Assembly: GCA_049522175.1 (NCBI GenBank)
Contig: JBEKOC010000001.1
Location: forward strand, 137,752-201,751
Direction of reading: 5' to 3'
From: Terracidiphilus sp.
Lineage (GTDB): Bacteria; Acidobacteriota; Terriglobia; Terriglobales; Acidobacteriaceae
DNA: 64,000 nucleotides
The translations under genes and the position numbers were made by a program. Shown one piece after another: positions 1-64,000 of this stretch. The stretch's first letter is position 1. Each line of letters starts with the position of its first letter. The notes under the pieces are model-generated. The model did not search any database, was not told where the DNA came from, and saw only the letters and a program-made list of their open reading frames with translations.

Positions 1-639
1 CTTGATCTCCGCGTGGCCGAACTCGATGGCCGCCAAGATCGTCTCTTCCGACTCTTCCTTGGCGCCCGACTCGATCATCACGATGCCGTCCTTGTGGCCC
101 ACGACCATGATGTTGACCGTGGTGGCGGCGCGCTCGGCATAGGTGGGGTTGATGACAAACTCGCCCTCCACGCGGCCCACGCGCACCGCGCCCACCGTGG
201 CGCTGAAGGGAATGTCACTGAGCGCCAGCGCGCAGGCGGCGGCGTTGATGCCGATCACGTCCGGGTCGTTCTCCTTGTCGGCGCTGAAAACCAGCGCAAT
301 CAGCTGCGTCTCATTGCGGAAGCCCTCGGGGAAGAGCGGCCGCAGGGGGCGGTCGATCTGGCGGCAGGTCAGCACCTCTTTTTCGCTGGGCCGGCCTTCG
401 CGCTTGATAAATCCGCCGGGAATGCGTCCGCCGGCGTACGTGTACTCGCGGTAATCCACGGTGAGGGGGAAAAAGTCGATGCCTTCCCTGGGTTCGGGAG
501 AGGCCACGGCGGTGGCCAGAACGACGGTTTCGCCCGTGCTCACCAGTGCGGCGCCAGAGGCCTGCTTGGCCATGCGCCCCGTCTCAAAAACCAGCCGCTT
601 GCCACCTGCAAGCTCGACTGCTACTTCATGCTTAGACAT
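1..639 (-). CDS. pnp: Polyribonucleotide nucleotidyltransferase (PNPase), 5' part; runs off window
   Basis: Manual translation from ATG at 639: MSKHEVAVELAGGKRLVFETGRMAKQASGA...DFFPLTVDYREYTYAGGRIPGGFIKREGRPSEKEVLTCRQIDRPLRPLFP. This is the RNase PH domain 1 signature. It lies downstream of rpsO. Confidence 0.97.
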   Translation of the reverse strand, partial: MSKHEVAVELAGGKRLVFETGRMAKQASGAALVSTGETVVLATAVASPEPREGIDFFPLTVDYREYTYAGGRIPGGFIKREGRPSEKEVLTCRQIDRPLRPLFPEGFRNETQLIALVFSADKENDPDVIGINAAACALALSDIPFSATVGAVRVGRVEGEFVINPTYAERAATTVNIMVVGHKDGIVMIESGAKEESEETILAAIEFGHAEIK

Positions 640-871
640 AGTGTCCTCTTTTCGTTGTTTTCGCTTGGGAAACTTGTGGGTGGAAGGCGCCGAAAGGTGA
701 GTTGGCGAGAAACAGGGGCGCGCGCAGCCCATAGCTGTGCGTCGTCCCTGGCTGCGGGTCGCTTTCGCCAGGTACACCATGGCCCCAAGTCCTGTTCATT
801 ACGGGGGCCGTGACCAATCTTCGGTCTGGGCGCTTCCGGGTCAATGTTGGCTTTCTGGGCCGGCTCTCTGG

Positions 872-1138
872 CTACTTGCGGATACCGAGTTTGCCGATAA
901 CGTCGCGGTAGCGATCGGTATCGTGCGTCTTCAGGTAGTCCAGAAGGCGGCGGCGCTTGCTGACCAACTGCAAAAGACCGCGCCGGGAAGCGTGGTCCTT
1001 ACTGTGCGTCTTGAAGTGTTCGGTCAGTTCGCTGATACGCGCACTCAGTATCGCGATCTGGACCTCCGGCGAGCCGGTGTCCTTATCGTGGGTGCGGAAG
1101 CTTTCAATCAGGGTTGTTTTCTTGGCGGTCGCCAGCAC
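872..1138 (-). CDS. rpsO: 30S ribosomal protein S15
   Basis: GTG start at 1138 after AGAGGAG RBS; [16 protein letters not shown]...[23 protein letters not shown] motif; canonical rpsO-pnp order. Confidence 0.97.
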
Positions 1139-1345
1139 GGCGTTTGTTACTCCTCTTGTCTTCTCTGTCCACTCTTCAGTGTCTATTGAGAGATTACCAC
1201 GAAAACACCCCGCAGCGCCATTATCGTCCACCGAATCCGGCCGGAACCAGACTGGAAACCCCTTGCGGTCAGCGCATCCCAAAACGGACTTGCCGGTTGT
1301 TGAACTCCCCAGGATACCCGTCGCAACAATCACCTGCGCTGCCAA

Positions 1346-2377
1346 CTACTGCTCCGCCTCCCTCCAATAGTTGGCCCGCGCCACGATGCGTGCGCCGTAG
1401 TCCTCGGCCAGCCGCACCCGGATGGTGTGCAGGCCCGGCGTCGGATCGGAGGGGCTGAAGGTGATGAGGTACCGGTTGCGTGCGTGCTGGGCAGACTCCA
1501 CCACCCTGCTCTCAAAAGCCTTGTCGCCGGTGAAGACGTGGTACTCGCCGCCGCTCATGTGGGCTATCTCTTTGGTCACGTTCTTCTTGAAAGCCTGCAC
1601 CAGCATGAACAGCGACGAGATCATACTCATGGTCCGGTCCTCGCCTGAGTCCTTGATGTCGTGGCCGAGTTCGGCGCGCGCCGGCGTGAACGAGACGCTC
1701 AGCACCAGCACGTCGGATTGGCCGATCTTCTGAATCAGTTGCGCGGGCTTGGTGTGTTTGCTGCCGTGGTCGCGCTCCTCAGAAATCAGCAGGAGCACCC
1801 GGCGATACTCTTTAGGCTGGGTTTGCAGCAGATCGACGGCATAGCTGGCAGTATCGAGAATCGCGTCTCCGCCGTCGCCCGGTCTCAGATGTTTGAGGGC
1901 ATCATTCACTACATCGCTGGAGTGGGTGAAGTCGCGGATGAGATGAGGCTTCGAGTCGAAGCCCACCAGCGCCGCCTGGCCCTTGCCATCGGAAAGAAAG
2001 AGATCGAGCAACGGGCCCAGCTTGGCCAGCTTGTTGAATTCGAGCACACCGACGCCGCCCTGCTCGACCGCCACCACCAGCGCTACCGGCGCCGTGTCCA
2101 TCTCCTCCTGCACGCGAATCTTCTGCGGCACGCCGTTATCTTCCAGCACAAAATCCTGCGGCTTGAGGCCGTAAACCACGCCCCCGCCGGGCTTTTCCAC
2201 CAGCGTGGGCACCAGCACCTCATTGGCCGTCACGCGCAGGGTGGGAATCTCGACGTGAGCTTTGGGCAGCGGAAGAGGAGGTTCAGACGGCGGCATCTGC
2301 TGCGCGCCAGCGGTTGCGCCAGCCGCAAGACCTAGAGGAATCGCCAGGCAAACCAGGCGTAATAAGCCAAATCTCAT
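1346..2377 (-). CDS. Secreted VWA-domain protein (Acidobacteria VWFA-related type)
   Basis: Signal peptide; VLVPTLV...GLKPQDFVLEDNGVPQKI N-domain; VWA core (ALVGFD, GDGGDAILD, RRVLLLISE, SGGEY); C-terminal YLITFSP...HTIRVRL. Confidence 0.8.
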   Translation of the reverse strand: MRFGLLRLVCLAIPLGLAAGATAGAQQMPPSEPPLPLPKAHVEIPTLRVTANEVLVPTLVEKPGGGVVYGLKPQDFVLEDNGVPQKIRVQEEMDTAPVALVVAVEQGGVGVLEFNKLAKLGPLLDLFLSDGKGQAALVGFDSKPHLIRDFTHSSDVVNDALKHLRPGDGGDAILDTASYAVDLLQTQPKEYRRVLLLISEERDHGSKHTKPAQLIQKIGQSDVLVLSVSFTPARAELGHDIKDSGEDRTMSMISSLFMLVQAFKKNVTKEIAHMSGGEYHVFTGDKAFESRVVESAQHARNRYLITFSPSDPTPGLHTIRVRLAEDYGARIVARANYWREAEQ

Positions 2378-2446
2378 ACCGTGGACAGTTTACAGTGAAC
2401 GGCGATCAGCATACAGTCGCCGCTGATTGTTGTTTACTATAAGTTG

Positions 2447-2671
2447 TTAGCTGCTTTTCCGCACTTCGCGATCCATGTGGTCGATCCAGCATAGATAGCT
2501 CACAAGCTCCCAGCGGAAGGCCCAGAAAAAGCTCATCACATCCTTGCTCGTCAGCGTTTCGGCTCGCTTGCCCGAGTAGGTCTCGATCCGCCAGCGCAGA
2601 TACTCGCTCCGCCACGGCGCCACCCGGTGGCCGCGTGTTGCATTCCAAAGGAAACGGAGCGAAGCAAGCAT
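2447..2671 (-). CDS. Small Trp-rich hypothetical protein (74 aa)
   Basis: ATG at 2671 preceded by AAGGAG; MLASLRFLWNATRGHRVAPWRSEYLRWRIETYSG... Confidence 0.6.
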   Translation of the reverse strand: MLASLRFLWNATRGHRVAPWRSEYLRWRIETYSGKRAETLTSKDVMSFFWAFRWELVSYLCWIDHMDREVRKSS

Positions 2672-2841
2672 GGAAAGCTCCTTCGCATTGAGTATAGATG
2701 GTGAGGCGAGGACGCGTATGAATTGCAATAGGTCGCGCTCTAGCGCCGCCCGCCTGGATGGCCAGTTCCCGCGGGAGGCTAAAAATTCGGCCAAAGAAGT
2801 CAGTGCGAGCGAAAAGCGAGTGTCTGCCCCACCGCAGGTGG

Positions 2842-3756
2842 TTACACCGGCAACTTGCTGAACAAATCATTCGAGGTCGAATTCAGTTGCGCGATCACAT
2901 CTTCCAGCGCTGTCTGCTGCGTCTCGGCCAGTGAAAGCTGTGTGGAGATGGTCGGAATGTCGGCCTGCATCAGGTCGGTCTGCGTGGTAGTCAGTTGGGA
3001 CTGTACGCTGCTCACGGCGTCGGAGGCGGCGGTGACCTGGGTCATGGAGTCGTCGATGGTCACGCGCTGCTGCGAAACATAGTTCAGCGCCGTGCCCAAC
3101 GCTTCCGTATCGCTCACTGCCTGGCCGGCATCAACCGTGCCGCTGGAGTAATCGGCAATCAGGCTGTTGAGGGCCGCAAAGACGCTGTTCGACCCTGTGC
3201 CTAAAAAGATCTGGTTGCCGGGCACATTCAGCTGAATCTTCTGCCCATTGGGCGTATGCAGATAGTTGACGTTCTCATCCCCGTTGTAGGCGGTTGTGGC
3301 CGGTAATGTGGACGTCGAAGTGGCAAAGGGCGCCGTAGAAGTCTGCCCGCCGGCAAAGATGTATTGGCCCTGATAACTGGTGTTGGCCAGCGAAGTCACT
3401 TCGTTCAAAATGCCGGAGATCTGATTCGCAATGGACTTGACGTCGCTCGGGTTCATGGTGCCGTTATTGGCGCTGGTAGCCAGCGAAATGGCCTGCGTAA
3501 GCTGGGAAACTACGCTGCCCAACGCCGAATCGGCCACCTGCAACTGGCCCGTAACCAGGTTCGCGCTTTGCGTGAAGGAGTCGTCCTGTTGAATCTGGTT
3601 GAGCAGCAGAACATTTTCCCCCGAGGCTACCGGATCCTGGCTCAGAGAGGTCACGCGCACCCCGCTCGACAGCTCGGACGACAACTGTTGCTCGTTCGCC
3701 TGAGCCTGATCCAGCGAGCCCACCAGGTTCGTAATGTAAAAGGGATCCACCCGCAT
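2842..3756 (-). CDS. flgL: Flagellar hook-associated protein 3
   Basis: Flagellin-like N-terminus (QLSSELSSGVRVTSLSQDPV; LANTSYQGQYIFAG); follows flgK. Confidence 0.93.
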   Translation of the reverse strand: MRVDPFYITNLVGSLDQAQANEQQLSSELSSGVRVTSLSQDPVASGENVLLLNQIQQDDSFTQSANLVTGQLQVADSALGSVVSQLTQAISLATSANNGTMNPSDVKSIANQISGILNEVTSLANTSYQGQYIFAGGQTSTAPFATSTSTLPATTAYNGDENVNYLHTPNGQKIQLNVPGNQIFLGTGSNSVFAALNSLIADYSSGTVDAGQAVSDTEALGTALNYVSQQRVTIDDSMTQVTAASDAVSSVQSQLTTTQTDLMQADIPTISTQLSLAETQQTALEDVIAQLNSTSNDLFSKLPV

Positions 3757-3926
3757 CGCATTCCTCCAAAACAGGGACCAGGAAACAGGGACTAGGGACT
3801 AGGTCGCGGTAGCATCTTTCCGCACAAGCTCAATGTACTGCTATGAACCGCTGGTGACTTATTGTCTGGACTCGCCGCCGATTGCCGCAATGCTCTCATC
3901 CAGTCCCTAGTCCCTAGTCCCTGCCT

Positions 3927-5348
3927 TTAAGACACCGTCGTCTGATTCCCCAGGTTCAGCGCCGCGGCCATCACCGTGTTCAACATCGCAAATACCTGCG
4001 AGGCCGCCTGATAGCTGCGCTCCAGCGTGGTCATCGACGAGGCCTCGTCGTTCAGATTCACGCCGCTGAGCGCATCGTTCTGCGTTTGCAACTGGGTCAC
4101 CGAAGCATTCTGCGCCGTATTCTCCGTCTGCACGTTGGAAACCGTCGAGCCCAGCCTGGCCACAAAACTCGAGTAGTAGTTGGTCGGCGTCTGGCCGTTC
4201 ACAATCGTTTGATTGGCCATGGCAGCCATAGCCGTGGCATTCGAGTTGTCGCCCGTTCCATCTCCCGCGCCGGCGGCGGCGATCTGGTTCGGATCGGTCA
4301 TCACTACGCTCATGCTGGCCGCGCTGCCTGCCACCGCGGTTGGTTGGCTGAAAATGTAGAGTGGATGAGCCGTTGTGCCGGTATTTCCATCAAGGTCTGT
4401 CCCCGCGTTGTTCTGCTGGTTGACCTCTGTGGAGATGCTGTAGGCCAGTTGATCGAGCGCGTTGAGCGCGCTGGGAATGTCCTGATCGCGCGCCATCAGA
4501 TAGCCGCCCAGCGACCCGCCGCCCGTAACCAGTTGCGAGGTAATATCCTGGTTGCCCAAAAAGAAGTCGGTGACCCCGTTCACCATGCCGGTGGTCAACT
4601 GGTAGCTCGTCCCTCCGGAAAGCAACAACTGGCCGGAGGTGGTGGTAATCGCCAGGCCGTTGTTCTCGGTCGTGATCTGGTTGATCCCTATCAACTTTGA
4701 AAGCTGGCTCAGATCCTCCTGGCGCTGGTCTTCGAGCGTTCCCGCGTCGGCGTTGGGCGAGGTGGTTTGAATCTGCTGGTTGAGCTGCGCAATTGCCGAG
4801 GTCAGCGAGTTCACCTGGCTGGTCACCCCGGCTGCCTCCTGGTCCAGAGCCGAACGCTGTGAGTTCAGGCTGGCTGCGGCGTTGGACACGTCCCCGGCCA
4901 GCATGCCTGCCGTGGAGAGCACGCTCTGGCGCAGCGCGTTGTCGGTGGGATTGGCCTCCAGCGACGACAACGAATTGAAAAAACCGGTAATGTCGCTGCC
5001 GATGTCTCCGGCGGTTGAACTGGACGAACCCGAGTCCGGCGTGAACAGCGCCTGCAGCGTATTCAGCGCCGTCAGTCGCGATCCGGAGGCCGAAGCCAGT
5101 TGCTGTTGCTGGTCCAGCCGCGACTCCAGCACGCGGTCCCGCTCGGAGGTCGCGCCCGTCTCCGTCACTCCCTGCCCGATAGAAACTCCATCGATGTTGA
5201 GCGGCTGATTCTCCTGCCAGTTGGGCGTTTCCTCTGTGTAACCGGGAGTATTGGCATTGGCCACGTTGTTGGCCACTACATTCAGCCCTTGCTGATCGGC
5301 GTCCAGAGCCTGCGTCATGATACTGAATGCGGAGTTAATTGTTCCCAT
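3927..5348 (-). CDS. flgK: Flagellar hook-associated protein 1
   Basis: LNVVANNVANANTPGYT N-terminal motif; C-terminal SGVNLNDEASSMTTLERSYQAASQV. Confidence 0.95.
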   Translation of the reverse strand: MGTINSAFSIMTQALDADQQGLNVVANNVANANTPGYTEETPNWQENQPLNIDGVSIGQGVTETGATSERDRVLESRLDQQQQLASASGSRLTALNTLQALFTPDSGSSSSTAGDIGSDITGFFNSLSSLEANPTDNALRQSVLSTAGMLAGDVSNAAASLNSQRSALDQEAAGVTSQVNSLTSAIAQLNQQIQTTSPNADAGTLEDQRQEDLSQLSKLIGINQITTENNGLAITTTSGQLLLSGGTSYQLTTGMVNGVTDFFLGNQDITSQLVTGGGSLGGYLMARDQDIPSALNALDQLAYSISTEVNQQNNAGTDLDGNTGTTAHPLYIFSQPTAVAGSAASMSVVMTDPNQIAAAGAGDGTGDNSNATAMAAMANQTIVNGQTPTNYYSSFVARLGSTVSNVQTENTAQNASVTQLQTQNDALSGVNLNDEASSMTTLERSYQAASQVFAMLNTVMAAALNLGNQTTVS

Positions 5349-5745
5349 GCCCGCTCTCCGTTCGTGCCCACCCGGATGACGGCGGTTCGCGATACTCCAG
5401 CCTCCCCGCGCGCAACTCCCGCAGCCGGTTCATCACATTCAGGTTGGCCCGCGTCGCCTCCAGAACCCTGGCGAAGATCGCCATATCTCCTTCAGCCTCT
5501 TTGCACTCCAGGGCCAGCGATACGCGGTCGGCCGCATTCCCATGCTCCCAATCGCTCTGCATTAGGTCGCGGTTCAGGGCCTGGCAAGAGAGCGCCAACT
5601 CCTCCAGCCGGTCCGCATCCAGCCGCGCCAGCGCCCGCGAAGCTTCAACCACCAGCTCCTTCAGCTTCGGACGCACGCGGCGCTCTCCCATCTCCTGCAA
5701 CGCAATCGCTCCTTGCGCCCCGGCCGGAGCGCTTCCTTTGCCCAT
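5335..5745 (-). CDS. Helical hypothetical protein in the FlgN position (possible export chaperone)
   Basis: Lies between flgM and flgK and overlaps the flgK start; helical, Leu/Ala/Glu-rich, about 136 aa. Confidence 0.55.
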   Translation of the reverse strand: MGKGSAPAGAQGAIALQEMGERRVRPKLKELVVEASRALARLDADRLEELALSCQALNRDLMQSDWEHGNAADRVSLALECKEAEGDMAIFARVLEATRANLNVMNRLRELRAGRLEYREPPSSGWARTESGHGNN

Positions 5746-5755
5746 CCGGCTTCGC

Positions 5756-6046
5756 TTAATTGCCCAGCATCGAATCCACAACCTTCGCGGCTACCGCTCC
5801 TGCGGAGACGTTGTATGTTTTCGCCTCCAGCGCCGCCTGAATGCTGGCCACCTTGTCCATGCGCACGCCCTCAGCGCCGGCCGTCTGCGAAACTTCGCTC
5901 CCCGCGCTGCTGAATATCGCCTGATCGCTGCTCAACGCGCTTCCGCCCGCCGTCGCGCCGCTCTTCGTCTGGGTCGTTGTGGCAGGTGCGGGTGCGGGCG
6001 TTCCCAGAAGCGACTTCAATCCTTCAAGACTGCTGCGAATGTCCAT
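5756..6046 (-). CDS. flgM: Anti-sigma28 factor FlgM
   Basis: 96 aa; C-terminal VRMDKVASIQAALEAKTYNVSAGAVAAKVVDSM; upstream sigma28 promoter. Confidence 0.9.
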   Translation of the reverse strand: MDIRSSLEGLKSLLGTPAPAPATTTQTKSGATAGGSALSSDQAIFSSAGSEVSQTAGAEGVRMDKVASIQAALEAKTYNVSAGAVAAKVVDSMLGN

Positions 6047-6069
6047 AAACTACTTGCTCCTTGCCGAAT

Positions 6070-6096
6070 TCATCGGCGTCCCTACTAATCACTTTA
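6070..6096 (-). promoter_or_regulatory. sigma28 (FliA) promoter of flgM
   Basis: TAAA-N15-GCCGATGA on the minus strand, 24 nt upstream of the flgM ATG. Confidence 0.85.
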
Positions 6097-6097
6097 G

Positions 6098-6508
6098 TCA
6101 TTCATGGGTTTTCATCACGGTATTGCCGTGTAAATTCCCGGTTACCTGGGCGGTTACCTGCCTGTTACTTGCAGTCGTAAGCTGCCGCACGATGCTGTCG
6201 GCAATCCCGAATCCTCCCTGCTCGCTCAACCCGCGTCCCAACGCCTCCGACGCGAACGCTCCCAGCGCCCCGCCCGAGCCAGAGGCCGTGCCGTTATCCT
6301 CCCCATCCAGACTGCTCCCGCTGGTCAACGGCTTCAATAACTCCTGCATCATCTGCGCCTCAAACTCGTGCGCCGCTTTCACTAGCCGGGGCTGCGGCGT
6401 GGCCGCTGGTGTGCCTGTCCCCGTTGCCCCCGTTGCCCCTGCTACCCCCGTTGCCCCCGTTGCCCCCGTTGCCCCCAAACCCGCCGATGTCGCTGCCGTC
6501 GAAAGCAT
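6098..6508 (-). CDS. flgJ: Short FlgJ (rod-binding domain only)
   Basis: LVKAAHEFEAQMMQELLKPL...LSEQGGFGIADSIVRQL rod-binding motif; follows flgI; no muramidase domain. Confidence 0.8.
   Translation of the reverse strand: MLSTAATSAGLGATGATGATGVAGATGATGTGTPAATPQPRLVKAAHEFEAQMMQELLKPLTSGSSLDGEDNGTASGSGGALGAFASEALGRGLSEQGGFGIADSIVRQLTTASNRQVTAQVTGNLHGNTVMKTHE
6419..6476. repeat. 9-bp tandem repeat (CCCGTTGCC) encoding Gly-Ala-Thr repeats in FlgJ
   Basis: About 6 units, one degenerate; translates as GATGATGVAGATGATG. Confidence 0.85.
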
Positions 6509-7689
6509 CAGAGCACCTCCAGGTCGGCCTCCAAAGCGCCGGCCTCCTTCATGGCTTGCAGGATCGAGATCACATCCCGCGCGCCTGCCCCTGTCCGTTG
6601 CAATTCCTGAACCAAATCCTCCACCGTCGCGCCTTCTTTCAGCTCAATGCGGTTTACCGGCTTGTCGGTGGCCTGCACGCTCGTCTGCTGAACCACTTGC
6701 GTCGTTCCTCCCGAAAAGGCGTTGGGCTGCGAAACCTGGTTGATGGAGATTACGTTGACGCTCAATCCTCCATGCAGAATCGAAACCGGCTGCAAGCGCA
6801 CCGTGCCCCCAATCACCACCGTTCCGGTGCGCTCATTGACCACCACCCGCGCCCGCGGATAAACCTCCACCTCGATGCCCTCCACCTTGTCCAGCAGCGA
6901 TGCCAGCTCCTCGTCAGGAATTAGCGAAACCTCCACCCGGCGGCTGTCGATCACGCGCGCCCGCTTGGCGCCCAGCGTCTTGTCAATCGCTGCCGCCATC
7001 CGCTCGGCGGTATGGAAATCCGCATCATTCAGCTCCACGCTGACCACGTGCATCTGTTTCAGCTCAAATGGCACTGCCCGCTCCACCAGCGCCCCGCCGG
7101 GAATCCGCCCCGTGGTTGGATGGTTCGACAATTTGGTATTGCCTCCGCCAGTAGCCATGTACCCACCCAGCACCAGCGACCCCTGAGCCTGGGCGTAGAT
7201 CTGCCCGTCCGGACCGTAAAGCGGGGTCATCAGAAGAATGCCCCCCTCCAGCGAGCGCGCATCCCCGGCCGAGGAAACCGTGATATCCACCTTGTAGCCG
7301 GGACGGCTGAAGGGCGGCATCGTGGCTACCACAAAGACTGCCGCCATGTTCTTTACCTGCATATTGGCGGCGCTGTTGGCCCCGGTTTGGGGAACCGTGA
7401 TGCCCATCCGTTCCAGCGCCGAAATCAGCGTCTGCGCCGGAAAAACAGTCTGCGAGCTGTCCCCGGTGCCCCTGAGCCCCACCACCAGCCCATAACCCAC
7501 CAACTGGTTGTCCCGAATTCCTTCGATGGTCGCGACGTCCTTGATCCGCGCCTGGTGCCCCGCTGCCTCGGAGTGGGCGGGGGTTCCGAACAGCAGCGAA
7601 GCCAGCAGTAGCGCCGCAGCCAGCGCTACCCACCACCAGAAGCTTGCGCCCCTGTCGCCTTCCACCGTTCTCCTGCTCGCCACGCGCAT
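6508..7689 (-). CDS. flgI: Flagellar P-ring protein
   Basis: RIKDVATIEGIRDNQLVGYGLVVGLRGTGD; ILQAMKEAGALEADL C-terminus. Confidence 0.96.
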   Translation of the reverse strand: MRVASRRTVEGDRGASFWWWVALAAALLLASLLFGTPAHSEAAGHQARIKDVATIEGIRDNQLVGYGLVVGLRGTGDSSQTVFPAQTLISALERMGITVPQTGANSAANMQVKNMAAVFVVATMPPFSRPGYKVDITVSSAGDARSLEGGILLMTPLYGPDGQIYAQAQGSLVLGGYMATGGGNTKLSNHPTTGRIPGGALVERAVPFELKQMHVVSVELNDADFHTAERMAAAIDKTLGAKRARVIDSRRVEVSLIPDEELASLLDKVEGIEVEVYPRARVVVNERTGTVVIGGTVRLQPVSILHGGLSVNVISINQVSQPNAFSGGTTQVVQQTSVQATDKPVNRIELKEGATVEDLVQELQRTGAGARDVISILQAMKEAGALEADLEVL

Positions 7690-7695
7690 TGAATT

Positions 7696-7747
7696 CCCTA
7701 TTCCCTATTCCCTAGTCCCTATTCCCTAGTCCCTATTCCCTAGTCCC
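7696..7747 (-). repeat. Heptamer tandem array, 8 x (T/C)AGGGA(A/C), filling the flgH-flgI spacer
   Basis: CCC triplets on the + strand every 7 bp from 7696 to 7745. Confidence 0.95.
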
Positions 7748-7753
7748 TGTTTT

Positions 7754-8491
7754 TTAGAACACCAGCAGCCTCTGCAGTAAGCGCACCACCACATTCTGCC
7801 GGTAGGTGGAGTCGTTCACGATGCCCTTGCCGGTCACTTCCAGCTCCAGATCGGTCATGGCCGTTGATTGCACCTGGTTCTGCGCGCTCACATCCTCCGG
7901 GCGCACCAGGCCGCGCAGCTTGATTAATTGCGTCTGCTGCGAGAAGGTCAACTGGCGCGTGGCCTGCACCACCAGCATCCCGTTGGGCAGAACGTCCACC
8001 ACCTCGGCGCCGAAGATCGTCGACAGGCTGGAGTTGGTCGTGCTCTGCCCCTGCGCCGCGAGCGCCGATGCCGCATTCATGCCCAGCAGGTTCTGCATAT
8101 TGTTCGAAGACTTGAGCTTGCCGAACAGCGAGGTAATACCTGAGCTGGCGCTCGAAGCGCGGGCGTTCTTCACCTGTCCGTCGGTCGTGGCCGCCAGGCT
8201 TTCAGTCACCACAATCGAGACCACGTCGTGCAGCCGGACCGCCTTGGCGTCGGTGCCCAGCCGCACCAGCCTTCCCTCTGAGTTCCAGATCGAGCCGGGC
8301 GTAAGCACCTCCGCCGCCTGCTGCGCCCGCACCCGTTCGATATAGTTTTTGAGCGCCGCCTCGGGCGGGGTTTCCTTACCCGCGATCCCCGGCGTCGATT
8401 TCTTCTTGAAACTGATCGCCTGAGCCGGCAGAGCCGCAAACAGCGCCACCAGCGCGATGACTACCCCGGCCCTCAGCGGTTTCAGTCTCAT
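7754..8491 (-). CDS. flgH: Flagellar L-ring protein
   Basis: AKAVRLHDVVSIVV; AEVVDVLPNGMLVVQ; LRGLVRPEDVSAQNQVQS; adjacent to flgI. Confidence 0.92.
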   Translation of the reverse strand: MRLKPLRAGVVIALVALFAALPAQAISFKKKSTPGIAGKETPPEAALKNYIERVRAQQAAEVLTPGSIWNSEGRLVRLGTDAKAVRLHDVVSIVVTESLAATTDGQVKNARASSASSGITSLFGKLKSSNNMQNLLGMNAASALAAQGQSTTNSSLSTIFGAEVVDVLPNGMLVVQATRQLTFSQQTQLIKLRGLVRPEDVSAQNQVQSTAMTDLELEVTGKGIVNDSTYRQNVVVRLLQRLLVF

Positions 8492-8979
8492 GGCCGCACC
8501 TCCGCCTCCGGATGTAAGGTCGCGCGGCCCGGCCCCAGGGCTACCGCCCGCACCACACGTCCGCCAATCCTCAAACGCACATCAAACATCGCTCCGGGGG
8601 CTGCCGGGTTTAGCGCGCGCGCCTCCAGAACCGCATCGACGCGCGCCGTGTGCTCCTCGACGATCAGCCGGTCCCCTGTACGGATGACGGGGAGAAACTC
8701 TGCTTCTCCTGCCGACAGTCGCGCCGCCGGCAAAGCGGCGCCGTCCGATGCATTGCGATGAGCCGCAGCCAGCACCAGCCGCCCCGGCCCACCGGGAATC
8801 TGGTCATTGCGTACCAGCAACCAATAGTCCCCGGTGTTCGGATCGTCGATCTCGCGAACAATCCACTTTTGAGCCATGGTTCCAGCCGAAGCCGGCGCCA
8901 CAGGCGGTTGAGCACATGCCACACAGGCCGCGATAAGAATCAGCCCTGTACTCCACGCCGTTCTCAGCCCCATCCTCAC
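8488..8979 (-). CDS. flgA: FlgA-like P-ring formation chaperone (C-terminal domain)
   Basis: Signal peptide; ARALNPAAPGAMFDVRLRIGGRVVRAVALGPG; lies between flgG and flgH. Confidence 0.65.
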   Translation of the reverse strand: MRMGLRTAWSTGLILIAACVACAQPPVAPASAGTMAQKWIVREIDDPNTGDYWLLVRNDQIPGGPGRLVLAAAHRNASDGAALPAARLSAGEAEFLPVIRTGDRLIVEEHTARVDAVLEARALNPAAPGAMFDVRLRIGGRVVRAVALGPGRATLHPEAEVRP

Positions 8980-9044
8980 TCAGTCCTCCCTGCCAAGAAA
9001 CCAATCCCTGTTCCCTAGTTTCTAGTCCCTGGTCCCTACCCGCT

Positions 9045-9833
9045 TTAGTGGGTCAAATTGTTGACCTGGGAGTACATATCGTCAGCCGCCTTGATGACCT
9101 TGGAGTTCGATTCGTAGGCCCGCTGCGCCAGCACCATCTGCACAAACTCGGTGACCACGTCCACGTTCGAGTTCTCAAGGTACCCCTGCTGCAGCGTCCC
9201 CAAACCCTCGGTTCCTCCGGGGTTGCCCAGCACCGCATCCCCGCTGCTGAGCGTGGCCTGCAACAGGTTCGATCCCATGCTCTCCAAGCCCCCGGGGTTA
9301 GGAAAGGTCGCCAACTGAATCTGGCCCAGCTGCGAAGGGTTCTGCTGCCCCGGCAAGGTGGCGTTGACCACCCCGTACTGGGTGATGGTGACCGCCGTGG
9401 CATTGGCGGGAATCGTAATGGTGGGAATGATCGGGTCGCCGTCGGCGGTCACGATGGTTCCCTGACTGTTGAGTTGGAACTGGCCGGCGCGGGTGTATTG
9501 GATGGTTCCGTCGGGCCGCTGCACCTGAAAGAAGCCACTACCCTGAATGGCCACGTCCAGCGGGTTCGAGGTCTGGTTCAGCTCGCCCTGGGTCATGATC
9601 ACCTCGGTGGCCGCCGGCTTGGTGCCCAGACCGACCTGGAGTCCCGCCGAGACCGTCGACTGGCTCTGCGCTGCCCCCGGCACAACCAGATTCTGGTAGA
9701 CCATGTCCTGAAACTCCAGGCGCAACTGGCGAAATCCGGTGGTCGAGGAGTTGGCCAGGTTGTTGGCGATGGTGTCCAAGTTCAACTGCTGCGCGCTCAT
9801 GCCGCTGGCCGCTGTATACATTGCTCGAATCAT
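9045..9833 (-). CDS. flgG: Flagellar distal rod protein
   Basis: MIRAMYTAASGM...LDTIANNLAN; LENSNVDVVTEFVQMVLAQRAYESNSKVI. Confidence 0.96.
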   Translation of the reverse strand: MIRAMYTAASGMSAQQLNLDTIANNLANSSTTGFRQLRLEFQDMVYQNLVVPGAAQSQSTVSAGLQVGLGTKPAATEVIMTQGELNQTSNPLDVAIQGSGFFQVQRPDGTIQYTRAGQFQLNSQGTIVTADGDPIIPTITIPANATAVTITQYGVVNATLPGQQNPSQLGQIQLATFPNPGGLESMGSNLLQATLSSGDAVLGNPGGTEGLGTLQQGYLENSNVDVVTEFVQMVLAQRAYESNSKVIKAADDMYSQVNNLTH

Positions 9834-10022
9834 TGTGGCTCCTTCGTCGCCAGCTAACAGCTATCAGCTGGCAGCTAACAGTTCTCTGTTGCGGCAAACG
9901 GATTTCAGCGTCCGTTAGCCCGAATTGCCGATACAATCTTCACTACATGTCTCCGACTTCTCATTTCCGGCCACCGGCTATTCATTTCTGTCTGCTGTTA
10001 GCTGTCTGCTGATAGCTGTTTT

Positions 10023-10760
10023 TCACACCTTGGGCAGATCCTCGGTGGCGATTTTGTTGAACTCGTTGTGGAAGACGCTCAGCGCCCGCTGCATCATCTC
10101 GGCCTCGCGCTGCATCAGGACCAGGTTCAGAGACCCCTGGACCAGGCTCTGGTTGGCGGATTCCAGGGCGCCTTGGCGGACCGCGGCGCTCTTTGCCGCC
10201 ACCGGTGCCACTCCCTCGGGCGGAAAATAATGGTTGGCGCCCTCCGGGCTCATCTGCGTTCCGGCGGGAAAGGTAAAGACCCCGATGGTAGCCACCGCGC
10301 CGCCGGCCACCGAGAGCACGCCATCCACGCCCACCGTCACCTCGCCGGGTGGAACGGGAATCCGCTGGCCGGTCGCCGACAGCACTACATCGCCGGAATT
10401 CGTCACCAGCTGTCCGGCCGGGGTGCGATGAAAGCTGCCATCGCGGGTAAAGCGCGGCCCGTTGGGGGTCTGCACCATGAAAAAGCCTTGTCCCTCGATG
10501 GCCATATCGAGTGGATTGCCAGTAACCTGGAGTTCGCCCTGGCCCATGTTGAGCCGGTCGCCTCCCAGCAGGCCATAGTTGTTTACCGTTTGCCCCAACT
10601 GTGAGTCCTGGGCGTCAGGCCCCAGCAGCGCCGAGCGAAAGTACTCCTGCTCGGCCCGGTAGCCGGGGGTCGACGCATTGGCAAGATTGGTGGCCGCAAT
10701 ATCCATGGCCTGGGTACGCGTCACCAGCCCGGTCATCGCCGCATAGTATCCACTGTCCAT
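10023..10760 (-). CDS. flgF: Flagellar rod protein FlgF
   Basis: MDSGYYAAMTG...NLANASTPGYR; TGNPLDMAIEGQGFF; FTRDGSF; upstream of flgG. Confidence 0.9.
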   Translation of the reverse strand: MDSGYYAAMTGLVTRTQAMDIAATNLANASTPGYRAEQEYFRSALLGPDAQDSQLGQTVNNYGLLGGDRLNMGQGELQVTGNPLDMAIEGQGFFMVQTPNGPRFTRDGSFHRTPAGQLVTNSGDVVLSATGQRIPVPPGEVTVGVDGVLSVAGGAVATIGVFTFPAGTQMSPEGANHYFPPEGVAPVAAKSAAVRQGALESANQSLVQGSLNLVLMQREAEMMQRALSVFHNEFNKIATEDLPKV

Positions 10761-10855
10761 CGGCCACCCCACCTTGTGCATGGGAAGGTATTGCAGGTGG
10801 ATGACCGGAAGGGGTGCAGGAGTGATTAGAAGTGCATCATAATTGGATAAAAAAT

Positions 10856-10972
10856 AGGGATTAGGGACTAGGGACTAAGGGACTAGGGACTAAGGGACTA
10901 GGGACTAGGGACTAAGGGACTAGGAAATGGGGGATGGGGATAGTCCCTCCATCCCTTAGTCCCTCGTCCCTG
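10856..10972. repeat. Opposed heptamer arrays (9 AGGGAC-type units, then 4 GTCCCT-type units)
   Basis: Read directly from the sequence; located just after the cheX stop. Confidence 0.95.
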
Positions 10973-10974
10973 CT

Positions 10975-11475
10975 TTATTGCAGGCCATCGCAGATGATGG
11001 TGACTTCAAAGCTGGCGTTGTCGAACTTGAATGTGTGGTGGAGCTTGAACTCGGGAGCCTGCACGTGGATGTTGTAATCCCGCCCGCTGATCACGGTGGG
11101 AATCGACAGGCCGCAGTTGGCCGCCAGTTCCGGCACTTTGCCCTTCCACGCCCCGGCCAGCATATTGCAGATTTCGCCGATCCCGTCTTTGACGGTATCG
11201 TCCACCTCCACGAATTCCATGCCCGTCATGTGCGCGGCTATCTTGATGGCCGTCGAGGCCCCGCTGCGGAAGACGCAGGCCCCGCTCAGCAGGCCGCCAA
11301 AGCCCACCACCGCGGTCACCGACTCCGGCTCTACGTTCTCCACTGCTCCCGAGTAGCGCTGGCAGTCGACCCCCAGCATCATCCTGAAGACCTCCTCCAC
11401 GCTGGCATCCAGATTCCTGGGATCGGAGACCAGATGCACGGACTCCCGCAATGAACACGTCATCGTTCGCTCCAT
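10975..11475 (-). CDS. cheX: Chemotaxis phosphatase CheX
   Basis: VTAVVGFGGLLSGACVF; DGIGEICNMLAG (E-x2-N motif); SIPTVISG. Confidence 0.9.
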   Translation of the reverse strand: MERTMTCSLRESVHLVSDPRNLDASVEEVFRMMLGVDCQRYSGAVENVEPESVTAVVGFGGLLSGACVFRSGASTAIKIAAHMTGMEFVEVDDTVKDGIGEICNMLAGAWKGKVPELAANCGLSIPTVISGRDYNIHVQAPEFKLHHTFKFDNASFEVTIICDGLQ

Positions 11476-11553
11476 TTCCTTATTGCCGCTGCCCCCTGCT
11501 GTCGCTATCGCGGCCCTGCGCACACCGATTAACAACACACCGTCGCCTCCCGG

Positions 11554-11937
11554 CTACGCCGCATTCAGCAACGGCAGCACCCGCTCCTTCACCTGCTCGG
11601 CCGTGAACGGTTTGCGGATGTAGCCTTGCGCCCCGGCCAGGATGGCCTGCTTGACGCGCTCTTCGCTCGACTCGGTGGTAATCATCACCACCGGAACGCC
11701 GGGAGCCAGTTTCTGCGCCCGGATCTGGCGCAGGAACTCCAGCCCATCCATCACCGGCATATTGATATCGGAGAGAATCAAGTCCACCTGCTGGCCCTTC
11801 AACACATCCAACCCTTCGATGCCGCTGCCGGCCTCGAAGATCACCAGCGGCTCCAGACCAGCCTGGCGGAGAGAACGCTCTACAATCTTGCGCATCACCG
11901 AGGAATCGTCAACAATCAGGGTCCGAACTTCATTCAT
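11554..11937 (-). CDS. cheY: Single-domain response regulator, CheY-like
   Basis: LIVDDSSVMRKIV; LILSDINMPVMDG; MITTE; YIRKPFT. Confidence 0.88.
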   Translation of the reverse strand: MNEVRTLIVDDSSVMRKIVERSLRQAGLEPLVIFEAGSGIEGLDVLKGQQVDLILSDINMPVMDGLEFLRQIRAQKLAPGVPVVMITTESSEERVKQAILAGAQGYIRKPFTAEQVKERVLPLLNAA

Positions 11938-11961
11938 GCCTGGGCTCCTCCGCTGGTATGC

Positions 11962-11988
11962 CTATCGGCTTTTCCGGTTAATGCTTGA
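11962..11988 (-). promoter_or_regulatory. sigma28-type promoter of cheY-cheX
   Basis: TCAA(G)-N15-GCCGATAG on the minus strand, 25 nt upstream of the cheY ATG. Confidence 0.7.
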
Positions 11989-12021
11989 GAATCCTTGCCC
12001 CATCGTCCCCCGGTCTCCGCT

Positions 12022-13002
12022 TCAGTGCACCCCAATCGAGCAGATCAGGTCCTGGATCGAGTCGTGCTCCGGCATCGGTCCGCTCTGCGGCCGGCGCCAC
12101 ATCCTGAGCCACAGGCAGTCATGAACCCTCGCCAACCGGGACTCGACCGGCCGCACCCGTTCGATGGTTTTTGCAAAGGCATGCGCCACCGCCGACTCCG
12201 AGACAGCCTCCATCAACTCCACGGCGGGAAACTTCGCGCTCAGCATGCGGGCGTGCGCCGGGCCAAACTGCGACTCCTGCACCAGCCCGCTCTCCACCTG
12301 CAGATCGCTCATCCGCTCCACGGCCAGGGCCAAAATTGGGTCCAGAAGGTCTTCAAATCCCATATACAGGAGCCGGCCCGCGGCCACGCGTAGCGGCAGA
12401 GCTCCAAAAGCGTCTACAAACAGCCGGGGCACCAGAACGGCCAGCGCCTCGGCGTCGTGAAATTCCAGCGGCAGCACCGGGCAGCTCCACTGCAAACCCA
12501 GCGCCCGAGTAATCAGTTGCTCGCTCACTCCCTGCTGACGCACCAGCCAGCTGCCCAGCCGCCCGGCTTTGGCCAGCCGTTGCGCCTCCAGCGCAAGGCG
12601 CAACTGCCGGGAGGTAATCCAGCCCTGTTCGAGCATCACCAGGCCGAGCGGAATGCGATGCTGATGACTCTCCTGCGCGACCCCCCGGCTGTCCAGCTCG
12701 CGGCGCACCGCGGCCGACACCTGAGCCGCCGTGCAGCGTGCCGAGCAACTCCAGCCTCCCTCAAAGACCGGCGCCCCGCGGCTGCGCCACAGGTGCAGCC
12801 AGCCGGAGCTGCAATCGGGATTGGCGCAGGTTTCAAACAGGGCGCTGCGCACTCTGCTCTGCTCCCCCACGGCTCTGCCGGCCAGCGCCTCCGCGCCCTG
12901 GGCCTGCCTCTCACGATAGGTTGCGTTTAAGAGCGCCGGCCGGATTGGCCCGGTCAATGCCCGGCCCTGGTCCCCGCCCTGGTCCCGGCTCAGAAGAGGC
13001 AT
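12022..13002 (-). CDS. Stand-alone MshEN/T2SSE_N-like domain protein with N-terminal Cys4 cluster; no ATPase domain
   Basis: Tandem motifs PLGLVMLEQGWITSRQLRLALEAQ and RLGSWLVRQQGVSEQLITRALGLQ; C59/C64/C86/C90; overlaps the fliN stop. Confidence 0.75.
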   Translation of the reverse strand: MPLLSRDQGGDQGRALTGPIRPALLNATYRERQAQGAEALAGRAVGEQSRVRSALFETCANPDCSSGWLHLWRSRGAPVFEGGWSCSARCTAAQVSAAVRRELDSRGVAQESHQHRIPLGLVMLEQGWITSRQLRLALEAQRLAKAGRLGSWLVRQQGVSEQLITRALGLQWSCPVLPLEFHDAEALAVLVPRLFVDAFGALPLRVAAGRLLYMGFEDLLDPILALAVERMSDLQVESGLVQESQFGPAHARMLSAKFPAVELMEAVSESAVAHAFAKTIERVRPVESRLARVHDCLWLRMWRRPQSGPMPEHDSIQDLICSIGVH

Positions 13003-13733
13003 CGGATGCTCTCCAGACGCTTTCTGGGCGATGCCACCTCGGTTACCCGCAAGCCAAAGTTGCCGTTGACCAGCACCACCTCGCCGCAGGCCACGATCTT
13101 GTCGCCGACGATCAGGTCCACCGGGTCGGTTACATTGCGATCCAGCTGCACCACATCTCCGGGGCCGAGATCGAGAATCTCGCCCAGCGGCATCTCCTTG
13201 CAGCCAAAGCGCAGCGAAACCTCCAGCTCGACATCCAGCAGCAAATTGATGCCCGGGCTGATGCCCGCCGAAGGCGCCGGGGGATCGGCCGATGGCGCTG
13301 GCTGATGGGCCGCTGCTTTGGGCGTGCGCGTTTCATCGCGCACCAGAATCGTAAAAACGCGCTCGCCGGACTTCAACTGGAAGGCGCTGGAGACTTTGCT
13401 CTCTCCGGCAATCTCCTCGAACTTCTCCACCCGGCATTTTTTCCCGGTCTTGGCCAGCAGCTCCCCGGCCGCGGCGTTGGCCACCTCTTTCAGAATCTCG
13501 GCCCAGCCAGCCTTCTGGTCCACGCCCTCGCCCACCAGCGTTGTTTCCAGAATCGCGGGGTCCAGGACCACGCTGAAGCGGCCCTCCACATCCCCCGCGA
13601 GGGTGGCGGCAAAACCGAAGGCGTCCGCCGCCAGGGGTTTGGGCAACGACTCGGCCAGCTCCGGCTCTCCGGCCAGCGCCTGGGAGAACAGGGCGGTCGC
13701 GGCCGCGGTCCAGCACTCCAGATAGCTCTTCAT
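12990..13733 (-). CDS. fliN: Flagellar motor switch protein FliN with N-terminal extension
   Basis: C-terminal SpoA domain INLLLDVELEVSLRFG...LDLGPGDVVQLD...GEVVLVNGNFGLRVTEV. Confidence 0.9.
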   Translation of the reverse strand: MKSYLECWTAAATALFSQALAGEPELAESLPKPLAADAFGFAATLAGDVEGRFSVVLDPAILETTLVGEGVDQKAGWAEILKEVANAAAGELLAKTGKKCRVEKFEEIAGESKVSSAFQLKSGERVFTILVRDETRTPKAAAHQPAPSADPPAPSAGISPGINLLLDVELEVSLRFGCKEMPLGEILDLGPGDVVQLDRNVTDPVDLIVGDKIVACGEVVLVNGNFGLRVTEVASPRKRLESIRCLF

Positions 13734-14692
13734 AACTGTGCCTCATCAACCTGCCGTTCGATGCGGGCGGCACGGTGCGCTCCCTGCCGAATGGCCTGCG
13801 CCAGCGAGAGCGCCTGGCCGCCGACCCTCCATTCCGAGAGGGTGTTGGCGGCCAGGTCCAGGCGCAGAACCGTTCCCGGCTCCAGATTTTCAATAGCGCT
13901 GGCCGCCATCCGCACCGCGGGCAGTTGCAGCGAGGCGCCAAAACGAATGCGGCGCGCCGCGGCCTCCATGCGCGCCCGCGTCTCGCCTCCATGGCGGCGG
14001 CGCCGGGCCCAGTCCGAGGTCAGCCGGCGCAGGATGGTGTTGGCCACCACCGCCGGAAAAGCCAGGTTGAGCAATCCCGAGCTGTGCGGCATGCGAATTT
14101 CGAAGCTCAGGCAGAGTGTCTTTTCCGTTACCGACATGATGCGCGCCACCTGAGTCTGCATCTGGCGGCGCTCGAAGTTGAAGCTCAGCCCCACCGGCTG
14201 CCAGGCCGCAGTCAACTCCCGGCAGATAATCTCCACTACGCTGGCCAGAATCGACTCTTCGATGTCGGTCAGCTCGCGCAACGGGCCATCCCGGCCCTCG
14301 CCGCCCAGCAGCAGATCGATAATCGGAGGAGCCAGGGCCAGGTCCAGCTGCAGGACCGCAATCGCGCCCAGCGGCTCCATGCGCACCGAGGCCACATAGC
14401 TGATCTCGGGAATGCGCAGCAGAAATTCGTTGAAGGGAATCTGTTCGGCTGAGACCAGGTTGACCTGAAAGCGTGTGCGCAGCCAGGCGGCCAGGTTATG
14501 CGTCAGGTTGCGGGCAAACAGGTCGTTCAACATGCTGATGGCGCGCAACTGGTCGGTCGAGATCTGGCCTGCGGAGGAAAAATTGTAGGCGACAACCCGA
14601 GCCCGCACCTCGGCCTTCTGCGCCTCGGGCGTGGAACTGAGCGCCGCCTGAAACAGGGCGTCAATTTCGTTCTGCTTGAGCGTCTTTTCCAT
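13730..14692 (-). CDS. fliM: Flagellar motor switch protein FliM
   Basis: KTLKQNEIDALF CheY-binding N-terminus; IIDLLLGGEG; LRELTDIEESIL; C-terminal SpoA domain. Confidence 0.93.
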   Translation of the reverse strand: MEKTLKQNEIDALFQAALSSTPEAQKAEVRARVVAYNFSSAGQISTDQLRAISMLNDLFARNLTHNLAAWLRTRFQVNLVSAEQIPFNEFLLRIPEISYVASVRMEPLGAIAVLQLDLALAPPIIDLLLGGEGRDGPLRELTDIEESILASVVEIICRELTAAWQPVGLSFNFERRQMQTQVARIMSVTEKTLCLSFEIRMPHSSGLLNLAFPAVVANTILRRLTSDWARRRRHGGETRARMEAAARRIRFGASLQLPAVRMAASAIENLEPGTVLRLDLAANTLSEWRVGGQALSLAQAIRQGAHRAARIERQVDEAQL

Positions 14693-14733
14693 TCTTGTCT
14701 ATCCCTGTTCCCTAGTCCCTGTTCCCTGTTTTC

Positions 14734-15591
14734 TTAGCGCCGCTCCCGTTCCGCCGCTTTTTGCGTGCGCGGCCGCTCAAATGCCCCGCGCGCCGCCAGG
14801 TCCTTGAGCGCGCCCCGCAGATGCACCACCGCCGAAGCATGCACCTGCGAGACTCGCGACTCGACCACCCCCAGCGCCAAACCGATTTCGTGCATGGTCA
14901 TCTCCTCGTAGTAGTACAGGCTCATCACCAGGCGCTCCCGGTCAGGCAGATTCTGAATGGCCTCGGCCAGCCTCTCTTCCAGCTCGCCCCGGAGGCAGCA
15001 AAACAGCGGGTCTTCCTCCGGGCGGCCCGGAATATAGGCCAGCTCCTCCTCACCCGAGTCCTCGTTGCGCTCCATGTGCAGGGTGCCGATCTCCAAGCCC
15101 TTCAAGTCCCCCAGCAACTGCTGGTACTCGTCCAGTTCCAGCGCCATCTCCACGGCCACCTCGGCCTCGTCCGGCGTGTGTCCCATCCGGGCCGACAACA
15201 CCCGGATGGCCTCTTCCACCGCGCGGCCCTTCCGGCGCAGTTCGCGCGGACTCCAGTCTAGCGTTCGCAGGCTGTCCAGAATCGCTCCTCGGATGCGGAA
15301 CTGCGCATAGGATCGGAACTGAACCTTTTTGGCCGGGTCAAATTTCGAAAAGGCGTCCATCAAGCCAACCACCCCGGCCGAGACCAGGTCCTCGATGTCC
15401 ACATGCTGGGGCAGCCGCTCGTGAATGCGGCGGGCCAGAAAGCGCACGATCGGCAGGTGCTCAAGCAGCACCCGCTCCTGCTCGCTGGTCAACACCGGCA
15501 GCTGGGCGCCGCTGGGCGGATAGCCGTCCCCCGGGACACTGCGCCGCGGCGCCCTCTGGCTGGCCACCGTATTGACCGCTTCGCTCCCCAT
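14734..15591 (-). CDS. fliA: RNA polymerase sigma-28 factor
   Basis: DLVSAGVVGLMDAFSKFDP...YAQFRIRGAILDSLRTLDW; LYYYEEMTMHEIGLALGVVESRVSQ. Confidence 0.95.
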   Translation of the reverse strand: MGSEAVNTVASQRAPRRSVPGDGYPPSGAQLPVLTSEQERVLLEHLPIVRFLARRIHERLPQHVDIEDLVSAGVVGLMDAFSKFDPAKKVQFRSYAQFRIRGAILDSLRTLDWSPRELRRKGRAVEEAIRVLSARMGHTPDEAEVAVEMALELDEYQQLLGDLKGLEIGTLHMERNEDSGEEELAYIPGRPEEDPLFCCLRGELEERLAEAIQNLPDRERLVMSLYYYEEMTMHEIGLALGVVESRVSQVHASAVVHLRGALKDLAARGAFERPRTQKAAERERR

Positions 15592-15657
15592 CCCCGCCTC
15601 TTTTTTGAAACCTCTAACCTGGCTCAGTTGGCTAACTTTCTTTCAATCTCCAAACTC

Positions 15658-17769
15658 TCAGCGCACCGTTCCCACCGGACGCAGGCGAATCTCCGCGGGA
15701 ATCTCACTGGCGGCCACCACCGCCAGACGAGGCATCACCGGCTCCAGCCAGCGCTTGACGTGGTAGCGGGCAGGACTAGGGCATAAAAGCACGGGGAGTG
15801 CCGCGGCGGAGGCGGAGGGGATAAGCCGCCTCAAAGAATCGGCCAGGCGGCGAACCACGGGAGTTCCCGGCGTCGAGCCTGCGGAGAGCATTCTCTGTCC
15901 GGTCTCCGGCGAAAGCGTGGCCAGAATCTCTTCTTCCAGCGCCCCATCGAGCAGCAGAACGGGCAACTGGCCATCGCTGTCGAGCAGCGGCTGGATCAGA
16001 CGCCGGCCCAGCGCCTGGCGCGCGGCCTCCACCAGCGCGACTACTCCCTTGTTGACCGGCGCGGTCTCCAGCATGGATTCCAGAATCGCGCCCAGGTCGC
16101 GAATCGAGACCCGCTCGCGCAGCAGTTGTTCCAGCACCTTTTGCACCTCGCCCAGGGTGAGCAGCTTGGGCACCATCTCCTCCAGCAGCTTGGGATGACT
16201 CTCGTTGAGCGCGTCCATCAGACGCTTGGTCTCCGAGCGGCCCAGCAGCTCCCATGCGTGGCGGCGGATCAGCTCTCCCAGATGGGTGGTGATTACCGTG
16301 ACCGCGTCCACCACCGAGTAGCCGGCGGCGATGGCCTGATCCTCCAGCGATGGATCGATCCAGATGGCGGGCACCCCGAAGGCCGGCTCCCGCGCTTCCC
16401 GGCCGGCCAAGGGACGGCTGTTGGGGTCGCTGGAGACGGCCAGTAACAGCGTCCCTTCCGTCTGCCAACGGCCGATCTCCATGCCTCGCAAGCTGAACAG
16501 ATACTCGCGCGGCTTGAGGCGCAGATTGTCGCTGATGTGTACCGGAGGAACCAGAAAGCCCATCTCCGCGGAGAGATGACGGCGCAGCGAGCGCACCCGG
16601 TTCAGTAGTTGCCCGCCCTGTTTCTCGTCCACCAGCGGAATCAGTTGAAAACCAATCTCCAGGGTCAGCTCTTCCAGGCGCAGCAGGTTGGCGAGATCCG
16701 TGTTCTGCGCCTCGCCGGCCTTCTTCTTTTCGCCTGCGCCCGTCTCGGCAGCTGGCGGCGGAGCTGCGGCGGCGCTGGCCGCCACCCGGCGTCCGGCAAA
16801 AAACAGTATGGCCGCCACGCCCAGAAACGCTAGCTTGGGCAAGCCCGGAATCAGGCACATGGCCGCCGATACCAGACTGGCCACGTAGAGGGTGACCGGC
16901 TTGGCCAGCAGTTGGGAACGGATCTCGCTGCCCAGCACGCCGGCCGAGTTGGCGCGGGTCAGCGTGATGCCTCCGGCCACCGAGACCAGCAGCGAGGGGA
17001 TGATGGTGACCAGCCCGTCGCCCACCGTCAGCACCGTGTAGGTGCGCGCCGCCTCGCCCAGCTCGATGCCCTGCTGCAGGGTGCCGATCAGCAGGCCGGC
17101 GATGATGTTGATGCCGGTGATCAGAATCGTGGCCAGCGAATCCCGCTGGTTGAAGCGCGCCGCCCCGTCCATCGCCCCGTAGAACTCCGCCTCGCGGGCA
17201 ATCGCCTGGCGGCGCCGGCGAGCCTCCTGCTCGTCGATCAGCCCGGCGTTCATGTCGGCGTCGATAGCCATCTGCTTGCCCGGCAATGCATCCAGCGTGA
17301 AACGCGCCGTCACTTCGGCGGTGCGGACGGCCCCGTGCGAGACCACCAAAAACTGAATGGCGATCAGGGCCAGAAAGATCACGAAGCCGACTACATAGTT
17401 CCCCCCCACCACAAACTGGCCGAAGGCCTGAATCACCTGGCCCGCCGCCGCCGTGCCCTCCTGCCCGTGCAGCAGAATGCGGCGGCTCGAGGCGATGTTC
17501 AGCGCCAGCCGGAAGAGCGTCAGCAGAAGCAGCAGGGTGGGAAAGACGCTCAGCTCGACAGCGCGGCGAATCTGCACCGCGGAGAGGAAGACAATGATCG
17601 AGGCGGCCATCGACAGGGTCAGCAGAATGTCCAGCCCGGCGGCCGGCAGCGGCACCAGCATGACGAAGATCACGCTGATGGTCACCAGCGGCAGCACGTA
17701 CTCGCGCAGCCGGTGCAGGATCGAGCCCGCTGCGGGCATGGCGCTGGTGGGCAGGGCGGTAGTGCTCAT
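15658..17769 (-). CDS. flhA: Flagellar export gate protein FlhA
   Basis: RTAEVTARFTLDALPGKQMAIDADMNAG; FYGAMDGA; 703 aa. Confidence 0.97.
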   Translation of the reverse strand: MSTTALPTSAMPAAGSILHRLREYVLPLVTISVIFVMLVPLPAAGLDILLTLSMAASIIVFLSAVQIRRAVELSVFPTLLLLLTLFRLALNIASSRRILLHGQEGTAAAGQVIQAFGQFVVGGNYVVGFVIFLALIAIQFLVVSHGAVRTAEVTARFTLDALPGKQMAIDADMNAGLIDEQEARRRRQAIAREAEFYGAMDGAARFNQRDSLATILITGINIIAGLLIGTLQQGIELGEAARTYTVLTVGDGLVTIIPSLLVSVAGGITLTRANSAGVLGSEIRSQLLAKPVTLYVASLVSAAMCLIPGLPKLAFLGVAAILFFAGRRVAASAAAAPPPAAETGAGEKKKAGEAQNTDLANLLRLEELTLEIGFQLIPLVDEKQGGQLLNRVRSLRRHLSAEMGFLVPPVHISDNLRLKPREYLFSLRGMEIGRWQTEGTLLLAVSSDPNSRPLAGREAREPAFGVPAIWIDPSLEDQAIAAGYSVVDAVTVITTHLGELIRRHAWELLGRSETKRLMDALNESHPKLLEEMVPKLLTLGEVQKVLEQLLRERVSIRDLGAILESMLETAPVNKGVVALVEAARQALGRRLIQPLLDSDGQLPVLLLDGALEEEILATLSPETGQRMLSAGSTPGTPVVRRLADSLRRLIPSASAAALPVLLCPSPARYHVKRWLEPVMPRLAVVAASEIPAEIRLRPVGTVR

Positions 17770-18911
17770 TGCGGACCTCCTCGATATTCAGAGCCGGAAC
17801 GCCCCGATTGCGCCTGGGCCTGCGCTCTGGCCGCCGCCTCGCGCGCTTTCCGCTCGCGCATCTCAGTCTCCAGGCGCTGGCGGTAGAGATAGGCCAGAAT
17901 GGCTGCCACCGCGGCATAGAGCTCGACCGGAATCGGCTGGCCGACCTCCACTGAGCGGTAGAGCGACTGGGCCAGCGGCGGGTTCTCGATGATCGGCACG
18001 CCCGCCCAGCGGGCCTCGGCCTTGATCTCCTCGGCCAACAGGTTGCGCCCCTTGGCCACCATTCGGGGCGCTTCCATGGTCGCAAAATCAAATCCCAAGG
18101 CCACCGCGTAGTGCGTCGGATTGGTCAGCACCACGGCGGCCTTGGAGACGTCAGCCTTTACCTTGCGGCGGCGCGCCTGGCGCTGCAGGTTGCGGATGCG
18201 CCCGCGAATCTGCGGGTTGCCCTCGGTCTCCTTGTACTCGTCGCGCAGGTCCTCGCGGCTCATTTTCAGCCGCGATTCGCGGCTCTGCCACTCCACCAGG
18301 TAATCGATCAGGGACCAGGCGAAGAGCAGCCAGGCGGCGGCCAGCAGCAGCCCGTAGACATCCGCGCCCAGCAGCTCCAGCCGCGTGATCGAAAACGGGG
18401 GCATGGCCAACTGCCGCCCGATGCGCTGCACCGCAAAGATGGTCAGAATGCTGGCCGGAATCAGCGACTTGGCCAGCCGCGCAGCGGCCCTCAGTGAGAA
18501 GAGGTTCTTCACGTTGGAGACCGGGTTGATGCGATCCAGCTTGAAACCTACCGAGCCGGGATGGAAGCTCACTCCGCCGGTCTGCAGGACGCCCGCGCCC
18601 AGCGAGGCCGCGGCCACGGCCGCCATCATCACCCCCGGCGTAGCAAGAATGCCGAAGGTCAGCCACCGCAGGGCGTAGAGCGTGGGCTGAATCTCCGCCG
18701 GCTCCCAGCGGGCGGCAAATCCAAGAGTGAGAAATGCGGCAAAGTTATCGTGCCAGGTGATAAGAAGATGACTGCCCAGGGCGCCCAGCACCATCACCCC
18801 GGCCAGGGTTCCAGCCGCAGCCGACAGCTCGCGGCTGTGCAGAATGTCGCCTTCCTTGCGCGCCTTCTCGCGCCGGTGCTGCGTTGCTCGTTCGGTGGGC
18901 TCTCCAGGCAT
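17766..18911 (-). CDS. flhB: Flagellar export switch protein FlhB
   Basis: TERATQHRREKARKEG; KETEGNPQIRGRIR; NPTH autocleavage motif. Confidence 0.96.
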   Translation of the reverse strand: MPGEPTERATQHRREKARKEGDILHSRELSAAAGTLAGVMVLGALGSHLLITWHDNFAAFLTLGFAARWEPAEIQPTLYALRWLTFGILATPGVMMAAVAAASLGAGVLQTGGVSFHPGSVGFKLDRINPVSNVKNLFSLRAAARLAKSLIPASILTIFAVQRIGRQLAMPPFSITRLELLGADVYGLLLAAAWLLFAWSLIDYLVEWQSRESRLKMSREDLRDEYKETEGNPQIRGRIRNLQRQARRRKVKADVSKAAVVLTNPTHYAVALGFDFATMEAPRMVAKGRNLLAEEIKAEARWAGVPIIENPPLAQSLYRSVEVGQPIPVELYAAVAAILAYLYRQRLETEMRERKAREAAARAQAQAQSGRSGSEYRGGPQ

Positions 18912-18914
18912 CGG

Positions 18915-19703
18915 CTATCCTCCCGCGCCCAAAGCCGCGACCTGGCCCGGCGCGGTAATCAGCCGCTCCGCCAAATCCAGCAGCCCGCTGAAGCGGGCCT
19001 CGATGAAGCGCGGCCACAAGGCCAGACAGCCGGTCAGAATGAGAAAGCCGGTCAGGGTCTTCATGGGTACGGTCATCATCATCACCGGCAACTGCGGGCT
19101 GAGCTTGCCCAGCAAGGCTACGGCCACCTCCACCAGCATGGTTGCAGCCAGTACCGGCGCGGCCAGCTCCACGGCGGCTAGAAAGACGCCCCCGGCGGCG
19201 CGCACTATCTCCAGCGCGGAGGTGGGCGCCAGCGCGAAGCTGCCCAGCGGCACCGCGTGAAAGCTGCGCACCATCGAGGCCAGCATGATCCGGTCGAGGC
19301 CGGCGGTAATCACCACCAGCGTGCCCATCAGCTGAAACAACTCGCCCAGCAACGGTGTCTGGATGGTCGAGCCCGGGTCCAGCAGGTTGACCAGCGAGTA
19401 GCTGAACTGCAGGCCGATAATCTGCCCGGCAAAGATCAGCATCTCGTTGAGCAGCATGAGGGTGAGGCCGTAGACCAGCCCCACGGCCAGCTCCCCCAAC
19501 AGAGATGAAAAGCCAAGAGTGACCCGCGCGTTGGGCAGCGCGGCCACCAGCGGAGCCAGCAAAAATGCCACCGCTCCCACAAAGACTGCCTTGGCGCGCA
19601 GGGGCAGCGCCGTCGAGGAGAAGAACGGAGCAAAGGCCACCATCCCGCTCACCCGCACCAGGGCCAGCGTCATGGTGGTCAAAAAGCTCGTCCAGTCGGG
19701 CAT
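18915..19703 (-). CDS. fliR: Flagellar export protein FliR
   Basis: LVRVSGMVAFAPFFS; AGQIIGLQFSYS; KLSPQLPV. Confidence 0.92.
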   Translation of the reverse strand: MPDWTSFLTTMTLALVRVSGMVAFAPFFSSTALPLRAKAVFVGAVAFLLAPLVAALPNARVTLGFSSLLGELAVGLVYGLTLMLLNEMLIFAGQIIGLQFSYSLVNLLDPGSTIQTPLLGELFQLMGTLVVITAGLDRIMLASMVRSFHAVPLGSFALAPTSALEIVRAAGGVFLAAVELAAPVLAATMLVEVAVALLGKLSPQLPVMMMTVPMKTLTGFLILTGCLALWPRFIEARFSGLLDLAERLITAPGQVAALGAGG

Positions 19704-19722
19704 CGTTTCCTTTCAGCTTTTC

Positions 19723-19992
19723 CTATCCCAGGTAGCGATGAAAATCCTCCAGCAGCAACCGCGTGTAGGCCGCCATCCGGCCCAGAAACCAGGGCATCCC
19801 CACCAGCAGAATCATGGCGATGGCGCCCAGGCGCGGCACGCTGGTCAGCGACTGCTCCTGCAAACTGGTCAGGGTCTGGAAGAGGCTCAGCACAAAACTC
19901 AGCACGGCCGTGGCCAGCAGCAGCGGCGCGGCCAGAATCAGCGCCTCCTTCATCAGTTGGCGCAGCAACTCGGCAACCAGGTCGGGCGTCAT
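19723..19992 (-). CDS. fliQ: Flagellar export protein FliQ
   Basis: 89 aa; SLFQTLTSLQEQSLTSVPRL; GMPWFL. Confidence 0.93.
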   Translation of the reverse strand: MTPDLVAELLRQLMKEALILAAPLLLATAVLSFVLSLFQTLTSLQEQSLTSVPRLGAIAMILLVGMPWFLGRMAAYTRLLLEDFHRYLG

Positions 19993-20004
19993 CTTCCATC
20001 CTCC

Positions 20005-20703
20005 TCAAAAGCTCTTCAACAACGAGTTGGCCAGCAGGTTCCAGCCATCTACCATCACAAACAACAGAATCTTCAATGGCGTCGAGACCACGACCGGCGG
20101 CAATTGGAACATTCCAATCGAGGTGGTGATCGCCGCCGTCACCATGTCGATCAACAGAAACGGCAGAAACAGCACCGCGCCGATGGCAAATCCGGCCTTC
20201 AACTCGGAGAGAATGTAGGCCGGCACCACCACCCGCATGGGAAGGTCGTCGGGCTTACTGGGACGCGCAATCTGCCCGGCAGCGGTAAACAGCGCCAAGT
20301 CCTTTTCCCGCGCATAGCGCAGCATGAAGTGCTTGACCGGCTGCGCGCCGCGATCGATAGCCTCCCAGCCCGTCACCTGCCCCGCTCGATAGGGCTCCAC
20401 CGCCTGCTGGTCCACCTGGTTGAGCACCGGAGTCATCAGAAACCAGGTCATCATCAGGGCCAGGCCCATCAGCGTGGGATTGGAGGGCGCCGTCTGCGTA
20501 CCCAGCGCCTGGCGCAAGAAGTGAAAGACCACCAGCAGCCGCACCATTGGCGTCACTGCCATCAGAATCGCGGGCAGCAAGGTTATCAGCGTCAGGACCA
20601 GAAGAATCGTCCACGGCGTCGAGTCCGAGGGATGAAGCCGCGCATTCAGGTCGGGCAGCAGCGGCGCGGCAGCCGGCGCCGCCAAAAGAATGGCAGCTAC
20701 CAT
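20005..20703 (-). CDS. fliP: Flagellar export protein FliP
   Basis: LRQALGTQTAPSN; VPAYILSELKAGF; LPFLLIDMV; PLKILLFVMVDGW. Confidence 0.95.
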   Translation of the reverse strand: MVAAILLAAPAAAPLLPDLNARLHPSDSTPWTILLVLTLITLLPAILMAVTPMVRLLVVFHFLRQALGTQTAPSNPTLMGLALMMTWFLMTPVLNQVDQQAVEPYRAGQVTGWEAIDRGAQPVKHFMLRYAREKDLALFTAAGQIARPSKPDDLPMRVVVPAYILSELKAGFAIGAVLFLPFLLIDMVTAAITTSIGMFQLPPVVVSTPLKILLFVMVDGWNLLANSLLKSF

Positions 20704-21032
20704 GAGACCCTCTCGGCCGGCCGTGTCGCGCTTTGCTGCCTGTTCGCGGCCGGTCGCGCGCCGTTCGGTTGCGCGCGCTCATCCAGCGCATAGAATGCCG
20801 GCGCGCCCTCCGGCGAAGTGGCCACCAGAAAACGCCGCCCCTCGGCCTCCACTAGGGCCAGCGACTGGCGCGGAGCCAGCGCAATCCGTTCCAGCAACGC
20901 GAGCCGCGGCTGCCTGTGGCCGCCGGACCTGAACCGGCTCAGCAGCCAGCCTGCCAATCCGCCCACCGGCACGCCCGCCAACCTGCCCTCCGCCGCGTTG
21001 TTACCCGCCGCCATCTTCTCGCCCGCGTTCAT
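20697..21032 (-). CDS. fliO: FliO-like protein
   Basis: LALLERIALAPRQSLALVEAEGRRFLVAT; upstream of fliP. Confidence 0.8.
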   Translation of the reverse strand: MNAGEKMAAGNNAAEGRLAGVPVGGLAGWLLSRFRSGGHRQPRLALLERIALAPRQSLALVEAEGRRFLVATSPEGAPAFYALDERAQPNGARPAANRQQSATRPAERVSW

Positions 21033-21076
21033 CGTTCGACTTCCCCCTAATCCCTAGTCCCTACGTCCCTGCCTTT

Positions 21077-21451
21077 TCACACCAGCCGTGTCAAGCGCAC
21101 CGCCAGATGTGTATCAACCACTTCAAACTCGCTCCATGCCAGTCGCACGGCGCCCGTGGCCAGCGGCATATCCGCGCCGTGAGCCCATTGCGTCTCAATC
21201 ACCTGGCCCGGCTCCAAAGTGAGCAGGTTGCGCACCCGAAAATCCCGCACCGGTATGGCCACTTCCAGCTCCACCGGAAGCTTCGCAACCGGCGCAGTGA
21301 GCTTGATGACCACCTCTTCCGGAGAGTGCAGCGTTGGCACCAGCGCATGTTCGGCGGCGGTCTGTGTTACTGCCGGCAGATCGGGCGCGCGCGGCGGCGC
21401 GTTGAGCGGCTGCGCGCTGGCCGGCGGCGGCATTGGGTGAGCAGAGGCCAT
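21077..21451 (-). CDS. Second FliN/SpoA-domain protein
   Basis: LPVELEVAIP...LLTLEPGQVIET...EFEVVDTHLAVRLTRL. Confidence 0.8.
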   Translation of the reverse strand: MASAHPMPPPASAQPLNAPPRAPDLPAVTQTAAEHALVPTLHSPEEVVIKLTAPVAKLPVELEVAIPVRDFRVRNLLTLEPGQVIETQWAHGADMPLATGAVRLAWSEFEVVDTHLAVRLTRLV

Positions 21452-21644
21452 TCGATGAGAAATCAAGCAGAAAGGTGACCAGAAAGGGAACAGTTGGATT
21501 GGGAAGGGTTAAGAATCCGTCCCTTGTAACCTCCGTGCCGTTCCACGCCATTCAACTGCCTGCTGCATCGCTGCTACACTGATAAGGAACGGTTTTGCGG
21601 GCTTCGATCCCGCCCCGAATCCGCCCCCAAGCGAGGCCCTCTCC

Positions 21645-22598
21645 ATGCCCGAATCCAATGAAATCAACCGCATCGCCGCCACCAGCCTGCGCCTCAAAAT
21701 CGGCCTCGCCGAGATGCTCAAAGGCGGCGTCATCATGGACGTGATGAACGTCGAGCAGGCGCGCATCGCAGAAGAGGCCGGCGCCACCTCCGTCATGGCT
21801 CTGGAGCGCGTCCCCGCCATGATTCGCGCCGAGGGCGGCGTCGCTCGCATGGCCAAGCCCTCGCTCATCAAAGAGATCATCGCCGCCGTCTCCATCCCCG
21901 TCATGGCCAAGGCACGCATCGGCCACACCGCAGAGGCGCAGATCCTCCAGGAACTCGGCGTCGACTTCATCGACGAGAGCGAGGTGCTCACCCCCGCCGA
22001 CGAGGCCCATCACATCGACAAGCACGCTTTTACTACACCTTTTGTCTGTGGTGCGCGAAACCTCGGAGAGGCTCTGCGCCGCATCGCCGAGGGCGCGGCC
22101 ATGATCCGCACCAAGGGCGAGGCCGGCACCGGCGACGTCGTCTTCGCCGTCCGCCACATGCGCCAGATCATCCGCGAGATGCGCGCCCTCACCGTGCTTT
22201 CGGAGCAGGAACTCTACGCCGCCGCCAAGGAGCATCAGGCGCCCTATGACCTGATTCGCATGGTCGCGCAAACCGGCAAGTTGCCCGTGCCCAATTTTTC
22301 CGCCGGAGGCATCGCCACTCCCGCCGACGCCGCTCTCATGATGCAGCTCGGCGCAGAGGCCATCTTCGTCGGCTCGGGAATTTTTATGAAGGAGCGCGCC
22401 ACGCCTTTGGACGTGGAAAACGATCCCAAGGAGCGCACCGAAGCCGTCTCCCGCGCCAAGGCCATCGTCGTCGCCACCACCCACTACAACGACCCCAAAA
22501 TTCTCGCCGAGGTAGCAGCGCAGGTCACCGGAACCATGACGGGCCTCGCCGCCGCTGCTATCGAAGAAAAGAACCAATTGCAGACGAGAGGTTGGTAA
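21645..22598 (+). CDS. pdxS: PLP synthase lyase subunit
   Basis: [14 protein letters not shown]; [10 protein letters not shown]; FIDESEVLT; [11 protein letters not shown]. Confidence 0.97.
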
Positions 22599-22759
22599 GT
22601 CTGCCGCACTGCAGGTGCCCAAAGGCCTCCGCCTGGACGGTAAGTCCCCGCACCGCAGGTGCCTCGCACCGCCGCTTCAGATGGAGGAGATTGCGCGCAT
22701 CTGCCTTCTCGGCTGAGTCTGATAGGACCGTAACAACAGAGATTTTCAACTTGATTGAA

Positions 22760-22836
22760 TGGTGGGCAGTGAGGGACTCGAACCCCCGACTTCCTGCTTG
22801 TAAGGCAGGCGCTCTAACCAACTGAGCTAACCGCCC
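22760..22836 (-). tRNA. tRNA-Val (anticodon TAC) with encoded CCA
   Basis: GGGCGGTTAGCTCAGTTGGTTAGAGCGCCTGCCTTACAAGCAGGAAGTCGGGGGTTCGAGTCCCTCACTGCCCACCA folds into a cloverleaf with a TTCGA loop. Confidence 0.97.
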
Positions 22837-22995
22837 ACGCGGGTCGGCAACGCAATAGATACCTTTCTGCAATCATACCAGTGTGCTGCAGTCATATTCA
22901 GATCAACTGCCTGGACTCCGCCAGATGCCGGTGTTATGACTAGAAGCAGAGGTTGATCGCAAATATACAAAAGCCTCTGACATCCGGGAAAAACG

Positions 22996-23586
22996 TTGAA
23001 GAAAACAAACCTGCCAAGTATCGGCGTCCTGGCCATCCAGGGCAACTACGCCAGCCACGCGCAAGCCCTCACCGAGGCTGGCGCGTCGCCTTTCGAGGTG
23101 CGCAAGCCGGAGCAGTTGGCCGGCCTGGACGGACTTGTGCTGCCCGGCGGCGAGTCCACCACCATGCTCAAATTCCTCGAGAAGCACCGCTTCTTTGAAG
23201 CTTTGAAGGAGTTCTGTGGATCCAAACCCGTCTTCGGCACCTGCGCGGGAGTGATTCTACTGGCGCGTGAAGTGTTGAACCCGGCACAACGCAGCATGGG
23301 CGTGCTCGACGCGGTCGTTGAGCGCAATGCTTACGGCCGCCAGATCGACTCGGTCATCGTGACCACCGAAACCAAGCTCGCCGGTGGGCCGCTGGAGATG
23401 GTCTTCATCCGCTCTCCACGCATCAGCCAGATCGGCCCGGGTGTCGAGGTGCTCGCCCGCCGCGAAGGTTTCCCGGTGCTTATTCGCCAAGGCCGCATCC
23501 TGGCAGCCACGTTTCATCCCGAGCTATCGCACGACCGGCGGGTGCATCGCCTCTTCGTCGAATCCGTCATAGCGGCCAAGGGATAA
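22996..23586 (+). CDS. pdxT: PLP synthase glutaminase subunit
   Basis: IGVLAIQG; LVLPGGEST; FGTCAGVILL; RNAYGRQIDS; FHPEL. Confidence 0.96.
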   Translation: MKKTNLPSIGVLAIQGNYASHAQALTEAGASPFEVRKPEQLAGLDGLVLPGGESTTMLKFLEKHRFFEALKEFCGSKPVFGTCAGVILLAREVLNPAQRSMGVLDAVVERNAYGRQIDSVIVTTETKLAGGPLEMVFIRSPRISQIGPGVEVLARREGFPVLIRQGRILAATFHPELSHDRRVHRLFVESVIAAKG

Positions 23587-23628
23587 ACGGCGAGTGGGGC
23601 ATTCTGCTGTTCCCTGTTCCCTGCTTTT

Positions 23629-24927
23629 CTACTCCAGCATCTGCAAATCCAGCGGCTCCTGGAGCAGGTAGTTCCTGCCGCGAATGGCTTCCATGGCGCG
23701 CTTGAGCGCGGAGGGCTTGCACGGCTCGACGGTGACCACGAAGGGCAGCGCGTGTTGTGGATAGCCGGGCTTCTGGACTATAGCGCGGATGTTGATCTTC
23801 TCCTTGGCCAGTGCTCCGGTAATCTCGGCCACAATGCCCGGACGGTCGTTGACCAGAAAGCGAATGTAATGGGCAACCTCGAACTCGGCGCTGACGTGAG
23901 CCGGGGCTGAAGGAATCTCCACGCGCCGCGAGCCGTGCGCCAGGGCCAGCAGGTCGCTCACCACGGCTACTGCTGTGGGATGCCCGCCCGCGCCGTGACC
24001 GGAAAAAACCACATCGCCGCCGTAGCGGCCGGTAAAAATCACCATGTTCTCCATGCCGTGCGACCAGGCCAGCGGCGAGTGCAGGTCCACCAGCATCGGC
24101 CCCACCGTAGCAGCAACCTTACCGCCAGCGCGGTCGGCGCGCGCCACTTGGCGGATGGTGCAGCCCAGGTCGCGCGCATAGCTGAAGTCCACGGCGGCAA
24201 TCGCAGTGATGGGTAGGGGCGTAATCTCCTCCAGGTTCACCTCCACGCCCAGAGCCAGTCGCATCAGAATCGCCAGCTTGGCGCGTGCGTCAAAGCCACC
24301 CACGTCCTCGGTGGGGTCGGCCTCGGCATAGCCCTTAGACTGTGCCGCCACCAGCACCGGAGCGTACTCGGCGCCCTCCTGCATCCGGCTCAAAATAAAG
24401 TTGCAGGTACCGTTCAGAATGCCTTCAATGCGTACAATCTGATCGCCGGCCAGCCCTTGTTCAAGCCCCGGAATTACGGGGATTCCGCCGGCCACCGCAG
24501 CGCCGTACTTCAACTGCCCGCCACCCGCCGCGGCCAGCCGCTCCAGTTCAACGCCCTGGCAGGAGATGAGCTTCTTGTTGGCCGTCACCACGCTCTTACC
24601 GGAGTTGAGCGCCTTGCGCACCCAGCCTCCGGCCGGATCGAGGCCGCCAGCCAGCTCCACAATGACGTCCACATCCGAGGCCAGCACGGCATCAGCGTCC
24701 TCGCTCCATCGCACGCTCGCGGGAACCCAGTCCACGCGCCTTTTCGCGATGCTGCGTACGTAGATGTGGGTCAGTTCCAAACCCTCGGGTTTGGACTCAA
24801 CCAGAATCCGCGCGACGGAACTGCCCACTGTCCCAAAGCCAAAAAGGGCGATGCGCAGCGGATGCTGCTTGCCTGATTCATGCGCAGAAAGCTGTTGGGG
24901 CGATGCAGATAGATTCGACTTGGGCAT
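23629..24927 (-). CDS. hom: Homoserine dehydrogenase with C-terminal ACT domain
   Basis: IALFGFGTVG; SVVTANK; GILNGTCNFIL; GYAEADPTEDVGG; DRPGIVAEIT. Confidence 0.95.
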   Translation of the reverse strand: MPKSNLSASPQQLSAHESGKQHPLRIALFGFGTVGSSVARILVESKPEGLELTHIYVRSIAKRRVDWVPASVRWSEDADAVLASDVDVIVELAGGLDPAGGWVRKALNSGKSVVTANKKLISCQGVELERLAAAGGGQLKYGAAVAGGIPVIPGLEQGLAGDQIVRIEGILNGTCNFILSRMQEGAEYAPVLVAAQSKGYAEADPTEDVGGFDARAKLAILMRLALGVEVNLEEITPLPITAIAAVDFSYARDLGCTIRQVARADRAGGKVAATVGPMLVDLHSPLAWSHGMENMVIFTGRYGGDVVFSGHGAGGHPTAVAVVSDLLALAHGSRRVEIPSAPAHVSAEFEVAHYIRFLVNDRPGIVAEITGALAKEKINIRAIVQKPGYPQHALPFVVTVEPCKPSALKRAMEAIRGRNYLLQEPLDLQMLE

Positions 24928-25038
24928 GAACGCCTCCTCTTGAGCGTGAAACAAGCCGGGGATAATCCGATATTACATGAACAAATTCATGCCGGGGATT
25001 TGCAGATTATTTCCGCAATGAGGATATGATGAGATTCC

Positions 25039-25554
25039 ATGAGTGACATATTCGAAAAACTCAACCTCACGGATCAGCAGGAGATCCTCGTTCTGCATGC
25101 TCCCGAGAGCTTTTTGCCGGAGCTTGCGCGCCTTCCCATTCTCACCATTCACCACAACATCGAGTCGGTCCCGGAGATCGGCTTCTTCCTGGCGTTTGTC
25201 ACGCGCAAGAGCGAGGTAGACGCGCTGGCCGGGGCAGTGGCCGCGCGCACCCCGGGTGATGCCATCGTGTGGTTTGCCTATCCCAAGGGCACGTCCAAAA
25301 AGTACGCGTGCGACTTCAATCGCGACACCGGGTGGGACACGCTTCGGGCCGCGGGCTTTGACACCGTGCGCGCCGTCGCCATCGATGAGGATTGGACAGC
25401 GTTACGCTTCCGGCGCGTGGAGTACATCAAGGTGCGCGAAAGTAATACGGAGGCTGTGCCGGTCGCAGCGCCAAAGATTTCAGCGCCAAAACTCACTCCA
25501 CCTGAAAAAGGCCGGGCAAAGCCTCTCCCGCCTTCCCCTCGAAGACGTAAGTAA
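25039..25554 (+). CDS. Conserved hypothetical protein (DUF3052-like)
   Basis: VWFAYPKGTSK...NRDTGW...AVAIDEDWTALRFRR. Confidence 0.7.
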   Translation: MSDIFEKLNLTDQQEILVLHAPESFLPELARLPILTIHHNIESVPEIGFFLAFVTRKSEVDALAGAVAARTPGDAIVWFAYPKGTSKKYACDFNRDTGWDTLRAAGFDTVRAVAIDEDWTALRFRRVEYIKVRESNTEAVPVAAPKISAPKLTPPEKGRAKPLPPSPRRRK

Positions 25555-26209
25555 AGGCCGAGGCGTTCAGCGGCGGCTCCGGTCCCACGTAAACGGCGCG
25601 TGCGCCATGCAGCCGCGCCCAATGAACGAAGCTGGCTGCCGGATAGACCGACCCCGACGTGCCAACAACCACCATCAGCGTTGCTATATCGATCTCCTGC
25701 TGAATGCGCTCCATCTCCAGCGGAATCTCGCCGAAGAAGACAATATGCGGGCGCAGCCTTGCGCCGCATGCACAGCGGCCCACCGCGTCCAGGCTGCGAT
25801 AAATCGCATGATCCACGACCGGAGCGTGGCCGCAATTCCGCTCGCAGTGCGCCTTGGACAATTCGCCGTGCATATGCACCAACCGCCGGGAGCCGGCGCG
25901 TTCGTGCAGGTCGTCCACATTTTGCGTGCAGAGAAAGAAGCGGTTGCCAAGCTGCCGCTCGAGCTCCGCCAGCGCAACGTGCGCTGGATTCGGCTTGGCC
26001 TCAGTGCCCGCCTTGCGCCGTCCAGAGTAGAACTCCCACACCTTCCATGGATTACGCTCCCAGGCCTCCGGCGTGCACACATCCTCAATGCGGTTGCCCG
26101 CCCACAACCCGTCCGCGGCGCGAAAGGTGGGCAATCCGCTCTCCGCGCTGATGCCCGCCCCGGTCAGAACAAAGACCCGGTCATCGGCGGAAATCGCAAT
26201 CTTGTTCAT
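25493..26209 (-). CDS. cobB: NAD-dependent protein deacylase (sirtuin)
   Basis: LTGAGISAESGLPTFR; TQNVDDLHERAG; HMHGEL; Zn cysteines; GTSGSVYPAA. Confidence 0.95.
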   Translation of the reverse strand: MNKIAISADDRVFVLTGAGISAESGLPTFRAADGLWAGNRIEDVCTPEAWERNPWKVWEFYSGRRKAGTEAKPNPAHVALAELERQLGNRFFLCTQNVDDLHERAGSRRLVHMHGELSKAHCERNCGHAPVVDHAIYRSLDAVGRCACGARLRPHIVFFGEIPLEMERIQQEIDIATLMVVVGTSGSVYPAASFVHWARLHGARAVYVGPEPPLNASAFTYVFEGKAGEALPGLFQVE

Positions 26210-26293
26210 GAGGTCATCATAGCCAGTCGTTAATAGCCGTGTCGATGGCTGGCAGAGCGCTTATTTTCTCCTTTTTCACAATAAGAGATGGGC

Positions 26294-26322
26294 TTGACGC
26301 GCAACTATTTCTGGGTTACAAC
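26294..26322 (+). promoter_or_regulatory. sigma70-type promoter of the YXWGXW gene
   Basis: TTGACG-N17-TACAAC. Confidence 0.55.
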
Positions 26323-26407
26323 GTTGAAGTGATTAACAGGCCGGAACGGCTGCATGATTCCGGAAACTTAATCCAGAAAACTCAAACCCAGGAGGAGTTG
26401 ATTCATC

Positions 26408-26698
26408 GTGAAAAAGATCGCTTTGGCATTGCTGCTGGCTTTCACACTGCTTCCAGCAGTCTCGTTTGCGCAGATTGTGGTTCGCATTCCGCCGCCGCCC
26501 GTCATCGTTGAAGAGCGCGGCCGGCCCCCGGAGCGTGGTTTTGTGTGGATCGACGGCTTTCACCGCTGGGAGGGCGACCACTACGTCTGGGTTCGTGGCC
26601 ACTGGGATCGTCCGCCCCATCCGGGCCAGCGTTGGGTCGCACACCAGTGGGTAAAACGTGGCGATCACTGGGAGTTGCGGGAAGGACACTGGCGGTAA
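26408..26698 (+). CDS. Small secreted YXWGXW-repeat protein
   Basis: Signal peptide; WIDGFHRW, YVWVRGHW, WVAHQW, WELREGHW repeats; AGGAG RBS. Confidence 0.85.
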   Translation: MKKIALALLLAFTLLPAVSFAQIVVRIPPPPVIVEERGRPPERGFVWIDGFHRWEGDHYVWVRGHWDRPPHPGQRWVAHQWVKRGDHWELREGHWR

Positions 26699-26718
26699 AT
26701 TGAAGTTTCAATCAAAAG

Positions 26719-26746
26719 AAAAGCGGGGCGCACGCCCCGCTTTTTT
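26719..26746. terminator. Bidirectional intrinsic terminator
   Basis: AAAAGCGGGGCG-CA-CGCCCCGCTTTTTT between convergent genes. Confidence 0.9.
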
Positions 26747-26773
26747 CATCCGCTCTGGCCCATCTCAGGCGGT

Positions 26774-27604
26774 TTAGCTGATCTCAATTACGTCGGTGGC
26801 AGCGGCGGCTGTCTCCTCGGCCTGCTTCATCAGTTTTTCAGCCACGGCGTAGAACTCTGCAGCCTGCGGGCTCTTCGGTCCGGCCAGCGCAACGGGCAGG
26901 CCGCGGTCTCCTCCTTCGCGAATGGCAGGAACCAGCTCAATCGATCCCAGGAAAGGAACATTGAACTGCTGCGCGGTGCGCTCGGCTCCGCCCCGGGAGA
27001 AAATGTCGATCTCCTTGTGGCAATGCGGGCAGGTGAAGTGGCTCATGTTCTCCACAATGCCCAGCACCTCAACGTTGACCTGCGCGAACATCTCCAGAGC
27101 CTTGCGCGCGTCTTGCAGGGCCACATCGCTGGGCGTGGAAACGACCACGGCGCCGGTCAAGGGCACGGTCTGGACCAACGAAATAACTACGTCGCCGGTG
27201 CCGGGAGGCAGATCGATGATAAGGTAGTCCAGCTCGCCCCAATCCACCTGTTGCAAAAACTGGCGGATGATCTGGTGCAGCATCGGTCCGCGCATCACCA
27301 TCGGCTTGTCGCCGGGGGAGATGTAGCCGATGGAAATAGTCTTGATGCCGTGGGTCATGTTGGGGAGGATGCGGTTGTCCTCGCCCACGGCCGGCTGCTG
27401 GCTGGAGCCCATCATCAGCGGCACGTTGGGTCCGTAGACGTCGGCGTCGATCAGGCCCACTCTCTGGCCGAGTTTGCTGAGCGCAATAGCCAGGTTGACA
27501 GCGATAGTGGTTTTGCCCACACCGCCCTTGCCGGAACCGATAGCAATGATCTTCGATATGCCCGGTAAAGCGACGGGCGTAGGCAGAACAGGCGAGTGCG
27601 CCAT
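26774..27604 (-). CDS. mrp: Mrp/ApbC/NBP35 Fe-S cluster carrier ATPase
   Basis: GKGGVGKT; DADVYGPN; MRGPM; DLPPGTGD; ENMS...CPHC. Confidence 0.95.
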   Translation of the reverse strand: MAHSPVLPTPVALPGISKIIAIGSGKGGVGKTTIAVNLAIALSKLGQRVGLIDADVYGPNVPLMMGSSQQPAVGEDNRILPNMTHGIKTISIGYISPGDKPMVMRGPMLHQIIRQFLQQVDWGELDYLIIDLPPGTGDVVISLVQTVPLTGAVVVSTPSDVALQDARKALEMFAQVNVEVLGIVENMSHFTCPHCHKEIDIFSRGGAERTAQQFNVPFLGSIELVPAIREGGDRGLPVALAGPKSPQAAEFYAVAEKLMKQAEETAAAATDVIEIS

Positions 27605-27666
27605 AGTTTTTGATTGCTCCTTAAACCTGATTGTTCTTTAGATGCGGTTCCGTTCGATTGAGGTTC

Positions 27667-28203
27667 TCAGGCTTGCGTGCTTTTCTGGGCGTCGTGGGCC
27701 TGCTTCTCTTGTTTGCGGCGCACAGCCTCGGCCTCGCGATGCTCGCGGCGCAGCAGCGCATCGGCATAGCGGCGCTTTTCGTCGGGCGTCTCCGCTATCA
27801 CCTGGGGCACGCGCACTCGGTTGCCGTCCTTATCCACGGCAACAAAGACCAGGTAGGCGCTGGCCACGTGCTGCAGTTCGCCAGTCCGGGTGTCTTCCGC
27901 CCAAACCTTCACGCCCACCTCCATGGAGGAGGAAAAGGCGCGGTTGATGCTCGATTTGAGGTTGACCAGATCGCCTAGGCTCACCGGCCGGATGAAATCG
28001 ATGTGGTCCATGGCGGCGGTGACGACATAGGTGCGCGCGTGCCGGTAGGCAGCCATGGCAGCGGTCAGGTCGATGAAGTGCATCAGCCGCCCGCCCAGCA
28101 GGTGCCCCAAAATATTGGTGTCGTTGGGCAAAATCAGCTCGGTCATTTCCGACTGCGTGCTGGCCACGGTGCGGGCCGCGGGGTTAGTTGCGATGGAATT
28201 CAT
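27667..28203 (-). CDS. Acyl-CoA thioesterase (hotdog fold)
   Basis: ILPNDTNILGHLLGGRLMHFID; VTAAMDHIDF; SSMEVGVKV. Confidence 0.9.
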   Translation of the reverse strand: MNSIATNPAARTVASTQSEMTELILPNDTNILGHLLGGRLMHFIDLTAAMAAYRHARTYVVTAAMDHIDFIRPVSLGDLVNLKSSINRAFSSSMEVGVKVWAEDTRTGELQHVASAYLVFVAVDKDGNRVRVPQVIAETPDEKRRYADALLRREHREAEAVRRKQEKQAHDAQKSTQA

Positions 28204-28365
28204 AGGAGGTCTGCTCCGTTCCCTGGTGTACCGTTCAGATCCTGTGCCGCCGGATAGAATGAAGCTGACGGCAGCCGGCCTGAAAGGGCGCCTGGTTCCA
28301 GTTTCAGCAATCGCTGCCAATTACGCAAATCCACGCGGCGCTGAGTGACCGCATTTTCGAGCAAT

Positions 28366-28677
28366 ATGGATAAGATAGCCGGCCTCAAAGAGATTTTGGA
28401 ACTGGACCCGAAGAACAGTTTTGCCCGTTATGGGTTGGCCATGGAGCTGGCCGGCCGGGGCGAGACGGCCGCTGCGCTGGCCGAATTCGACACTCTGCTG
28501 GCCGGTGATCCGGGTTATACGGCAGGCTACTTCATGTCCGCGCAAACCCTGGCTACGGCGGGCCGCACACAGGAAGCAACCGTCCGGCTGAAGGCCGGCA
28601 TCGAATGTGCGGCGCGCAGCGGCAACCACCATGCTGTCAGTGAGATGCAAGCTATGCTCGAGGATCTGGAGCGATAG
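28366..28677 (+). CDS. Small TPR protein
   Basis: DPKNSFARYGLAMEL; DPGYTAGYFMSAQ helix-pair repeats. Confidence 0.8.
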   Translation: MDKIAGLKEILELDPKNSFARYGLAMELAGRGETAAALAEFDTLLAGDPGYTAGYFMSAQTLATAGRTQEATVRLKAGIECAARSGNHHAVSEMQAMLEDLER

Positions 28678-28783
28678 CTTTTCACTTCCCAACGCGTCTC
28701 CGTGTACTGTTGATGCAAGGAATGGCGTCATTCATTAGAAAGATGTAAACCTATTTCATCGTTGCAGAGTCTACACTAACGAT

Positions 28784-29788
28784 ATGCCCAAATACTCGAT
28801 TGTCATTCCTTTTCACAATGAAGAGGAGAACGTGACCGTCTTATACGCGCGCCTGAAGCAGGTGATGGAGCAGGTGGGCGAGAGTTTTGAGCTGGTGCTG
28901 GTGGACGACGGCTCCAACGACCGCACCTGCAAGCTGATGGGCGAGATTGCCGCGGTCGACAGCCGCGTGCTGATCATCAAACTGCGCCGCAACTTCGGGC
29001 AGACCTCGGCTCTAGCCGCGGGCTTTGACCACGCCACGGGCGAGTTCATCCTGGCCATGGACGGCGACCTTCAGCACGATCCCAGCGAGATTCCCAATTT
29101 TCTGGAAAAGCTGGAAGAGGGCTACGATGTGGTCTCCGGCTGGCGCAAGGAGCGGGTTGACAATTTTGTCATGCGCCGAATTCCATCACGCTGCGCCAAC
29201 TGGCTGATGGCCAAGCTCTCCGGAGTGGACATCCACGACTTTGGCACCACCTTCAAGGCTTATCGCCGCGAGGTCATCCAGAATATTCCGCTCTACGGCG
29301 AGATGCACCGCTTCATCCCCGCGCTGGCCAGTTGGTATGGCGTATCGATCTGCGAAATCCCCATCAGCAACGTCCCCCGCGAACGCGGCAAAAGCCACTA
29401 CGGCATCGGGCGCACTTTCGGAGTTTTCTTTGATCTACTGACCATCCGCTTTCTGCTCAAGTACATGAATCGGCCGCTGCACTTTTTTGGCGGCTTTGGC
29501 ATGTTGGGCATCCTGGCGGGCAGTTGCATGGCGTCCACCTTGCTGGGGATGAAGATCCTTAATCCGCAACTGGACGTGATGCGCCACCATGGTCCGATGT
29601 TTGTCATTGGTTCAGTGCTGATTGTCGCCGGCATCCAGTTGCTGGCCATCGGCCTGCTGGGCGAGTTGCAAGTGCGCCTCTTCTACGCCGGACGGCAGCG
29701 CACGCCGTATTCCATCGAGAGCATGGTTCGCCTGCGCGTGTCGCAAGAGCCGCACGTGCTGTCGCAGGAAACAGGGATCAGGGAATAG
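28784..29788 (+). CDS. GT2 glycosyltransferase (ArnC/GtrB-like, C-terminal TM helices)
   Basis: SIVIPFHNEEEN; VDDGSND; RNFGQTSAL; MDGDLQHDP; EMHRFIP. Confidence 0.92.
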   Translation: MPKYSIVIPFHNEEENVTVLYARLKQVMEQVGESFELVLVDDGSNDRTCKLMGEIAAVDSRVLIIKLRRNFGQTSALAAGFDHATGEFILAMDGDLQHDPSEIPNFLEKLEEGYDVVSGWRKERVDNFVMRRIPSRCANWLMAKLSGVDIHDFGTTFKAYRREVIQNIPLYGEMHRFIPALASWYGVSICEIPISNVPRERGKSHYGIGRTFGVFFDLLTIRFLLKYMNRPLHFFGGFGMLGILAGSCMASTLLGMKILNPQLDVMRHHGPMFVIGSVLIVAGIQLLAIGLLGELQVRLFYAGRQRTPYSIESMVRLRVSQEPHVLSQETGIRE

Positions 29789-29855
29789 GGATTAGAAAGG
29801 CATTAAGCCCCACCCCTTGCCCTCGCACGCCTCCAGGGTTCATGCTGAAGCTGTG

Positions 29856-30824
29856 ATGAAAGCCATACAGATTCACGAGACAGGCGGGCCGGAGGTTCTA
29901 CGGCCGGCCGAATTGCCCATACCCCAGCCGGGATCGGGGCAGGTGTTGATCCGCGTGGAAGCTGTGGGGGTCAACTTCATCGAAATCTACTTCCGCAAGG
30001 GCGTGTACAAAGCGGCGATGCCGTTCACTCCCGGCAGCGAGGCAGCGGGTACCGTGGAGGAGCTGGGGCCGGGCGTCGCCGGTTTTGCCACCGGGGATGC
30101 GGTAGCCTCGGTGAATGTGCTGGGCAGCTATGCCGAGTACGCGCTGGTTCCGGCGGCGTCGCTGGTCAAGGTTCCGGCGGGACTGAGCATGCAGCAGGCC
30201 GCGGCCGCGCTGCTGCAAGGCATGACGGCGCACTACCTTTCCCATTCGACGTTTCCGCTCAAGGCTGGCGACACGGCGCTGATTCATGCCGGGGCGGGCG
30301 GCGTGGGACTGCTGCTGACGCAGATGGCCTCGCGGCTGGGGGCGCGGGTTATTACCACCGTCTCCACCGCAGCCAAGGCGAAGCTCTCGCGCGAGGCGGG
30401 AGCCGCGGATGTGATTCTTTACATGGAGAAGGACTTTGTGGAGGAGGTCAGGCGGCTCACCAACAGCAAAGGAGTCGATGTGGTCTACGACTCAGTTGGC
30501 AAGACCTCGTTTGAAGGCAGCCTGAATTGCCTCCGTCCGCGCGGGATGCTCGTCCTTTTTGGCGCATCCAGCGGGCCGGTGCCGCCCTTTGATCTGATCC
30601 AGCTCAGCGGCAAGGGATCACTGTTCATCACCCGCCCCACGCTGTGGCACTACGTGGCCACGCGAGCGGAACTGGAGTGGCGAGCCGGAGACGTGCTGGG
30701 ATGGGCCGCGAAGGGCGAACTCAAACTGCGGACTGAGTTTGTCTATCCACTTTCCGAGGCCGCGCAGGCGCAGATCGATCTGGAAGCGCGCAAGACGACC
30801 GGGAAGATTCTGCTGGAGCCGTAA
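29856..30824 (+). CDS. qor: NADPH:quinone oxidoreductase (zeta-crystallin family)
   Basis: MKAIQIHETGGPEVL; GVNFIE; HAGAGGVG; YDSVG. Confidence 0.9.
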   Translation: MKAIQIHETGGPEVLRPAELPIPQPGSGQVLIRVEAVGVNFIEIYFRKGVYKAAMPFTPGSEAAGTVEELGPGVAGFATGDAVASVNVLGSYAEYALVPAASLVKVPAGLSMQQAAAALLQGMTAHYLSHSTFPLKAGDTALIHAGAGGVGLLLTQMASRLGARVITTVSTAAKAKLSREAGAADVILYMEKDFVEEVRRLTNSKGVDVVYDSVGKTSFEGSLNCLRPRGMLVLFGASSGPVPPFDLIQLSGKGSLFITRPTLWHYVATRAELEWRAGDVLGWAAKGELKLRTEFVYPLSEAAQAQIDLEARKTTGKILLEP

Positions 30825-30846
30825 GAGCACGGAATAGCGAGGGCGC

Positions 30847-31893
30847 TCACGCCGCCTTGGCTGCCGCTTCAATCTCCTCAGTCAGTGCCAGGGCTGCCGT
30901 TACGCAGGCCGCGCGGTCCACGTCAAGGTGCGTGACCAGCCGGATCGCATCCGGCCCGAAGGCGCTCATCCAGATGCCGCGCGCCTTCAGCCGCGCCACC
31001 ACATCAGGCGCGCTCACCCCCTTCAGCCGGAAGACGACGATGTTGGTCTCTACCGCGTCCAGATCAATGGCGACGTGTTTGATCTTTGCGAGGGCTTCGG
31101 CCAGCAGGCGTGCGTTGGCATGATCCTCGTGCAGCCGCGCCGGGCCCTGCTCCAACGCAATCATTCCCGCCGCCGCCAGTACGCCCGCCTGACGCATTCC
31201 ACCGCCCAGGGCCTTGCGGAAGAGCCGCGCCCGCGCCATCAACTCCGCCGAACCAACCAGCATCGATCCTACCGGAGCGCCCAGTCCCTTCGACAAACAG
31301 AACATCACCGTGTCGAAGCCGCTGGTTAGAACCTTCACATCGACGCCCAGCGCCGTGGCCGCGTTGAAGATGCGCGCCCCGTCCAGATGCACCGGGAGCT
31401 TGCGCTCCTTTGCCCCATTCCAAATCTCCTGCAAAACATCAAGGGGCGTGCAACTCCCTCCCGCAAGGTTGGCGGTGTTCTCAATCTCAATCAGCCCCGT
31501 CGAGGCGCGAAAGGCGCCGCGCGCGTAGATGGCCGGCTCGATGTGCTTCCAGGTCAGGATGCCGCGCTCGGCGGCGACGGCGCGCACCAGGCAACCGGAA
31601 AAGACCGCCGTGGTGGCCATCTCCCAATCCAGGATGTGCGCCCGCGACTCGGCAATCACCTCCTGGCCCGGCTGCGTGTGCAGGCGGATGGCGACCTGGT
31701 TGCCCATGGTGCCGGTAGGCACAAAGAGCGCTGCCTCGCGGCCGAATCTCTCCGCCGCGCGCCGCTCCAGCAGGTTGACCGTGGGGTCTTCGCCGTAGAC
31801 GTCGTCGCCCACCTCGGCTGCGGCCATCGCCGCCCTCATCTGGGGCGTGGGCCGCGTAACCGTATCTGAACGCAAATCGATGATGGCTGCCAT
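30847..31893 (-). CDS. ltaE: Low-specificity L-threonine aldolase
   Basis: DLRSDTVT; [10 protein letters not shown]; [10 protein letters not shown]; [12 protein letters not shown]; GGGMRQAG. Confidence 0.95.
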
Positions 31894-32430
31894 TGTCTTC
31901 TTCCTTCCTTATCCTTTCACCAAGTACACGAAAGGATCGAGCAACTGGCGAAAAAACGACTTTTTGACTAAAACGACTCCCTCTTGGGCGAAAAACCGGA
32001 TTTTTCCGGTGATTTTCCGAAGGCCAAAAATCTCACGATGTGGTACATATCGGCCAGATGAATTACGGAAACTATTGATTCCATGATGGTTCATATAATC
32101 TGCAAGGTTTTGAAAATAAAATAGGGGGGGTGGGGGGTCGGGTGGATTTTAGGGGAAGAAACGGGGAAAATGGACCAGGGACCATGACTGGGATTGCGCG
32201 CGTTGGGGATTGTACGGTGGTCATAGGGGCCTCGCATTTGCGACTACTTCTATTGTGCACCGCAAGCGGGAAATAATCTGCAAGCACCTGCGGTGCGGCC
32301 AACTGCTCGCTATTCGCTCGCTTGAGGTTCGTGGTTTGCCAGGTCCCCAAATGCGATGGACCTGGAGCACCCGCGCGTAACGGATGGGGCACGGAACTGA
32401 TCACTGACCACTGTTCACTGACCACTGCCT

Positions 32431-33429
32431 CTACGGAATCTGCGCCATGGGCAGCTCGAGCACCGGGGTCCGCTTGCCGTCCTTCACCACGTAGGCCAAT
32501 ATCCCGTGAAAGTTCTCCCGCAGCCCCGGCTGCGCCTTCAGGAGCGCGCTCAGCACGGCAGTCGCTTCCGTCCGCTGTGCCGCCGGATCCGTGATTCCAA
32601 TCGATTCGTAGACCACGCCCAGGTCGGCATGCAGCATTGTCGGGTCCAGCCGCATGGCGTCGATCTTCCAGGCGCGCGGACCATCCGGAAGCGTCAAGGG
32701 AAACGCGTCCTGCGGAGAATTTTTAATCGCCCTCTGCTCGCTCGTGAGTTTTTCCAGGTTCGGCGAAGAGAGAATATCCACCGGCAGCAGGAGCATCCGT
32801 GCCGTGTCGTAGGCGTACCAGGCGGCCCAGGATTGATCCGCACTGGCCAGTTCGCGGGCGCGCGTCCACCACCGTACGCCGTCTTGCCCGTCGAGGACAC
32901 CGGGCCGCACCGTCAGGCCGCCCAGCTTCCAGCTATTGGTGCGGCCGTCCCAGACCAGGATGAAGCCCAGCTGGCCAGCGTAGGGCGTTCCAATCGAATC
33001 GGCCAGTACTACGGCATACCGGCCTGGCGGCAGCGCCGGTATGGTCAGGGTCACGGTCATCGAACCGCTGGCGCTGGTGCAGAAAAACTGCGCGTCAGCG
33101 GACGCGGCCAGGCTGGTTGCGTCCAGCAGGTAAAGGCTGCGCAGTTGAATCTGCCCGTCCTTCATCAGCGACGCGGAAGACTCGACCACCCCTCGCATTT
33201 TCTCCCAGTCCTCCTGGGTCACTTCGGGCAGCAGAGCAGCCTTGAGCGCAACAAAATCCTGCTCGGCCACGGCCACGGCCAGCCGTCCCCCGGCAGTGGC
33301 AAGCGCATCGCGGTCCTGCGGCAGCATCGCGGCCTGCGTGGTGCAATTTGTGGCGCTCGCCGGCATTGGCGCGGCCAAACCTGCCAATAGAATCGCCGGC
33401 GCGGCAAAAACCTTCCAGCAGAAACGCAT
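32431..33429 (-). CDS. Secreted hypothetical protein
   Basis: MRFCWKVFAAPAILLAGLAAPMPASATNCTTQ signal peptide; long ORF with coding-like composition. Confidence 0.7.
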   Translation of the reverse strand: MRFCWKVFAAPAILLAGLAAPMPASATNCTTQAAMLPQDRDALATAGGRLAVAVAEQDFVALKAALLPEVTQEDWEKMRGVVESSASLMKDGQIQLRSLYLLDATSLAASADAQFFCTSASGSMTVTLTIPALPPGRYAVVLADSIGTPYAGQLGFILVWDGRTNSWKLGGLTVRPGVLDGQDGVRWWTRARELASADQSWAAWYAYDTARMLLLPVDILSSPNLEKLTSEQRAIKNSPQDAFPLTLPDGPRAWKIDAMRLDPTMLHADLGVVYESIGITDPAAQRTEATAVLSALLKAQPGLRENFHGILAYVVKDGKRTPVLELPMAQIP

Positions 33430-33618
33430 CGGTTGAGCCCTCCCCGGCGCGCAAAATCTCTTGTGTGAGCGTCCGCCGGTCACTGTTAGTCTAGTACAGT
33501 AGAGCGGCAACGGAATGCCGTGTCCAGACAGCGCTTCCGCGCTCGGCAGCTTCTGCCGGATGACAATCATCGGAACCCGGCGCAAATATTTGACCGCCGG
33601 AAACAGGGAATGGTTATT

Positions 33619-34386
33619 ATGCACACTGACCTCCAGTTCAACTCGCCTGTTTCACTCGGAATTTTACGCGTGCGTGGAGTTGCACTGCGAGCGCTTCTCG
33701 TCGTGATTCTGGGCGGGGCGCAGATGATGAGTGCGCAAACGCCCGCTGCCGCTGTTCCCTCTAACCTGTCATCCCCGGCGCACAAACCGACTCATCCGCA
33801 CAAGCGTACGGCCCAGGCTCAGTCCCCGGCAGCGCAGGCAGCGGCTGCGCCGGCAACACCTCCCGAGCCCGAGGTTCCAAAGTGGCCCGCCAACGAAAAA
33901 CCCGCTCCAGCCACGGTCACCTGGGACAGCCAGGGCCTGCGCATTAACGCCCTCAATTCCAGCCTGGCGCAAATTCTGCAAGATGTATCCACCGCCACCG
34001 GCGCAACAGTGGAAGGATTCGATACTGACCAGCGAGTCTTTGGCGCCTACGGCCCCGGCCCGGCGCGTGACGTGCTCAGCCAGCTTCTGCAAGGCTCCGG
34101 CTACAACGTCGTCCTTGTCGGAGACCAGGGCCAGGGAACCCCGCGCGAGATCGTGCTCAGTGTTCGCCGCGCCGGAACCCCAACGCCGGCGGCCAAATCC
34201 GCCCCTGCCAGCGACGAAGACGCCGACACGGAGGAGCAACAACCGGCTCACCCGCCCGTCCAACCCGGCTTCCCTCCCGGCAAGCAGCCGCGCACCCCGC
34301 AACAGATGCAACAGCAGATGTTGCAGCAGCGCCCGCAGCCGGGACAACCGCAGCCCGGGCAACCGCCCAGTAATCCGCAGAACTAA
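33619..34386 (+). CDS. Secreted hypothetical protein with STN/secretin-N-like domain and Pro/Gln tail
   Basis: Hydrophobic leader; LRINALNSSLAQILQDVSTATG...LSQLLQGSGYNVV; QP-rich C-terminus; start uncertain. Confidence 0.6.
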   Translation: MHTDLQFNSPVSLGILRVRGVALRALLVVILGGAQMMSAQTPAAAVPSNLSSPAHKPTHPHKRTAQAQSPAAQAAAAPATPPEPEVPKWPANEKPAPATVTWDSQGLRINALNSSLAQILQDVSTATGATVEGFDTDQRVFGAYGPGPARDVLSQLLQGSGYNVVLVGDQGQGTPREIVLSVRRAGTPTPAAKSAPASDEDADTEEQQPAHPPVQPGFPPGKQPRTPQQMQQQMLQQRPQPGQPQPGQPPSNPQN

Positions 34387-34437
34387 TCTCCCCAATCGGC
34401 GATAATATCTCTACCAACTTTTAAGGAGAGTTCCCCT

Positions 34438-34677
34438 ATGTCCGAACCAACCATTGCCCAAAAGAGTCCTTATGCCGTCCAGGTCGAAGCCGGCAAGAGC
34501 TACTACTGGTGCGCCTGCGGCCTGAGCGCCGGCCAGCCCTTCTGCGACGGCAGCCACAAGGGCACCGGTTTCACACCCGTAAAATTCGACGCCACCGAAT
34601 CCAAAACTGCGTACTTCTGCGGTTGCAAGCACAGCGCCCATCCGGTTCTCTGCGACGGCAGCCACAAAAAGCTCTAG
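34438..34677 (+). CDS. CDGSH iron-sulfur domain protein (two motifs)
   Basis: WCACGLSAGQPFCDGSH and FCGCKHSAHPVLCDGSH. Confidence 0.93.
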   Translation: MSEPTIAQKSPYAVQVEAGKSYYWCACGLSAGQPFCDGSHKGTGFTPVKFDATESKTAYFCGCKHSAHPVLCDGSHKKL

Positions 34678-34840
34678 TACGGTGAAAATTGAATTGCGAA
34701 ACAATTATGAGTGAAGGAGTGAATGAGTGAATTAGTGCAAACTGAGCTATTCTCGCTTCACACATTTACTTCTTCACTTTTTCACATCTTCACTCTTTCA
34801 CTACCAAACACTCTCGATACGAGGGCACAAAATTTCACTC

Positions 34841-37840
34841 ATGCCCATTACTCACATCTCGGTGCGCGGGGCGCGCCAGCATAATTTGCGCGACATCAAT
34901 GTGCGCATCCCGCGCAACACGCTCACGGTGGTCACCGGCCTCAGCGGCTCTGGCAAGAGCTCGCTGGCCTTCGACACTATCTATGCCGAGGGCCAGCGCC
35001 GCTACGTGGAGACGCTATCGGCCTACGCGCGCCAGTTTCTTGACCAGATCGAGCGGCCCGACGTGGACTCCATCGAGGGACTCTCGCCGGCCATCTCCAT
35101 TGAGCAGAAGACCACCAGCCGCAGCCCTCGCTCCACGGTGGGCACCATCACCGAAATTTACGATTACCTGCGCCTGCTCTACGCTTCGATCGGCACGCCC
35201 CACTGCCCCAACTGCGGAAGGCCCATCGCCCACCAATCGGCGGATCAGATTGTCCAGCGCATATTGGAGCAGGGCCGCGGCGAGCGCGTCACCGTGATGG
35301 CGCCCATCGTCCGCGGACGCAAGGGCGAGTTCAAGGAGCTGCTTGACCAGATTGACCGGCAGGGCTTTCGCGTCCGCGTGGACGGCGAGTTGCGCGATCT
35401 CTCCGAGCCGGTTGTGCTCGACCGCCGCAAAAACCACACCATCGAAGCGGTCGTGGACCGCATCCTGCTCAAGAACCCGCCCGCCGACGCGCCCCCGCTT
35501 CCCCCCGGCAAACCCTCCATCGAACGCCGCCTCGAAGCCGCCGTGGCCAAGGCTCTGCAACTGGCCAACGGACTGGTTTTGGTCGCCGTTGCGGGCGGCC
35601 AGAATACTCAGGAGCAGTTGTTCTCCTCCTCCATGGCCTGCCCCGATTGCGGCCTGGACGTGCCCAAGCTCGAGCCGCGCAGCTTCAGCTTCAACTCCGC
35701 CTTCGGCGCTTGTCCGGAGTGTCACGGCCTGGGCTCGCTCTATGATCTCGATCCCGCCAAGGTCATCACCGACTGGTCCAAGCCGCTGCTGGACGGCCTC
35801 GGCCCCGGTTCCACCTCGCAGTACCTCATCAGGCTCGTCAATCTGGCCGCCGACCGCTACAAGATCGACCTTAAAACGCCCTTCGAGGAGCTGCCCCCGC
35901 GCCAGCAGCATCTTCTGGTCTACGGCCCGCCCAAAGGCGAAGGCCCGCGCACCGGCTTTCACGGCGTTCTGAGCTTTCTGCGCGACAGCATTGAAGAGGC
36001 GCGCAGCGATTCCTATCGCGAATCGATGATGGCTTACATGTCCGCCACGCCCTGCCCGGTCTGCCGCGGCAAGCGTCTGCGCCCGGAGTCGCTGGCGGTC
36101 AAGATCGGCGGCCTCTCCATCGCCGACTTCACTGCTCTGCCGCTCAACGGTGCACTGTCCGCGGCCATCAATCTGAACTTCACGGAGCGCCAGTCACTCA
36201 TTGCCGAGCGCATCCGCCACGAGATCGCCGAACGGCTGGAGTTTCTCTGCGCCGTGGGCCTCACCTACCTCTCGCTGGACCGCAACGCAGCCACACTCAG
36301 CGGCGGCGAAGGCCAGCGCATCCGCCTGGCCACGCAGATCGGCTCACGATTGCGTGGTGTGCTCTATGTTCTAGACGAACCTTCCATCGGCCTGCATCAG
36401 CGCGATAACAACCGGCTGATTCAGGCCCTGGAAAGGCTGCGCGACCTGGGCAACACCGTGCTGGTGGTGGAGCACGACGAAGAAACCATCCGCCACGCCG
36501 ATTACATTCTCGACCTCGGTCCCGGAGCCGGCCGTCTGGGCGGCCAGGTAGTTGCGCAGGGAACGCCCGCGGAGATCATGGCCTGTCCGGAATCGCTCAC
36601 CGGGCGCTATCTCTCCGGCGCATCCGGAATGTTGCAGCGCGCCCGCCCGCGGCCCCTGGCCGGCAAATGGCTCACCATCACCGGCGCGAGAGAGCATAAT
36701 TTGCAGGACGTGACGATTCGCATTCCGCTGGGCGTGATGACCCTGGTCACCGGCGTCAGCGGATCGGGCAAGAGCACGCTCATCAACGACATTCTGTACC
36801 GCTCGCTGGCCAAGAGCATCTATGGCTCGCGCGAGGAGCCCGGCGCGCACGACACCATCACCGGCGCAGAGCAGATCGACAAGGTGGTGCGCATCGATCA
36901 GTCGCCCATCGGCCGCACACCGCGCTCCAACCCGGCCACCTACACCCAGGTCTTCTCGCCTATCCGCGACCTCTTCGCCATGCTGCCTGAGGCTCGCGAA
37001 CGCGGCTACAAGCCCGGCCGATTCAGCTTCAATGTCGGCGGTGGCCGCTGCGAGGCTTGCCAGGGCGACGGCCAGCGGCGCATCGAAATGAACTTCATGC
37101 CCGACGTTTACGTGCAGTGCGAGATCTGCAACGGCCGCCGCTACAATCAGGAAACGCTGGCCGTAAAATTCCACGGTTATTCTATCGCCGACATTCTCGA
37201 GCTGACCATCGAAGACGCGCTCACCGTACTCACCGACGTTCCACAGGTGCGCCAGAAGCTGCAAACTTTGGTGGACGTGGGCCTGGGTTACGTCCATCTG
37301 GGCCAGAGTGCAACCACTCTCTCCGGCGGCGAGGCGCAGCGCATGAAGCTGGCCCGCGAACTGTCGAAGCGCCAGACCGGCCGAACTCTTTATTTGTTGG
37401 ACGAGCCCACCACCGGCCTGCACTTCGACGACGTGCGCAAGCTGCTCGAAGTCCTTCACCGGCTCACCGACCTGGGCAACACGGTCATCATCATCGAGCA
37501 CAATCTCGACGTAATTCGTAACGCTGACTGGATTCTCGACCTCGGCCCCGAGGGCGGCGAAGACGGCGGCCGCATCATCGGCCAGGGCCGTCCCGCAAAG
37601 ATTGCAGCCACTCCCGGCTCTTACACCGGCCAGTTTCTCAAGCGCTATTACTCCTCTAGCAGCGGCCGTCTTGCTCCCACCGGACCCGACGATGATCCCG
37701 CCGGCATCGATTCAACCGTCATACTGGATGCACCTTCGATTGCACAGGTTGTAGCGGACGAGCCCGCCAGGCGCTCAACCGCAAAGAAGACGGCCACAGA
37801 AATATCCGCAACCCGCAGAAAGAAGACGGAGCTGCCATGA
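34841..37840 (+). CDS. uvrA: Excinuclease ABC subunit A
   Basis: GARQHNL; [23 protein letters not shown]; two ABC cassettes; [12 protein letters not shown]; Zn fingers. Confidence 0.98.
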
Positions 37841-38787
37841 ACGACCAGGAACACACGCCGCGCGAGATGGAGCAAATTCCATCTTTTCGACCGGTCCATA
37901 CTTTGCCGCAGGCTGTGCCGAACCAGGAAGAAGCAGCAGAGCTGTTTCAGTCCTGGTACCGGCCCGAGGCCGTTGCGCCGACGCGCATTCCGCATTTCGG
38001 CCATCTCTGCCTGCTGGCGGCGTTCCTGCTCTTCGGGTTTGTCTGCATGACGGTGTTGATGTTTGTTGCCCTGCACTTCCATCTGGATGGCGTCACTACG
38101 CAGGATCAAATCAAGAACAATGTTCACTACCTTCTGGGCAGCGAGGCGGTCCTCTATCTCATCACGCTGGCTCTCAGCATCCCTATCTTTCCGCTGCTGT
38201 GGAACAAGAGTTTCTTTACCGGAATCCACTGGCGCGGCGCAACGGCTCTCGAACTGGGTTGGCGTTTGCCTGCCATTGCCCTGGGCTGCTTCGTGCTGGC
38301 CGGGTTGGACCAGTGGCTGCTGCCCGGGCCGGAGCATGCACCCATCGAAGATATTTTTCGTTCTCCCGGCGCCGCGTGGCTGATGTTCGGCTTCGGCGTC
38401 ACCTTCGCGCCTTTCTTTGAGGAGACTGTCTTCCGCGGCTTCCTGCTGCCCGCCCTGGCCACGGCCTGGGACTGGTCAATCGAAAGGAGCACCGGCAAGC
38501 CCGCCCGCCCGCTCGACGCCAACGGCCATCCCCAATGGTCCATCTTCTCCATGGTGATCGCCTCCGCCCTCACCACCATCCCCTTTGCCCTCATGCACGC
38601 TGATCAACAAGGCCATTCGCTCGGTCCGTTTCTCCTGCTGATCACCGTCAGCCTGATCTTGTGCGCGGTGCGCCTGGTTACTCGCTCATTGGCCGCCAGC
38701 ACGCTGGTCCATGCCTGCTACAATTTTTTGATCTTCTTTACCATGCTGGTTGGCACCGGCGGATTCAGGCATTTTGACAAGTTATGA
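37837..38787 (+). CDS. CPBP (CAAX protease/Abi) family intramembrane metalloprotease
   Basis: [12 protein letters not shown] (EExxxR), FALMH, HACYN motifs; multiple TM helices. Confidence 0.9.
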
Positions 38788-38856
38788 AAAAGGCAGGGAA
38801 CAAAAAATCGAAATCTCTGCCCGCAACTAACGGTTAAGATTCATGAAGAGGTAACC

Positions 38857-39363
38857 ATGATCGCTTCCAATCTGTACTTCAAACTGCGCACGTTCATAGA
38901 AATTGCCTTCCTTGCAGTCATCCTGCTCGCAGGGTTGGTTACCCGGGCTTCCGAACCCGTCAAAATAATCTCCAATCCTGCTTTGGCCCAGAGAAATGCG
39001 CCCAGGGTTAAGGTTGCTGCGGCAGGATGGGCCTTGCAAGGTCACGTCTACAACGCGCAGTTGCAACCCGTCGCGGGGTTCTCCGTTTTCTTCGTCGATT
39101 CCGGCGGAAGATACATTCCGCAATACGGCTTCGCCTACACTGACAATTCCGGCTACTTTCTGTTGAACTATGCTGGAGGAAATGGCAGCGCGCCAGCCGC
39201 TCAGAAGCTGTTCATCGAGGTAGTCAATACTTCCTCAACCCCGGTCTATCACAGCTCGACACCCTTTCAGCCCGTGTCTGGCGCGACGTCGTATCAATCC
39301 ATCACGCTGCCCAATACCGTGCTTACGCTGCCGAATACCACGCCGCTTAAAAAACCTCGATAG
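38857..39363 (+). CDS. Secreted hypothetical beta-sandwich protein (carboxypeptidase-regulatory-like)
   Basis: GAGG RBS; signal/TM segment; LQGHVYNAQLQPVAG...AYTDNSGYF. Confidence 0.6.
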   Translation: MIASNLYFKLRTFIEIAFLAVILLAGLVTRASEPVKIISNPALAQRNAPRVKVAAAGWALQGHVYNAQLQPVAGFSVFFVDSGGRYIPQYGFAYTDNSGYFLLNYAGGNGSAPAAQKLFIEVVNTSSTPVYHSSTPFQPVSGATSYQSITLPNTVLTLPNTTPLKKPR

Positions 39364-39375
39364 TTCCGCCGACCC

Positions 39376-41244
39376 ATGGACCTCTACGAGAAAATCCGCA
39401 CCCTGCCCACCCAGCCCGGCGTGTATCTCTACAAAAACGCCGAGGGCACGGTCATCTACGTGGGCAAGGCCAAGAACCTGAGAGCGCGGGTCCGCTCTTA
39501 TCTTCTGGAATCCTCCCAGGCCGACGCCAAGACCGGCTCGCTGATGCGCGAGGCCGTCGATCTGGACTACATTCTTGTCGGCAACGAGTCCGAGGCCCTG
39601 GCTCTCGAAACCAACCTCATCAAGCAACGCAAGCCGCGCTTCAACATTCTGCTTAAGGACGACAAGAGCTACCCCTACGTCAAGCTCACCATGGCTGACC
39701 GCTATCCCAAGGTCTTTGTCACCCGCCGTCTGCTGAAGGACGGCGCGGCCTACTTCGGCCCATACTTTCCCAGCAGCCTTGCTTCCCGCGTGGTGGAACT
39801 GATCCATCGCAGCTTTTTGATTCCCAGTTGCAAGGTCGATCTCTCCCGCTATCACCCGCGCGCCTGCCTGCAGTACTACATTCATCGCTGCCTGGGCCCA
39901 TGTGTCGAGGAACTGACTACGCCGGAGATCTACGCCAGCGCCGTGCGCGATGCGCGCCTGCTGCTGGATGGGCGTCACGCCGAGCTAGAGCGCGCACTCA
40001 CCGCGCGCATGACAGCCGCCGCTGAAGGCCAGCAGTTCGAGGCTGCCGCCAAGTTGCGCGATCAGCTCTCCACCATCCACCAGCTCCAGGAAAAGCAGCG
40101 CGCCGCCACCGCCGAGCAGGGCGACGACACCGACGTCTTTGGCTACCACTTGGAAGACGGCAGCCTGGCCGTCAACCTTTTCCACGTTCGCGCCGGCAAA
40201 ATCGTCGACCGCCGTGAGTTCTTCTGGGAAGATCTGCCGGAGCTGCTCGAAGCCGCGGGCGAAGATTCCGATGCTCACTTCCACGCAGGCTCGATCTTCA
40301 GCTCCCTGCTCAAGCAGCTTTACATTGATCAGCGCTATGTCCCCCGATCCATTCTCGTTCCGGCGGACTTCGATGACCGTGAAGCCCTCGCCGCCCTGCT
40401 CACCGAGCGCGCCGGCCATCGCATCGAAATAGCTGTCCCGCAGCGCGGAGAAAAACGTTCGCTCGTCGATTTGGCCGGCCAGAACGCCAAGCAATCCTAC
40501 ATCCAGCGCTTCCGTGTACTCGAGCCCTCGCGCAAGGCCATTCAGGAGGCCTTTGCCGAGGCGCTCATGCTCCCCGAGCTGCCCCGCCGCATCGAGTGCT
40601 TCGACATCTCCCACATTCAGGGCGCGGAGACTGTAGCCTCGCTGGTGGTTTGGGAAGACGGCAAGATGAACAAGCAGGCCTATCGCAAGTTCAAAATTAA
40701 AACCGTGGCCGGCGTGGACGACTTCGCCTCCATGCGTGAAGTGGTCCAGCGCCGCTACCGACGACTGCTCGAAGAAAAACAGCCCATGCCCTCACTGGTT
40801 CTTGTCGATGGCGGACTCGGCCAGCTTCATGCCGCAGCCGAGGCGCTGGAGTCTCTCGATTTCGCGGCGGCAGGCCTCGCCCTGCCGCCGCTGGCTTCCA
40901 TTGCCAAACGCGAAGAGGTCATCTACCTCTACGGCAACGAGCAGGAGCCGGTGGTTCTCGACCGCCATTCGCCGGTGCTGCATCTGGTTCAGCTCATCCG
41001 CGACGAGAGCCACCGTTTCGCCGTCGGCTACCATCGCCAGCGCCGCGCCATGCGCGACCGCGATTCCGAGTTGCTGAATATTCCCGGCGTCGGCCCGCAA
41101 ACCCGTCAGCGCCTGCTCACCCACTTCGGCAGCCTGCGCGAGGTGCAGCATGCTACCGCCGAAACGCTGGCCGCGGTAGTATCGAGCAAAACCGCCGAAA
41201 CAATCTGGCGGCATTTTCATCAAGGCCTGCCGGCAAGCTCTTGA
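39376..41244 (+). CDS. uvrC: Excinuclease ABC subunit C
   Basis: LPTQPGVYLY...YVGKAKNLRARVRSY (GIY-YIG); ECFDISH; VDGGLGQ; IRDESHRFA; HhH. Confidence 0.97.
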   Translation: MDLYEKIRTLPTQPGVYLYKNAEGTVIYVGKAKNLRARVRSYLLESSQADAKTGSLMREAVDLDYILVGNESEALALETNLIKQRKPRFNILLKDDKSYPYVKLTMADRYPKVFVTRRLLKDGAAYFGPYFPSSLASRVVELIHRSFLIPSCKVDLSRYHPRACLQYYIHRCLGPCVEELTTPEIYASAVRDARLLLDGRHAELERALTARMTAAAEGQQFEAAAKLRDQLSTIHQLQEKQRAATAEQGDDTDVFGYHLEDGSLAVNLFHVRAGKIVDRREFFWEDLPELLEAAGEDSDAHFHAGSIFSSLLKQLYIDQRYVPRSILVPADFDDREALAALLTERAGHRIEIAVPQRGEKRSLVDLAGQNAKQSYIQRFRVLEPSRKAIQEAFAEALMLPELPRRIECFDISHIQGAETVASLVVWEDGKMNKQAYRKFKIKTVAGVDDFASMREVVQRRYRRLLEEKQPMPSLVLVDGGLGQLHAAAEALESLDFAAAGLALPPLASIAKREEVIYLYGNEQEPVVLDRHSPVLHLVQLIRDESHRFAVGYHRQRRAMRDRDSELLNIPGVGPQTRQRLLTHFGSLREVQHATAETLAAVVSSKTAETIWRHFHQGLPASS

Positions 41245-41394
41245 GGGTTCCCTCTACGAGCCAGCACCTATGCCGCCCGCAACCCCCGCCCCTGTTGCTC
41301 AACCAGGCGCTTCATCAAACCTTTACGTGCAAAATTATGCAATTTGAAAGAAAATAGAGATAGACAAATCATTCGAGCACGACAAGAGGAACGC

Positions 41395-42132
41395 TTGACA
41401 CAAACGCAGATTGATATTCCCCGGTGGACCGCCCCGGAGTTTGAGCGGCTGGTTTTTGACAGCAAGCCCAAAGTTGCTGTTTTTGATTGCGATGGAACGC
41501 TGTGGGGCGGCGACGCCGGCTTTGGCTTCATGGACTGGTCGCTGAAAAAAGGCCTGGTTTCGCGCTCCACCTGCGACTGGGTTGATACCCGCTACCGCGC
41601 CTACCTGGCCGGCAACGTGAGCGAGCTGGATATGTGCGGCGAGATGGTGCAGATTTACGCCGGCCTGCGCGAGCAGGAGCTGCGCGACGCCGCCGCCCGC
41701 TACGTGCGCAAGTTCGTTCAGCCGCGCGTCTTCGCCGAGATGGCTGCGCTGGTGGCCGCGCTCAAACAGGCCGGCGTTGAAATCTGGGCCGTCAGCTCGA
41801 CCAACAAATGGGTGGTCACAGAGGGTGTGCGCGATCTCGGATTTGCGGAAGAGCGCATTTTGGCCGCCGAGGTGCGCGTCACCGAGGGCCTCATCACCAG
41901 TGAGCTAGTGGATGTACCCACCGACGAGGGCAAGGCCACAACGCTCAAGCGCGTGGGGCTCCCACGCCCTGATGCGGTCTTCGGCAACTCCATCCACGAC
42001 CTGGCCATGATGGAGATGGCGCGCAATGCCTTCCCGGTCAACCCATCTCCAGAACTGCTCGAAGCAGCGGCGAAGAACGGTTGGGGCTACTTTTTGCCTG
42101 AGGCTGCCGAGGGCGGCGAGGCCATCAACTAA
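41395..42132 (+). CDS. HAD-superfamily hydrolase (IB type)
   Basis: TTG start after AGAGGA; VFDCDGTLW; VSST; GNSIHDL. Confidence 0.85.
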   Translation: MTQTQIDIPRWTAPEFERLVFDSKPKVAVFDCDGTLWGGDAGFGFMDWSLKKGLVSRSTCDWVDTRYRAYLAGNVSELDMCGEMVQIYAGLREQELRDAAARYVRKFVQPRVFAEMAALVAALKQAGVEIWAVSSTNKWVVTEGVRDLGFAEERILAAEVRVTEGLITSELVDVPTDEGKATTLKRVGLPRPDAVFGNSIHDLAMMEMARNAFPVNPSPELLEAAAKNGWGYFLPEAAEGGEAIN

Positions 42133-42151
42133 GCCTTCAATCCGCGGGAAA

Positions 42152-43027
42152 TCAGTCGCGATCTTCCAGCCGCACTGTCACCTGCTTCACCAGGCGCTCC
42201 AGTTCGGCGCTGGTTCCCTCTTCCGGAATGGCCACATCATGGAGGCGCGCATCGGGGAAGCCCAGCCGCCGCTTCAGCGCCAGAATCTCCCGTATCTTGC
42301 CTTCCGGAATGAAGCTGAGCGGCTTGCCGGTCTGCTGGGCGAGCAGGTAGGTTTTGCAACAGGTTTCAAAGATCTCCACCAGCCACTCGGCGTGCATCAC
42401 CGTGTCTGCCCAGCAGACAATGCCGTGATTGGTAAGCAGAATGGTGTTGTGATCCATGACAAAGGGCAGCACCGTCTCGGCAAAGGCCTTGGTGCCGGGG
42501 GTCTCATACGGAGCCACCGCCGGCGGACCAATGAACAACTCGAATTCGGTAATCAGCCCGTTGGGCGGCGTGGCGCCGGTTACGGCAAAGGCTGTCGCAT
42601 AGGGCGGATGACAGTGCACCACGGCCCGGGCCCGCGGATTGGCCTTGTAAATCTCCAGGTGCAGCAACAGTTCGCTGGTCCGCGAGCGGTCTCCGGCCAG
42701 GATATTTCCGTCCAGATCGGAGAGGCATATGTCGGCCGGCTCCAGGTCGCCCTTGCTGAGCATGGTGGGCGTGCACAGCACGTAGCGCGAGCCCAGCCGG
42801 ACGCTGATGTTGCCGCCGTTGCCGTCTACATACTGCCGCTCCCATAGCTTGCGGCCGGCGCGGATAATCTCCTTACGGAATGCCTCGGCCTCCGGGGAAC
42901 TGGCGGCATCCAAGGGTAGATTTTCCTCAGTCTTCAGGGTCTCGTGCTTCGACGCAATGCCAGCCTGAGACGCGGCCCGCGCTGTTTCACTGCCCTTTTC
43001 TGCGACTGGCGCCGCTGTCTGCTGCAT
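42152..43027 (-). CDS. Class II aldolase/adducin family protein
   Basis: GGNISVR; TSELLLHLEIY; AVVHCHPPYAT; LLTNHGIV. Confidence 0.9.
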   Translation of the reverse strand: MQQTAAPVAEKGSETARAASQAGIASKHETLKTEENLPLDAASSPEAEAFRKEIIRAGRKLWERQYVDGNGGNISVRLGSRYVLCTPTMLSKGDLEPADICLSDLDGNILAGDRSRTSELLLHLEIYKANPRARAVVHCHPPYATAFAVTGATPPNGLITEFELFIGPPAVAPYETPGTKAFAETVLPFVMDHNTILLTNHGIVCWADTVMHAEWLVEIFETCCKTYLLAQQTGKPLSFIPEGKIREILALKRRLGFPDARLHDVAIPEEGTSAELERLVKQVTVRLEDRD

Positions 43028-43149
43028 GATTGACCTCACGCCGGGGATGGATGTCCGGGCTCCAGCATGCACCGGCATCTTTTTCAGATTATATAAAACG
43101 CCGCCGGTTATCTGCCCGGTGACTTCAGTCTCGAATTAGCGGGCCGGTG

Positions 43150-43425
43150 CTACTTCGCCTGCACGGTCTTGCGCGCCAGCCTACGCAGTAAATACCGGAC
43201 GAGAAGAAATGAGGCAATCGGCCATACAATGAGTGCGCCACAAGCCGAAAAGATGCCTTGCACGGCCGTGCCGAGGCCGCATTGGCCGTCAATCTGGTGT
43301 GGCGCGCAGTCTGGAAATTCCAATTCGAAGATGGGATGCAAGAGAAAGAAGGAACAAATTGCGACCAGAGCCCCTGCCCCGATTCCCTCCCCGATGTAAA
43401 GTTTCTTCGGTGTCCATTCGAACAT
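43150..43425 (-). CDS. Small two-TM membrane protein
   Basis: GGAG RBS; two hydrophobic segments flanking a DCAPHQIDGQC loop. Confidence 0.55.
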   Translation of the reverse strand: MFEWTPKKLYIGEGIGAGALVAICSFFLLHPIFELEFPDCAPHQIDGQCGLGTAVQGIFSACGALIVWPIASFLLVRYLLRRLARKTVQAK

Positions 43426-43431
43426 AAGGAT

Positions 43432-44766
43432 TCACTCCGCTCGCACCAGCCTGCGCTGCAAAGCCTCTAGCGTCTGCCCCTTGGTCTCCGGATAGATAAA
43501 CAGCACCACCAGAAACTGGATTACGGTCATCACGGCGAAGAAGGTGAAGGGAGCGCTGCGGCCGATCTGCGCCACCACCATCGGAAAAGCCAGTTGGATG
43601 GCGGTGTTCATGAACCAGTGGCTGGCGTTGCCCACGCCCTGCCCTTTGGAGCGGACGGCGTTGGGAAAGACCTCGCCGATGTAGACCCAGATCACCGCGC
43701 CCTGGGAGAGCGCGAAGAAGGCAATGTAGGTAATCAGCACCCAGACCAGCGCGCCAGGATGAGAGTTCGTCGCAAAGAGCCAGGAGACCGCCGCCAGGCA
43801 GCTTGCCGTTCCCGCCGCGCCGACCAGCAGCAGCGTCTTGCGCCCCAGCTTGTCGATCACGCTCATGCCCACGATGGTAAAAACCAGATTGGTGAAGCCG
43901 ATGGCGATGGCCTGCTGATCGCCGGAGATTTGGCTGAAGCCCGCCGAAGCGAAGATGCTGTTCAGGTAGTAAAGAATGGAGTTGATGCCCGCCAATTGGT
44001 TGAATGCGCCGATGCTGATGGCCAGAAACAATGGATAGCGGTACTTCCAGCGAAAGACCGGCTCGTGAGCGGTGGCGTGCTCCTCAGCCAGCGCGGCGCG
44101 GATGTCGGCGAGTTCCGTCTCGGGCTCCGGTTCGCCCATCAATTTGAGCACGGCAAGAGCTTCATCGTTGCGTCCCTTGGAGGCTGCCCAGCGCGGCGAG
44201 CGCGGAATGCCGAAGAGCAGCGCCAGGAAAAACAGGGCCGGCAGCGCGGCCACGCCCACCTGCCAGCGCCACTCCGCCGCACCCAGGTGCAGCGTGCGAA
44301 TGAAGTAGTTGGAGGTGTAGGCCACCAGGATGCCGAAAACCACGTTGAACTGAAACGCTCCCACCAACCTGCCGCGCCATTTGGCCGGGGCCAACTCGGC
44401 AATATAAACCGGTCCCAGCACCGAGGAAGCGCCGATGCCCAACCCGCCAACAAAGCGGAAGATCATCAGCACCGGCCAATTCCAGGCCAATCCGCTGCCG
44501 ATAGCCGAAACCACATAAAGGACCGCGGTGATGCGCAGCGTCTCGCGCCCGCCTATCTTCTGCCCCACCTGGCCCGCGCCCAGCGCTCCCACCACCGTGC
44601 CGATCAGCGCGATGGCCACCGTCCAGCCCTTGCCCTGCGGGCTCAGGTTGTAGAGCCGCACCAGCGCATCGATGGCCCCGGAGATTACCACTGTATCGAA
44701 GCCGAAGAGCAGCCCGCCCAAAGCGCCGGTCAGGGTTGCCTTCATGAGGTTGAGGTTGGGTCGCAT
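43432..44766 (-). CDS. Sugar porter family MFS transporter
   Basis: GGLLFGFDTVVISG; YIAELAP...RG; NQLAGINSILYY; DKLGRK; PETKG. Confidence 0.95.
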   Translation of the reverse strand: MRPNLNLMKATLTGALGGLLFGFDTVVISGAIDALVRLYNLSPQGKGWTVAIALIGTVVGALGAGQVGQKIGGRETLRITAVLYVVSAIGSGLAWNWPVLMIFRFVGGLGIGASSVLGPVYIAELAPAKWRGRLVGAFQFNVVFGILVAYTSNYFIRTLHLGAAEWRWQVGVAALPALFFLALLFGIPRSPRWAASKGRNDEALAVLKLMGEPEPETELADIRAALAEEHATAHEPVFRWKYRYPLFLAISIGAFNQLAGINSILYYLNSIFASAGFSQISGDQQAIAIGFTNLVFTIVGMSVIDKLGRKTLLLVGAAGTASCLAAVSWLFATNSHPGALVWVLITYIAFFALSQGAVIWVYIGEVFPNAVRSKGQGVGNASHWFMNTAIQLAFPMVVAQIGRSAPFTFFAVMTVIQFLVVLFIYPETKGQTLEALQRRLVRAE

Positions 44767-44870
44767 GGCGTGGCGCTCCTTGATTTCCAAACCATCCTAC
44801 AGACTGCCCCCTATGCGGGTAAACTCCGCCAGCAGTTGTCGTTATGAATTCGGTCGAGGAAGAGTGTTGA

Positions 44871-45075
44871 GGCATCCCACCCATTCCTTACAGAACGCGG
44901 AATAGATGGGGCACCCACATTGAGTTATATGTACCCTACCCGAGCCGCAATAGAACGAAACGCAGATCCTTCGACTCACCACCCCCAATCTCCACCCCAC
45001 GAACGAAGACCTGTTCGTGGGGACCCCGGAAAGGCTGAAGAGAACGCCTGGGGCCCCGTTCGCTCAGGATGACAG
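44871..45075. repeat. Cluster of REP-like palindromic elements
   Basis: Imperfect hairpin ending GATGGGGCACCC (44871-44916); element 44958-45075 with internal perfect 10-bp IR CCCCACGAAC/GTTCGTGGGG. Confidence 0.65.
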
Positions 45076-45095
45076 CGGCGAGGGTGGGGCACCCA

Positions 45096-45692
45096 TCAGC
45101 CTTCCGCGCGCGGCCCGGCCGGCGTCACCGCCAGTATCCGGCAGCGATGCTTGCCCGCCGCGCTCCAGGCCAGCGCCATCTCGCTCTCCATGCAGGCGCA
45201 ATCGCCGGCCTCCAGCACCTCCTGCATCCCGCCAGCATCCAGCTGCAACTTTCCTTCCAGCACGTACACCAGGGCGCTCCCTTCGCGGCAGGAATCCGCG
45301 ACACAAGAAACTCCGCCGGCGGGAAACTCCATCAGTCGCGCCACCAGCCGGGTCTTTTCCGTCATCGCGTTCAGCGGCGTCGTCTTCACCGACTCCAGTC
45401 CGCGGCTGTTGCCTGTCAGATGCGCCTTGCGCGTAATGGAGAGCGTGTGCCTGGCGGGCTCGGAGAAAAAGTAGCTCATGCCCACCCCGTAGACCCGGCT
45501 GATGGTGGCCAGCGTGGGCAGCGTGGGAACCATGCGGTCCGTCTCCAGCTTGGAGAGCAGCGCTGTGGAAAGACGTGTCTCGGCCGCCAGGCGCGAGAGC
45601 GTGAGCCGCTTCTGTGTGCGCAATGAGCGCAGCTTTGTCCCAATGCAATAGGGTTCAAGTGACCACTGCGCGTAGGAAACTGTGTTGGACAT
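45096..45692 (-). CDS. XRE-family HTH regulator with cupin domain
   Basis: IGTKLRSLRTQKRLTLSRLA...LSKLET; YVLEGKLQL...VLEAGDC. Confidence 0.88.
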   Translation of the reverse strand: MSNTVSYAQWSLEPYCIGTKLRSLRTQKRLTLSRLAAETRLSTALLSKLETDRMVPTLPTLATISRVYGVGMSYFFSEPARHTLSITRKAHLTGNSRGLESVKTTPLNAMTEKTRLVARLMEFPAGGVSCVADSCREGSALVYVLEGKLQLDAGGMQEVLEAGDCACMESEMALAWSAAGKHRCRILAVTPAGPRAEG

Positions 45693-46142
45693 GGCAAACT
45701 CCCTCCTGATAGTTTGCCAGCCGCCGGGCCTGCTTCTTCTGAAAAATAACTGAAGTTTTTCTGAAGTCTGTCCTTATCCTCGCCGCCGGAGCCACTTTCA
45801 CCTGGAAGCACATTCTGAACCGGAATTAGTAACGCGAAAACTCTCGTGCGCAGTGATAACTCTATGGTTACTTGTGAATCCGACTTGGGTTACTAAGTGC
45901 ACAAAAAATTCATAAAGAACTCTGGCACACTCTTCCTCATGCATATAGGAAACGTATAGTCTGGAGGTCACAGATATTCTGGGCTCATTGGAGCACAGAA
46001 GTTTGTGGAATGACTGTTTTCACTTTTCCTCCTCCGAACTTTCCCCCGTAGATTCCCGCGACCACTATGGCCGCTGCTTTCATCTTGCCCAGATAGACAA
46101 GAGAGTAGTAACCGTGTATCGCTCAAGAGATGAGGAAGCGAA

Positions 46143-48221
46143 GTGGCATCGACGAAAGAGCCTCAGTCAGCTTTGCGCAGTGCGCCGGACCCGGGGTCCC
46201 CGGCGACTAGTCTTGGTCGCCGACGAGGAGATATCGCTGCCACGGAGATGGGTCCTGTAAACAGGCACGGTGATCCAGAGTCCCCGGTGATTCGGGATCC
46301 CCAACGAGCGATTTTGGATCGTTGTGGTGAGGAGGCAGGCCTTCACCGCCGGAGTGAAGATACTGGCGTTCCGGGGGCAAGCCCTGGCCGCCGGCGTGGA
46401 GATACCAACTCCAAGACAGCTCTTGGCCGCCGGGGTCGAGCGTCAGCTTGTTCCTTTGCCGGCTTCCGGCTGGAGCCCGATGGCACGCTGTGGCGCGGCG
46501 ATGCAGTGGTTCACCTGCCTCCCAAAGAGCTGGCGGCGCTACGGCTGCTGCTGGCGCACGCCGGCCAGGTGGTCACGCCCGTGCAGTTGAAAAATGCTTT
46601 GTGGGGCGATGTAAATGTAACGGCCGACAGCGTTCCCAAGTGCATATCCAGCCTGCGCACCCGGCTTGCGCCGGAGGAGTGCATCCAGACCGTTTACAAG
46701 CGGGGCTACCGCTTCACGGCCGAGATCAGGCGCGACGGTGCAGCGCCGCCCGGGACGCATGTTCGGTTGGCTATCGTGCCCTTCGCCACCGGGCATTCGG
46801 TTCCGGAACATCTCGGATCAGCCATGGCAGAAGAGACCACCGCCAGCCTCTCCCGCGCATGCGGCTGTGCCGTTGCGCTGCTGGCCAGGGATTCGGTCTT
46901 CAACCTGGCGCAGCGCGGGCTCACCGCTGTGCAGATTGGCCAGGAACTGAAGGCCGACCTGGTGCTGATTGGAACCCTGCAAGCCTTCTTCTCGCATTAC
47001 CGGCTGCGGGCAGAGATGATCCGCGTGGAGGACGGCACGCAAATCTGGGTTGAAGATCTGCTCGCCCCGCAGAGCCGGACAAGCGTGCTGGAGCAGGAGC
47101 TGATGCGGCGGCTCGCCTATCGTCTGGGTATTGAGGTCACCGGCGATGCGGCAATCTTGCCAAACGGGAATACCTGTATCGATCTCTCCGCCGCCAGCGC
47201 GGCCCATGAGACCGAGGACGAAAGCGGCCCTCGGCAAGTGGAGGCCTACGAGATATTCCTGAGCGGGCATCATGAGTGGCAAACTCTTCATCGCCACCGC
47301 ATGCAGGACGGAATGCAGCGCCTGTTGCGGGCCATCGAACTGGATCCCACGCTGATCTCCGCCAAGGTCGATCTCGCGCGCCTGTGTGTTGCACAGGGTT
47401 TCTACGGCTTCATGTCTCCCAGCGCGGCAGCGGAGCTTGTGCACCGCATGGCGGAATCGATCCCCGATCTTCCCCATCGGGCCGAAGCCCTGCTGCCCGT
47501 GCTGGGCTGGATCAACTTCCACTTCGACCGCAACCTGCCCGCGGCCCTGCTGGCTTTCTCTTTCAGCGCTCATCTGCCCCACGACCCCTCGACCACGCGC
47601 GCGCGCGCCATGTTCGCCCTCAGCCGCCATCGCTTTGCAGAAGCCATTGAGCTACTGCGCGAGGCCATTCGTATCGATCCCTTTTCACCCAGGCTGCAGA
47701 ACCGCCTGGCCTGGGCCCTCCACCTGGATGGGCAGGCCTCCGAAAGCCTGGAGTTGATCTGCCAGACGCTCGCTCTGTTTCCCAACCTTGATGAAACCTG
47801 TCTCTACGGATCAACGATTCTTGCCTTCCACGGGGAGGCGGAACAGGCGGCTGAGATTGCGCAAGCTTTTACGCAGCGCTCGCCCCACTTCGATCTTGCC
47901 GCCGCCGTGCATGCGTATGCGCTGGCCTGCGCTGGCCGCGCGGACGAGGCCCGTACCGTCCTCGAGCGGCTGCAATGGCTGGGCCGGGAACGCTACATGG
48001 TGCGCGGGTTAATGCCCGCGGCCTATCTCGCCCTGGGAGACCAACAGGCCGCCCTGGGCGAACTGCGCGCCATGGACGAGGTCCGCTGCCCATGGTTCTT
48101 CCAGATGCTGGCCGATCCGCGCCTCAAGCCCCTGCACGGCAATCCGGAGTTCGAGCAGTTGCGCGCCATCCTCCCCGCCATGGAGGCCGAGGTGGAGCAG
48201 GATTTGCAACTGGAAGACTGA
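46143..48221 (+). CDS. Winged-helix (OmpR-type) / TolB-like / TPR transcriptional regulator
   Basis: FAGFRLEP...LPPKELAALRLLL...IQTVYKRGYRF; LAIVPF; TPR helices; PWFFQMLADPRL end; start uncertain. Confidence 0.85.
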   Translation: MASTKEPQSALRSAPDPGSPATSLGRRRGDIAATEMGPVNRHGDPESPVIRDPQRAILDRCGEEAGLHRRSEDTGVPGASPGRRRGDTNSKTALGRRGRASACSFAGFRLEPDGTLWRGDAVVHLPPKELAALRLLLAHAGQVVTPVQLKNALWGDVNVTADSVPKCISSLRTRLAPEECIQTVYKRGYRFTAEIRRDGAAPPGTHVRLAIVPFATGHSVPEHLGSAMAEETTASLSRACGCAVALLARDSVFNLAQRGLTAVQIGQELKADLVLIGTLQAFFSHYRLRAEMIRVEDGTQIWVEDLLAPQSRTSVLEQELMRRLAYRLGIEVTGDAAILPNGNTCIDLSAASAAHETEDESGPRQVEAYEIFLSGHHEWQTLHRHRMQDGMQRLLRAIELDPTLISAKVDLARLCVAQGFYGFMSPSAAAELVHRMAESIPDLPHRAEALLPVLGWINFHFDRNLPAALLAFSFSAHLPHDPSTTRARAMFALSRHRFAEAIELLREAIRIDPFSPRLQNRLAWALHLDGQASESLELICQTLALFPNLDETCLYGSTILAFHGEAEQAAEIAQAFTQRSPHFDLAAAVHAYALACAGRADEARTVLERLQWLGRERYMVRGLMPAAYLALGDQQAALGELRAMDEVRCPWFFQMLADPRLKPLHGNPEFEQLRAILPAMEAEVEQDLQLED

Positions 48222-48440
48222 ATCAAAGCCAAGTCTCGGGCCGGATCAGCCAAAACCGCCTCTCTCCGCCGCTCCCCGGGTGACTCACATCACATCCCCA
48301 ATCGCGTATGCTAGATGAACCTATCAACAGGCGATGGGTTCGCCTGTGCCTTGGCGCGCAATTAGTTTTAATCTCCGGTTTTCAACCGTTTGCGGAGGCG
48401 AATTGCCGATAACCATGGCAGAATCGGAGATTTTACTTTT

Positions 48441-49325
48441 ATGTACAAGATTCTGGAAGCCCGCAGCGTAGGCCTCAATATCAAGCAGTTTGTGATTGAG
48501 GCGCCACGCATTGCGCGCAAGCACCAGCCGGGGCAATTCGTCATCCTCCGCCTCCATGACAAGGGCGAGCGCATTCCGCTCACCATCAAGGCCTCTGACC
48601 CGCAGGCCGGCACGGTCACCATCGTGGTGCAGGCTGTCGGCAAGACCACCTCGCTGCTGAATTGCCTGGACACAGGCGATTCCATTCTCGACATCGTCGG
48701 GCCGCTGGGCCATCCCTCGGAAATAGAAAACTACGGCACGGCGGTTATTCTGGCCGGCAGCGTGGGCACGGCCATGGCGCTACCGACGGCATACGCGCTC
48801 AAGCAGGCCGGCAATCATGTGGTCTTCATTGAAGGCTCGCGCAATAAAGAAATGGTCGTCTTTGAAGACGAGGTCCGCTCCTCCAGCAATGAAACCTACG
48901 TGATGACCGACGACGGCAGCTACGGCGAGCAAGGCCTGGTCACAAAGAAGCTCGACGAGCTGATCGCCGCCGGGCGCAAGATCGACTTTGTCCTCGCCGT
49001 CGGCCCGGTGCCGATGATGAGGGCCGTGGCGCGCATCACAGGACCACTTGGCATCAAGACCATGGTCAGTCTCAATTCCATCATGGTAGACGGCACGGGA
49101 ATGTGCGGCGGTTGCCGCGTGCTGCTGGGCAACAAGAGCCAGTTTGCCTGTGTGGACGGGCCGGAGTTCGACGCCTCCAAAGTCAACTTCGAGGTGCTCA
49201 TGCAGCGCAACGCCATGTATCGCGAAAAGGAGTGCGCCTCACTGAAAGAATTTCAGGAGCGCTGGGAAGAGCAAGTGGCCGAGCTTCGCAAGGAATTGGC
49301 CGCGAAGGAGGCCCATCATGCCTGA
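48441..49325 (+). CDS. nfnA: NfnA/SudB-type FAD/2Fe-2S subunit
   Basis: GERIPLTI; GPLG; GPVPMM; DGTGMCGGCRV...CVDGPEF. Confidence 0.88.
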   Translation: MYKILEARSVGLNIKQFVIEAPRIARKHQPGQFVILRLHDKGERIPLTIKASDPQAGTVTIVVQAVGKTTSLLNCLDTGDSILDIVGPLGHPSEIENYGTAVILAGSVGTAMALPTAYALKQAGNHVVFIEGSRNKEMVVFEDEVRSSSNETYVMTDDGSYGEQGLVTKKLDELIAAGRKIDFVLAVGPVPMMRAVARITGPLGIKTMVSLNSIMVDGTGMCGGCRVLLGNKSQFACVDGPEFDASKVNFEVLMQRNAMYREKECASLKEFQERWEEQVAELRKELAAKEAHHA

Positions 49326-50778
49326 GAAAACTCCTCTGCCGAACTCCGCCAAAAATGTCCTTCCTCTCAAGGAACGCATGAAGATTCTGCGCCGTCACAT
49401 GCCGGAGCTGGACCCTGTCGTGCGCAGCCGCAACTTTGAAGAAGTCAACCAAGGTTTGCCCACGGCCGACGCCCTCACCGAAGCCTCGCGTTGCATCGAG
49501 TGCGCCAAGCCGGGCTGTATCGTCGATTGCCCGGTAGGCGTCAAGGTCAAGGAAGTCATTGCCCTGATCTGCTGCGGCGACTTTCTTGCCGCTGCCGCCA
49601 AGCTGCGCGAGGACAATTCGCTGCCGGCCATCACCGGCCGCGTCTGCCCGCAGGAGAACCAGTGCGAGGGCGGATGCATTGTGGGCAAGAAGGGCCAGCC
49701 GGTGGCCATCGGCAACCTGGAGCGGTTTATCGCTGATTACGAGCGCATGAGCGGCAAGCTGGGCCTGCCCGCCAACGCGCCTGCGACCGGCAAGAGCGTG
49801 GCCATCGTCGGCAGCGGTCCGGCAGGGCTCTCAGCTGCCGGTGACCTCATCCAGAAGGGCCATCGCGTGCGTGTCTTTGAGGCCCTGCACGAGTTGGGCG
49901 GCGTTCTGGTCTACGGTATTCCGGAGTTTCGCCTGCCCAAAGCCATCGTGCGAGGCGAGGTGGACAACCTGCGCCGCATGGGCGTCGAGTTCGAAACCAA
50001 CGTGGTGGTCGGCAAGAGCGTTACCCTCGACGAGCTGATGAACGAGGAACACTACGACGCGGTTTTTGTGGCCACCGGCGCGGGACTGCCGGTCTTCCTC
50101 AGCGTCCCCGGCGAGCACTTCAACGGCGTCTACTCGGCCAACGAATTTTTGACGCGCGTGAACCTGATGCGCGCCTACAATGCCGCTGAGTACGATGAAC
50201 CGGTCTACGACTGCCGCGATCGCGACGTGATTGTGGTCGGTGGAGGCAACACCGCCATGGACGCCGTCCGCACCTCGCGGCGACTGGGCGCGCGGACAGC
50301 GACGCTCGTGTATCGCCGCTCCGAGGCCGAGATGCCCGCCCGCGCTGAAGAGGTGAAGCACGCGCGAGAAGAAGGAATCGAGTTCCGCATGTTGACCAAC
50401 CCCGTTGAGTTCCTCGGCGACGAGAAGGGCTGGCTCACCGGCGCGCGCTGCGTGCGCATGGAGTTGGGCGAGCCCGATGCCAGCGGCCGCCGCCGCCCGG
50501 TCGAGGTCAAAGGATCTGAATTTGTTTTGCCCGCCAGCGTAGTTATCATCGGCGTCGGCACCACCGCCAATCCGCTGATCCAAAGCACTACGCCCGACCT
50601 GGCCACCAACAAGTGGAATTACATCGTAGCTGATGAGACGTCCATGCGCACCAGCAAGCGCGGCGTCTTTGCCGGCGGAGACATCGTCACCGGCGGTGCA
50701 ACAGTAATCCTGGCCATGGGCGCGGGGCGCAAGGCCGCAGCCTCCATCCACGAATTTCTTACCAGCGGCGTGTGGTAG
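49318..50778 (+). CDS. nfnB: NfnB/SudA-type (GltD-like) FAD/4Fe-4S subunit
   Basis: CIECAKPGCIVDCP; GRVCPQENQCEGGC; GSGPAG; GGGNTAMD; AGGDIVTG; no gltB adjacent. Confidence 0.85.
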   Translation: MPEKTPLPNSAKNVLPLKERMKILRRHMPELDPVVRSRNFEEVNQGLPTADALTEASRCIECAKPGCIVDCPVGVKVKEVIALICCGDFLAAAAKLREDNSLPAITGRVCPQENQCEGGCIVGKKGQPVAIGNLERFIADYERMSGKLGLPANAPATGKSVAIVGSGPAGLSAAGDLIQKGHRVRVFEALHELGGVLVYGIPEFRLPKAIVRGEVDNLRRMGVEFETNVVVGKSVTLDELMNEEHYDAVFVATGAGLPVFLSVPGEHFNGVYSANEFLTRVNLMRAYNAAEYDEPVYDCRDRDVIVVGGGNTAMDAVRTSRRLGARTATLVYRRSEAEMPARAEEVKHAREEGIEFRMLTNPVEFLGDEKGWLTGARCVRMELGEPDASGRRRPVEVKGSEFVLPASVVIIGVGTTANPLIQSTTPDLATNKWNYIVADETSMRTSKRGVFAGGDIVTGGATVILAMGAGRKAAASIHEFLTSGVW

Positions 50779-50930
50779 AAGGCGATTTGGGTAAACTGAG
50801 AGTCCTATTCTCAAAACGGTAGAACTTGAGATGTGCCCATGCTGTGCTAAAATACGGGGCAATCGCCATATATCATTTTTCTTAAAGCGGGTAGGAGTTG
50901 AGTTGCAGGGTTGAAAGGAGAACCCAGCGC

Positions 50931-51368
50931 ATGAACCAAAATCTCTACATCAAGGCCGTTTTCGCGGTTATCGTGATTCTGCTTTTGGTGATCGCTTATA
51001 CATATCTTCGCCCGAATGCGCCGGCCAAAGGCGTTCAAGGCGCTCATGTTCCAGCCCAAGCCCAGCAATCCAGCCAGCAGATACCGCAAGCAGCGCCACA
51101 GGCGACCACTCCGACCGGCGGGAATACTTATGCAAAAGCAGCTACAGCCACTCCCACGGGTGGGAATACTCATGCAAAAGCAGCTACAGCCACTCCGACG
51201 GGTGGGAATACTCATGCAAAAGCAGATACAACCACTCCCACGAAATGTTCGCTTGGCCAGATTCCTGCACCAAATGATCTCCCTGAGTTAAAAGGGGCAT
51301 GTATGGACAAAATGAAACTTATTCGTTACAAATATATGGAAAAAATAAATAAGAAAATGGGCAAATAA
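50931..51368 (+). CDS. AT-rich membrane-anchored orphan protein with three 14-aa repeats
   Basis: AAAGGAG RBS; N-terminal TM; (TPTGGNT[YH]AKAxTx)3. Confidence 0.7.
   Translation: MNQNLYIKAVFAVIVILLLVIAYTYLRPNAPAKGVQGAHVPAQAQQSSQQIPQAAPQATTPTGGNTYAKAATATPTGGNTHAKAATATPTGGNTHAKADTTTPTKCSLGQIPAPNDLPELKGACMDKMKLIRYKYMEKINKKMGK
51105..51242 (+). repeat. 42-bp tandem repeat, 3 units plus a partial
   Basis: Units begin at 51105, 51147, 51189 and 51231. Confidence 0.92.
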
Positions 51369-51663
51369 AAAGGCAGATGAAACAGTCACCCTCTCCGGTG
51401 CCGTGGCCTGTCCCATATGGGACCTCATCAAGTTCGTCTGCTTTATCTTCGGCCAATCCGCCGCCACAATGAACCACACTTTCAAGAAGAGTAGAACTTG
51501 AGACGCTTCCCAGTACACTGAAAACAAGGGACTTGCGCGTCTCTGGATTCAGGCTTAAATGAAGCGTTGAACCCGCCGCTTCACACTGCGTGCCTTGTAG
51601 TATTTTTTACTCTCTGCGGAAAGCGGAGTCGTATTCCCTATTCCCTATTCCCTAGTCCCTCGT

Positions 51664-53115
51664 CTACTCCCTGCCCTTCTTGCGAATCTCGATATTCAGC
51701 CGCTTGATTTTCTGGTTCAGCGTGGAGAGCGGAATGTGAAACTGTTCGGCGGCGTCGGTCTGGTTCCAGTTGCAGCGCTCCAGCTTCTCGATGATGATGC
51801 GGCGCTCGATGTCTTCCAGGATGTTGAACAGCGTGGCGTCGGGGTTGTGCTCCAGCAGGGCGTCCTGAAAGCTGCGGCCGGTGATGTGGCCGGGCAGCAG
51901 GTCGGATCCGATGACCGGTCCCGAGGAGAGCACCACACCGCGTTCGATGGAGTTTTCCAGTTCGCGGACGTTGCCCGGCCACTCGTAATCCATCAAGGTG
52001 CGCAGGGCGTCGGCGGAGAGCTTACGCGGGGAGAGGCCGTTCTCGCCGGCGTAAAAGTCGAGGAAGTGCTGCGCCAGCAGGGGAATGTCTTCGCGGCGGG
52101 CGCGCAACGGCGGCAGGTCAACGCAGATGACGTTGAGGCGGTAGAAGAGGTCTTCGCGGAAGCGGCCCTCGCGCACTTCTTTGCGCAGGTCGATATTGGT
52201 GGCGGCGATGATGCGCACGTCCACCTGGATCTCCTGCACGCCGCCCAGGTGCATGAAGCGGCGGTCTTGCAGAACGCGCAGAATCTTGGCCTGCGTGTCC
52301 ATGCCCATGGTGGCGATCTCGTCCATGAAGAGCGTGCCTCCGTTGGCCACCTCGAAGAGGCCTTTTTTGGAGGCGACGGCCGAGGTAAAGGCGCCCTTGA
52401 CGTGGCCGAAGAGGGTGGACTCCAGCAACTCGCTGGGCATGGCGCCGGTGTTGATGGGGACGAATGGCTTGTCCTTGCGCGGCGAGTTGGCGTGGATGGC
52501 CTTGGCGATCATCTCCTTGCCGGTGCCGCTTTCGCCCTGAATCAGAATCGTGGAGCGGCTGGGCGCCACCTGCGCCACCAGGTCGAAGACCTTGAGCATC
52601 GTCTCGCTCTTGCCCACGATGTTGGAAAAGTTGTAACGCTGCTTCAGGGTGCGCTTGAGCTGCAGGTTCTCTTCTTCGGCCTTGTGGCGCGCGACGGCGG
52701 AACGAATGTCGGCCAGCAGCTTTTCGTTGTCCCAGGGCTTCTGGATGAAGTTCTCCGCGCCCGCGCGAATGGACTCGACGACATTGTCCACCGTGCCGTA
52801 GGCGGTGATCATGATGATCGGCAGTTCAGGATAGCGCTCCTTGAACTGGGGCAGCAGTTCGAGACCGCTTTGGCCGGGCAGCGCCAGGTCCAGCAGCATC
52901 AGGTCAAAGTTTTCCTGATCGAGAATCCGCAGCCCCTCCACGCCGTCAACGGCCATTCTTGTTGTGTACCCTTCCAGCTTGAGCAACACTTCGAGCGACT
53001 CGCGGATGGCGGCCTCGTCATCGATAACCAGAATGCGGGCCAGGCTGTCAGCCAGATCGGAGTCTCCGGCAGTGGAGGGAGTGGGCGAATTCAAAGGCGG
53101 TTCTACCTCAGGCAT
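51664..53115 (-). CDS. sigma54-dependent NtrC-family response regulator
   Basis: REC (LVIDDE, LLDLALP); GESGTGKE; FGHVKGAFT (GAFTSA); C-terminal HTH. Confidence 0.95.
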   Translation of the reverse strand: MPEVEPPLNSPTPSTAGDSDLADSLARILVIDDEAAIRESLEVLLKLEGYTTRMAVDGVEGLRILDQENFDLMLLDLALPGQSGLELLPQFKERYPELPIIMITAYGTVDNVVESIRAGAENFIQKPWDNEKLLADIRSAVARHKAEEENLQLKRTLKQRYNFSNIVGKSETMLKVFDLVAQVAPSRSTILIQGESGTGKEMIAKAIHANSPRKDKPFVPINTGAMPSELLESTLFGHVKGAFTSAVASKKGLFEVANGGTLFMDEIATMGMDTQAKILRVLQDRRFMHLGGVQEIQVDVRIIAATNIDLRKEVREGRFREDLFYRLNVICVDLPPLRARREDIPLLAQHFLDFYAGENGLSPRKLSADALRTLMDYEWPGNVRELENSIERGVVLSSGPVIGSDLLPGHITGRSFQDALLEHNPDATLFNILEDIERRIIIEKLERCNWNQTDAAEQFHIPLSTLNQKIKRLNIEIRKKGRE

Positions 53116-56100
53116 GAACGGTATTCCTCAACAGGGGAAACTGGAGATGGAAGGTTGTGCCGGCGCCGATGGCGCTTTCGACATGAATCTTGCCGGCGTG
53201 CTCCTGGATGATGCCGTAGGAAACGGAAAGCCCCAAGCCGGTGCCGCGGCGGTCGCCGGACCGGGGCACGTTCTTGGTGGTGAAAAACGGATCGTAGATG
53301 CGCTTCAGGTGCTCGGGAGCGATCCCGCTGCCGGAGTCGTTCACCAGCGCAGCTACGTAGTTGTCTTTACGGTTGAGCAGCGTGGCCACGCGCAGGCGGC
53401 CGCCGCTGGGCATGGCTTCCTTGGCGTTCAGCAGCAGGTTGAGAAAAACCTGTTGCAGCTTGCCGGGATTGCCGTAGATGGGGGGCAACTCCGCGGCCAA
53501 CTCGAGATCGACGAGAATCTGCGCGGTCTTGAACTGGTGATCGAGCAGGGAGAGCGTGTCGCGGATAACCTGGTTCAGGTTCGTGTCGCGGAACTCGGTG
53601 GTCGACGTGCGGGAGAAATTCAGCAGGCCGTTGGCGATCTCGGCGGCACGGAAGCTCTGTTGCGTAATCTTGTCCAGCACCGGGCTCAGGCGAGCATCGC
53701 CCTTCAACTGCTTGGCGAGCATCTGCGCGTACGAGGAGATGACCGCCAGCGGCGTGTTGATCTCATGGGCCACGCCAGCAGCCAGCAATCCGATAGAGCT
53801 GAGCTTGTCAGCCTGCGCCAGTTGGGTTTCCAGCGAGACGCGCTCGGTGATGTCGTCCACCAGGATGATGCGTCCCACCGAAACAAAATCCCGCGACAGC
53901 AGCGGCGCAATGGCGATGTTAGCAATCCGCTGCTCGCCGGCGCGCGTGGTCAGCGGAAATTTGTACAGGTGATGAACGCCCTGCTCGTTGCGAAATCCCT
54001 CCAGCGCCTCGATAAACTCCTGCGGGAAGACAACGCTCAGCTCCTGGCCGATGGCCTCTGCGCGGCTGAGCGCATACATGGCCTCCATCTGCGCGTTCCA
54101 GCTCTCGATGCGGTCGCCCAGATCCAGTGCCAGAATGCCCACATTGATTGACTCGACGATGTTCTCGTTGAATTCCTTGAGCCGCTCGAATTCGCCGATT
54201 TTTTCTTCCAGCCGCGCGTAGAGGCTGGCGTTTTGTAAGGCGATGCCGATATAGGAGGCCAGCGATTCCAGCAGTTCCACGTCCTCACTGGAGAGAAAGT
54301 CGCCGCCGATAGTGCGGCCCAAGCCGATGACGGCGATGGTGCGCGTGGTCTCCGGTCCACCTAGATTGGCTTCGCTGTCCTGAATCTGGCCCGCTGCCAC
54401 GCGGCAGGGCAGATAGTAGTTCAGGTCCAGCAGGGCGGCGGTGCGTTGCTGCTCCTCGGGCAGATGCATGGCCTGCTGCGTGTTTTCCAGGAAGATGTGC
54501 GAGTGGTCCGTGGCCTGGTCAAAGTTCAGAAAGTCCAGGTCCATGCTCAACTGATCAGCGAGGGCCTCGGCGGGCAACCCGTGGGAGGCGGCCAGCCACA
54601 GGCGGCCCGGTTCCTCTGAGCTTCTGGCCAGGAAAACAGCCACACGCGCCACCAGCAAGGTGTGCGGCAACTGCTCGACGATCGACTCCAGCAGTGCATG
54701 GAGATCGGTCTCCGAACTCAAGCCGCGGCCGAACTCGACCAGCGCCTTGCGGTAGTCGTAGCGGTGGCGGTCGAAGACCTTGTCGACCCAACCCTGAATC
54801 CTTCGTTTGAGAGGTTCAAAGAGGGCCAGCGCCAGCACAATGGCGATGCCCTCGCCCCAGTCCCTGACCGGCTCAGGCAGCCGATAGTGGGCTATCCCGG
54901 CGGCCGCTGCAATCACCCCGAAATAAGCTCCCAGAATCAGGCCGGTGGCCAGCGTGTAAGCCACTCCGCGCTTGAAGATCAGGTCGGTGTCCATCAGCCG
55001 GTAGCGCACAATGGCCCAACTGAAGGTCAGCGGTAAAAAGATGATGGACAGGCCCGCCAGATTGGTGACCCAACTGTACGGCTGCCAGTCGCAGAGGAAG
55101 GGTATGGCGTAAAACAGCGTAAAAGGAATCACCGCCAGCAGCGCGCCGCGGGTGAGCCACTTCAATTGTTGGCGCTGCAAGGGGGTGTTGGCGAGGCTGT
55201 AACTGCGTACGAACAGGCCGGCTGCAAAGAGGTAGAAAAAAGCATCATAGCCGGTGCTGACCTGATCCAGACGGTGCTTGAGCAGTCCTGTGGCTTGCCA
55301 GAAGTTGATCGCATAGAGCCACATGCCGAACAGCACGGCGCCGGGCGCATAGACCAGCGGAAGCAGCCAGTGGCGGCGCAGCTTCTTGAACCGCTCCTCG
55401 GGGAAACTGAGGGCAAAGTGCAGAAACAGCGCTGGTTGCAGCGATTCCGCTATCACATTGATCCAGAAAACGCACTGGTCCAGCTTGTCCCAGTGGCCCA
55501 TGGCGTCCAGCGCGCCGGTGTACTTGAGCGCGTATAGCGCGAAAGACACCAGGCAGAACATATAGAAATGCGTGGCCCGCGGAGCCGTCCAGCGGCGAAA
55601 CAGCACGTAGATGCCGATGGCAAGATAAACCAGGCCGATGAGTCGCAGCCCCATTGCCAGATTCCGGTCCGCCGGCTCCGGAATCACCTCGACAATCAAC
55701 TCCGCCGGCCTGCCCGGCGAAATGCCGCTGCGGCTAATGTGGTAGTAGATCTGGAAGTAGCTGCCGGTGCGATAGAGCGCGCGCTCCAGGTCCGCCGTTC
55801 GCACAACGGGGGTAAACTTGGCCCCGCTGGCCAGGGACGGTTGCTCGCTGCTTGTGGGGGCTTCCTCTGGCAGAACCTTCACGCCTGCCAGCGGCTCCTG
55901 TGGCCGGATGCCGGTGCGCAGCCCTGATCTGACCGTTCCGACAGGAAGAATATTCACTTCCGTCAGCCGGTCTCCTGCGTGGATGCCCGCTCGCAAGCCG
56001 GGACTGTCGGGCATCACCTTGTCGGCTATCAGGCCTTTGCCATCGGCCGCTTCTCTCCACCAGACGCCGTCGTCGGGTTGCTGGGAGTGGCGCTCCTCAA

Positions 56101-56188
56101 GATAATTCAACACCGCCAGCAGCACCAGGCCGGCCGTGACCAAGCCCAGCAGTGTTGCCTGCAAGCGGTTGAAGAGACTCGTCTCCAT
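53108..56188 (-). CDS. Membrane sensor histidine kinase (PDZ, multi-TM, GAF, PAS, HisKA, HATPase)
   Basis: PDSPGLRAGIHAGD PDZ motif; AHEINTPL H-box; NLLLNAKEA, DSGSG, FDPF-like PFFTTK, GTGLGL. Confidence 0.93.
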   Translation of the reverse strand: METSLFNRLQATLLGLVTAGLVLLAVLNYLEERHSQQPDDGVWWREAADGKGLIADKVMPDSPGLRAGIHAGDRLTEVNILPVGTVRSGLRTGIRPQEPLAGVKVLPEEAPTSSEQPSLASGAKFTPVVRTADLERALYRTGSYFQIYYHISRSGISPGRPAELIVEVIPEPADRNLAMGLRLIGLVYLAIGIYVLFRRWTAPRATHFYMFCLVSFALYALKYTGALDAMGHWDKLDQCVFWINVIAESLQPALFLHFALSFPEERFKKLRRHWLLPLVYAPGAVLFGMWLYAINFWQATGLLKHRLDQVSTGYDAFFYLFAAGLFVRSYSLANTPLQRQQLKWLTRGALLAVIPFTLFYAIPFLCDWQPYSWVTNLAGLSIIFLPLTFSWAIVRYRLMDTDLIFKRGVAYTLATGLILGAYFGVIAAAAGIAHYRLPEPVRDWGEGIAIVLALALFEPLKRRIQGWVDKVFDRHRYDYRKALVEFGRGLSSETDLHALLESIVEQLPHTLLVARVAVFLARSSEEPGRLWLAASHGLPAEALADQLSMDLDFLNFDQATDHSHIFLENTQQAMHLPEEQQRTAALLDLNYYLPCRVAAGQIQDSEANLGGPETTRTIAVIGLGRTIGGDFLSSEDVELLESLASYIGIALQNASLYARLEEKIGEFERLKEFNENIVESINVGILALDLGDRIESWNAQMEAMYALSRAEAIGQELSVVFPQEFIEALEGFRNEQGVHHLYKFPLTTRAGEQRIANIAIAPLLSRDFVSVGRIILVDDITERVSLETQLAQADKLSSIGLLAAGVAHEINTPLAVISSYAQMLAKQLKGDARLSPVLDKITQQSFRAAEIANGLLNFSRTSTTEFRDTNLNQVIRDTLSLLDHQFKTAQILVDLELAAELPPIYGNPGKLQQVFLNLLLNAKEAMPSGGRLRVATLLNRKDNYVAALVNDSGSGIAPEHLKRIYDPFFTTKNVPRSGDRRGTGLGLSVSYGIIQEHAGKIHVESAIGAGTTFHLQFPLLRNTVHA

Positions 56189-56684
56189 CAGGGAAGCACC
56201 AACATCCTTCTGCTTTGTTGCACGTCGGCTGCCATGGGTGAATAAAAGTGGAAGACCTGAAAAAGAAGTACAATCGACTGAGAATACGCGAGATAAGGAC
56301 GTTTGGTCCGGGGCAATGTCAACAGGATTTCAAGCGTTCCTCCATTAAGAATACAATAATTGGCAGGTCGCCTATGAAGAAAGGGATTGGCCTACTGAAA
56401 CCTGTAACCTGGCATAGATGTATCCGTTTTGGCCGTAATACCCCATAGCCGTCCTTTCTTTGAAGTTAGCCCTGCCACCAGGCCTTCATCCGGAGCAAAA
56501 GCCGGAAAGATCCTAATGCTATGCCTGCTTCCCGGCTCTTCAAGGGTGGTGAAGTAAAACATATTTTTCAACGTGTTTCTGGTTTAGAATCTGGATTCAG
56601 AATCCAGCTACACAAGGAGAGTTTCCTGTACGTCAAATTTTGTTGTGTGGTTTGAGTGTCTTCGCGGTTTGTGCGCTGCTGTTA

Positions 56685-56716
56685 GCGGGGCGGCTTTGTC
56701 AGTCCCGCCTTCTTTT
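56685..56716 (+). terminator. Intrinsic terminator upstream of the ECF promoter
   Basis: GCGGGGCGG...TCAGTCCCGC stem followed by CTTCTTTT. Confidence 0.6.
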
Positions 56717-56742
56717 ATATAGATGAGAAATGCCGTTCAAGC

Positions 56743-56771
56743 TGTAAACTTGCGTGCAGTGTAGGCGTCTA
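56743..56771 (+). promoter_or_regulatory. ECF sigma-type promoter (probable autoregulation)
   Basis: TGTAAAC-N16-CGTCTA ending about 6 nt before the ECF start codon. Confidence 0.75.
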
Positions 56772-56776
56772 CCTGA

Positions 56777-57355
56777 GTGATGGCTGCCTGCACTACATTG
56801 GAACCGATGACCATGGCCATGGCAGAGGAGATAGCCGCCGAGGAGTTTTCGGCTGTCGTTGCAAGGCACCGTCCGCAGATCTTCCGGTTTCTGCTTGCCT
56901 CCACGCGCGATGTGGACCTGGCCGAGACGCTGACCCAGGACTGTTTCCTGAAAGCGCACCGGAATTGGCGAAGCTTTCGCGGCGACTCCAGCGCCATGAC
57001 TTGGCTGATGCGAATCGCCATAAACCTGCAGAAGGACCACTGGCGCAACCGCCGTATGCAGTTCTGGAGGCATACGCAGAACAACGCGGTGGCATTGGAC
57101 GAAGCCAGCGAGTGGTTGCCCAGCGGCGAACGCTCCGTAGAGCAGCAGTTGCTGGCGAAAGAGCGGGTGGGGCAGGTGAGCAGGGCAGTGGAAAGGCTCA
57201 GTGAGCGCCAGCGAACGATCTTTCTGCTGCGCTACGTGGAAGAGGCAGAGTTGAGCGAGATTGCGCAGGCCATCGGGCTGAGTGAGGGCACGGTCAAGGC
57301 GCACCTTTCGCGCGCAGTGGCAAGGGTGCGTGCGGAACTGGGAGGAAAACGGTGA
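56777..57355 (+). CDS. ECF sigma factor
   Basis: AETLTQDCFLKAH...FRGDSSAMTWLMRIAINL; IAQAIGLSEGTVKAHLSRA. Confidence 0.94.
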   Translation: MMAACTTLEPMTMAMAEEIAAEEFSAVVARHRPQIFRFLLASTRDVDLAETLTQDCFLKAHRNWRSFRGDSSAMTWLMRIAINLQKDHWRNRRMQFWRHTQNNAVALDEASEWLPSGERSVEQQLLAKERVGQVSRAVERLSERQRTIFLLRYVEEAELSEIAQAIGLSEGTVKAHLSRAVARVRAELGGKR

Positions 57356-57786
57356 TGTTCAAGGACAAATTCGCCGACAATTTGCAGAAACCGGAACAGG
57401 ATTCGGAGTTTGACCAAGCGCTCAGGGACTTTCGCTTGAGCGTTCATGCCTGGAGCGATGCTGCCTTCAGCCGTCCGCGGACTGTGGTCACGGCGGTTGC
57501 GCGCAGGCACGTCTGGCGACTGGCGGTTGGCTGGGCGCTGGGATGCGTTCTGGTTGCCGGCGGCGTATCCACGGGGTTCTGGCAGCATCACCAGCGGCAG
57601 ATGGAGATTAGGATTGCCGCGGCCCGCGTGGCCGAGCAGCAGCGGTTGATTGCCCTGCAACGGGAGCAGCAGGCTCGGCAAGAAGATGAGGATTTGCTGG
57701 CCAAGGTGGACAGCGACGTATCGCGGGAAGTTCCTACCGCCATGGAGCCCCTGGTTCAATTGATGGTTGAGGACGAAACCCCGTGA
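57352..57786 (+). CDS. Single-TM putative anti-sigma factor
   Basis: Overlaps the ECF stop (GTGA); central TM RLAVGWALGCVLVAGGV. Confidence 0.65.
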   Translation: MMFKDKFADNLQKPEQDSEFDQALRDFRLSVHAWSDAAFSRPRTVVTAVARRHVWRLAVGWALGCVLVAGGVSTGFWQHHQRQMEIRIAAARVAEQQRLIALQREQQARQEDEDLLAKVDSDVSREVPTAMEPLVQLMVEDETP

Positions 57787-57839
57787 GTGCAAAATTGGGA
57801 ATCAGAAGCAGTACCTGGATCAATAAGGGAGAATATACG

Positions 57840-58469
57840 ATGAGGGCATTTGGATTGATGAGTTGGGGATTGGCGATTGCAGGAGTTTTGCTGGCAAGCA
57901 CTGCGCTGGCGCAGGGGGCCGGCGGAGGAATGGAAATGGGATTCGGGGGACATCGTTCTCCCATGGAAAATGCCTTCGGGCCTCAGAGTGCCCAGGGACG
58001 CTTTTGGAACAATCCCCGGCTCGTGGAGAAGCTGAAGCTGTCCGATGTGCAGCGCAAGGAGTTTGACGACATTTATCTGCAGCACCGCGAGAAGCTGATC
58101 GATCTGCGGGCCAATCTGCAGAAGGCCGAACTGGCGCTGGAACCTTTGGTGCGGGAGGATCCGCCGAACGAGGCTAAAATTCTGGCACAGATTGACAAGG
58201 TGGCGCAGGCCCGGGCCGAGCTCGAAAAAGCTAATGCGGCTTTTTTGCTGGCCATCCGCAGCAAGCTGACCGCCGAGCAGTGGACCGAGTTGCAGGCTTT
58301 GCGCGCCAATCGCGCGAATAACCTGGGCGGCGCCGGGCAACGCGGCTTGGGACAGGGCAACTGGCGCCAGGGCGGTGGGTACAACCGCCAGACGGCGCCT
58401 TCGCAGCCGCCTCCACCCGCATCCTCTGGACCGGGTGCGCCTCCGGTTCCTCCATCAGAATTTGAATAG
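57840..58469 (+). CDS. Spy/CpxP-like periplasmic protein
   Basis: Signal peptide; LKLSDVQRKE...; KLTAEQW (LTXXQ-type motifs). Confidence 0.8.
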   Translation: MRAFGLMSWGLAIAGVLLASTALAQGAGGGMEMGFGGHRSPMENAFGPQSAQGRFWNNPRLVEKLKLSDVQRKEFDDIYLQHREKLIDLRANLQKAELALEPLVREDPPNEAKILAQIDKVAQARAELEKANAAFLLAIRSKLTAEQWTELQALRANRANNLGGAGQRGLGQGNWRQGGGYNRQTAPSQPPPPASSGPGAPPVPPSEFE

Positions 58470-58533
58470 TCAAAGGAGCTTTTGCAGCACAAGCTTCAGG
58501 CAGAGAGCAAATACGGTTGCAGTTAATACCGGT

Positions 58534-58568
58534 GGCGGCAGGAGATGAACCTCTTGCCGCCGTTTTTT
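58534..58568 (+). terminator. Intrinsic terminator of the ECF operon
   Basis: GGCGGCAGGAG...CTCTTGCCGCC followed by TTTTTT. Confidence 0.88.
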
Positions 58569-58780
58569 ATGTGCGATTGGCTTGCCGGCGTGGGGAAACG
58601 CAGTATCTGAAGAGGCTAGCCGGGACTGAGGAACGCCCGGCTCCTGCTGCGAATTGGGACAGACAGGTGGAGCGCAACGCTACAGCGATTGAATAGCTTT
58701 GGGACAGGTTTTGAACGGAAGCTATACACTCTGAATCGGCCTGCAACAGAGAGGTCAAAAACGATTCTTAAATTTATGAC

Positions 58781-58807
58781 TAAAGTTATTTCCAACCGGA
58801 CCGATGA
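58781..58807 (+). promoter_or_regulatory. sigma28 promoter of flagellin
   Basis: TAAA-N15-ACCGATGA; shares TAAAGT...CCGATGAAT with the flgM promoter. Confidence 0.85.
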
Positions 58808-58917
58808 ATGGGGCAGATGCAAGAACGCCCATCCGGGAAAAACGGAGGGCCTGGCGGAACGAAAAATGCGCTGCCGGGCATGGTGCGAATCAGGGCATCC
58901 AAAAGGAGCTACCTTCC

Positions 58918-60582
58918 ATGGCCCTCGGTGTTTTGAATAATCTTTCAGCAATCTACGCGGAAAACAACCTGAACAACACCAATAGCAGCTTGCAGACGGT
59001 GCTGCAGCAGTTGTCGTCAGGTTCGAGGATCAACTCCGGCGCGGACGACGCGGCGGGTCTCTCGCTGGTGAATGGCCTGGGCGCCAACTCTGCGGCTTTG
59101 ACCCAGTCGGAGACCAATGCCACGGAGGGTGTGGGGCTGCTGCAGGTTGCCGATGGCGCCCTTTCGCAAGTGACCAGTCTGCTGGACCGTGCCATTACGC
59201 TGGCTACGGAAGCCTCCAACGGCACCCTCAACTCCACCCAGGAGAGCGCCGCCAACCAGGAATACCAGTCGATCCTGGCCGAGGTCAACAACATCGGATC
59301 GACGACCACCTACAACCAGGAGCAGGTATTCAACGGCACCGAGGTGGCCATCTACACCGGCGATTCCTCGACGGCGGGTTCGTCAGTAGACGATTTGAAC
59401 ATCCGTGCGCTTTCAGAGTCCAGCGTGGGTGACACCAACGGTGCGATGAGTTACAGCAGCGGCGAAGGCAATGTGTTCATCGATCTGTCAAACGGCGGCA
59501 CCAATGCGACAGCGGGCGATGCCTTGCACAACCCCACCTCCACGTTGACCGTTAAATACATGGCGACGGGGCCGAACGGGGCTGTTTCTCAGCAAACTGC
59601 AACCATTTCCGCTGGCGGCGCCACCGGCTTCGCCGACACGGCCCAGGGAATGATCAACGCCATCAACGCTGCGAACCTAGGCATTACCGCAAGCTTCACC
59701 ACGGCGTCGCAGGCAGGAATCCAGGCTGTCACCGCGGGCCACGCCGCAGACACCGGCATTCTGATCACCGGGCCGGGTGCGGGCGTAGGGAGCGGTACCA
59801 CTCCTGGCGCGGTTGGTGTCCTGGCATTAAATGCTGGCGAGGTAACGCAGGGTGATACTCTCAACGGCACCCTCACCATCACGGACAGTTCCGGCCACAC
59901 CCACACACAAGTACTCGGCGGAGCCGGCTGGGACACCCTGGCAGACATAGCCGGTACGATCAACGGCGAGGGCTGGGGAATCACGGCTGCCTACAGTGCC
60001 GCGGGGACCGGGAGCGATACGTTTACGTCGGCAAGCTCCAAGGCGAGCATAACCGCCGACAGTCTTACCGACGTCACCGCCACCGCCACCGACACACCAA
60101 CCTACACTGCGGCAGCCGCTTTCTACGCCGTCGGGGTCTCAACGCCGGTCATCGGAGCTAATGGAATTGCGGATCTCGCAACCGCGCAAGCGGCTTCCTC
60201 GACCTTCACAACGGATCCCACCGGCACGGGCGGGATCGCGACGATGGGCTACTCTGACAGTTCCGGCGAGTCACTCAACAGCACCGACCTGTTGAACCAA
60301 TCCGATGCCCAGGCCGCGCTGAACGATCTTAACGTGGCGATCACCGACGTGGCCGCAATGGACGGGTACATCGGCGCACAGATAAATACGCTCAACTCCA
60401 TTAGCCAGGTGATGAGCACCCAGCAGGAGAACGTGATCTCTGCGCAGAACGCGGTCCAGGCCACCGATTATGCCTCGGCGACATCGAATATGTCCAAGTA
60501 CGAGATTCTCAGCCAAACCGGCATCGCCGCCCTGGCCCAGGCCAACAGCGTCGAGCAGGAAGTAACCAAGCTCTTGCAGTAA
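58918..60582 (+). CDS. fliC: Flagellin (554 aa)
   Basis: QQLSSGSRINSGADDAAGL; QVADGAL; C-terminal DYASATSNMSKYEILSQTGIAALAQAN...LLQ; AAGGAG RBS. Confidence 0.96.
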   Translation: MALGVLNNLSAIYAENNLNNTNSSLQTVLQQLSSGSRINSGADDAAGLSLVNGLGANSAALTQSETNATEGVGLLQVADGALSQVTSLLDRAITLATEASNGTLNSTQESAANQEYQSILAEVNNIGSTTTYNQEQVFNGTEVAIYTGDSSTAGSSVDDLNIRALSESSVGDTNGAMSYSSGEGNVFIDLSNGGTNATAGDALHNPTSTLTVKYMATGPNGAVSQQTATISAGGATGFADTAQGMINAINAANLGITASFTTASQAGIQAVTAGHAADTGILITGPGAGVGSGTTPGAVGVLALNAGEVTQGDTLNGTLTITDSSGHTHTQVLGGAGWDTLADIAGTINGEGWGITAAYSAAGTGSDTFTSASSKASITADSLTDVTATATDTPTYTAAAAFYAVGVSTPVIGANGIADLATAQAASSTFTTDPTGTGGIATMGYSDSSGESLNSTDLLNQSDAQAALNDLNVAITDVAAMDGYIGAQINTLNSISQVMSTQQENVISAQNAVQATDYASATSNMSKYEILSQTGIAALAQANSVEQEVTKLLQ

Positions 60583-60641
60583 CAGCGAGTTTTGCACGAA
60601 TCGTACGGCTGCAGTAACTTCAAGACAACCCAGGGACGGGC

Positions 60642-60677
60642 GGCGGCAGGGGTATCACCCCTGCCGCCCATTTTGTT
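60642..60677 (+). terminator. Intrinsic terminator of fliC
   Basis: GGCGGCAGGGG-TATCA-CCCCTGCCGCC then CATTTTGTT. Confidence 0.85.
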
Positions 60678-60782
60678 AGACAGAAAATACCGCGCAAGAC
60701 ACCTCCTGCCCCACGGCCACTGGAATGCGCTATCCTGTCGAGGAGAGCGGCGCCTCACTTAACCCGAAGGCATGCAAACCCC

Positions 60783-61565
60783 ATGGCGATAGATGCAATC
60801 GAAAAAACCGCCAAGAACCTGGTCCTGACCGTGCAGGACTACTTCCTGTTTGCCGTGCGCGCTTTCACAAACCTCTATCGTCCCCCTATTTACTGGCCTG
60901 AATTCCTCATCCAGGCCGACATCATCGGATTCGGCTCCCTGTCCATCGTGATTCTCACCGGGCTCTCCACGGGAGGAGTGCTGGCGCTGCAATCCTCGGC
61001 TACGCTGGCCGCCTTCGGCGTTACAGCCGTCACCGGACAGTTTGTCTCGCTCACCATGATCCGCGAGCTGGGCCCGATACTCACCGGCGTCATGGTCAGC
61101 GGCCGCAACGCCAGCTCCATGGCCAGCGAACTCGGCTCCATGGTGGTTACCGAGCAGATCGACGCCATGCGCGCCCTGGGCGTCGACCCCATGCGCAAGC
61201 TGGTCACCCCGCGCATCGCTGCCACCATCTGCATGCTCTTCTTCCTCACCATCGTTTCCGACGCCTGCGGCATCGCCGGCGGAGGCCTAGTCACCGTCTT
61301 CATGAACCACCAGAACGGCACCCAGTACCTGGACAAGGCCTGGGAGCATCTCGGCTATCCCGACATTGTCCAGGGACTAGTCAAGCCGCTCTTTTTCGGC
61401 TACATCCTCAGCTCCATCGGCTGCTTTTACGGCATGAGAACCACCGGCGGCACTCAGGGCGTGGGCCGTTCCACCATTCAGGCCGTCGTCTGGTCTTCCG
61501 TGTTTATCATCTTCGTCGACTTCCTCCTCACCCAGGTGCTGCTCACCCTCATTCCACCTATATGA
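60783..61565 (+). CDS. mlaE: MlaE-family ABC permease
   Basis: RELGPILTGVMVSGR...ELGSMVVTEQIDAMRALG; GVGRSTIQAVV. Confidence 0.93.
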   Translation: MAIDAIEKTAKNLVLTVQDYFLFAVRAFTNLYRPPIYWPEFLIQADIIGFGSLSIVILTGLSTGGVLALQSSATLAAFGVTAVTGQFVSLTMIRELGPILTGVMVSGRNASSMASELGSMVVTEQIDAMRALGVDPMRKLVTPRIAATICMLFFLTIVSDACGIAGGGLVTVFMNHQNGTQYLDKAWEHLGYPDIVQGLVKPLFFGYILSSIGCFYGMRTTGGTQGVGRSTIQAVVWSSVFIIFVDFLLTQVLLTLIPPI

Positions 61566-62416
61566 GCAACTCTTCCCCTTACGAACAGCCCGGCCCTGAT
61601 CATTTCGGCCGGCAAGCAGCTGCCGATGCCGGCCCGGTCGTGGTCTTTCGCAACGTCTCCATCGGCTTTGACGGCCCACCCGTGCTGGACAACGTCAGCT
61701 TCTCCGTTGCGCCCGGTGAGACCCGCATCCTGCTCGGCCCGGCCGGCGTAGGCAAGAGTGTCCTGCTCAAGCTCGCCAACGGCCTGCTGCGCCCCGATGA
61801 GGGCAGCATCCTGCTTTTCGGTGAAGAGATCTCTCACATGCCCGAGGAGCAGCTATTTCCCCTGCGCATCCGCACCGGCATGGTTTTCCAGGAGGGCGCG
61901 CTCTTTGACTCACTCTCCGTCCGCAACAACGTTGCCTACCAACTGATTCAGGAGCAGGTTCCTGACGGCGAAATCGACCTCCGCGTCCGCGATGCCTTGC
62001 GCTTTGTAGAGTTGGAGGAGACCTTCGACCTCTATCCGCCCAGCCTCTCGGGCGGAATGCGCCGCCGCGTAGCCATCGCCCGCGCATTCATCCACCAGCC
62101 GGAGCTGTTGCTCTATGATTCGCCCACCGGCGGCCTCGACCCTCTCACCTCAACCACCATCATCGAACTGATCGTCAAGGAGCGCGACGTCTGCCACACC
62201 CCTTCGATCATGGTCACCCACCGCATCCAGGACGCCTTCCTGCTGTGCAACAACCGCTTCGACCCCCAACAGGGATGTATGGTTCCCTTCCTCCAAGGCG
62301 AAACCGACCCCAGCACCACCTTCCTTATGCTCGCTGATGGCCGCATCATCTTTGATGGCTCCCTCCACGAGCTGGTCAGAAGCCAAAACCCCTTCGTACG
62401 TGAGTTCCTGGAGTAA
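61562..62416 (+). CDS. mlaF: MlaF-family ABC ATPase
   Basis: GPAGVGKS; VFQEGALFDS; LSGGMRRRVAIARA; YDSPTGGLDP. Confidence 0.92.
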   Translation: MSNSSPYEQPGPDHFGRQAAADAGPVVVFRNVSIGFDGPPVLDNVSFSVAPGETRILLGPAGVGKSVLLKLANGLLRPDEGSILLFGEEISHMPEEQLFPLRIRTGMVFQEGALFDSLSVRNNVAYQLIQEQVPDGEIDLRVRDALRFVELEETFDLYPPSLSGGMRRRVAIARAFIHQPELLLYDSPTGGLDPLTSTTIIELIVKERDVCHTPSIMVTHRIQDAFLLCNNRFDPQQGCMVPFLQGETDPSTTFLMLADGRIIFDGSLHELVRSQNPFVREFLE

Positions 62417-62448
62417 AACGTTGGATCACCCATCCAGTACCGCGCGGT

Positions 62449-62742
62449 TCATTTTGCTGCGGCCTTGGCGGCATTCAGCTTTTCGCGCCGGGAAGCATTG
62501 ACCTTCGCGTCGATCTCCTCCATCGTCAGCTTCTCCAGGTCGCGTTTTTTCGCGCCGGCCCAAGCCTCTCGCAGCCATTCCGGCGCGGACGGTACGCTGG
62601 CCAGATAATCCTGAACGCTGAGAATCACAACCACCGGCTCCCCGCGACGATCCACGATAAACCGCTCATTGTATTCGACCGCCCGGTCAATCACTTGTCC
62701 AAGCTGTGTGCGCGCCATGTGCGCGTCGATTCTGCGGTTCAT
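62449..62742 (-). CDS. Phd/YefM-type antitoxin (no adjacent toxin)
   Basis: GGAGG RBS; ARTQLGQVIDRA...FIVDRRGEPVVVILS is a Phd DNA-binding domain pattern. Confidence 0.8.
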   Translation of the reverse strand: MNRRIDAHMARTQLGQVIDRAVEYNERFIVDRRGEPVVVILSVQDYLASVPSAPEWLREAWAGAKKRDLEKLTMEEIDAKVNASRREKLNAAKAAAK

Positions 62743-62762
62743 CGGCTCCTCCACTCATGCAT

Positions 62763-62780
62763 CAATCAATGCATTGATTG
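62763..62780. promoter_or_regulatory. Perfect 18-bp palindrome, candidate antitoxin operator
   Basis: CAATCAATGCATTGATTG, 21 nt upstream of the antitoxin ATG. Confidence 0.7.
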
Positions 62781-62917
62781 TACATCCACTTTACCTCCTT
62801 CCCTCCAGCGAACTTCAATCCCCCCGTCGCCAGCCAGCCACTGCTCACTGTTCCCTCATCCTCCCATCTGCTAAAATCGTCTGTTTTGAGTAATTTCCAC
62901 AGAATGGCAGGTTCATC

Positions 62918-64000
62918 ATGGGCTTCAAATTTCAGGGCTTCGATCTTATCAACCTCGACTCCAGCTTCAGCGAGGACGAACTGCTGGTCCGCAAAACCGC
63001 GCGCGACTTTGTCGAGGACAACCTCATTCCCATCATCGAGGAATGCTTCCGCACCGAGCGTTTTCCGCGCGAGCTGGTCCCACTCATGGGCGAGATGGGC
63101 TTTTACGGCGCCAACCTCGAGGGCTACGGCTGCGCCGGCATGTCCAACGTCGAGTACGGCCTGGTCATGCAGGAGCTGGAGCGCGGCGACTCCGGAGTGC
63201 GCAGCTTTGTCAGCGTGCAATCCGGCCTGGTCATGTATCCCATCTACGAATTCGGCTCCGACGAGCAGAAAAATACCTGGCTGCCAAAGCTCGCCACCGG
63301 CGAAAAGCTGGGCTGCTTCGGCCTCACCGAACCCGGCGCCGGCTCCAATCCCGGGGCCATGACCACTACCGCCCGCAAGGTCGGCAACGAGTATATCCTC
63401 AACGGCGAAAAGCTCTGGATCACCTCAGGAACCATCTCCGACGTGGCCGTTGTCTTCGCAAAAAATGAGGACGAGGGCGGCAAAATCCGCGGCTTCCTGG
63501 TGGAAACCAACCGCCCCGGCTTCTCCTCCTACGATGTCCACGGCAAGTGGAGCCTGCGCGCCTCCCACACCAGCGGCCTCTCGCTCCAAGACGTGCATGT
63601 GCCTCTCACCGCCCTGATGCCCGGCGCGGCCGGCATCAAGAGCGCCTTTATGTGCCTCAACCAGGCGCGCTACGGCATCAGTTGGGGAGCCATCGGCGCG
63701 GCCATGTCCTGCTTCGACACCGCCCTGCAGTACGCCAAATTCCGCAAGCAGTTCCGCAACCAGCCCATCGCCAGCCATCAGATTGTCCAGCAAAAGCTGG
63801 TCTGGATGGCCAATGAAATCTGCAAAGCGCAGATGCTCTCCCTCCAGGTTGGCCGCCTCAAGGACGCGGGCAAGGTGGAGCACTATCACATCTCTCTCGC
63901 CAAGCGGAACAATGTCTGGATGGCCCTGGAATGTGCCCGCATCGCCCGTGACATCCTGGGCGCAAACGGCATCACCGACGACTACCCCATCATGCGCCAC
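62918..64000 (+). CDS. Acyl-CoA dehydrogenase (glutaryl-CoA dehydrogenase-like); runs off window
   Basis: Manual translation: MGFKFQGFDL...ELERGDSGVRSFVSVQSGLVM...GCFGLTEPGAGS...NGEKLWIT...ARDILGANGI. Confidence 0.92.
   Translation, partial: MGFKFQGFDLINLDSSFSEDELLVRKTARDFVEDNLIPIIEECFRTERFPRELVPLMGEMGFYGANLEGYGCAGMSNVEYGLVMQELERGDSGVRSFVSVQSGLVMYPIYEFGSDEQKNTWLPKLATGEKLGCFGLTEPGAGSNPGAMTTTARKVGNEYILNGEKLWITSGTISDVAVVFAKNEDEGGKIRGFLVETNRPGFSSYDVHGKWSLRASHTSGLSLQDVHVPLTALMPGAAGIKSAFMCLNQARYGISWGAIGAAMSCFDTALQYAKFRKQFRNQPIASHQIVQQKLVWMANEICKAQMLSLQVGRLKDAGKVEHYHISLAKRNNVWMALECARIARDILGANGITDDYPIMRH

Follow-up and report, generated by a model that had tools for sequence, protein, structure and literature searches.

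In the 64,000-nt window analysed here, the whole stretch taken from contig JBEKOC010000001.1 of the soil acidobacterium Terracidiphilus sp. (GCA_049522175.1), tandem heptamers of the form (YAGGGAH)n stand directly after stop codons and read G-rich on the sense strand. What are these arrays, and why do they follow the ends of genes? We propose, with a probability of about 55%, that they are one family of genome-wide heptamer-repeat intergenic inserts, made up of IVS-like hairpin inserts and half-elements.

Heptamer arrays of the window

A sequence-only reading had listed ten post-stop loci, and all are as it described them, in coordinates and, through Pfam, in gene names: FlgK, FlgH, FlgG, CheX, a sigma-28-type FliA, FliN, homoserine dehydrogenase, an NtrC-type activator, GT2 and Rce1/CPBP. 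Chance is excluded as the origin of the YAGGGAH arrays: the window contains 24 YAGGGAH dimers, where 100 shuffles gave 0.00. The AGGGA-family features, in window coordinates like all array positions below, are:

3902..3923, minus strand: flgK 5' G-rich arm, CAGGGAC TAGGGAC TAGGGAC, 3 nt past the flgK stop codon (3927-3929)
3769..3803, minus strand: flgK-side 3' arm, GTCCCTA units C-rich on the sense strand, ending CTGTTTT
7693..7749, minus strand: flgH solitary array, 8 units, CAGGGAC then TAGGGAM
9004..9038, minus strand: flgG interrupted AGGGA array, 2 + 2 units, past the flgG stop (9045-9047)
10943..10972, minus strand: cheX 5' G-rich arm, 2 nt past the cheX stop (10975-10977)
10855..10924, minus strand: cheX-side 3' arm, about 9.6 units, C-rich on the sense strand, then a T6 run
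14701..14730, minus strand: fliA solitary array, 4 units, between the fliA stop (14734-14736) and the next ATG (14692)
21045..21070, minus strand: fliN-like solitary array, about 4 units past the fliN-like stop (21077-21079)
23607..23623, minus strand: hom array, two CAGGGAA units, 5 nt past the hom stop in a convergent spacer
29765..29795, plus strand: GT2 array, overlapping the 3' end of the GT2 ORF
38794..38800, plus strand: CPBP/Rce1-like single unit, CAGGGAA, 6 nt past the stop (TGA AAAAGG CAGGGAA)
51632..51660, minus strand: NtrC-type activator solitary array, 4 units, 2-3 nt past the stop (51664-51666)

The eight minus-strand post-stop arrays are all G-rich on the sense strand and start 2-8 nt past the stop. 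The reported overlap in GT2 is real, its stop codon (29786-29788) being the TAG of the third array unit, TAGGGAT; the CPBP unit, rightly read as single, has the usual purine leader and is a seed or relic, not an array. The claim that the arrays always follow gene orientation fails at 3769-3803 and 10855-10924, which are C-rich on the sense strand. These two are hairpin 3' arms, and their 5' arms are post-stop arrays: 3902-3923 and 3769-3803 fold as RNA into a 19-bp stem (MFE -71.1, z -3.5), with a GGAGG ribosome-binding site and then the ATG at 3756 directly downstream, and 10943-10972 with 10855-10924 forms a long hairpin (fold z -4.5). The flgH array begins 4 nt past the flgH stop, finishes 4 nt ahead of the flgI ATG (7689), has no partner arm and folds weakly (z -1.9); the flgH-flgI spacer holds AGGGA or AGCT-type arrays in congeners.

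AGGGA is one among several heptamer families (AGCT-, CAGTG- and CAGT-type) with a common architecture. Two further types in the window, absent from the sequence-only reading, obey the same post-stop rule:

9988..10020, minus strand: CAGCTAT-type 5' arm, AAAA CAGCTAT CAGCAGA CAGCTAA ..., directly past the stop of ORF 10023-10781
9851..9881, minus strand: CAGCTAT-type 3' arm, ...CTGTTAGCTGCCAGCTGATAGCTGTTAGCTG, ending 17 nt ahead of the flgG ATG
32396..32427, minus strand: CAGTGGT/CAGTGAA-family array, 3 nt past the stop of ORF 32431-33624

The two CAGCTAT-type arms pair with each other (fold z -4.6). Genome-wide, non-coding arrays number 151 at period 7 but 6 at period 6 and 17 at period 8. Arrays are about threefold enriched in this flagellar and chemotaxis window.

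Placement and strand across the genome

Stop proximity and strand bias both extend to the whole genome, for which gene coordinates came from our own crude gene caller. In co-directional spacers, 41 arrays are G-rich and 18 C-rich on the sense strand (p = 0.004; crude gene calls), and the first G-array of such a spacer starts no more than 15 nt from the upstream stop in 33 of 39 cases, where uniform placement in the same spacers gives 7.7 expected and at most 16 in 2000 trials. Stop-side arrays begin within 12 nt of the stop in 57 of 76 cases, and start-side arrays end at a median of 33 nt ahead of the start; CAG-type arrays prevail on the stop side and CTG-type arrays on the start side (Fisher p = 2e-6), and 73 of 75 stop-adjacent arrays are YAG-first on the sense strand. 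Arrays hug the stop even where 80-130 nt of the spacer lie free downstream, lie anywhere from 4 to more than 400 nt from the next start, and show the same geometry 8 nt past one tRNA 3' end. Their density is 0.10 per kb in divergent spacers and 0.32 per kb in co-directional ones.

A signal specific to stop codons and linked to translation or to a protein was one reading offered earlier, and we consider it quite improbable. Its candidate forms are a three-frame TAG backstop, Shine-Dalgarno-like AGGGA sites that hold terminating ribosomes for re-initiation, and periodic (UAG N4)n or GGA sites for an RNA-binding protein of the HutP, TRAP or CsrA type. A TAG every 7 nt does place stops in all three frames, short spacers put the last AGGGA 8-12 nt ahead of the next ATG, HutP binds UAG repeats with 4-nt spacers and hence a 7-nt period, and the enrichment in the flagellar window would suit such a signal. 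However, HutP and CsrA homologues were not found in the genome, the Shine-Dalgarno sequence is the canonical GGAG/GAGG (about 4-fold enriched, GGGA only 1.7-fold), some arrays are CAG-only and contain no TAG, and neither the wide range of distances to the next start, nor the array beside the tRNA gene, nor the identical behaviour of families that are not G-rich fits such a signal.

The placement and strand rule is itself not new, since Rehm et al. 2015 (PLoS One, PMC4692102) give the same placement for near-identical repeats, (GGGANTN)n or GGGAATC in Xanthomonas and GGGGA(C/T)T in Nostoc PCC 7120. As described there, those repeats share with ours a GGGA-core heptamer, roughly 100-190 arrays per genome, an intergenic position mostly between aligned ORFs and rarely between divergent ones, convergent inverted pairs, a preference for about four units, and copy number that varies between close relatives. 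Our arrays differ in their phylum (Acidobacteriota), in their unit (TAGGGAC/CAGGGAA, not GGGAATC), and in sharing their layout with other heptamer families of the same genome, among which AGGGA is only one.

The hypothesis of Rehm et al. would have (GGGAMYA)n with at least four G-tracts fold as an RNA or non-template-DNA G-quadruplex (G4) directly past the stop, where it would block exonucleases or modulate transcription or translation. The GGG tracts here are 4 nt apart, many arrays have at least four units (7693-7749, 14701-14730, 21045-21070, 51632-51660), unit counts level at 3-4 and then fall (33, 36, 9), and a G4 would account for the sense-strand G-richness of solitary arrays; Rehm et al. 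report that DNA oligonucleotides of the Xanthomonas and Nostoc repeats form G4s in vitro (PMC4692102). Yet the CTAGCTY, CAGTGGT and CAGCTAT families, which lack G-tracts, match the AGGGA arrays in stop proximity, in polarity and in a plateau at 3-5 units (TAGC 17/23/8, CAGT 18/17/9), so that none of these features is G4-specific, and the family-independent plateau weakens the G4 reading. Arrays of 2-3 units are also common, the stem competes with a G4 in paired elements, and Rehm et al. found no regulatory role (PMC4692102). We regard a G4 as an unlikely explanation of the arrays.

Paired arms, possible half-elements and proposed turnover

The recurrent architecture is a stop, a purine leader, a CAG-first (YAGNNNN)n array of about 3-5 units and a unique core, often followed by a complementary array ending in CTG and then a ribosome-binding site. 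AGGGA pairs run from G-rich arm to C-rich arm in 11 of 11 cases, and pairs of all families keep this polarity 28:2; arms sharing a spacer come from a single family in 25 of 26 cases, and among 22 neighbouring array pairs in congeners, 15 match in inverted orientation (1.3 at random). Folding gives long stems for paired arms (z -3.5 to -4.6). Weighing against an insert, cores that carry no gene are unique and without PF05635 remnants, and neither a target-site duplication nor a recombinase was found for these elements. In orthologous spacers of congeners, stop positions are conserved with or without an array, and array copy number varies at every spacer. The site upstream of flgG (9851-9881) has an empty orthologue in genome L007, and across congeners that one orthologous spacer is occupied by seven different unit families. 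Tight or promoter-bearing spacers never carry arrays.

This variation also bears on a simpler possibility, that the arrays are functionless, slippage-prone simple repeats (the LSSR class of Mrazek et al. 2007, as summarised in PMC4679880) surviving only where harmless, in the stop-to-RBS gap of compact operons. Variable copy number, array-free tight and promoter-bearing spacers, depletion between divergent genes (0.10 vs 0.32 per kb) and the standing of heptamers as the commonest long simple-repeat class in many bacteria are all as this account expects. It is nonetheless improbable: slippage alone gives no fixed CAG...CTG polarity, and it leaves unexplained the matched inverted arms, the exchange of unit families at a given site, stop-hugging despite free sequence downstream, and the tight PF05635 link described below.

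Under the insert reading, a complete element would comprise a short purine leader, a CAG-first 5' arm (YAGNNNN)n of typically 3-5 units, a unique core, and a complementary 3' arm ending in CTG, often with a T-run, placed exactly in the gap that runs from a gene end, as a rule a stop codon but in one case a tRNA 3' end, to the following gene's ribosome-binding site or promoter. Such an insert would be a palindrome whose YAG/G-rich arm is the 5' arm on both strands, which would make the stop-adjacent array G-rich on the gene's sense strand in either orientation. The arms would pair in the transcript and thereby extrude the insert as a 21-35-bp stem-loop, so that the stop would stay close to the ribosome-binding site that follows, and the stem would be long enough for RNase III; elements may be replaced by others at the same permissive sites. 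The arrays may act at the RNA level through stem extrusion, an RNase III site or a G-quadruplex. Most stop-adjacent arrays of the AGGGA (26 of 36) and CAGT (12 of 15) families lack a complementary arm in their spacer, so hairpin extrusion cannot explain the post-stop arrays themselves. Solitary arrays, the AGGGA-family majority, would most simply be half-elements whose stop-side arm survives, a status that we assume; left-arm-only spacers outnumber right-arm-only ones 30:8, and an additional selective or mechanistic bias is therefore needed.

PF05635 genes and related systems

In the fullest form proposed for the insert, a PF05635 gene would lie in the loop, as in protein-coding rRNA IVSs. PF05635 is the 23S-rRNA-IVS-protein or Avd-like family, a small four-helix-bundle gene. 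Tandem arrays flank each of the four PF05635 genes in this genome, as two-sided inverted arms in three cases, and both flanks carry arrays at 28 of 33 PF05635 loci from other genera of the bacterial family. The corresponding figure for all genes called in this genome is 2.1%. The CAGTGGT family lacks a cassette here, a point against the proposal. Across phyla, an array occurs on 72% of PF05635 flanks and 18% of control windows, and 96 of 115 such flank arrays have period 7; a Xanthomonas vasicola homologue of XCC0516 has (CGGGAAT)4.4 17 nt upstream.

Between the two readings offered earlier, the evidence favours a repeat-seeding mobile process over a post-transcriptional signal tied to stop codons, because heptamer families unrelated to one another obey the rule, an array beside a tRNA 3' end has the same geometry, the fixed palindromic polarity of paired elements makes a "sense-strand" rule automatic, congeners hold different unit families in one orthologous spacer, and arrays co-occur with PF05635 cassettes.

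Several known systems offer parallels. The S23p/PF05635 23S rRNA IVSs of Coxiella and Leptospira (Warrier et al. 2016, PMC4990558) likewise have terminal inverted repeats around a PF05635 ORF, a stem of about 28 bp, extrusion from a functional RNA (here only a proposal) and a sporadic distribution regarded as selfish; in Coxiella, the 28-bp terminal stem around the S23p ORF is cut by RNase III. Unlike them, the inserts described here lie in mRNA spacers, once beside a tRNA gene, and not in 23S helices (this assembly contains no rRNA), their arms are tandem heptamers, most copies are gene-less and many one-armed, and RNase III cleavage is only predicted. REP/BIME and REPIN-RAYT elements of Gammaproteobacteria are also short, dispersed post-stop repeats, often in inverted hairpin pairs, with few copies of a dedicated, repeat-flanked gene whose presence the repeat load tracks; their units are 20-40-nt palindromes, not tandem heptamers, and RAYT is an HUH Y1 transposase, whereas the four-helix-bundle protein PF05635 has no known motif of a nuclease or transposase. 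The TAACTGA repeats of marine Beggiatoaceae, Cyanobacteria and Bacteroidetes (MacGregor 2015, PMC4679880) and cyanobacterial STRR are tandem intergenic heptamers, orientation-biased with respect to neighbouring ORFs and patchy across phyla, but in Beggiatoaceae TAACTGA sits for the most part immediately before start codons and is forward-oriented (PMC4679880). These repeats also have another unit, and no hairpin pairing is emphasised for them. STRR1 is CCCCAGT, or GGGGACT on the other strand, one base from AGGGACT.

The PF05635 link is an addition of the present analysis, and the available part of Rehm et al. 2015 (PMC4692102) makes no mention of it. In 61 genomes, one per genus, PF05635 copy number correlates with array load (Spearman rho 0.73; all co-occurrence figures are uncorrected for phylogeny), and the 11 genomes that lack PF05635 stand at background load (median 5 vs 142). 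PF05635 would act as the trans-acting partner of the elements. What is new here is that heptamer arrays flank PF05635 genes and that, across genomes, array load tracks PF05635.

AGGGA arrays after stop codons in the window and across the genome

The window spans C1:137752-201751 of a 3.65-Mb assembly (59% G+C) that belongs to Terracidiphilus (Acidobacteriaceae) by its FlhA relatives, which rule out the cyanobacterial origin that STRR-like units had prompted us to consider. Genes were called from codon usage with a caller trained on this genome, giving 2630 genes over 80% of its length, with exact stops and approximate starts. In the window, the pattern YAGGGAHYAGGGAH forms 24 dimers versus 0.00 in shuffles, and Tandem Repeats Finder recovers the same arrays of the AGGGA family, (YAGGGAH)n. 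The ten array loci named in the sequence-only reading are as it described them, with gene names backed by Pfam, and the GT2 gene terminates at the TAG of a repeat unit. The pattern is genuine and departs strongly from random expectation, but it was over-generalised on one point: arrays were said always to follow gene orientation, which fails at 3769-3803 and 10855-10924, where the sense strand carries GTCCCTA units. These two arrays are the 3' arms of hairpins in which post-stop arrays are the 5' arms (fold z -3.5 and -4.5). An Rfam scan of the window matched only a tRNA.

Genome-wide, there are 125 arrays of at least two NAGGGAN units. Between co-directional genes, the sense strand of merged arrays is G-rich in 41 cases and C-rich in 18 (p = 0.004), and the spacers that hold them divide into 30 with G-rich arrays only, 9 with both and 8 with C-rich arrays only. 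The first G-rich array starts within 15 nt of the stop codon in 33 of 39 cases (median 6 nt), compared to 7.7 under random placement in the same spacers and at most 16 in 2000 trials. A genome-wide scoring of stop distance and strand, as the sequence-only reading had proposed, thus finds both biases, and the observation is valid well beyond the window. For arrays that are C-rich on the sense strand, the median distance from array end to the next start is 47 nt, and array pairs within 600 nt are convergent in 11 cases and divergent in none.

The spacers of the window are about three-fold enriched in arrays, with 8 of the 143 array-bearing spacers in a stretch that makes up 1.75% of the genome. 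The flagellar and chemotaxis part (1-22000) has five of these eight, and this operon is array-rich in close congeners too; one of them (L001) has nine AGGGA arrays in 22 kb. The window also holds 3.3 tandem copies of a 42-nt unit (CCACTCCCACGGGTGGGAATACTCATGCAAAAGCAGCTACAG, 51106-51242), with an internal palindrome CCCACGGGTGGG, in the long spacer adjoining an NtrC-type gene and with no relation to the heptamers. A 9-nt repeat (CCCCGTTGC, 6.4 copies, 6419-6476) overlaps long ORFs on both strands and is probably a proline/glycine-rich coding repeat.

CsrA, suggested by the GGA motifs and the flagellar context, was rejected on the finding that PF02599 matches nothing in the genome above noise. 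The AGGGA core does not read as a Shine-Dalgarno sequence either: the genome's own is GGAG/GAGG, and GGGA is just 1.7-fold enriched upstream of starts. The HutP site is matched by (UAG N4)n; a HutP-type binder was set aside for this genome, which has no PF09021 homologue.

AGGGA arrays fall within the (GGGANTN)n definition of Rehm et al. (2015), that is, tandem heptamers of at least two units in which a GGGA core is conserved and positions 5 and 7 vary. That paper (PMC4692102) counts about 185 such arrays in each Xanthomonas genome, reports GGGGAYT arrays in Nostoc as well, places the arrays chiefly between aligned ORFs and rarely between divergent ones, counts 70-75 convergent paired sites per genome, and describes a preference for four units with lengths that vary between species. 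It reports G-quadruplex formation in vitro and identifies no function. The two repeat classes have in common an excess in non-coding DNA, a preference for aligned ORFs, depletion between divergent genes, proximity to stops and convergent pairs. The placement rule is therefore already published for the Xanthomonas and Nostoc repeats, and what is new is the extension of a published but unexplained class of post-stop, G-rich heptamers to Acidobacteriota. Other heptamers are treated by MacGregor 2015 (PMC4679880) and in the LSSR work summarised there. The arrays here fit the heptamer class of LSSRs (Mrazek et al. 2007, as outlined in that summary), with units of 5-11 nt repeated beyond chance, dominated by heptamers and non-coding.

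A layout shared by heptamer families

AGGGA is one of several heptamer families with the same architecture and polarity. By period, the non-coding tandem arrays of the genome number 151 at 7 nt, 6 at 6 nt and 17 at 8 nt, and only 15 period-7 arrays are coding. Period-7 density falls from 0.32 per kb in co-directional spacers to 0.19 in convergent spacers and 0.10 in divergent ones. The families include AAGCTAG (34), ACTAGGG (33), AATAGGG (19), ACCACTG (15), ACAGTGG (8) and others, and YAG is present on one or both strands in all but 2 of the 166 period-7 arrays. A typical spacer, taken in the sense direction, reads stop codon, purine leader of 0-6 nt, CAG-first (YAGNNNN)n, unique core, (NNNNCTR)n, ribosome-binding site and start codon, with a final CTG, often CTGTTTT, closing the 3' arm. 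Across families, 57 of 76 stop-side arrays start no more than 12 nt after the stop, and the median gap between the end of a start-side array and the start codon is 33 nt. CAG-type arrays take the stop side and CTG-type arrays the start side (Fisher p = 2e-6); 73 of 75 stop-adjacent arrays read YAG-first, and in nine of these the initial TAG doubles as the stop codon. Placement follows the same rule whatever the sequence family. At C22:550-822, an AGCT-family array occupies the space between the genes for tRNA-Thr and tRNA-Gly, and its CAG-first arm begins 8 nt past the tRNA-Thr 3' end, so that the boundary rule is not specific to stop codons.

In close pairs, a 5' YAG arm precedes its 3' complement rather than the reverse in 11:0 cases for AGGGA and 28:2 for all families. 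Such a paired element reads alike on both strands, which makes the sense-strand rule automatic for pairs; the rule carries real information for solitary arrays only, which lack a complementary arm in the same spacer. Most stop-adjacent AGGGA and CAGT arrays are solitary (26 of 36 and 12 of 15), and a hairpin is thus not the whole explanation for these. Among AGGGA spacers with a single arm, it is the stop-side arm in 30 and the start-side arm in 8. Where pairs do form, the stem might be extruded or processed by RNase III. Intrinsic termination was rejected as an explanation: a consensus scan gave 15 hits versus 13.9, no excess, and flagged a single arm (9994-10018), and loops are long in most elements. 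Upstream of a 999-aa ORF (34841-37840), inverted octamer arrays, (ATGAGTGA)n at 34707-34737 and (CTTCACTN)n at 34756-34802, form an 8-nt version of the heptamer-arm design.

Unit numbers bear on the G-quadruplex reading raised by the Xanthomonas work. Counts of GGGA arrays plateau at three to four units and then fall (33, 36, 9), and the same plateau appears for TAGC (17, 23, 8), CAGT (18, 17, 9) and CAGC (8, 10, 3) arrays; control 4-mers give no arrays of at least three units. Since the plateau is common to families without G-tracts, it probably reflects the class of element rather than G-tracts, and the independence of placement from family further weakens a G-quadruplex explanation.

Turnover at orthologous spacers

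We compared the flagellar region across 80 relatives. Arrays are present in close Terracidiphilus genomes and fade with distance. Some spacers, tight or promoter-bearing, never hold any array; others are filled in nearly every congener with differing copy number and unit family. Within one genome, neighbouring arms match in inverted orientation in 15 of 22 pairs versus 1.3 at random. The spacer at 9834-10022 holds seven unit families across eight genomes and is empty in relative L007, where it reads TGA CGGCAACGAAGGAGTCAAA ATG. Its filled orthologues carry an insert with CAG...CTG termini between the stop and a conserved GCGAC.GAAGGAG, and comparison of filled and empty sites reveals no target duplication. 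Whether or not an array is present, the ORF upstream keeps the same final residue; the stops that arrays follow are therefore native ones.

A MITE was rejected on the missing target duplication and the uniqueness of the cores, which match one another only between two related PF05635 cassettes; one further core matched short stretches of AGCT arrays only. The idea that one family spreads locally along an operon was likewise rejected, as neighbouring spacers hold the same family in 17 cases versus 12.9 expected, which is not significant (p = 0.12). Two spacers of L001 combine families: following the stop comes an array of one family and, beyond it, an array or a hairpin of another.

An 84-nt spacer (11938-12021) with a sigma-28-type -10 motif, GCCGATAG (about 11962-11969, minus strand), is conserved, alignable in nine congeners and never arrayed, unlike neighbouring spacers. 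A REP-like GC-rich hairpin (CCACCCCAGCGAGCA...TCGCTCGCCGGGGACCCCGG) is nested within AGGGA arrays in the fliN-like and cheX spacers of L001 and a second relative, L002, and occurs in one array-bearing spacer of the present genome (C8:106084-106257). Elhai et al. are said to have described, in 2008, small dispersed repeats embedded in Nostoc heptamer arrays.

Association with PF05635 genes

The genome has four genes of the PF05635 family, and tandem arrays flank all of them, as inverted arms on both sides in three.

PF05635 genes and their flanking arrays
C22, 59028-59342: PF05635 gene with AGGGA arms
C16, 42151-42465: PF05635 gene with AGGGA arms
C21: PF05635 gene with arms of the octamer GAGTTAGC
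C5: PF05635 gene with an AAGCTAG arm on one side only

The association extends beyond this genome. Of 33 PF05635 loci, these four included, taken from about 30 Acidobacteriaceae genera, 28 have period-7 or period-8 arrays on both flanks, compared to 2.1% of all genes called in this genome. The sole PDB relative is 2GSC, XCC0516 of Xanthomonas campestris. Of the relatives of XCC0516 in 80 genomes of many phyla, 46 are flanked by arrays on both sides and 23 on one; 72% of flanks bear arrays, compared to 18% of control windows placed 800 nt farther away, and 96 of the 115 flanking arrays have period 7. Located 17 nt upstream of the Xanthomonas vasicola homologue is (CGGGAAT)4.4, the published GGGAATC unit. 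With each of 61 genera of the family represented by one genome, and uncorrected for phylogeny, PF05635 copy number correlates with the number of YAG-phased four-unit windows (Spearman 0.73), whose median is 5, or background, in the 11 genomes lacking PF05635 versus 142. Similarity between PF05635 proteins tracks similarity between arm units weakly (rho -0.20).

These elements invite comparison with the intervening sequences (IVS) of 23S rRNA, with which they share terminal inverted repeats that form a stem around a PF05635 ORF (3/4 here, 28/33 in the family, 46/80 across phyla). Their arms, about 21-35 nt, are close to the 28-bp Coxiella IVS stem (PMC4990558). They differ in location: an IVS sits in a 23S helix (9, 25 or 45), and the elements here lie between protein genes or beside tRNA genes. 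No rRNA was detected in the assembly. REPIN-RAYT and REP-BIME systems differ in pairing imperfect palindromes of 20-40 nt with an HUH Y1 transposase (RAYT) whose own gene the repeats flank, in place of tandem 7-mers flanking PF05635. Gene-less spacers are not decayed PF05635 cassettes, as a profile search of six-frame spacer fragments returned the four intact genes only. PF05635 is considered Avd-like (PMC10053308); a reverse transcriptase partner was rejected, with no PF00078 match in the genome.

The reading that best accommodates these observations is that the arrays are IVS-like heptamer-arm inserts, together with half-elements represented by the solitary arrays, at a permissive site between gene end and ribosome-binding site, and that they are tied to PF05635; they may be mobile. 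We tentatively propose, at a probability of roughly one in three, that heptamer arrays and PF05635 genes constitute one system, with a pentameric four-helix-bundle protein (Avd-like, PDB 2GSC) as the partner acting in trans on (YAG N4)n repeats. The protein would perhaps bind these repeats with one heptamer per protomer, which could explain the plateau at 3-5 units. It might also propagate the repeats. By analogy with REPINs and RAYT, or with UAG repeats and HutP or TRAP, the hundreds of gene-less post-stop arrays would be its non-autonomous sites.

Our literature search found no paper tying PF05635 to heptamer repeats, nor a description of such a system in the searchable literature. If true, the proposal would bear on the unexplained heptamers of Xanthomonas, cyanobacteria (STRR) and other phyla, and likewise on the ORF that 23S rRNA intervening sequences carry. 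If the association is causal, it would provide heptamer simple-sequence repeats with a partner protein, and the ORF of rRNA intervening sequences with a role.
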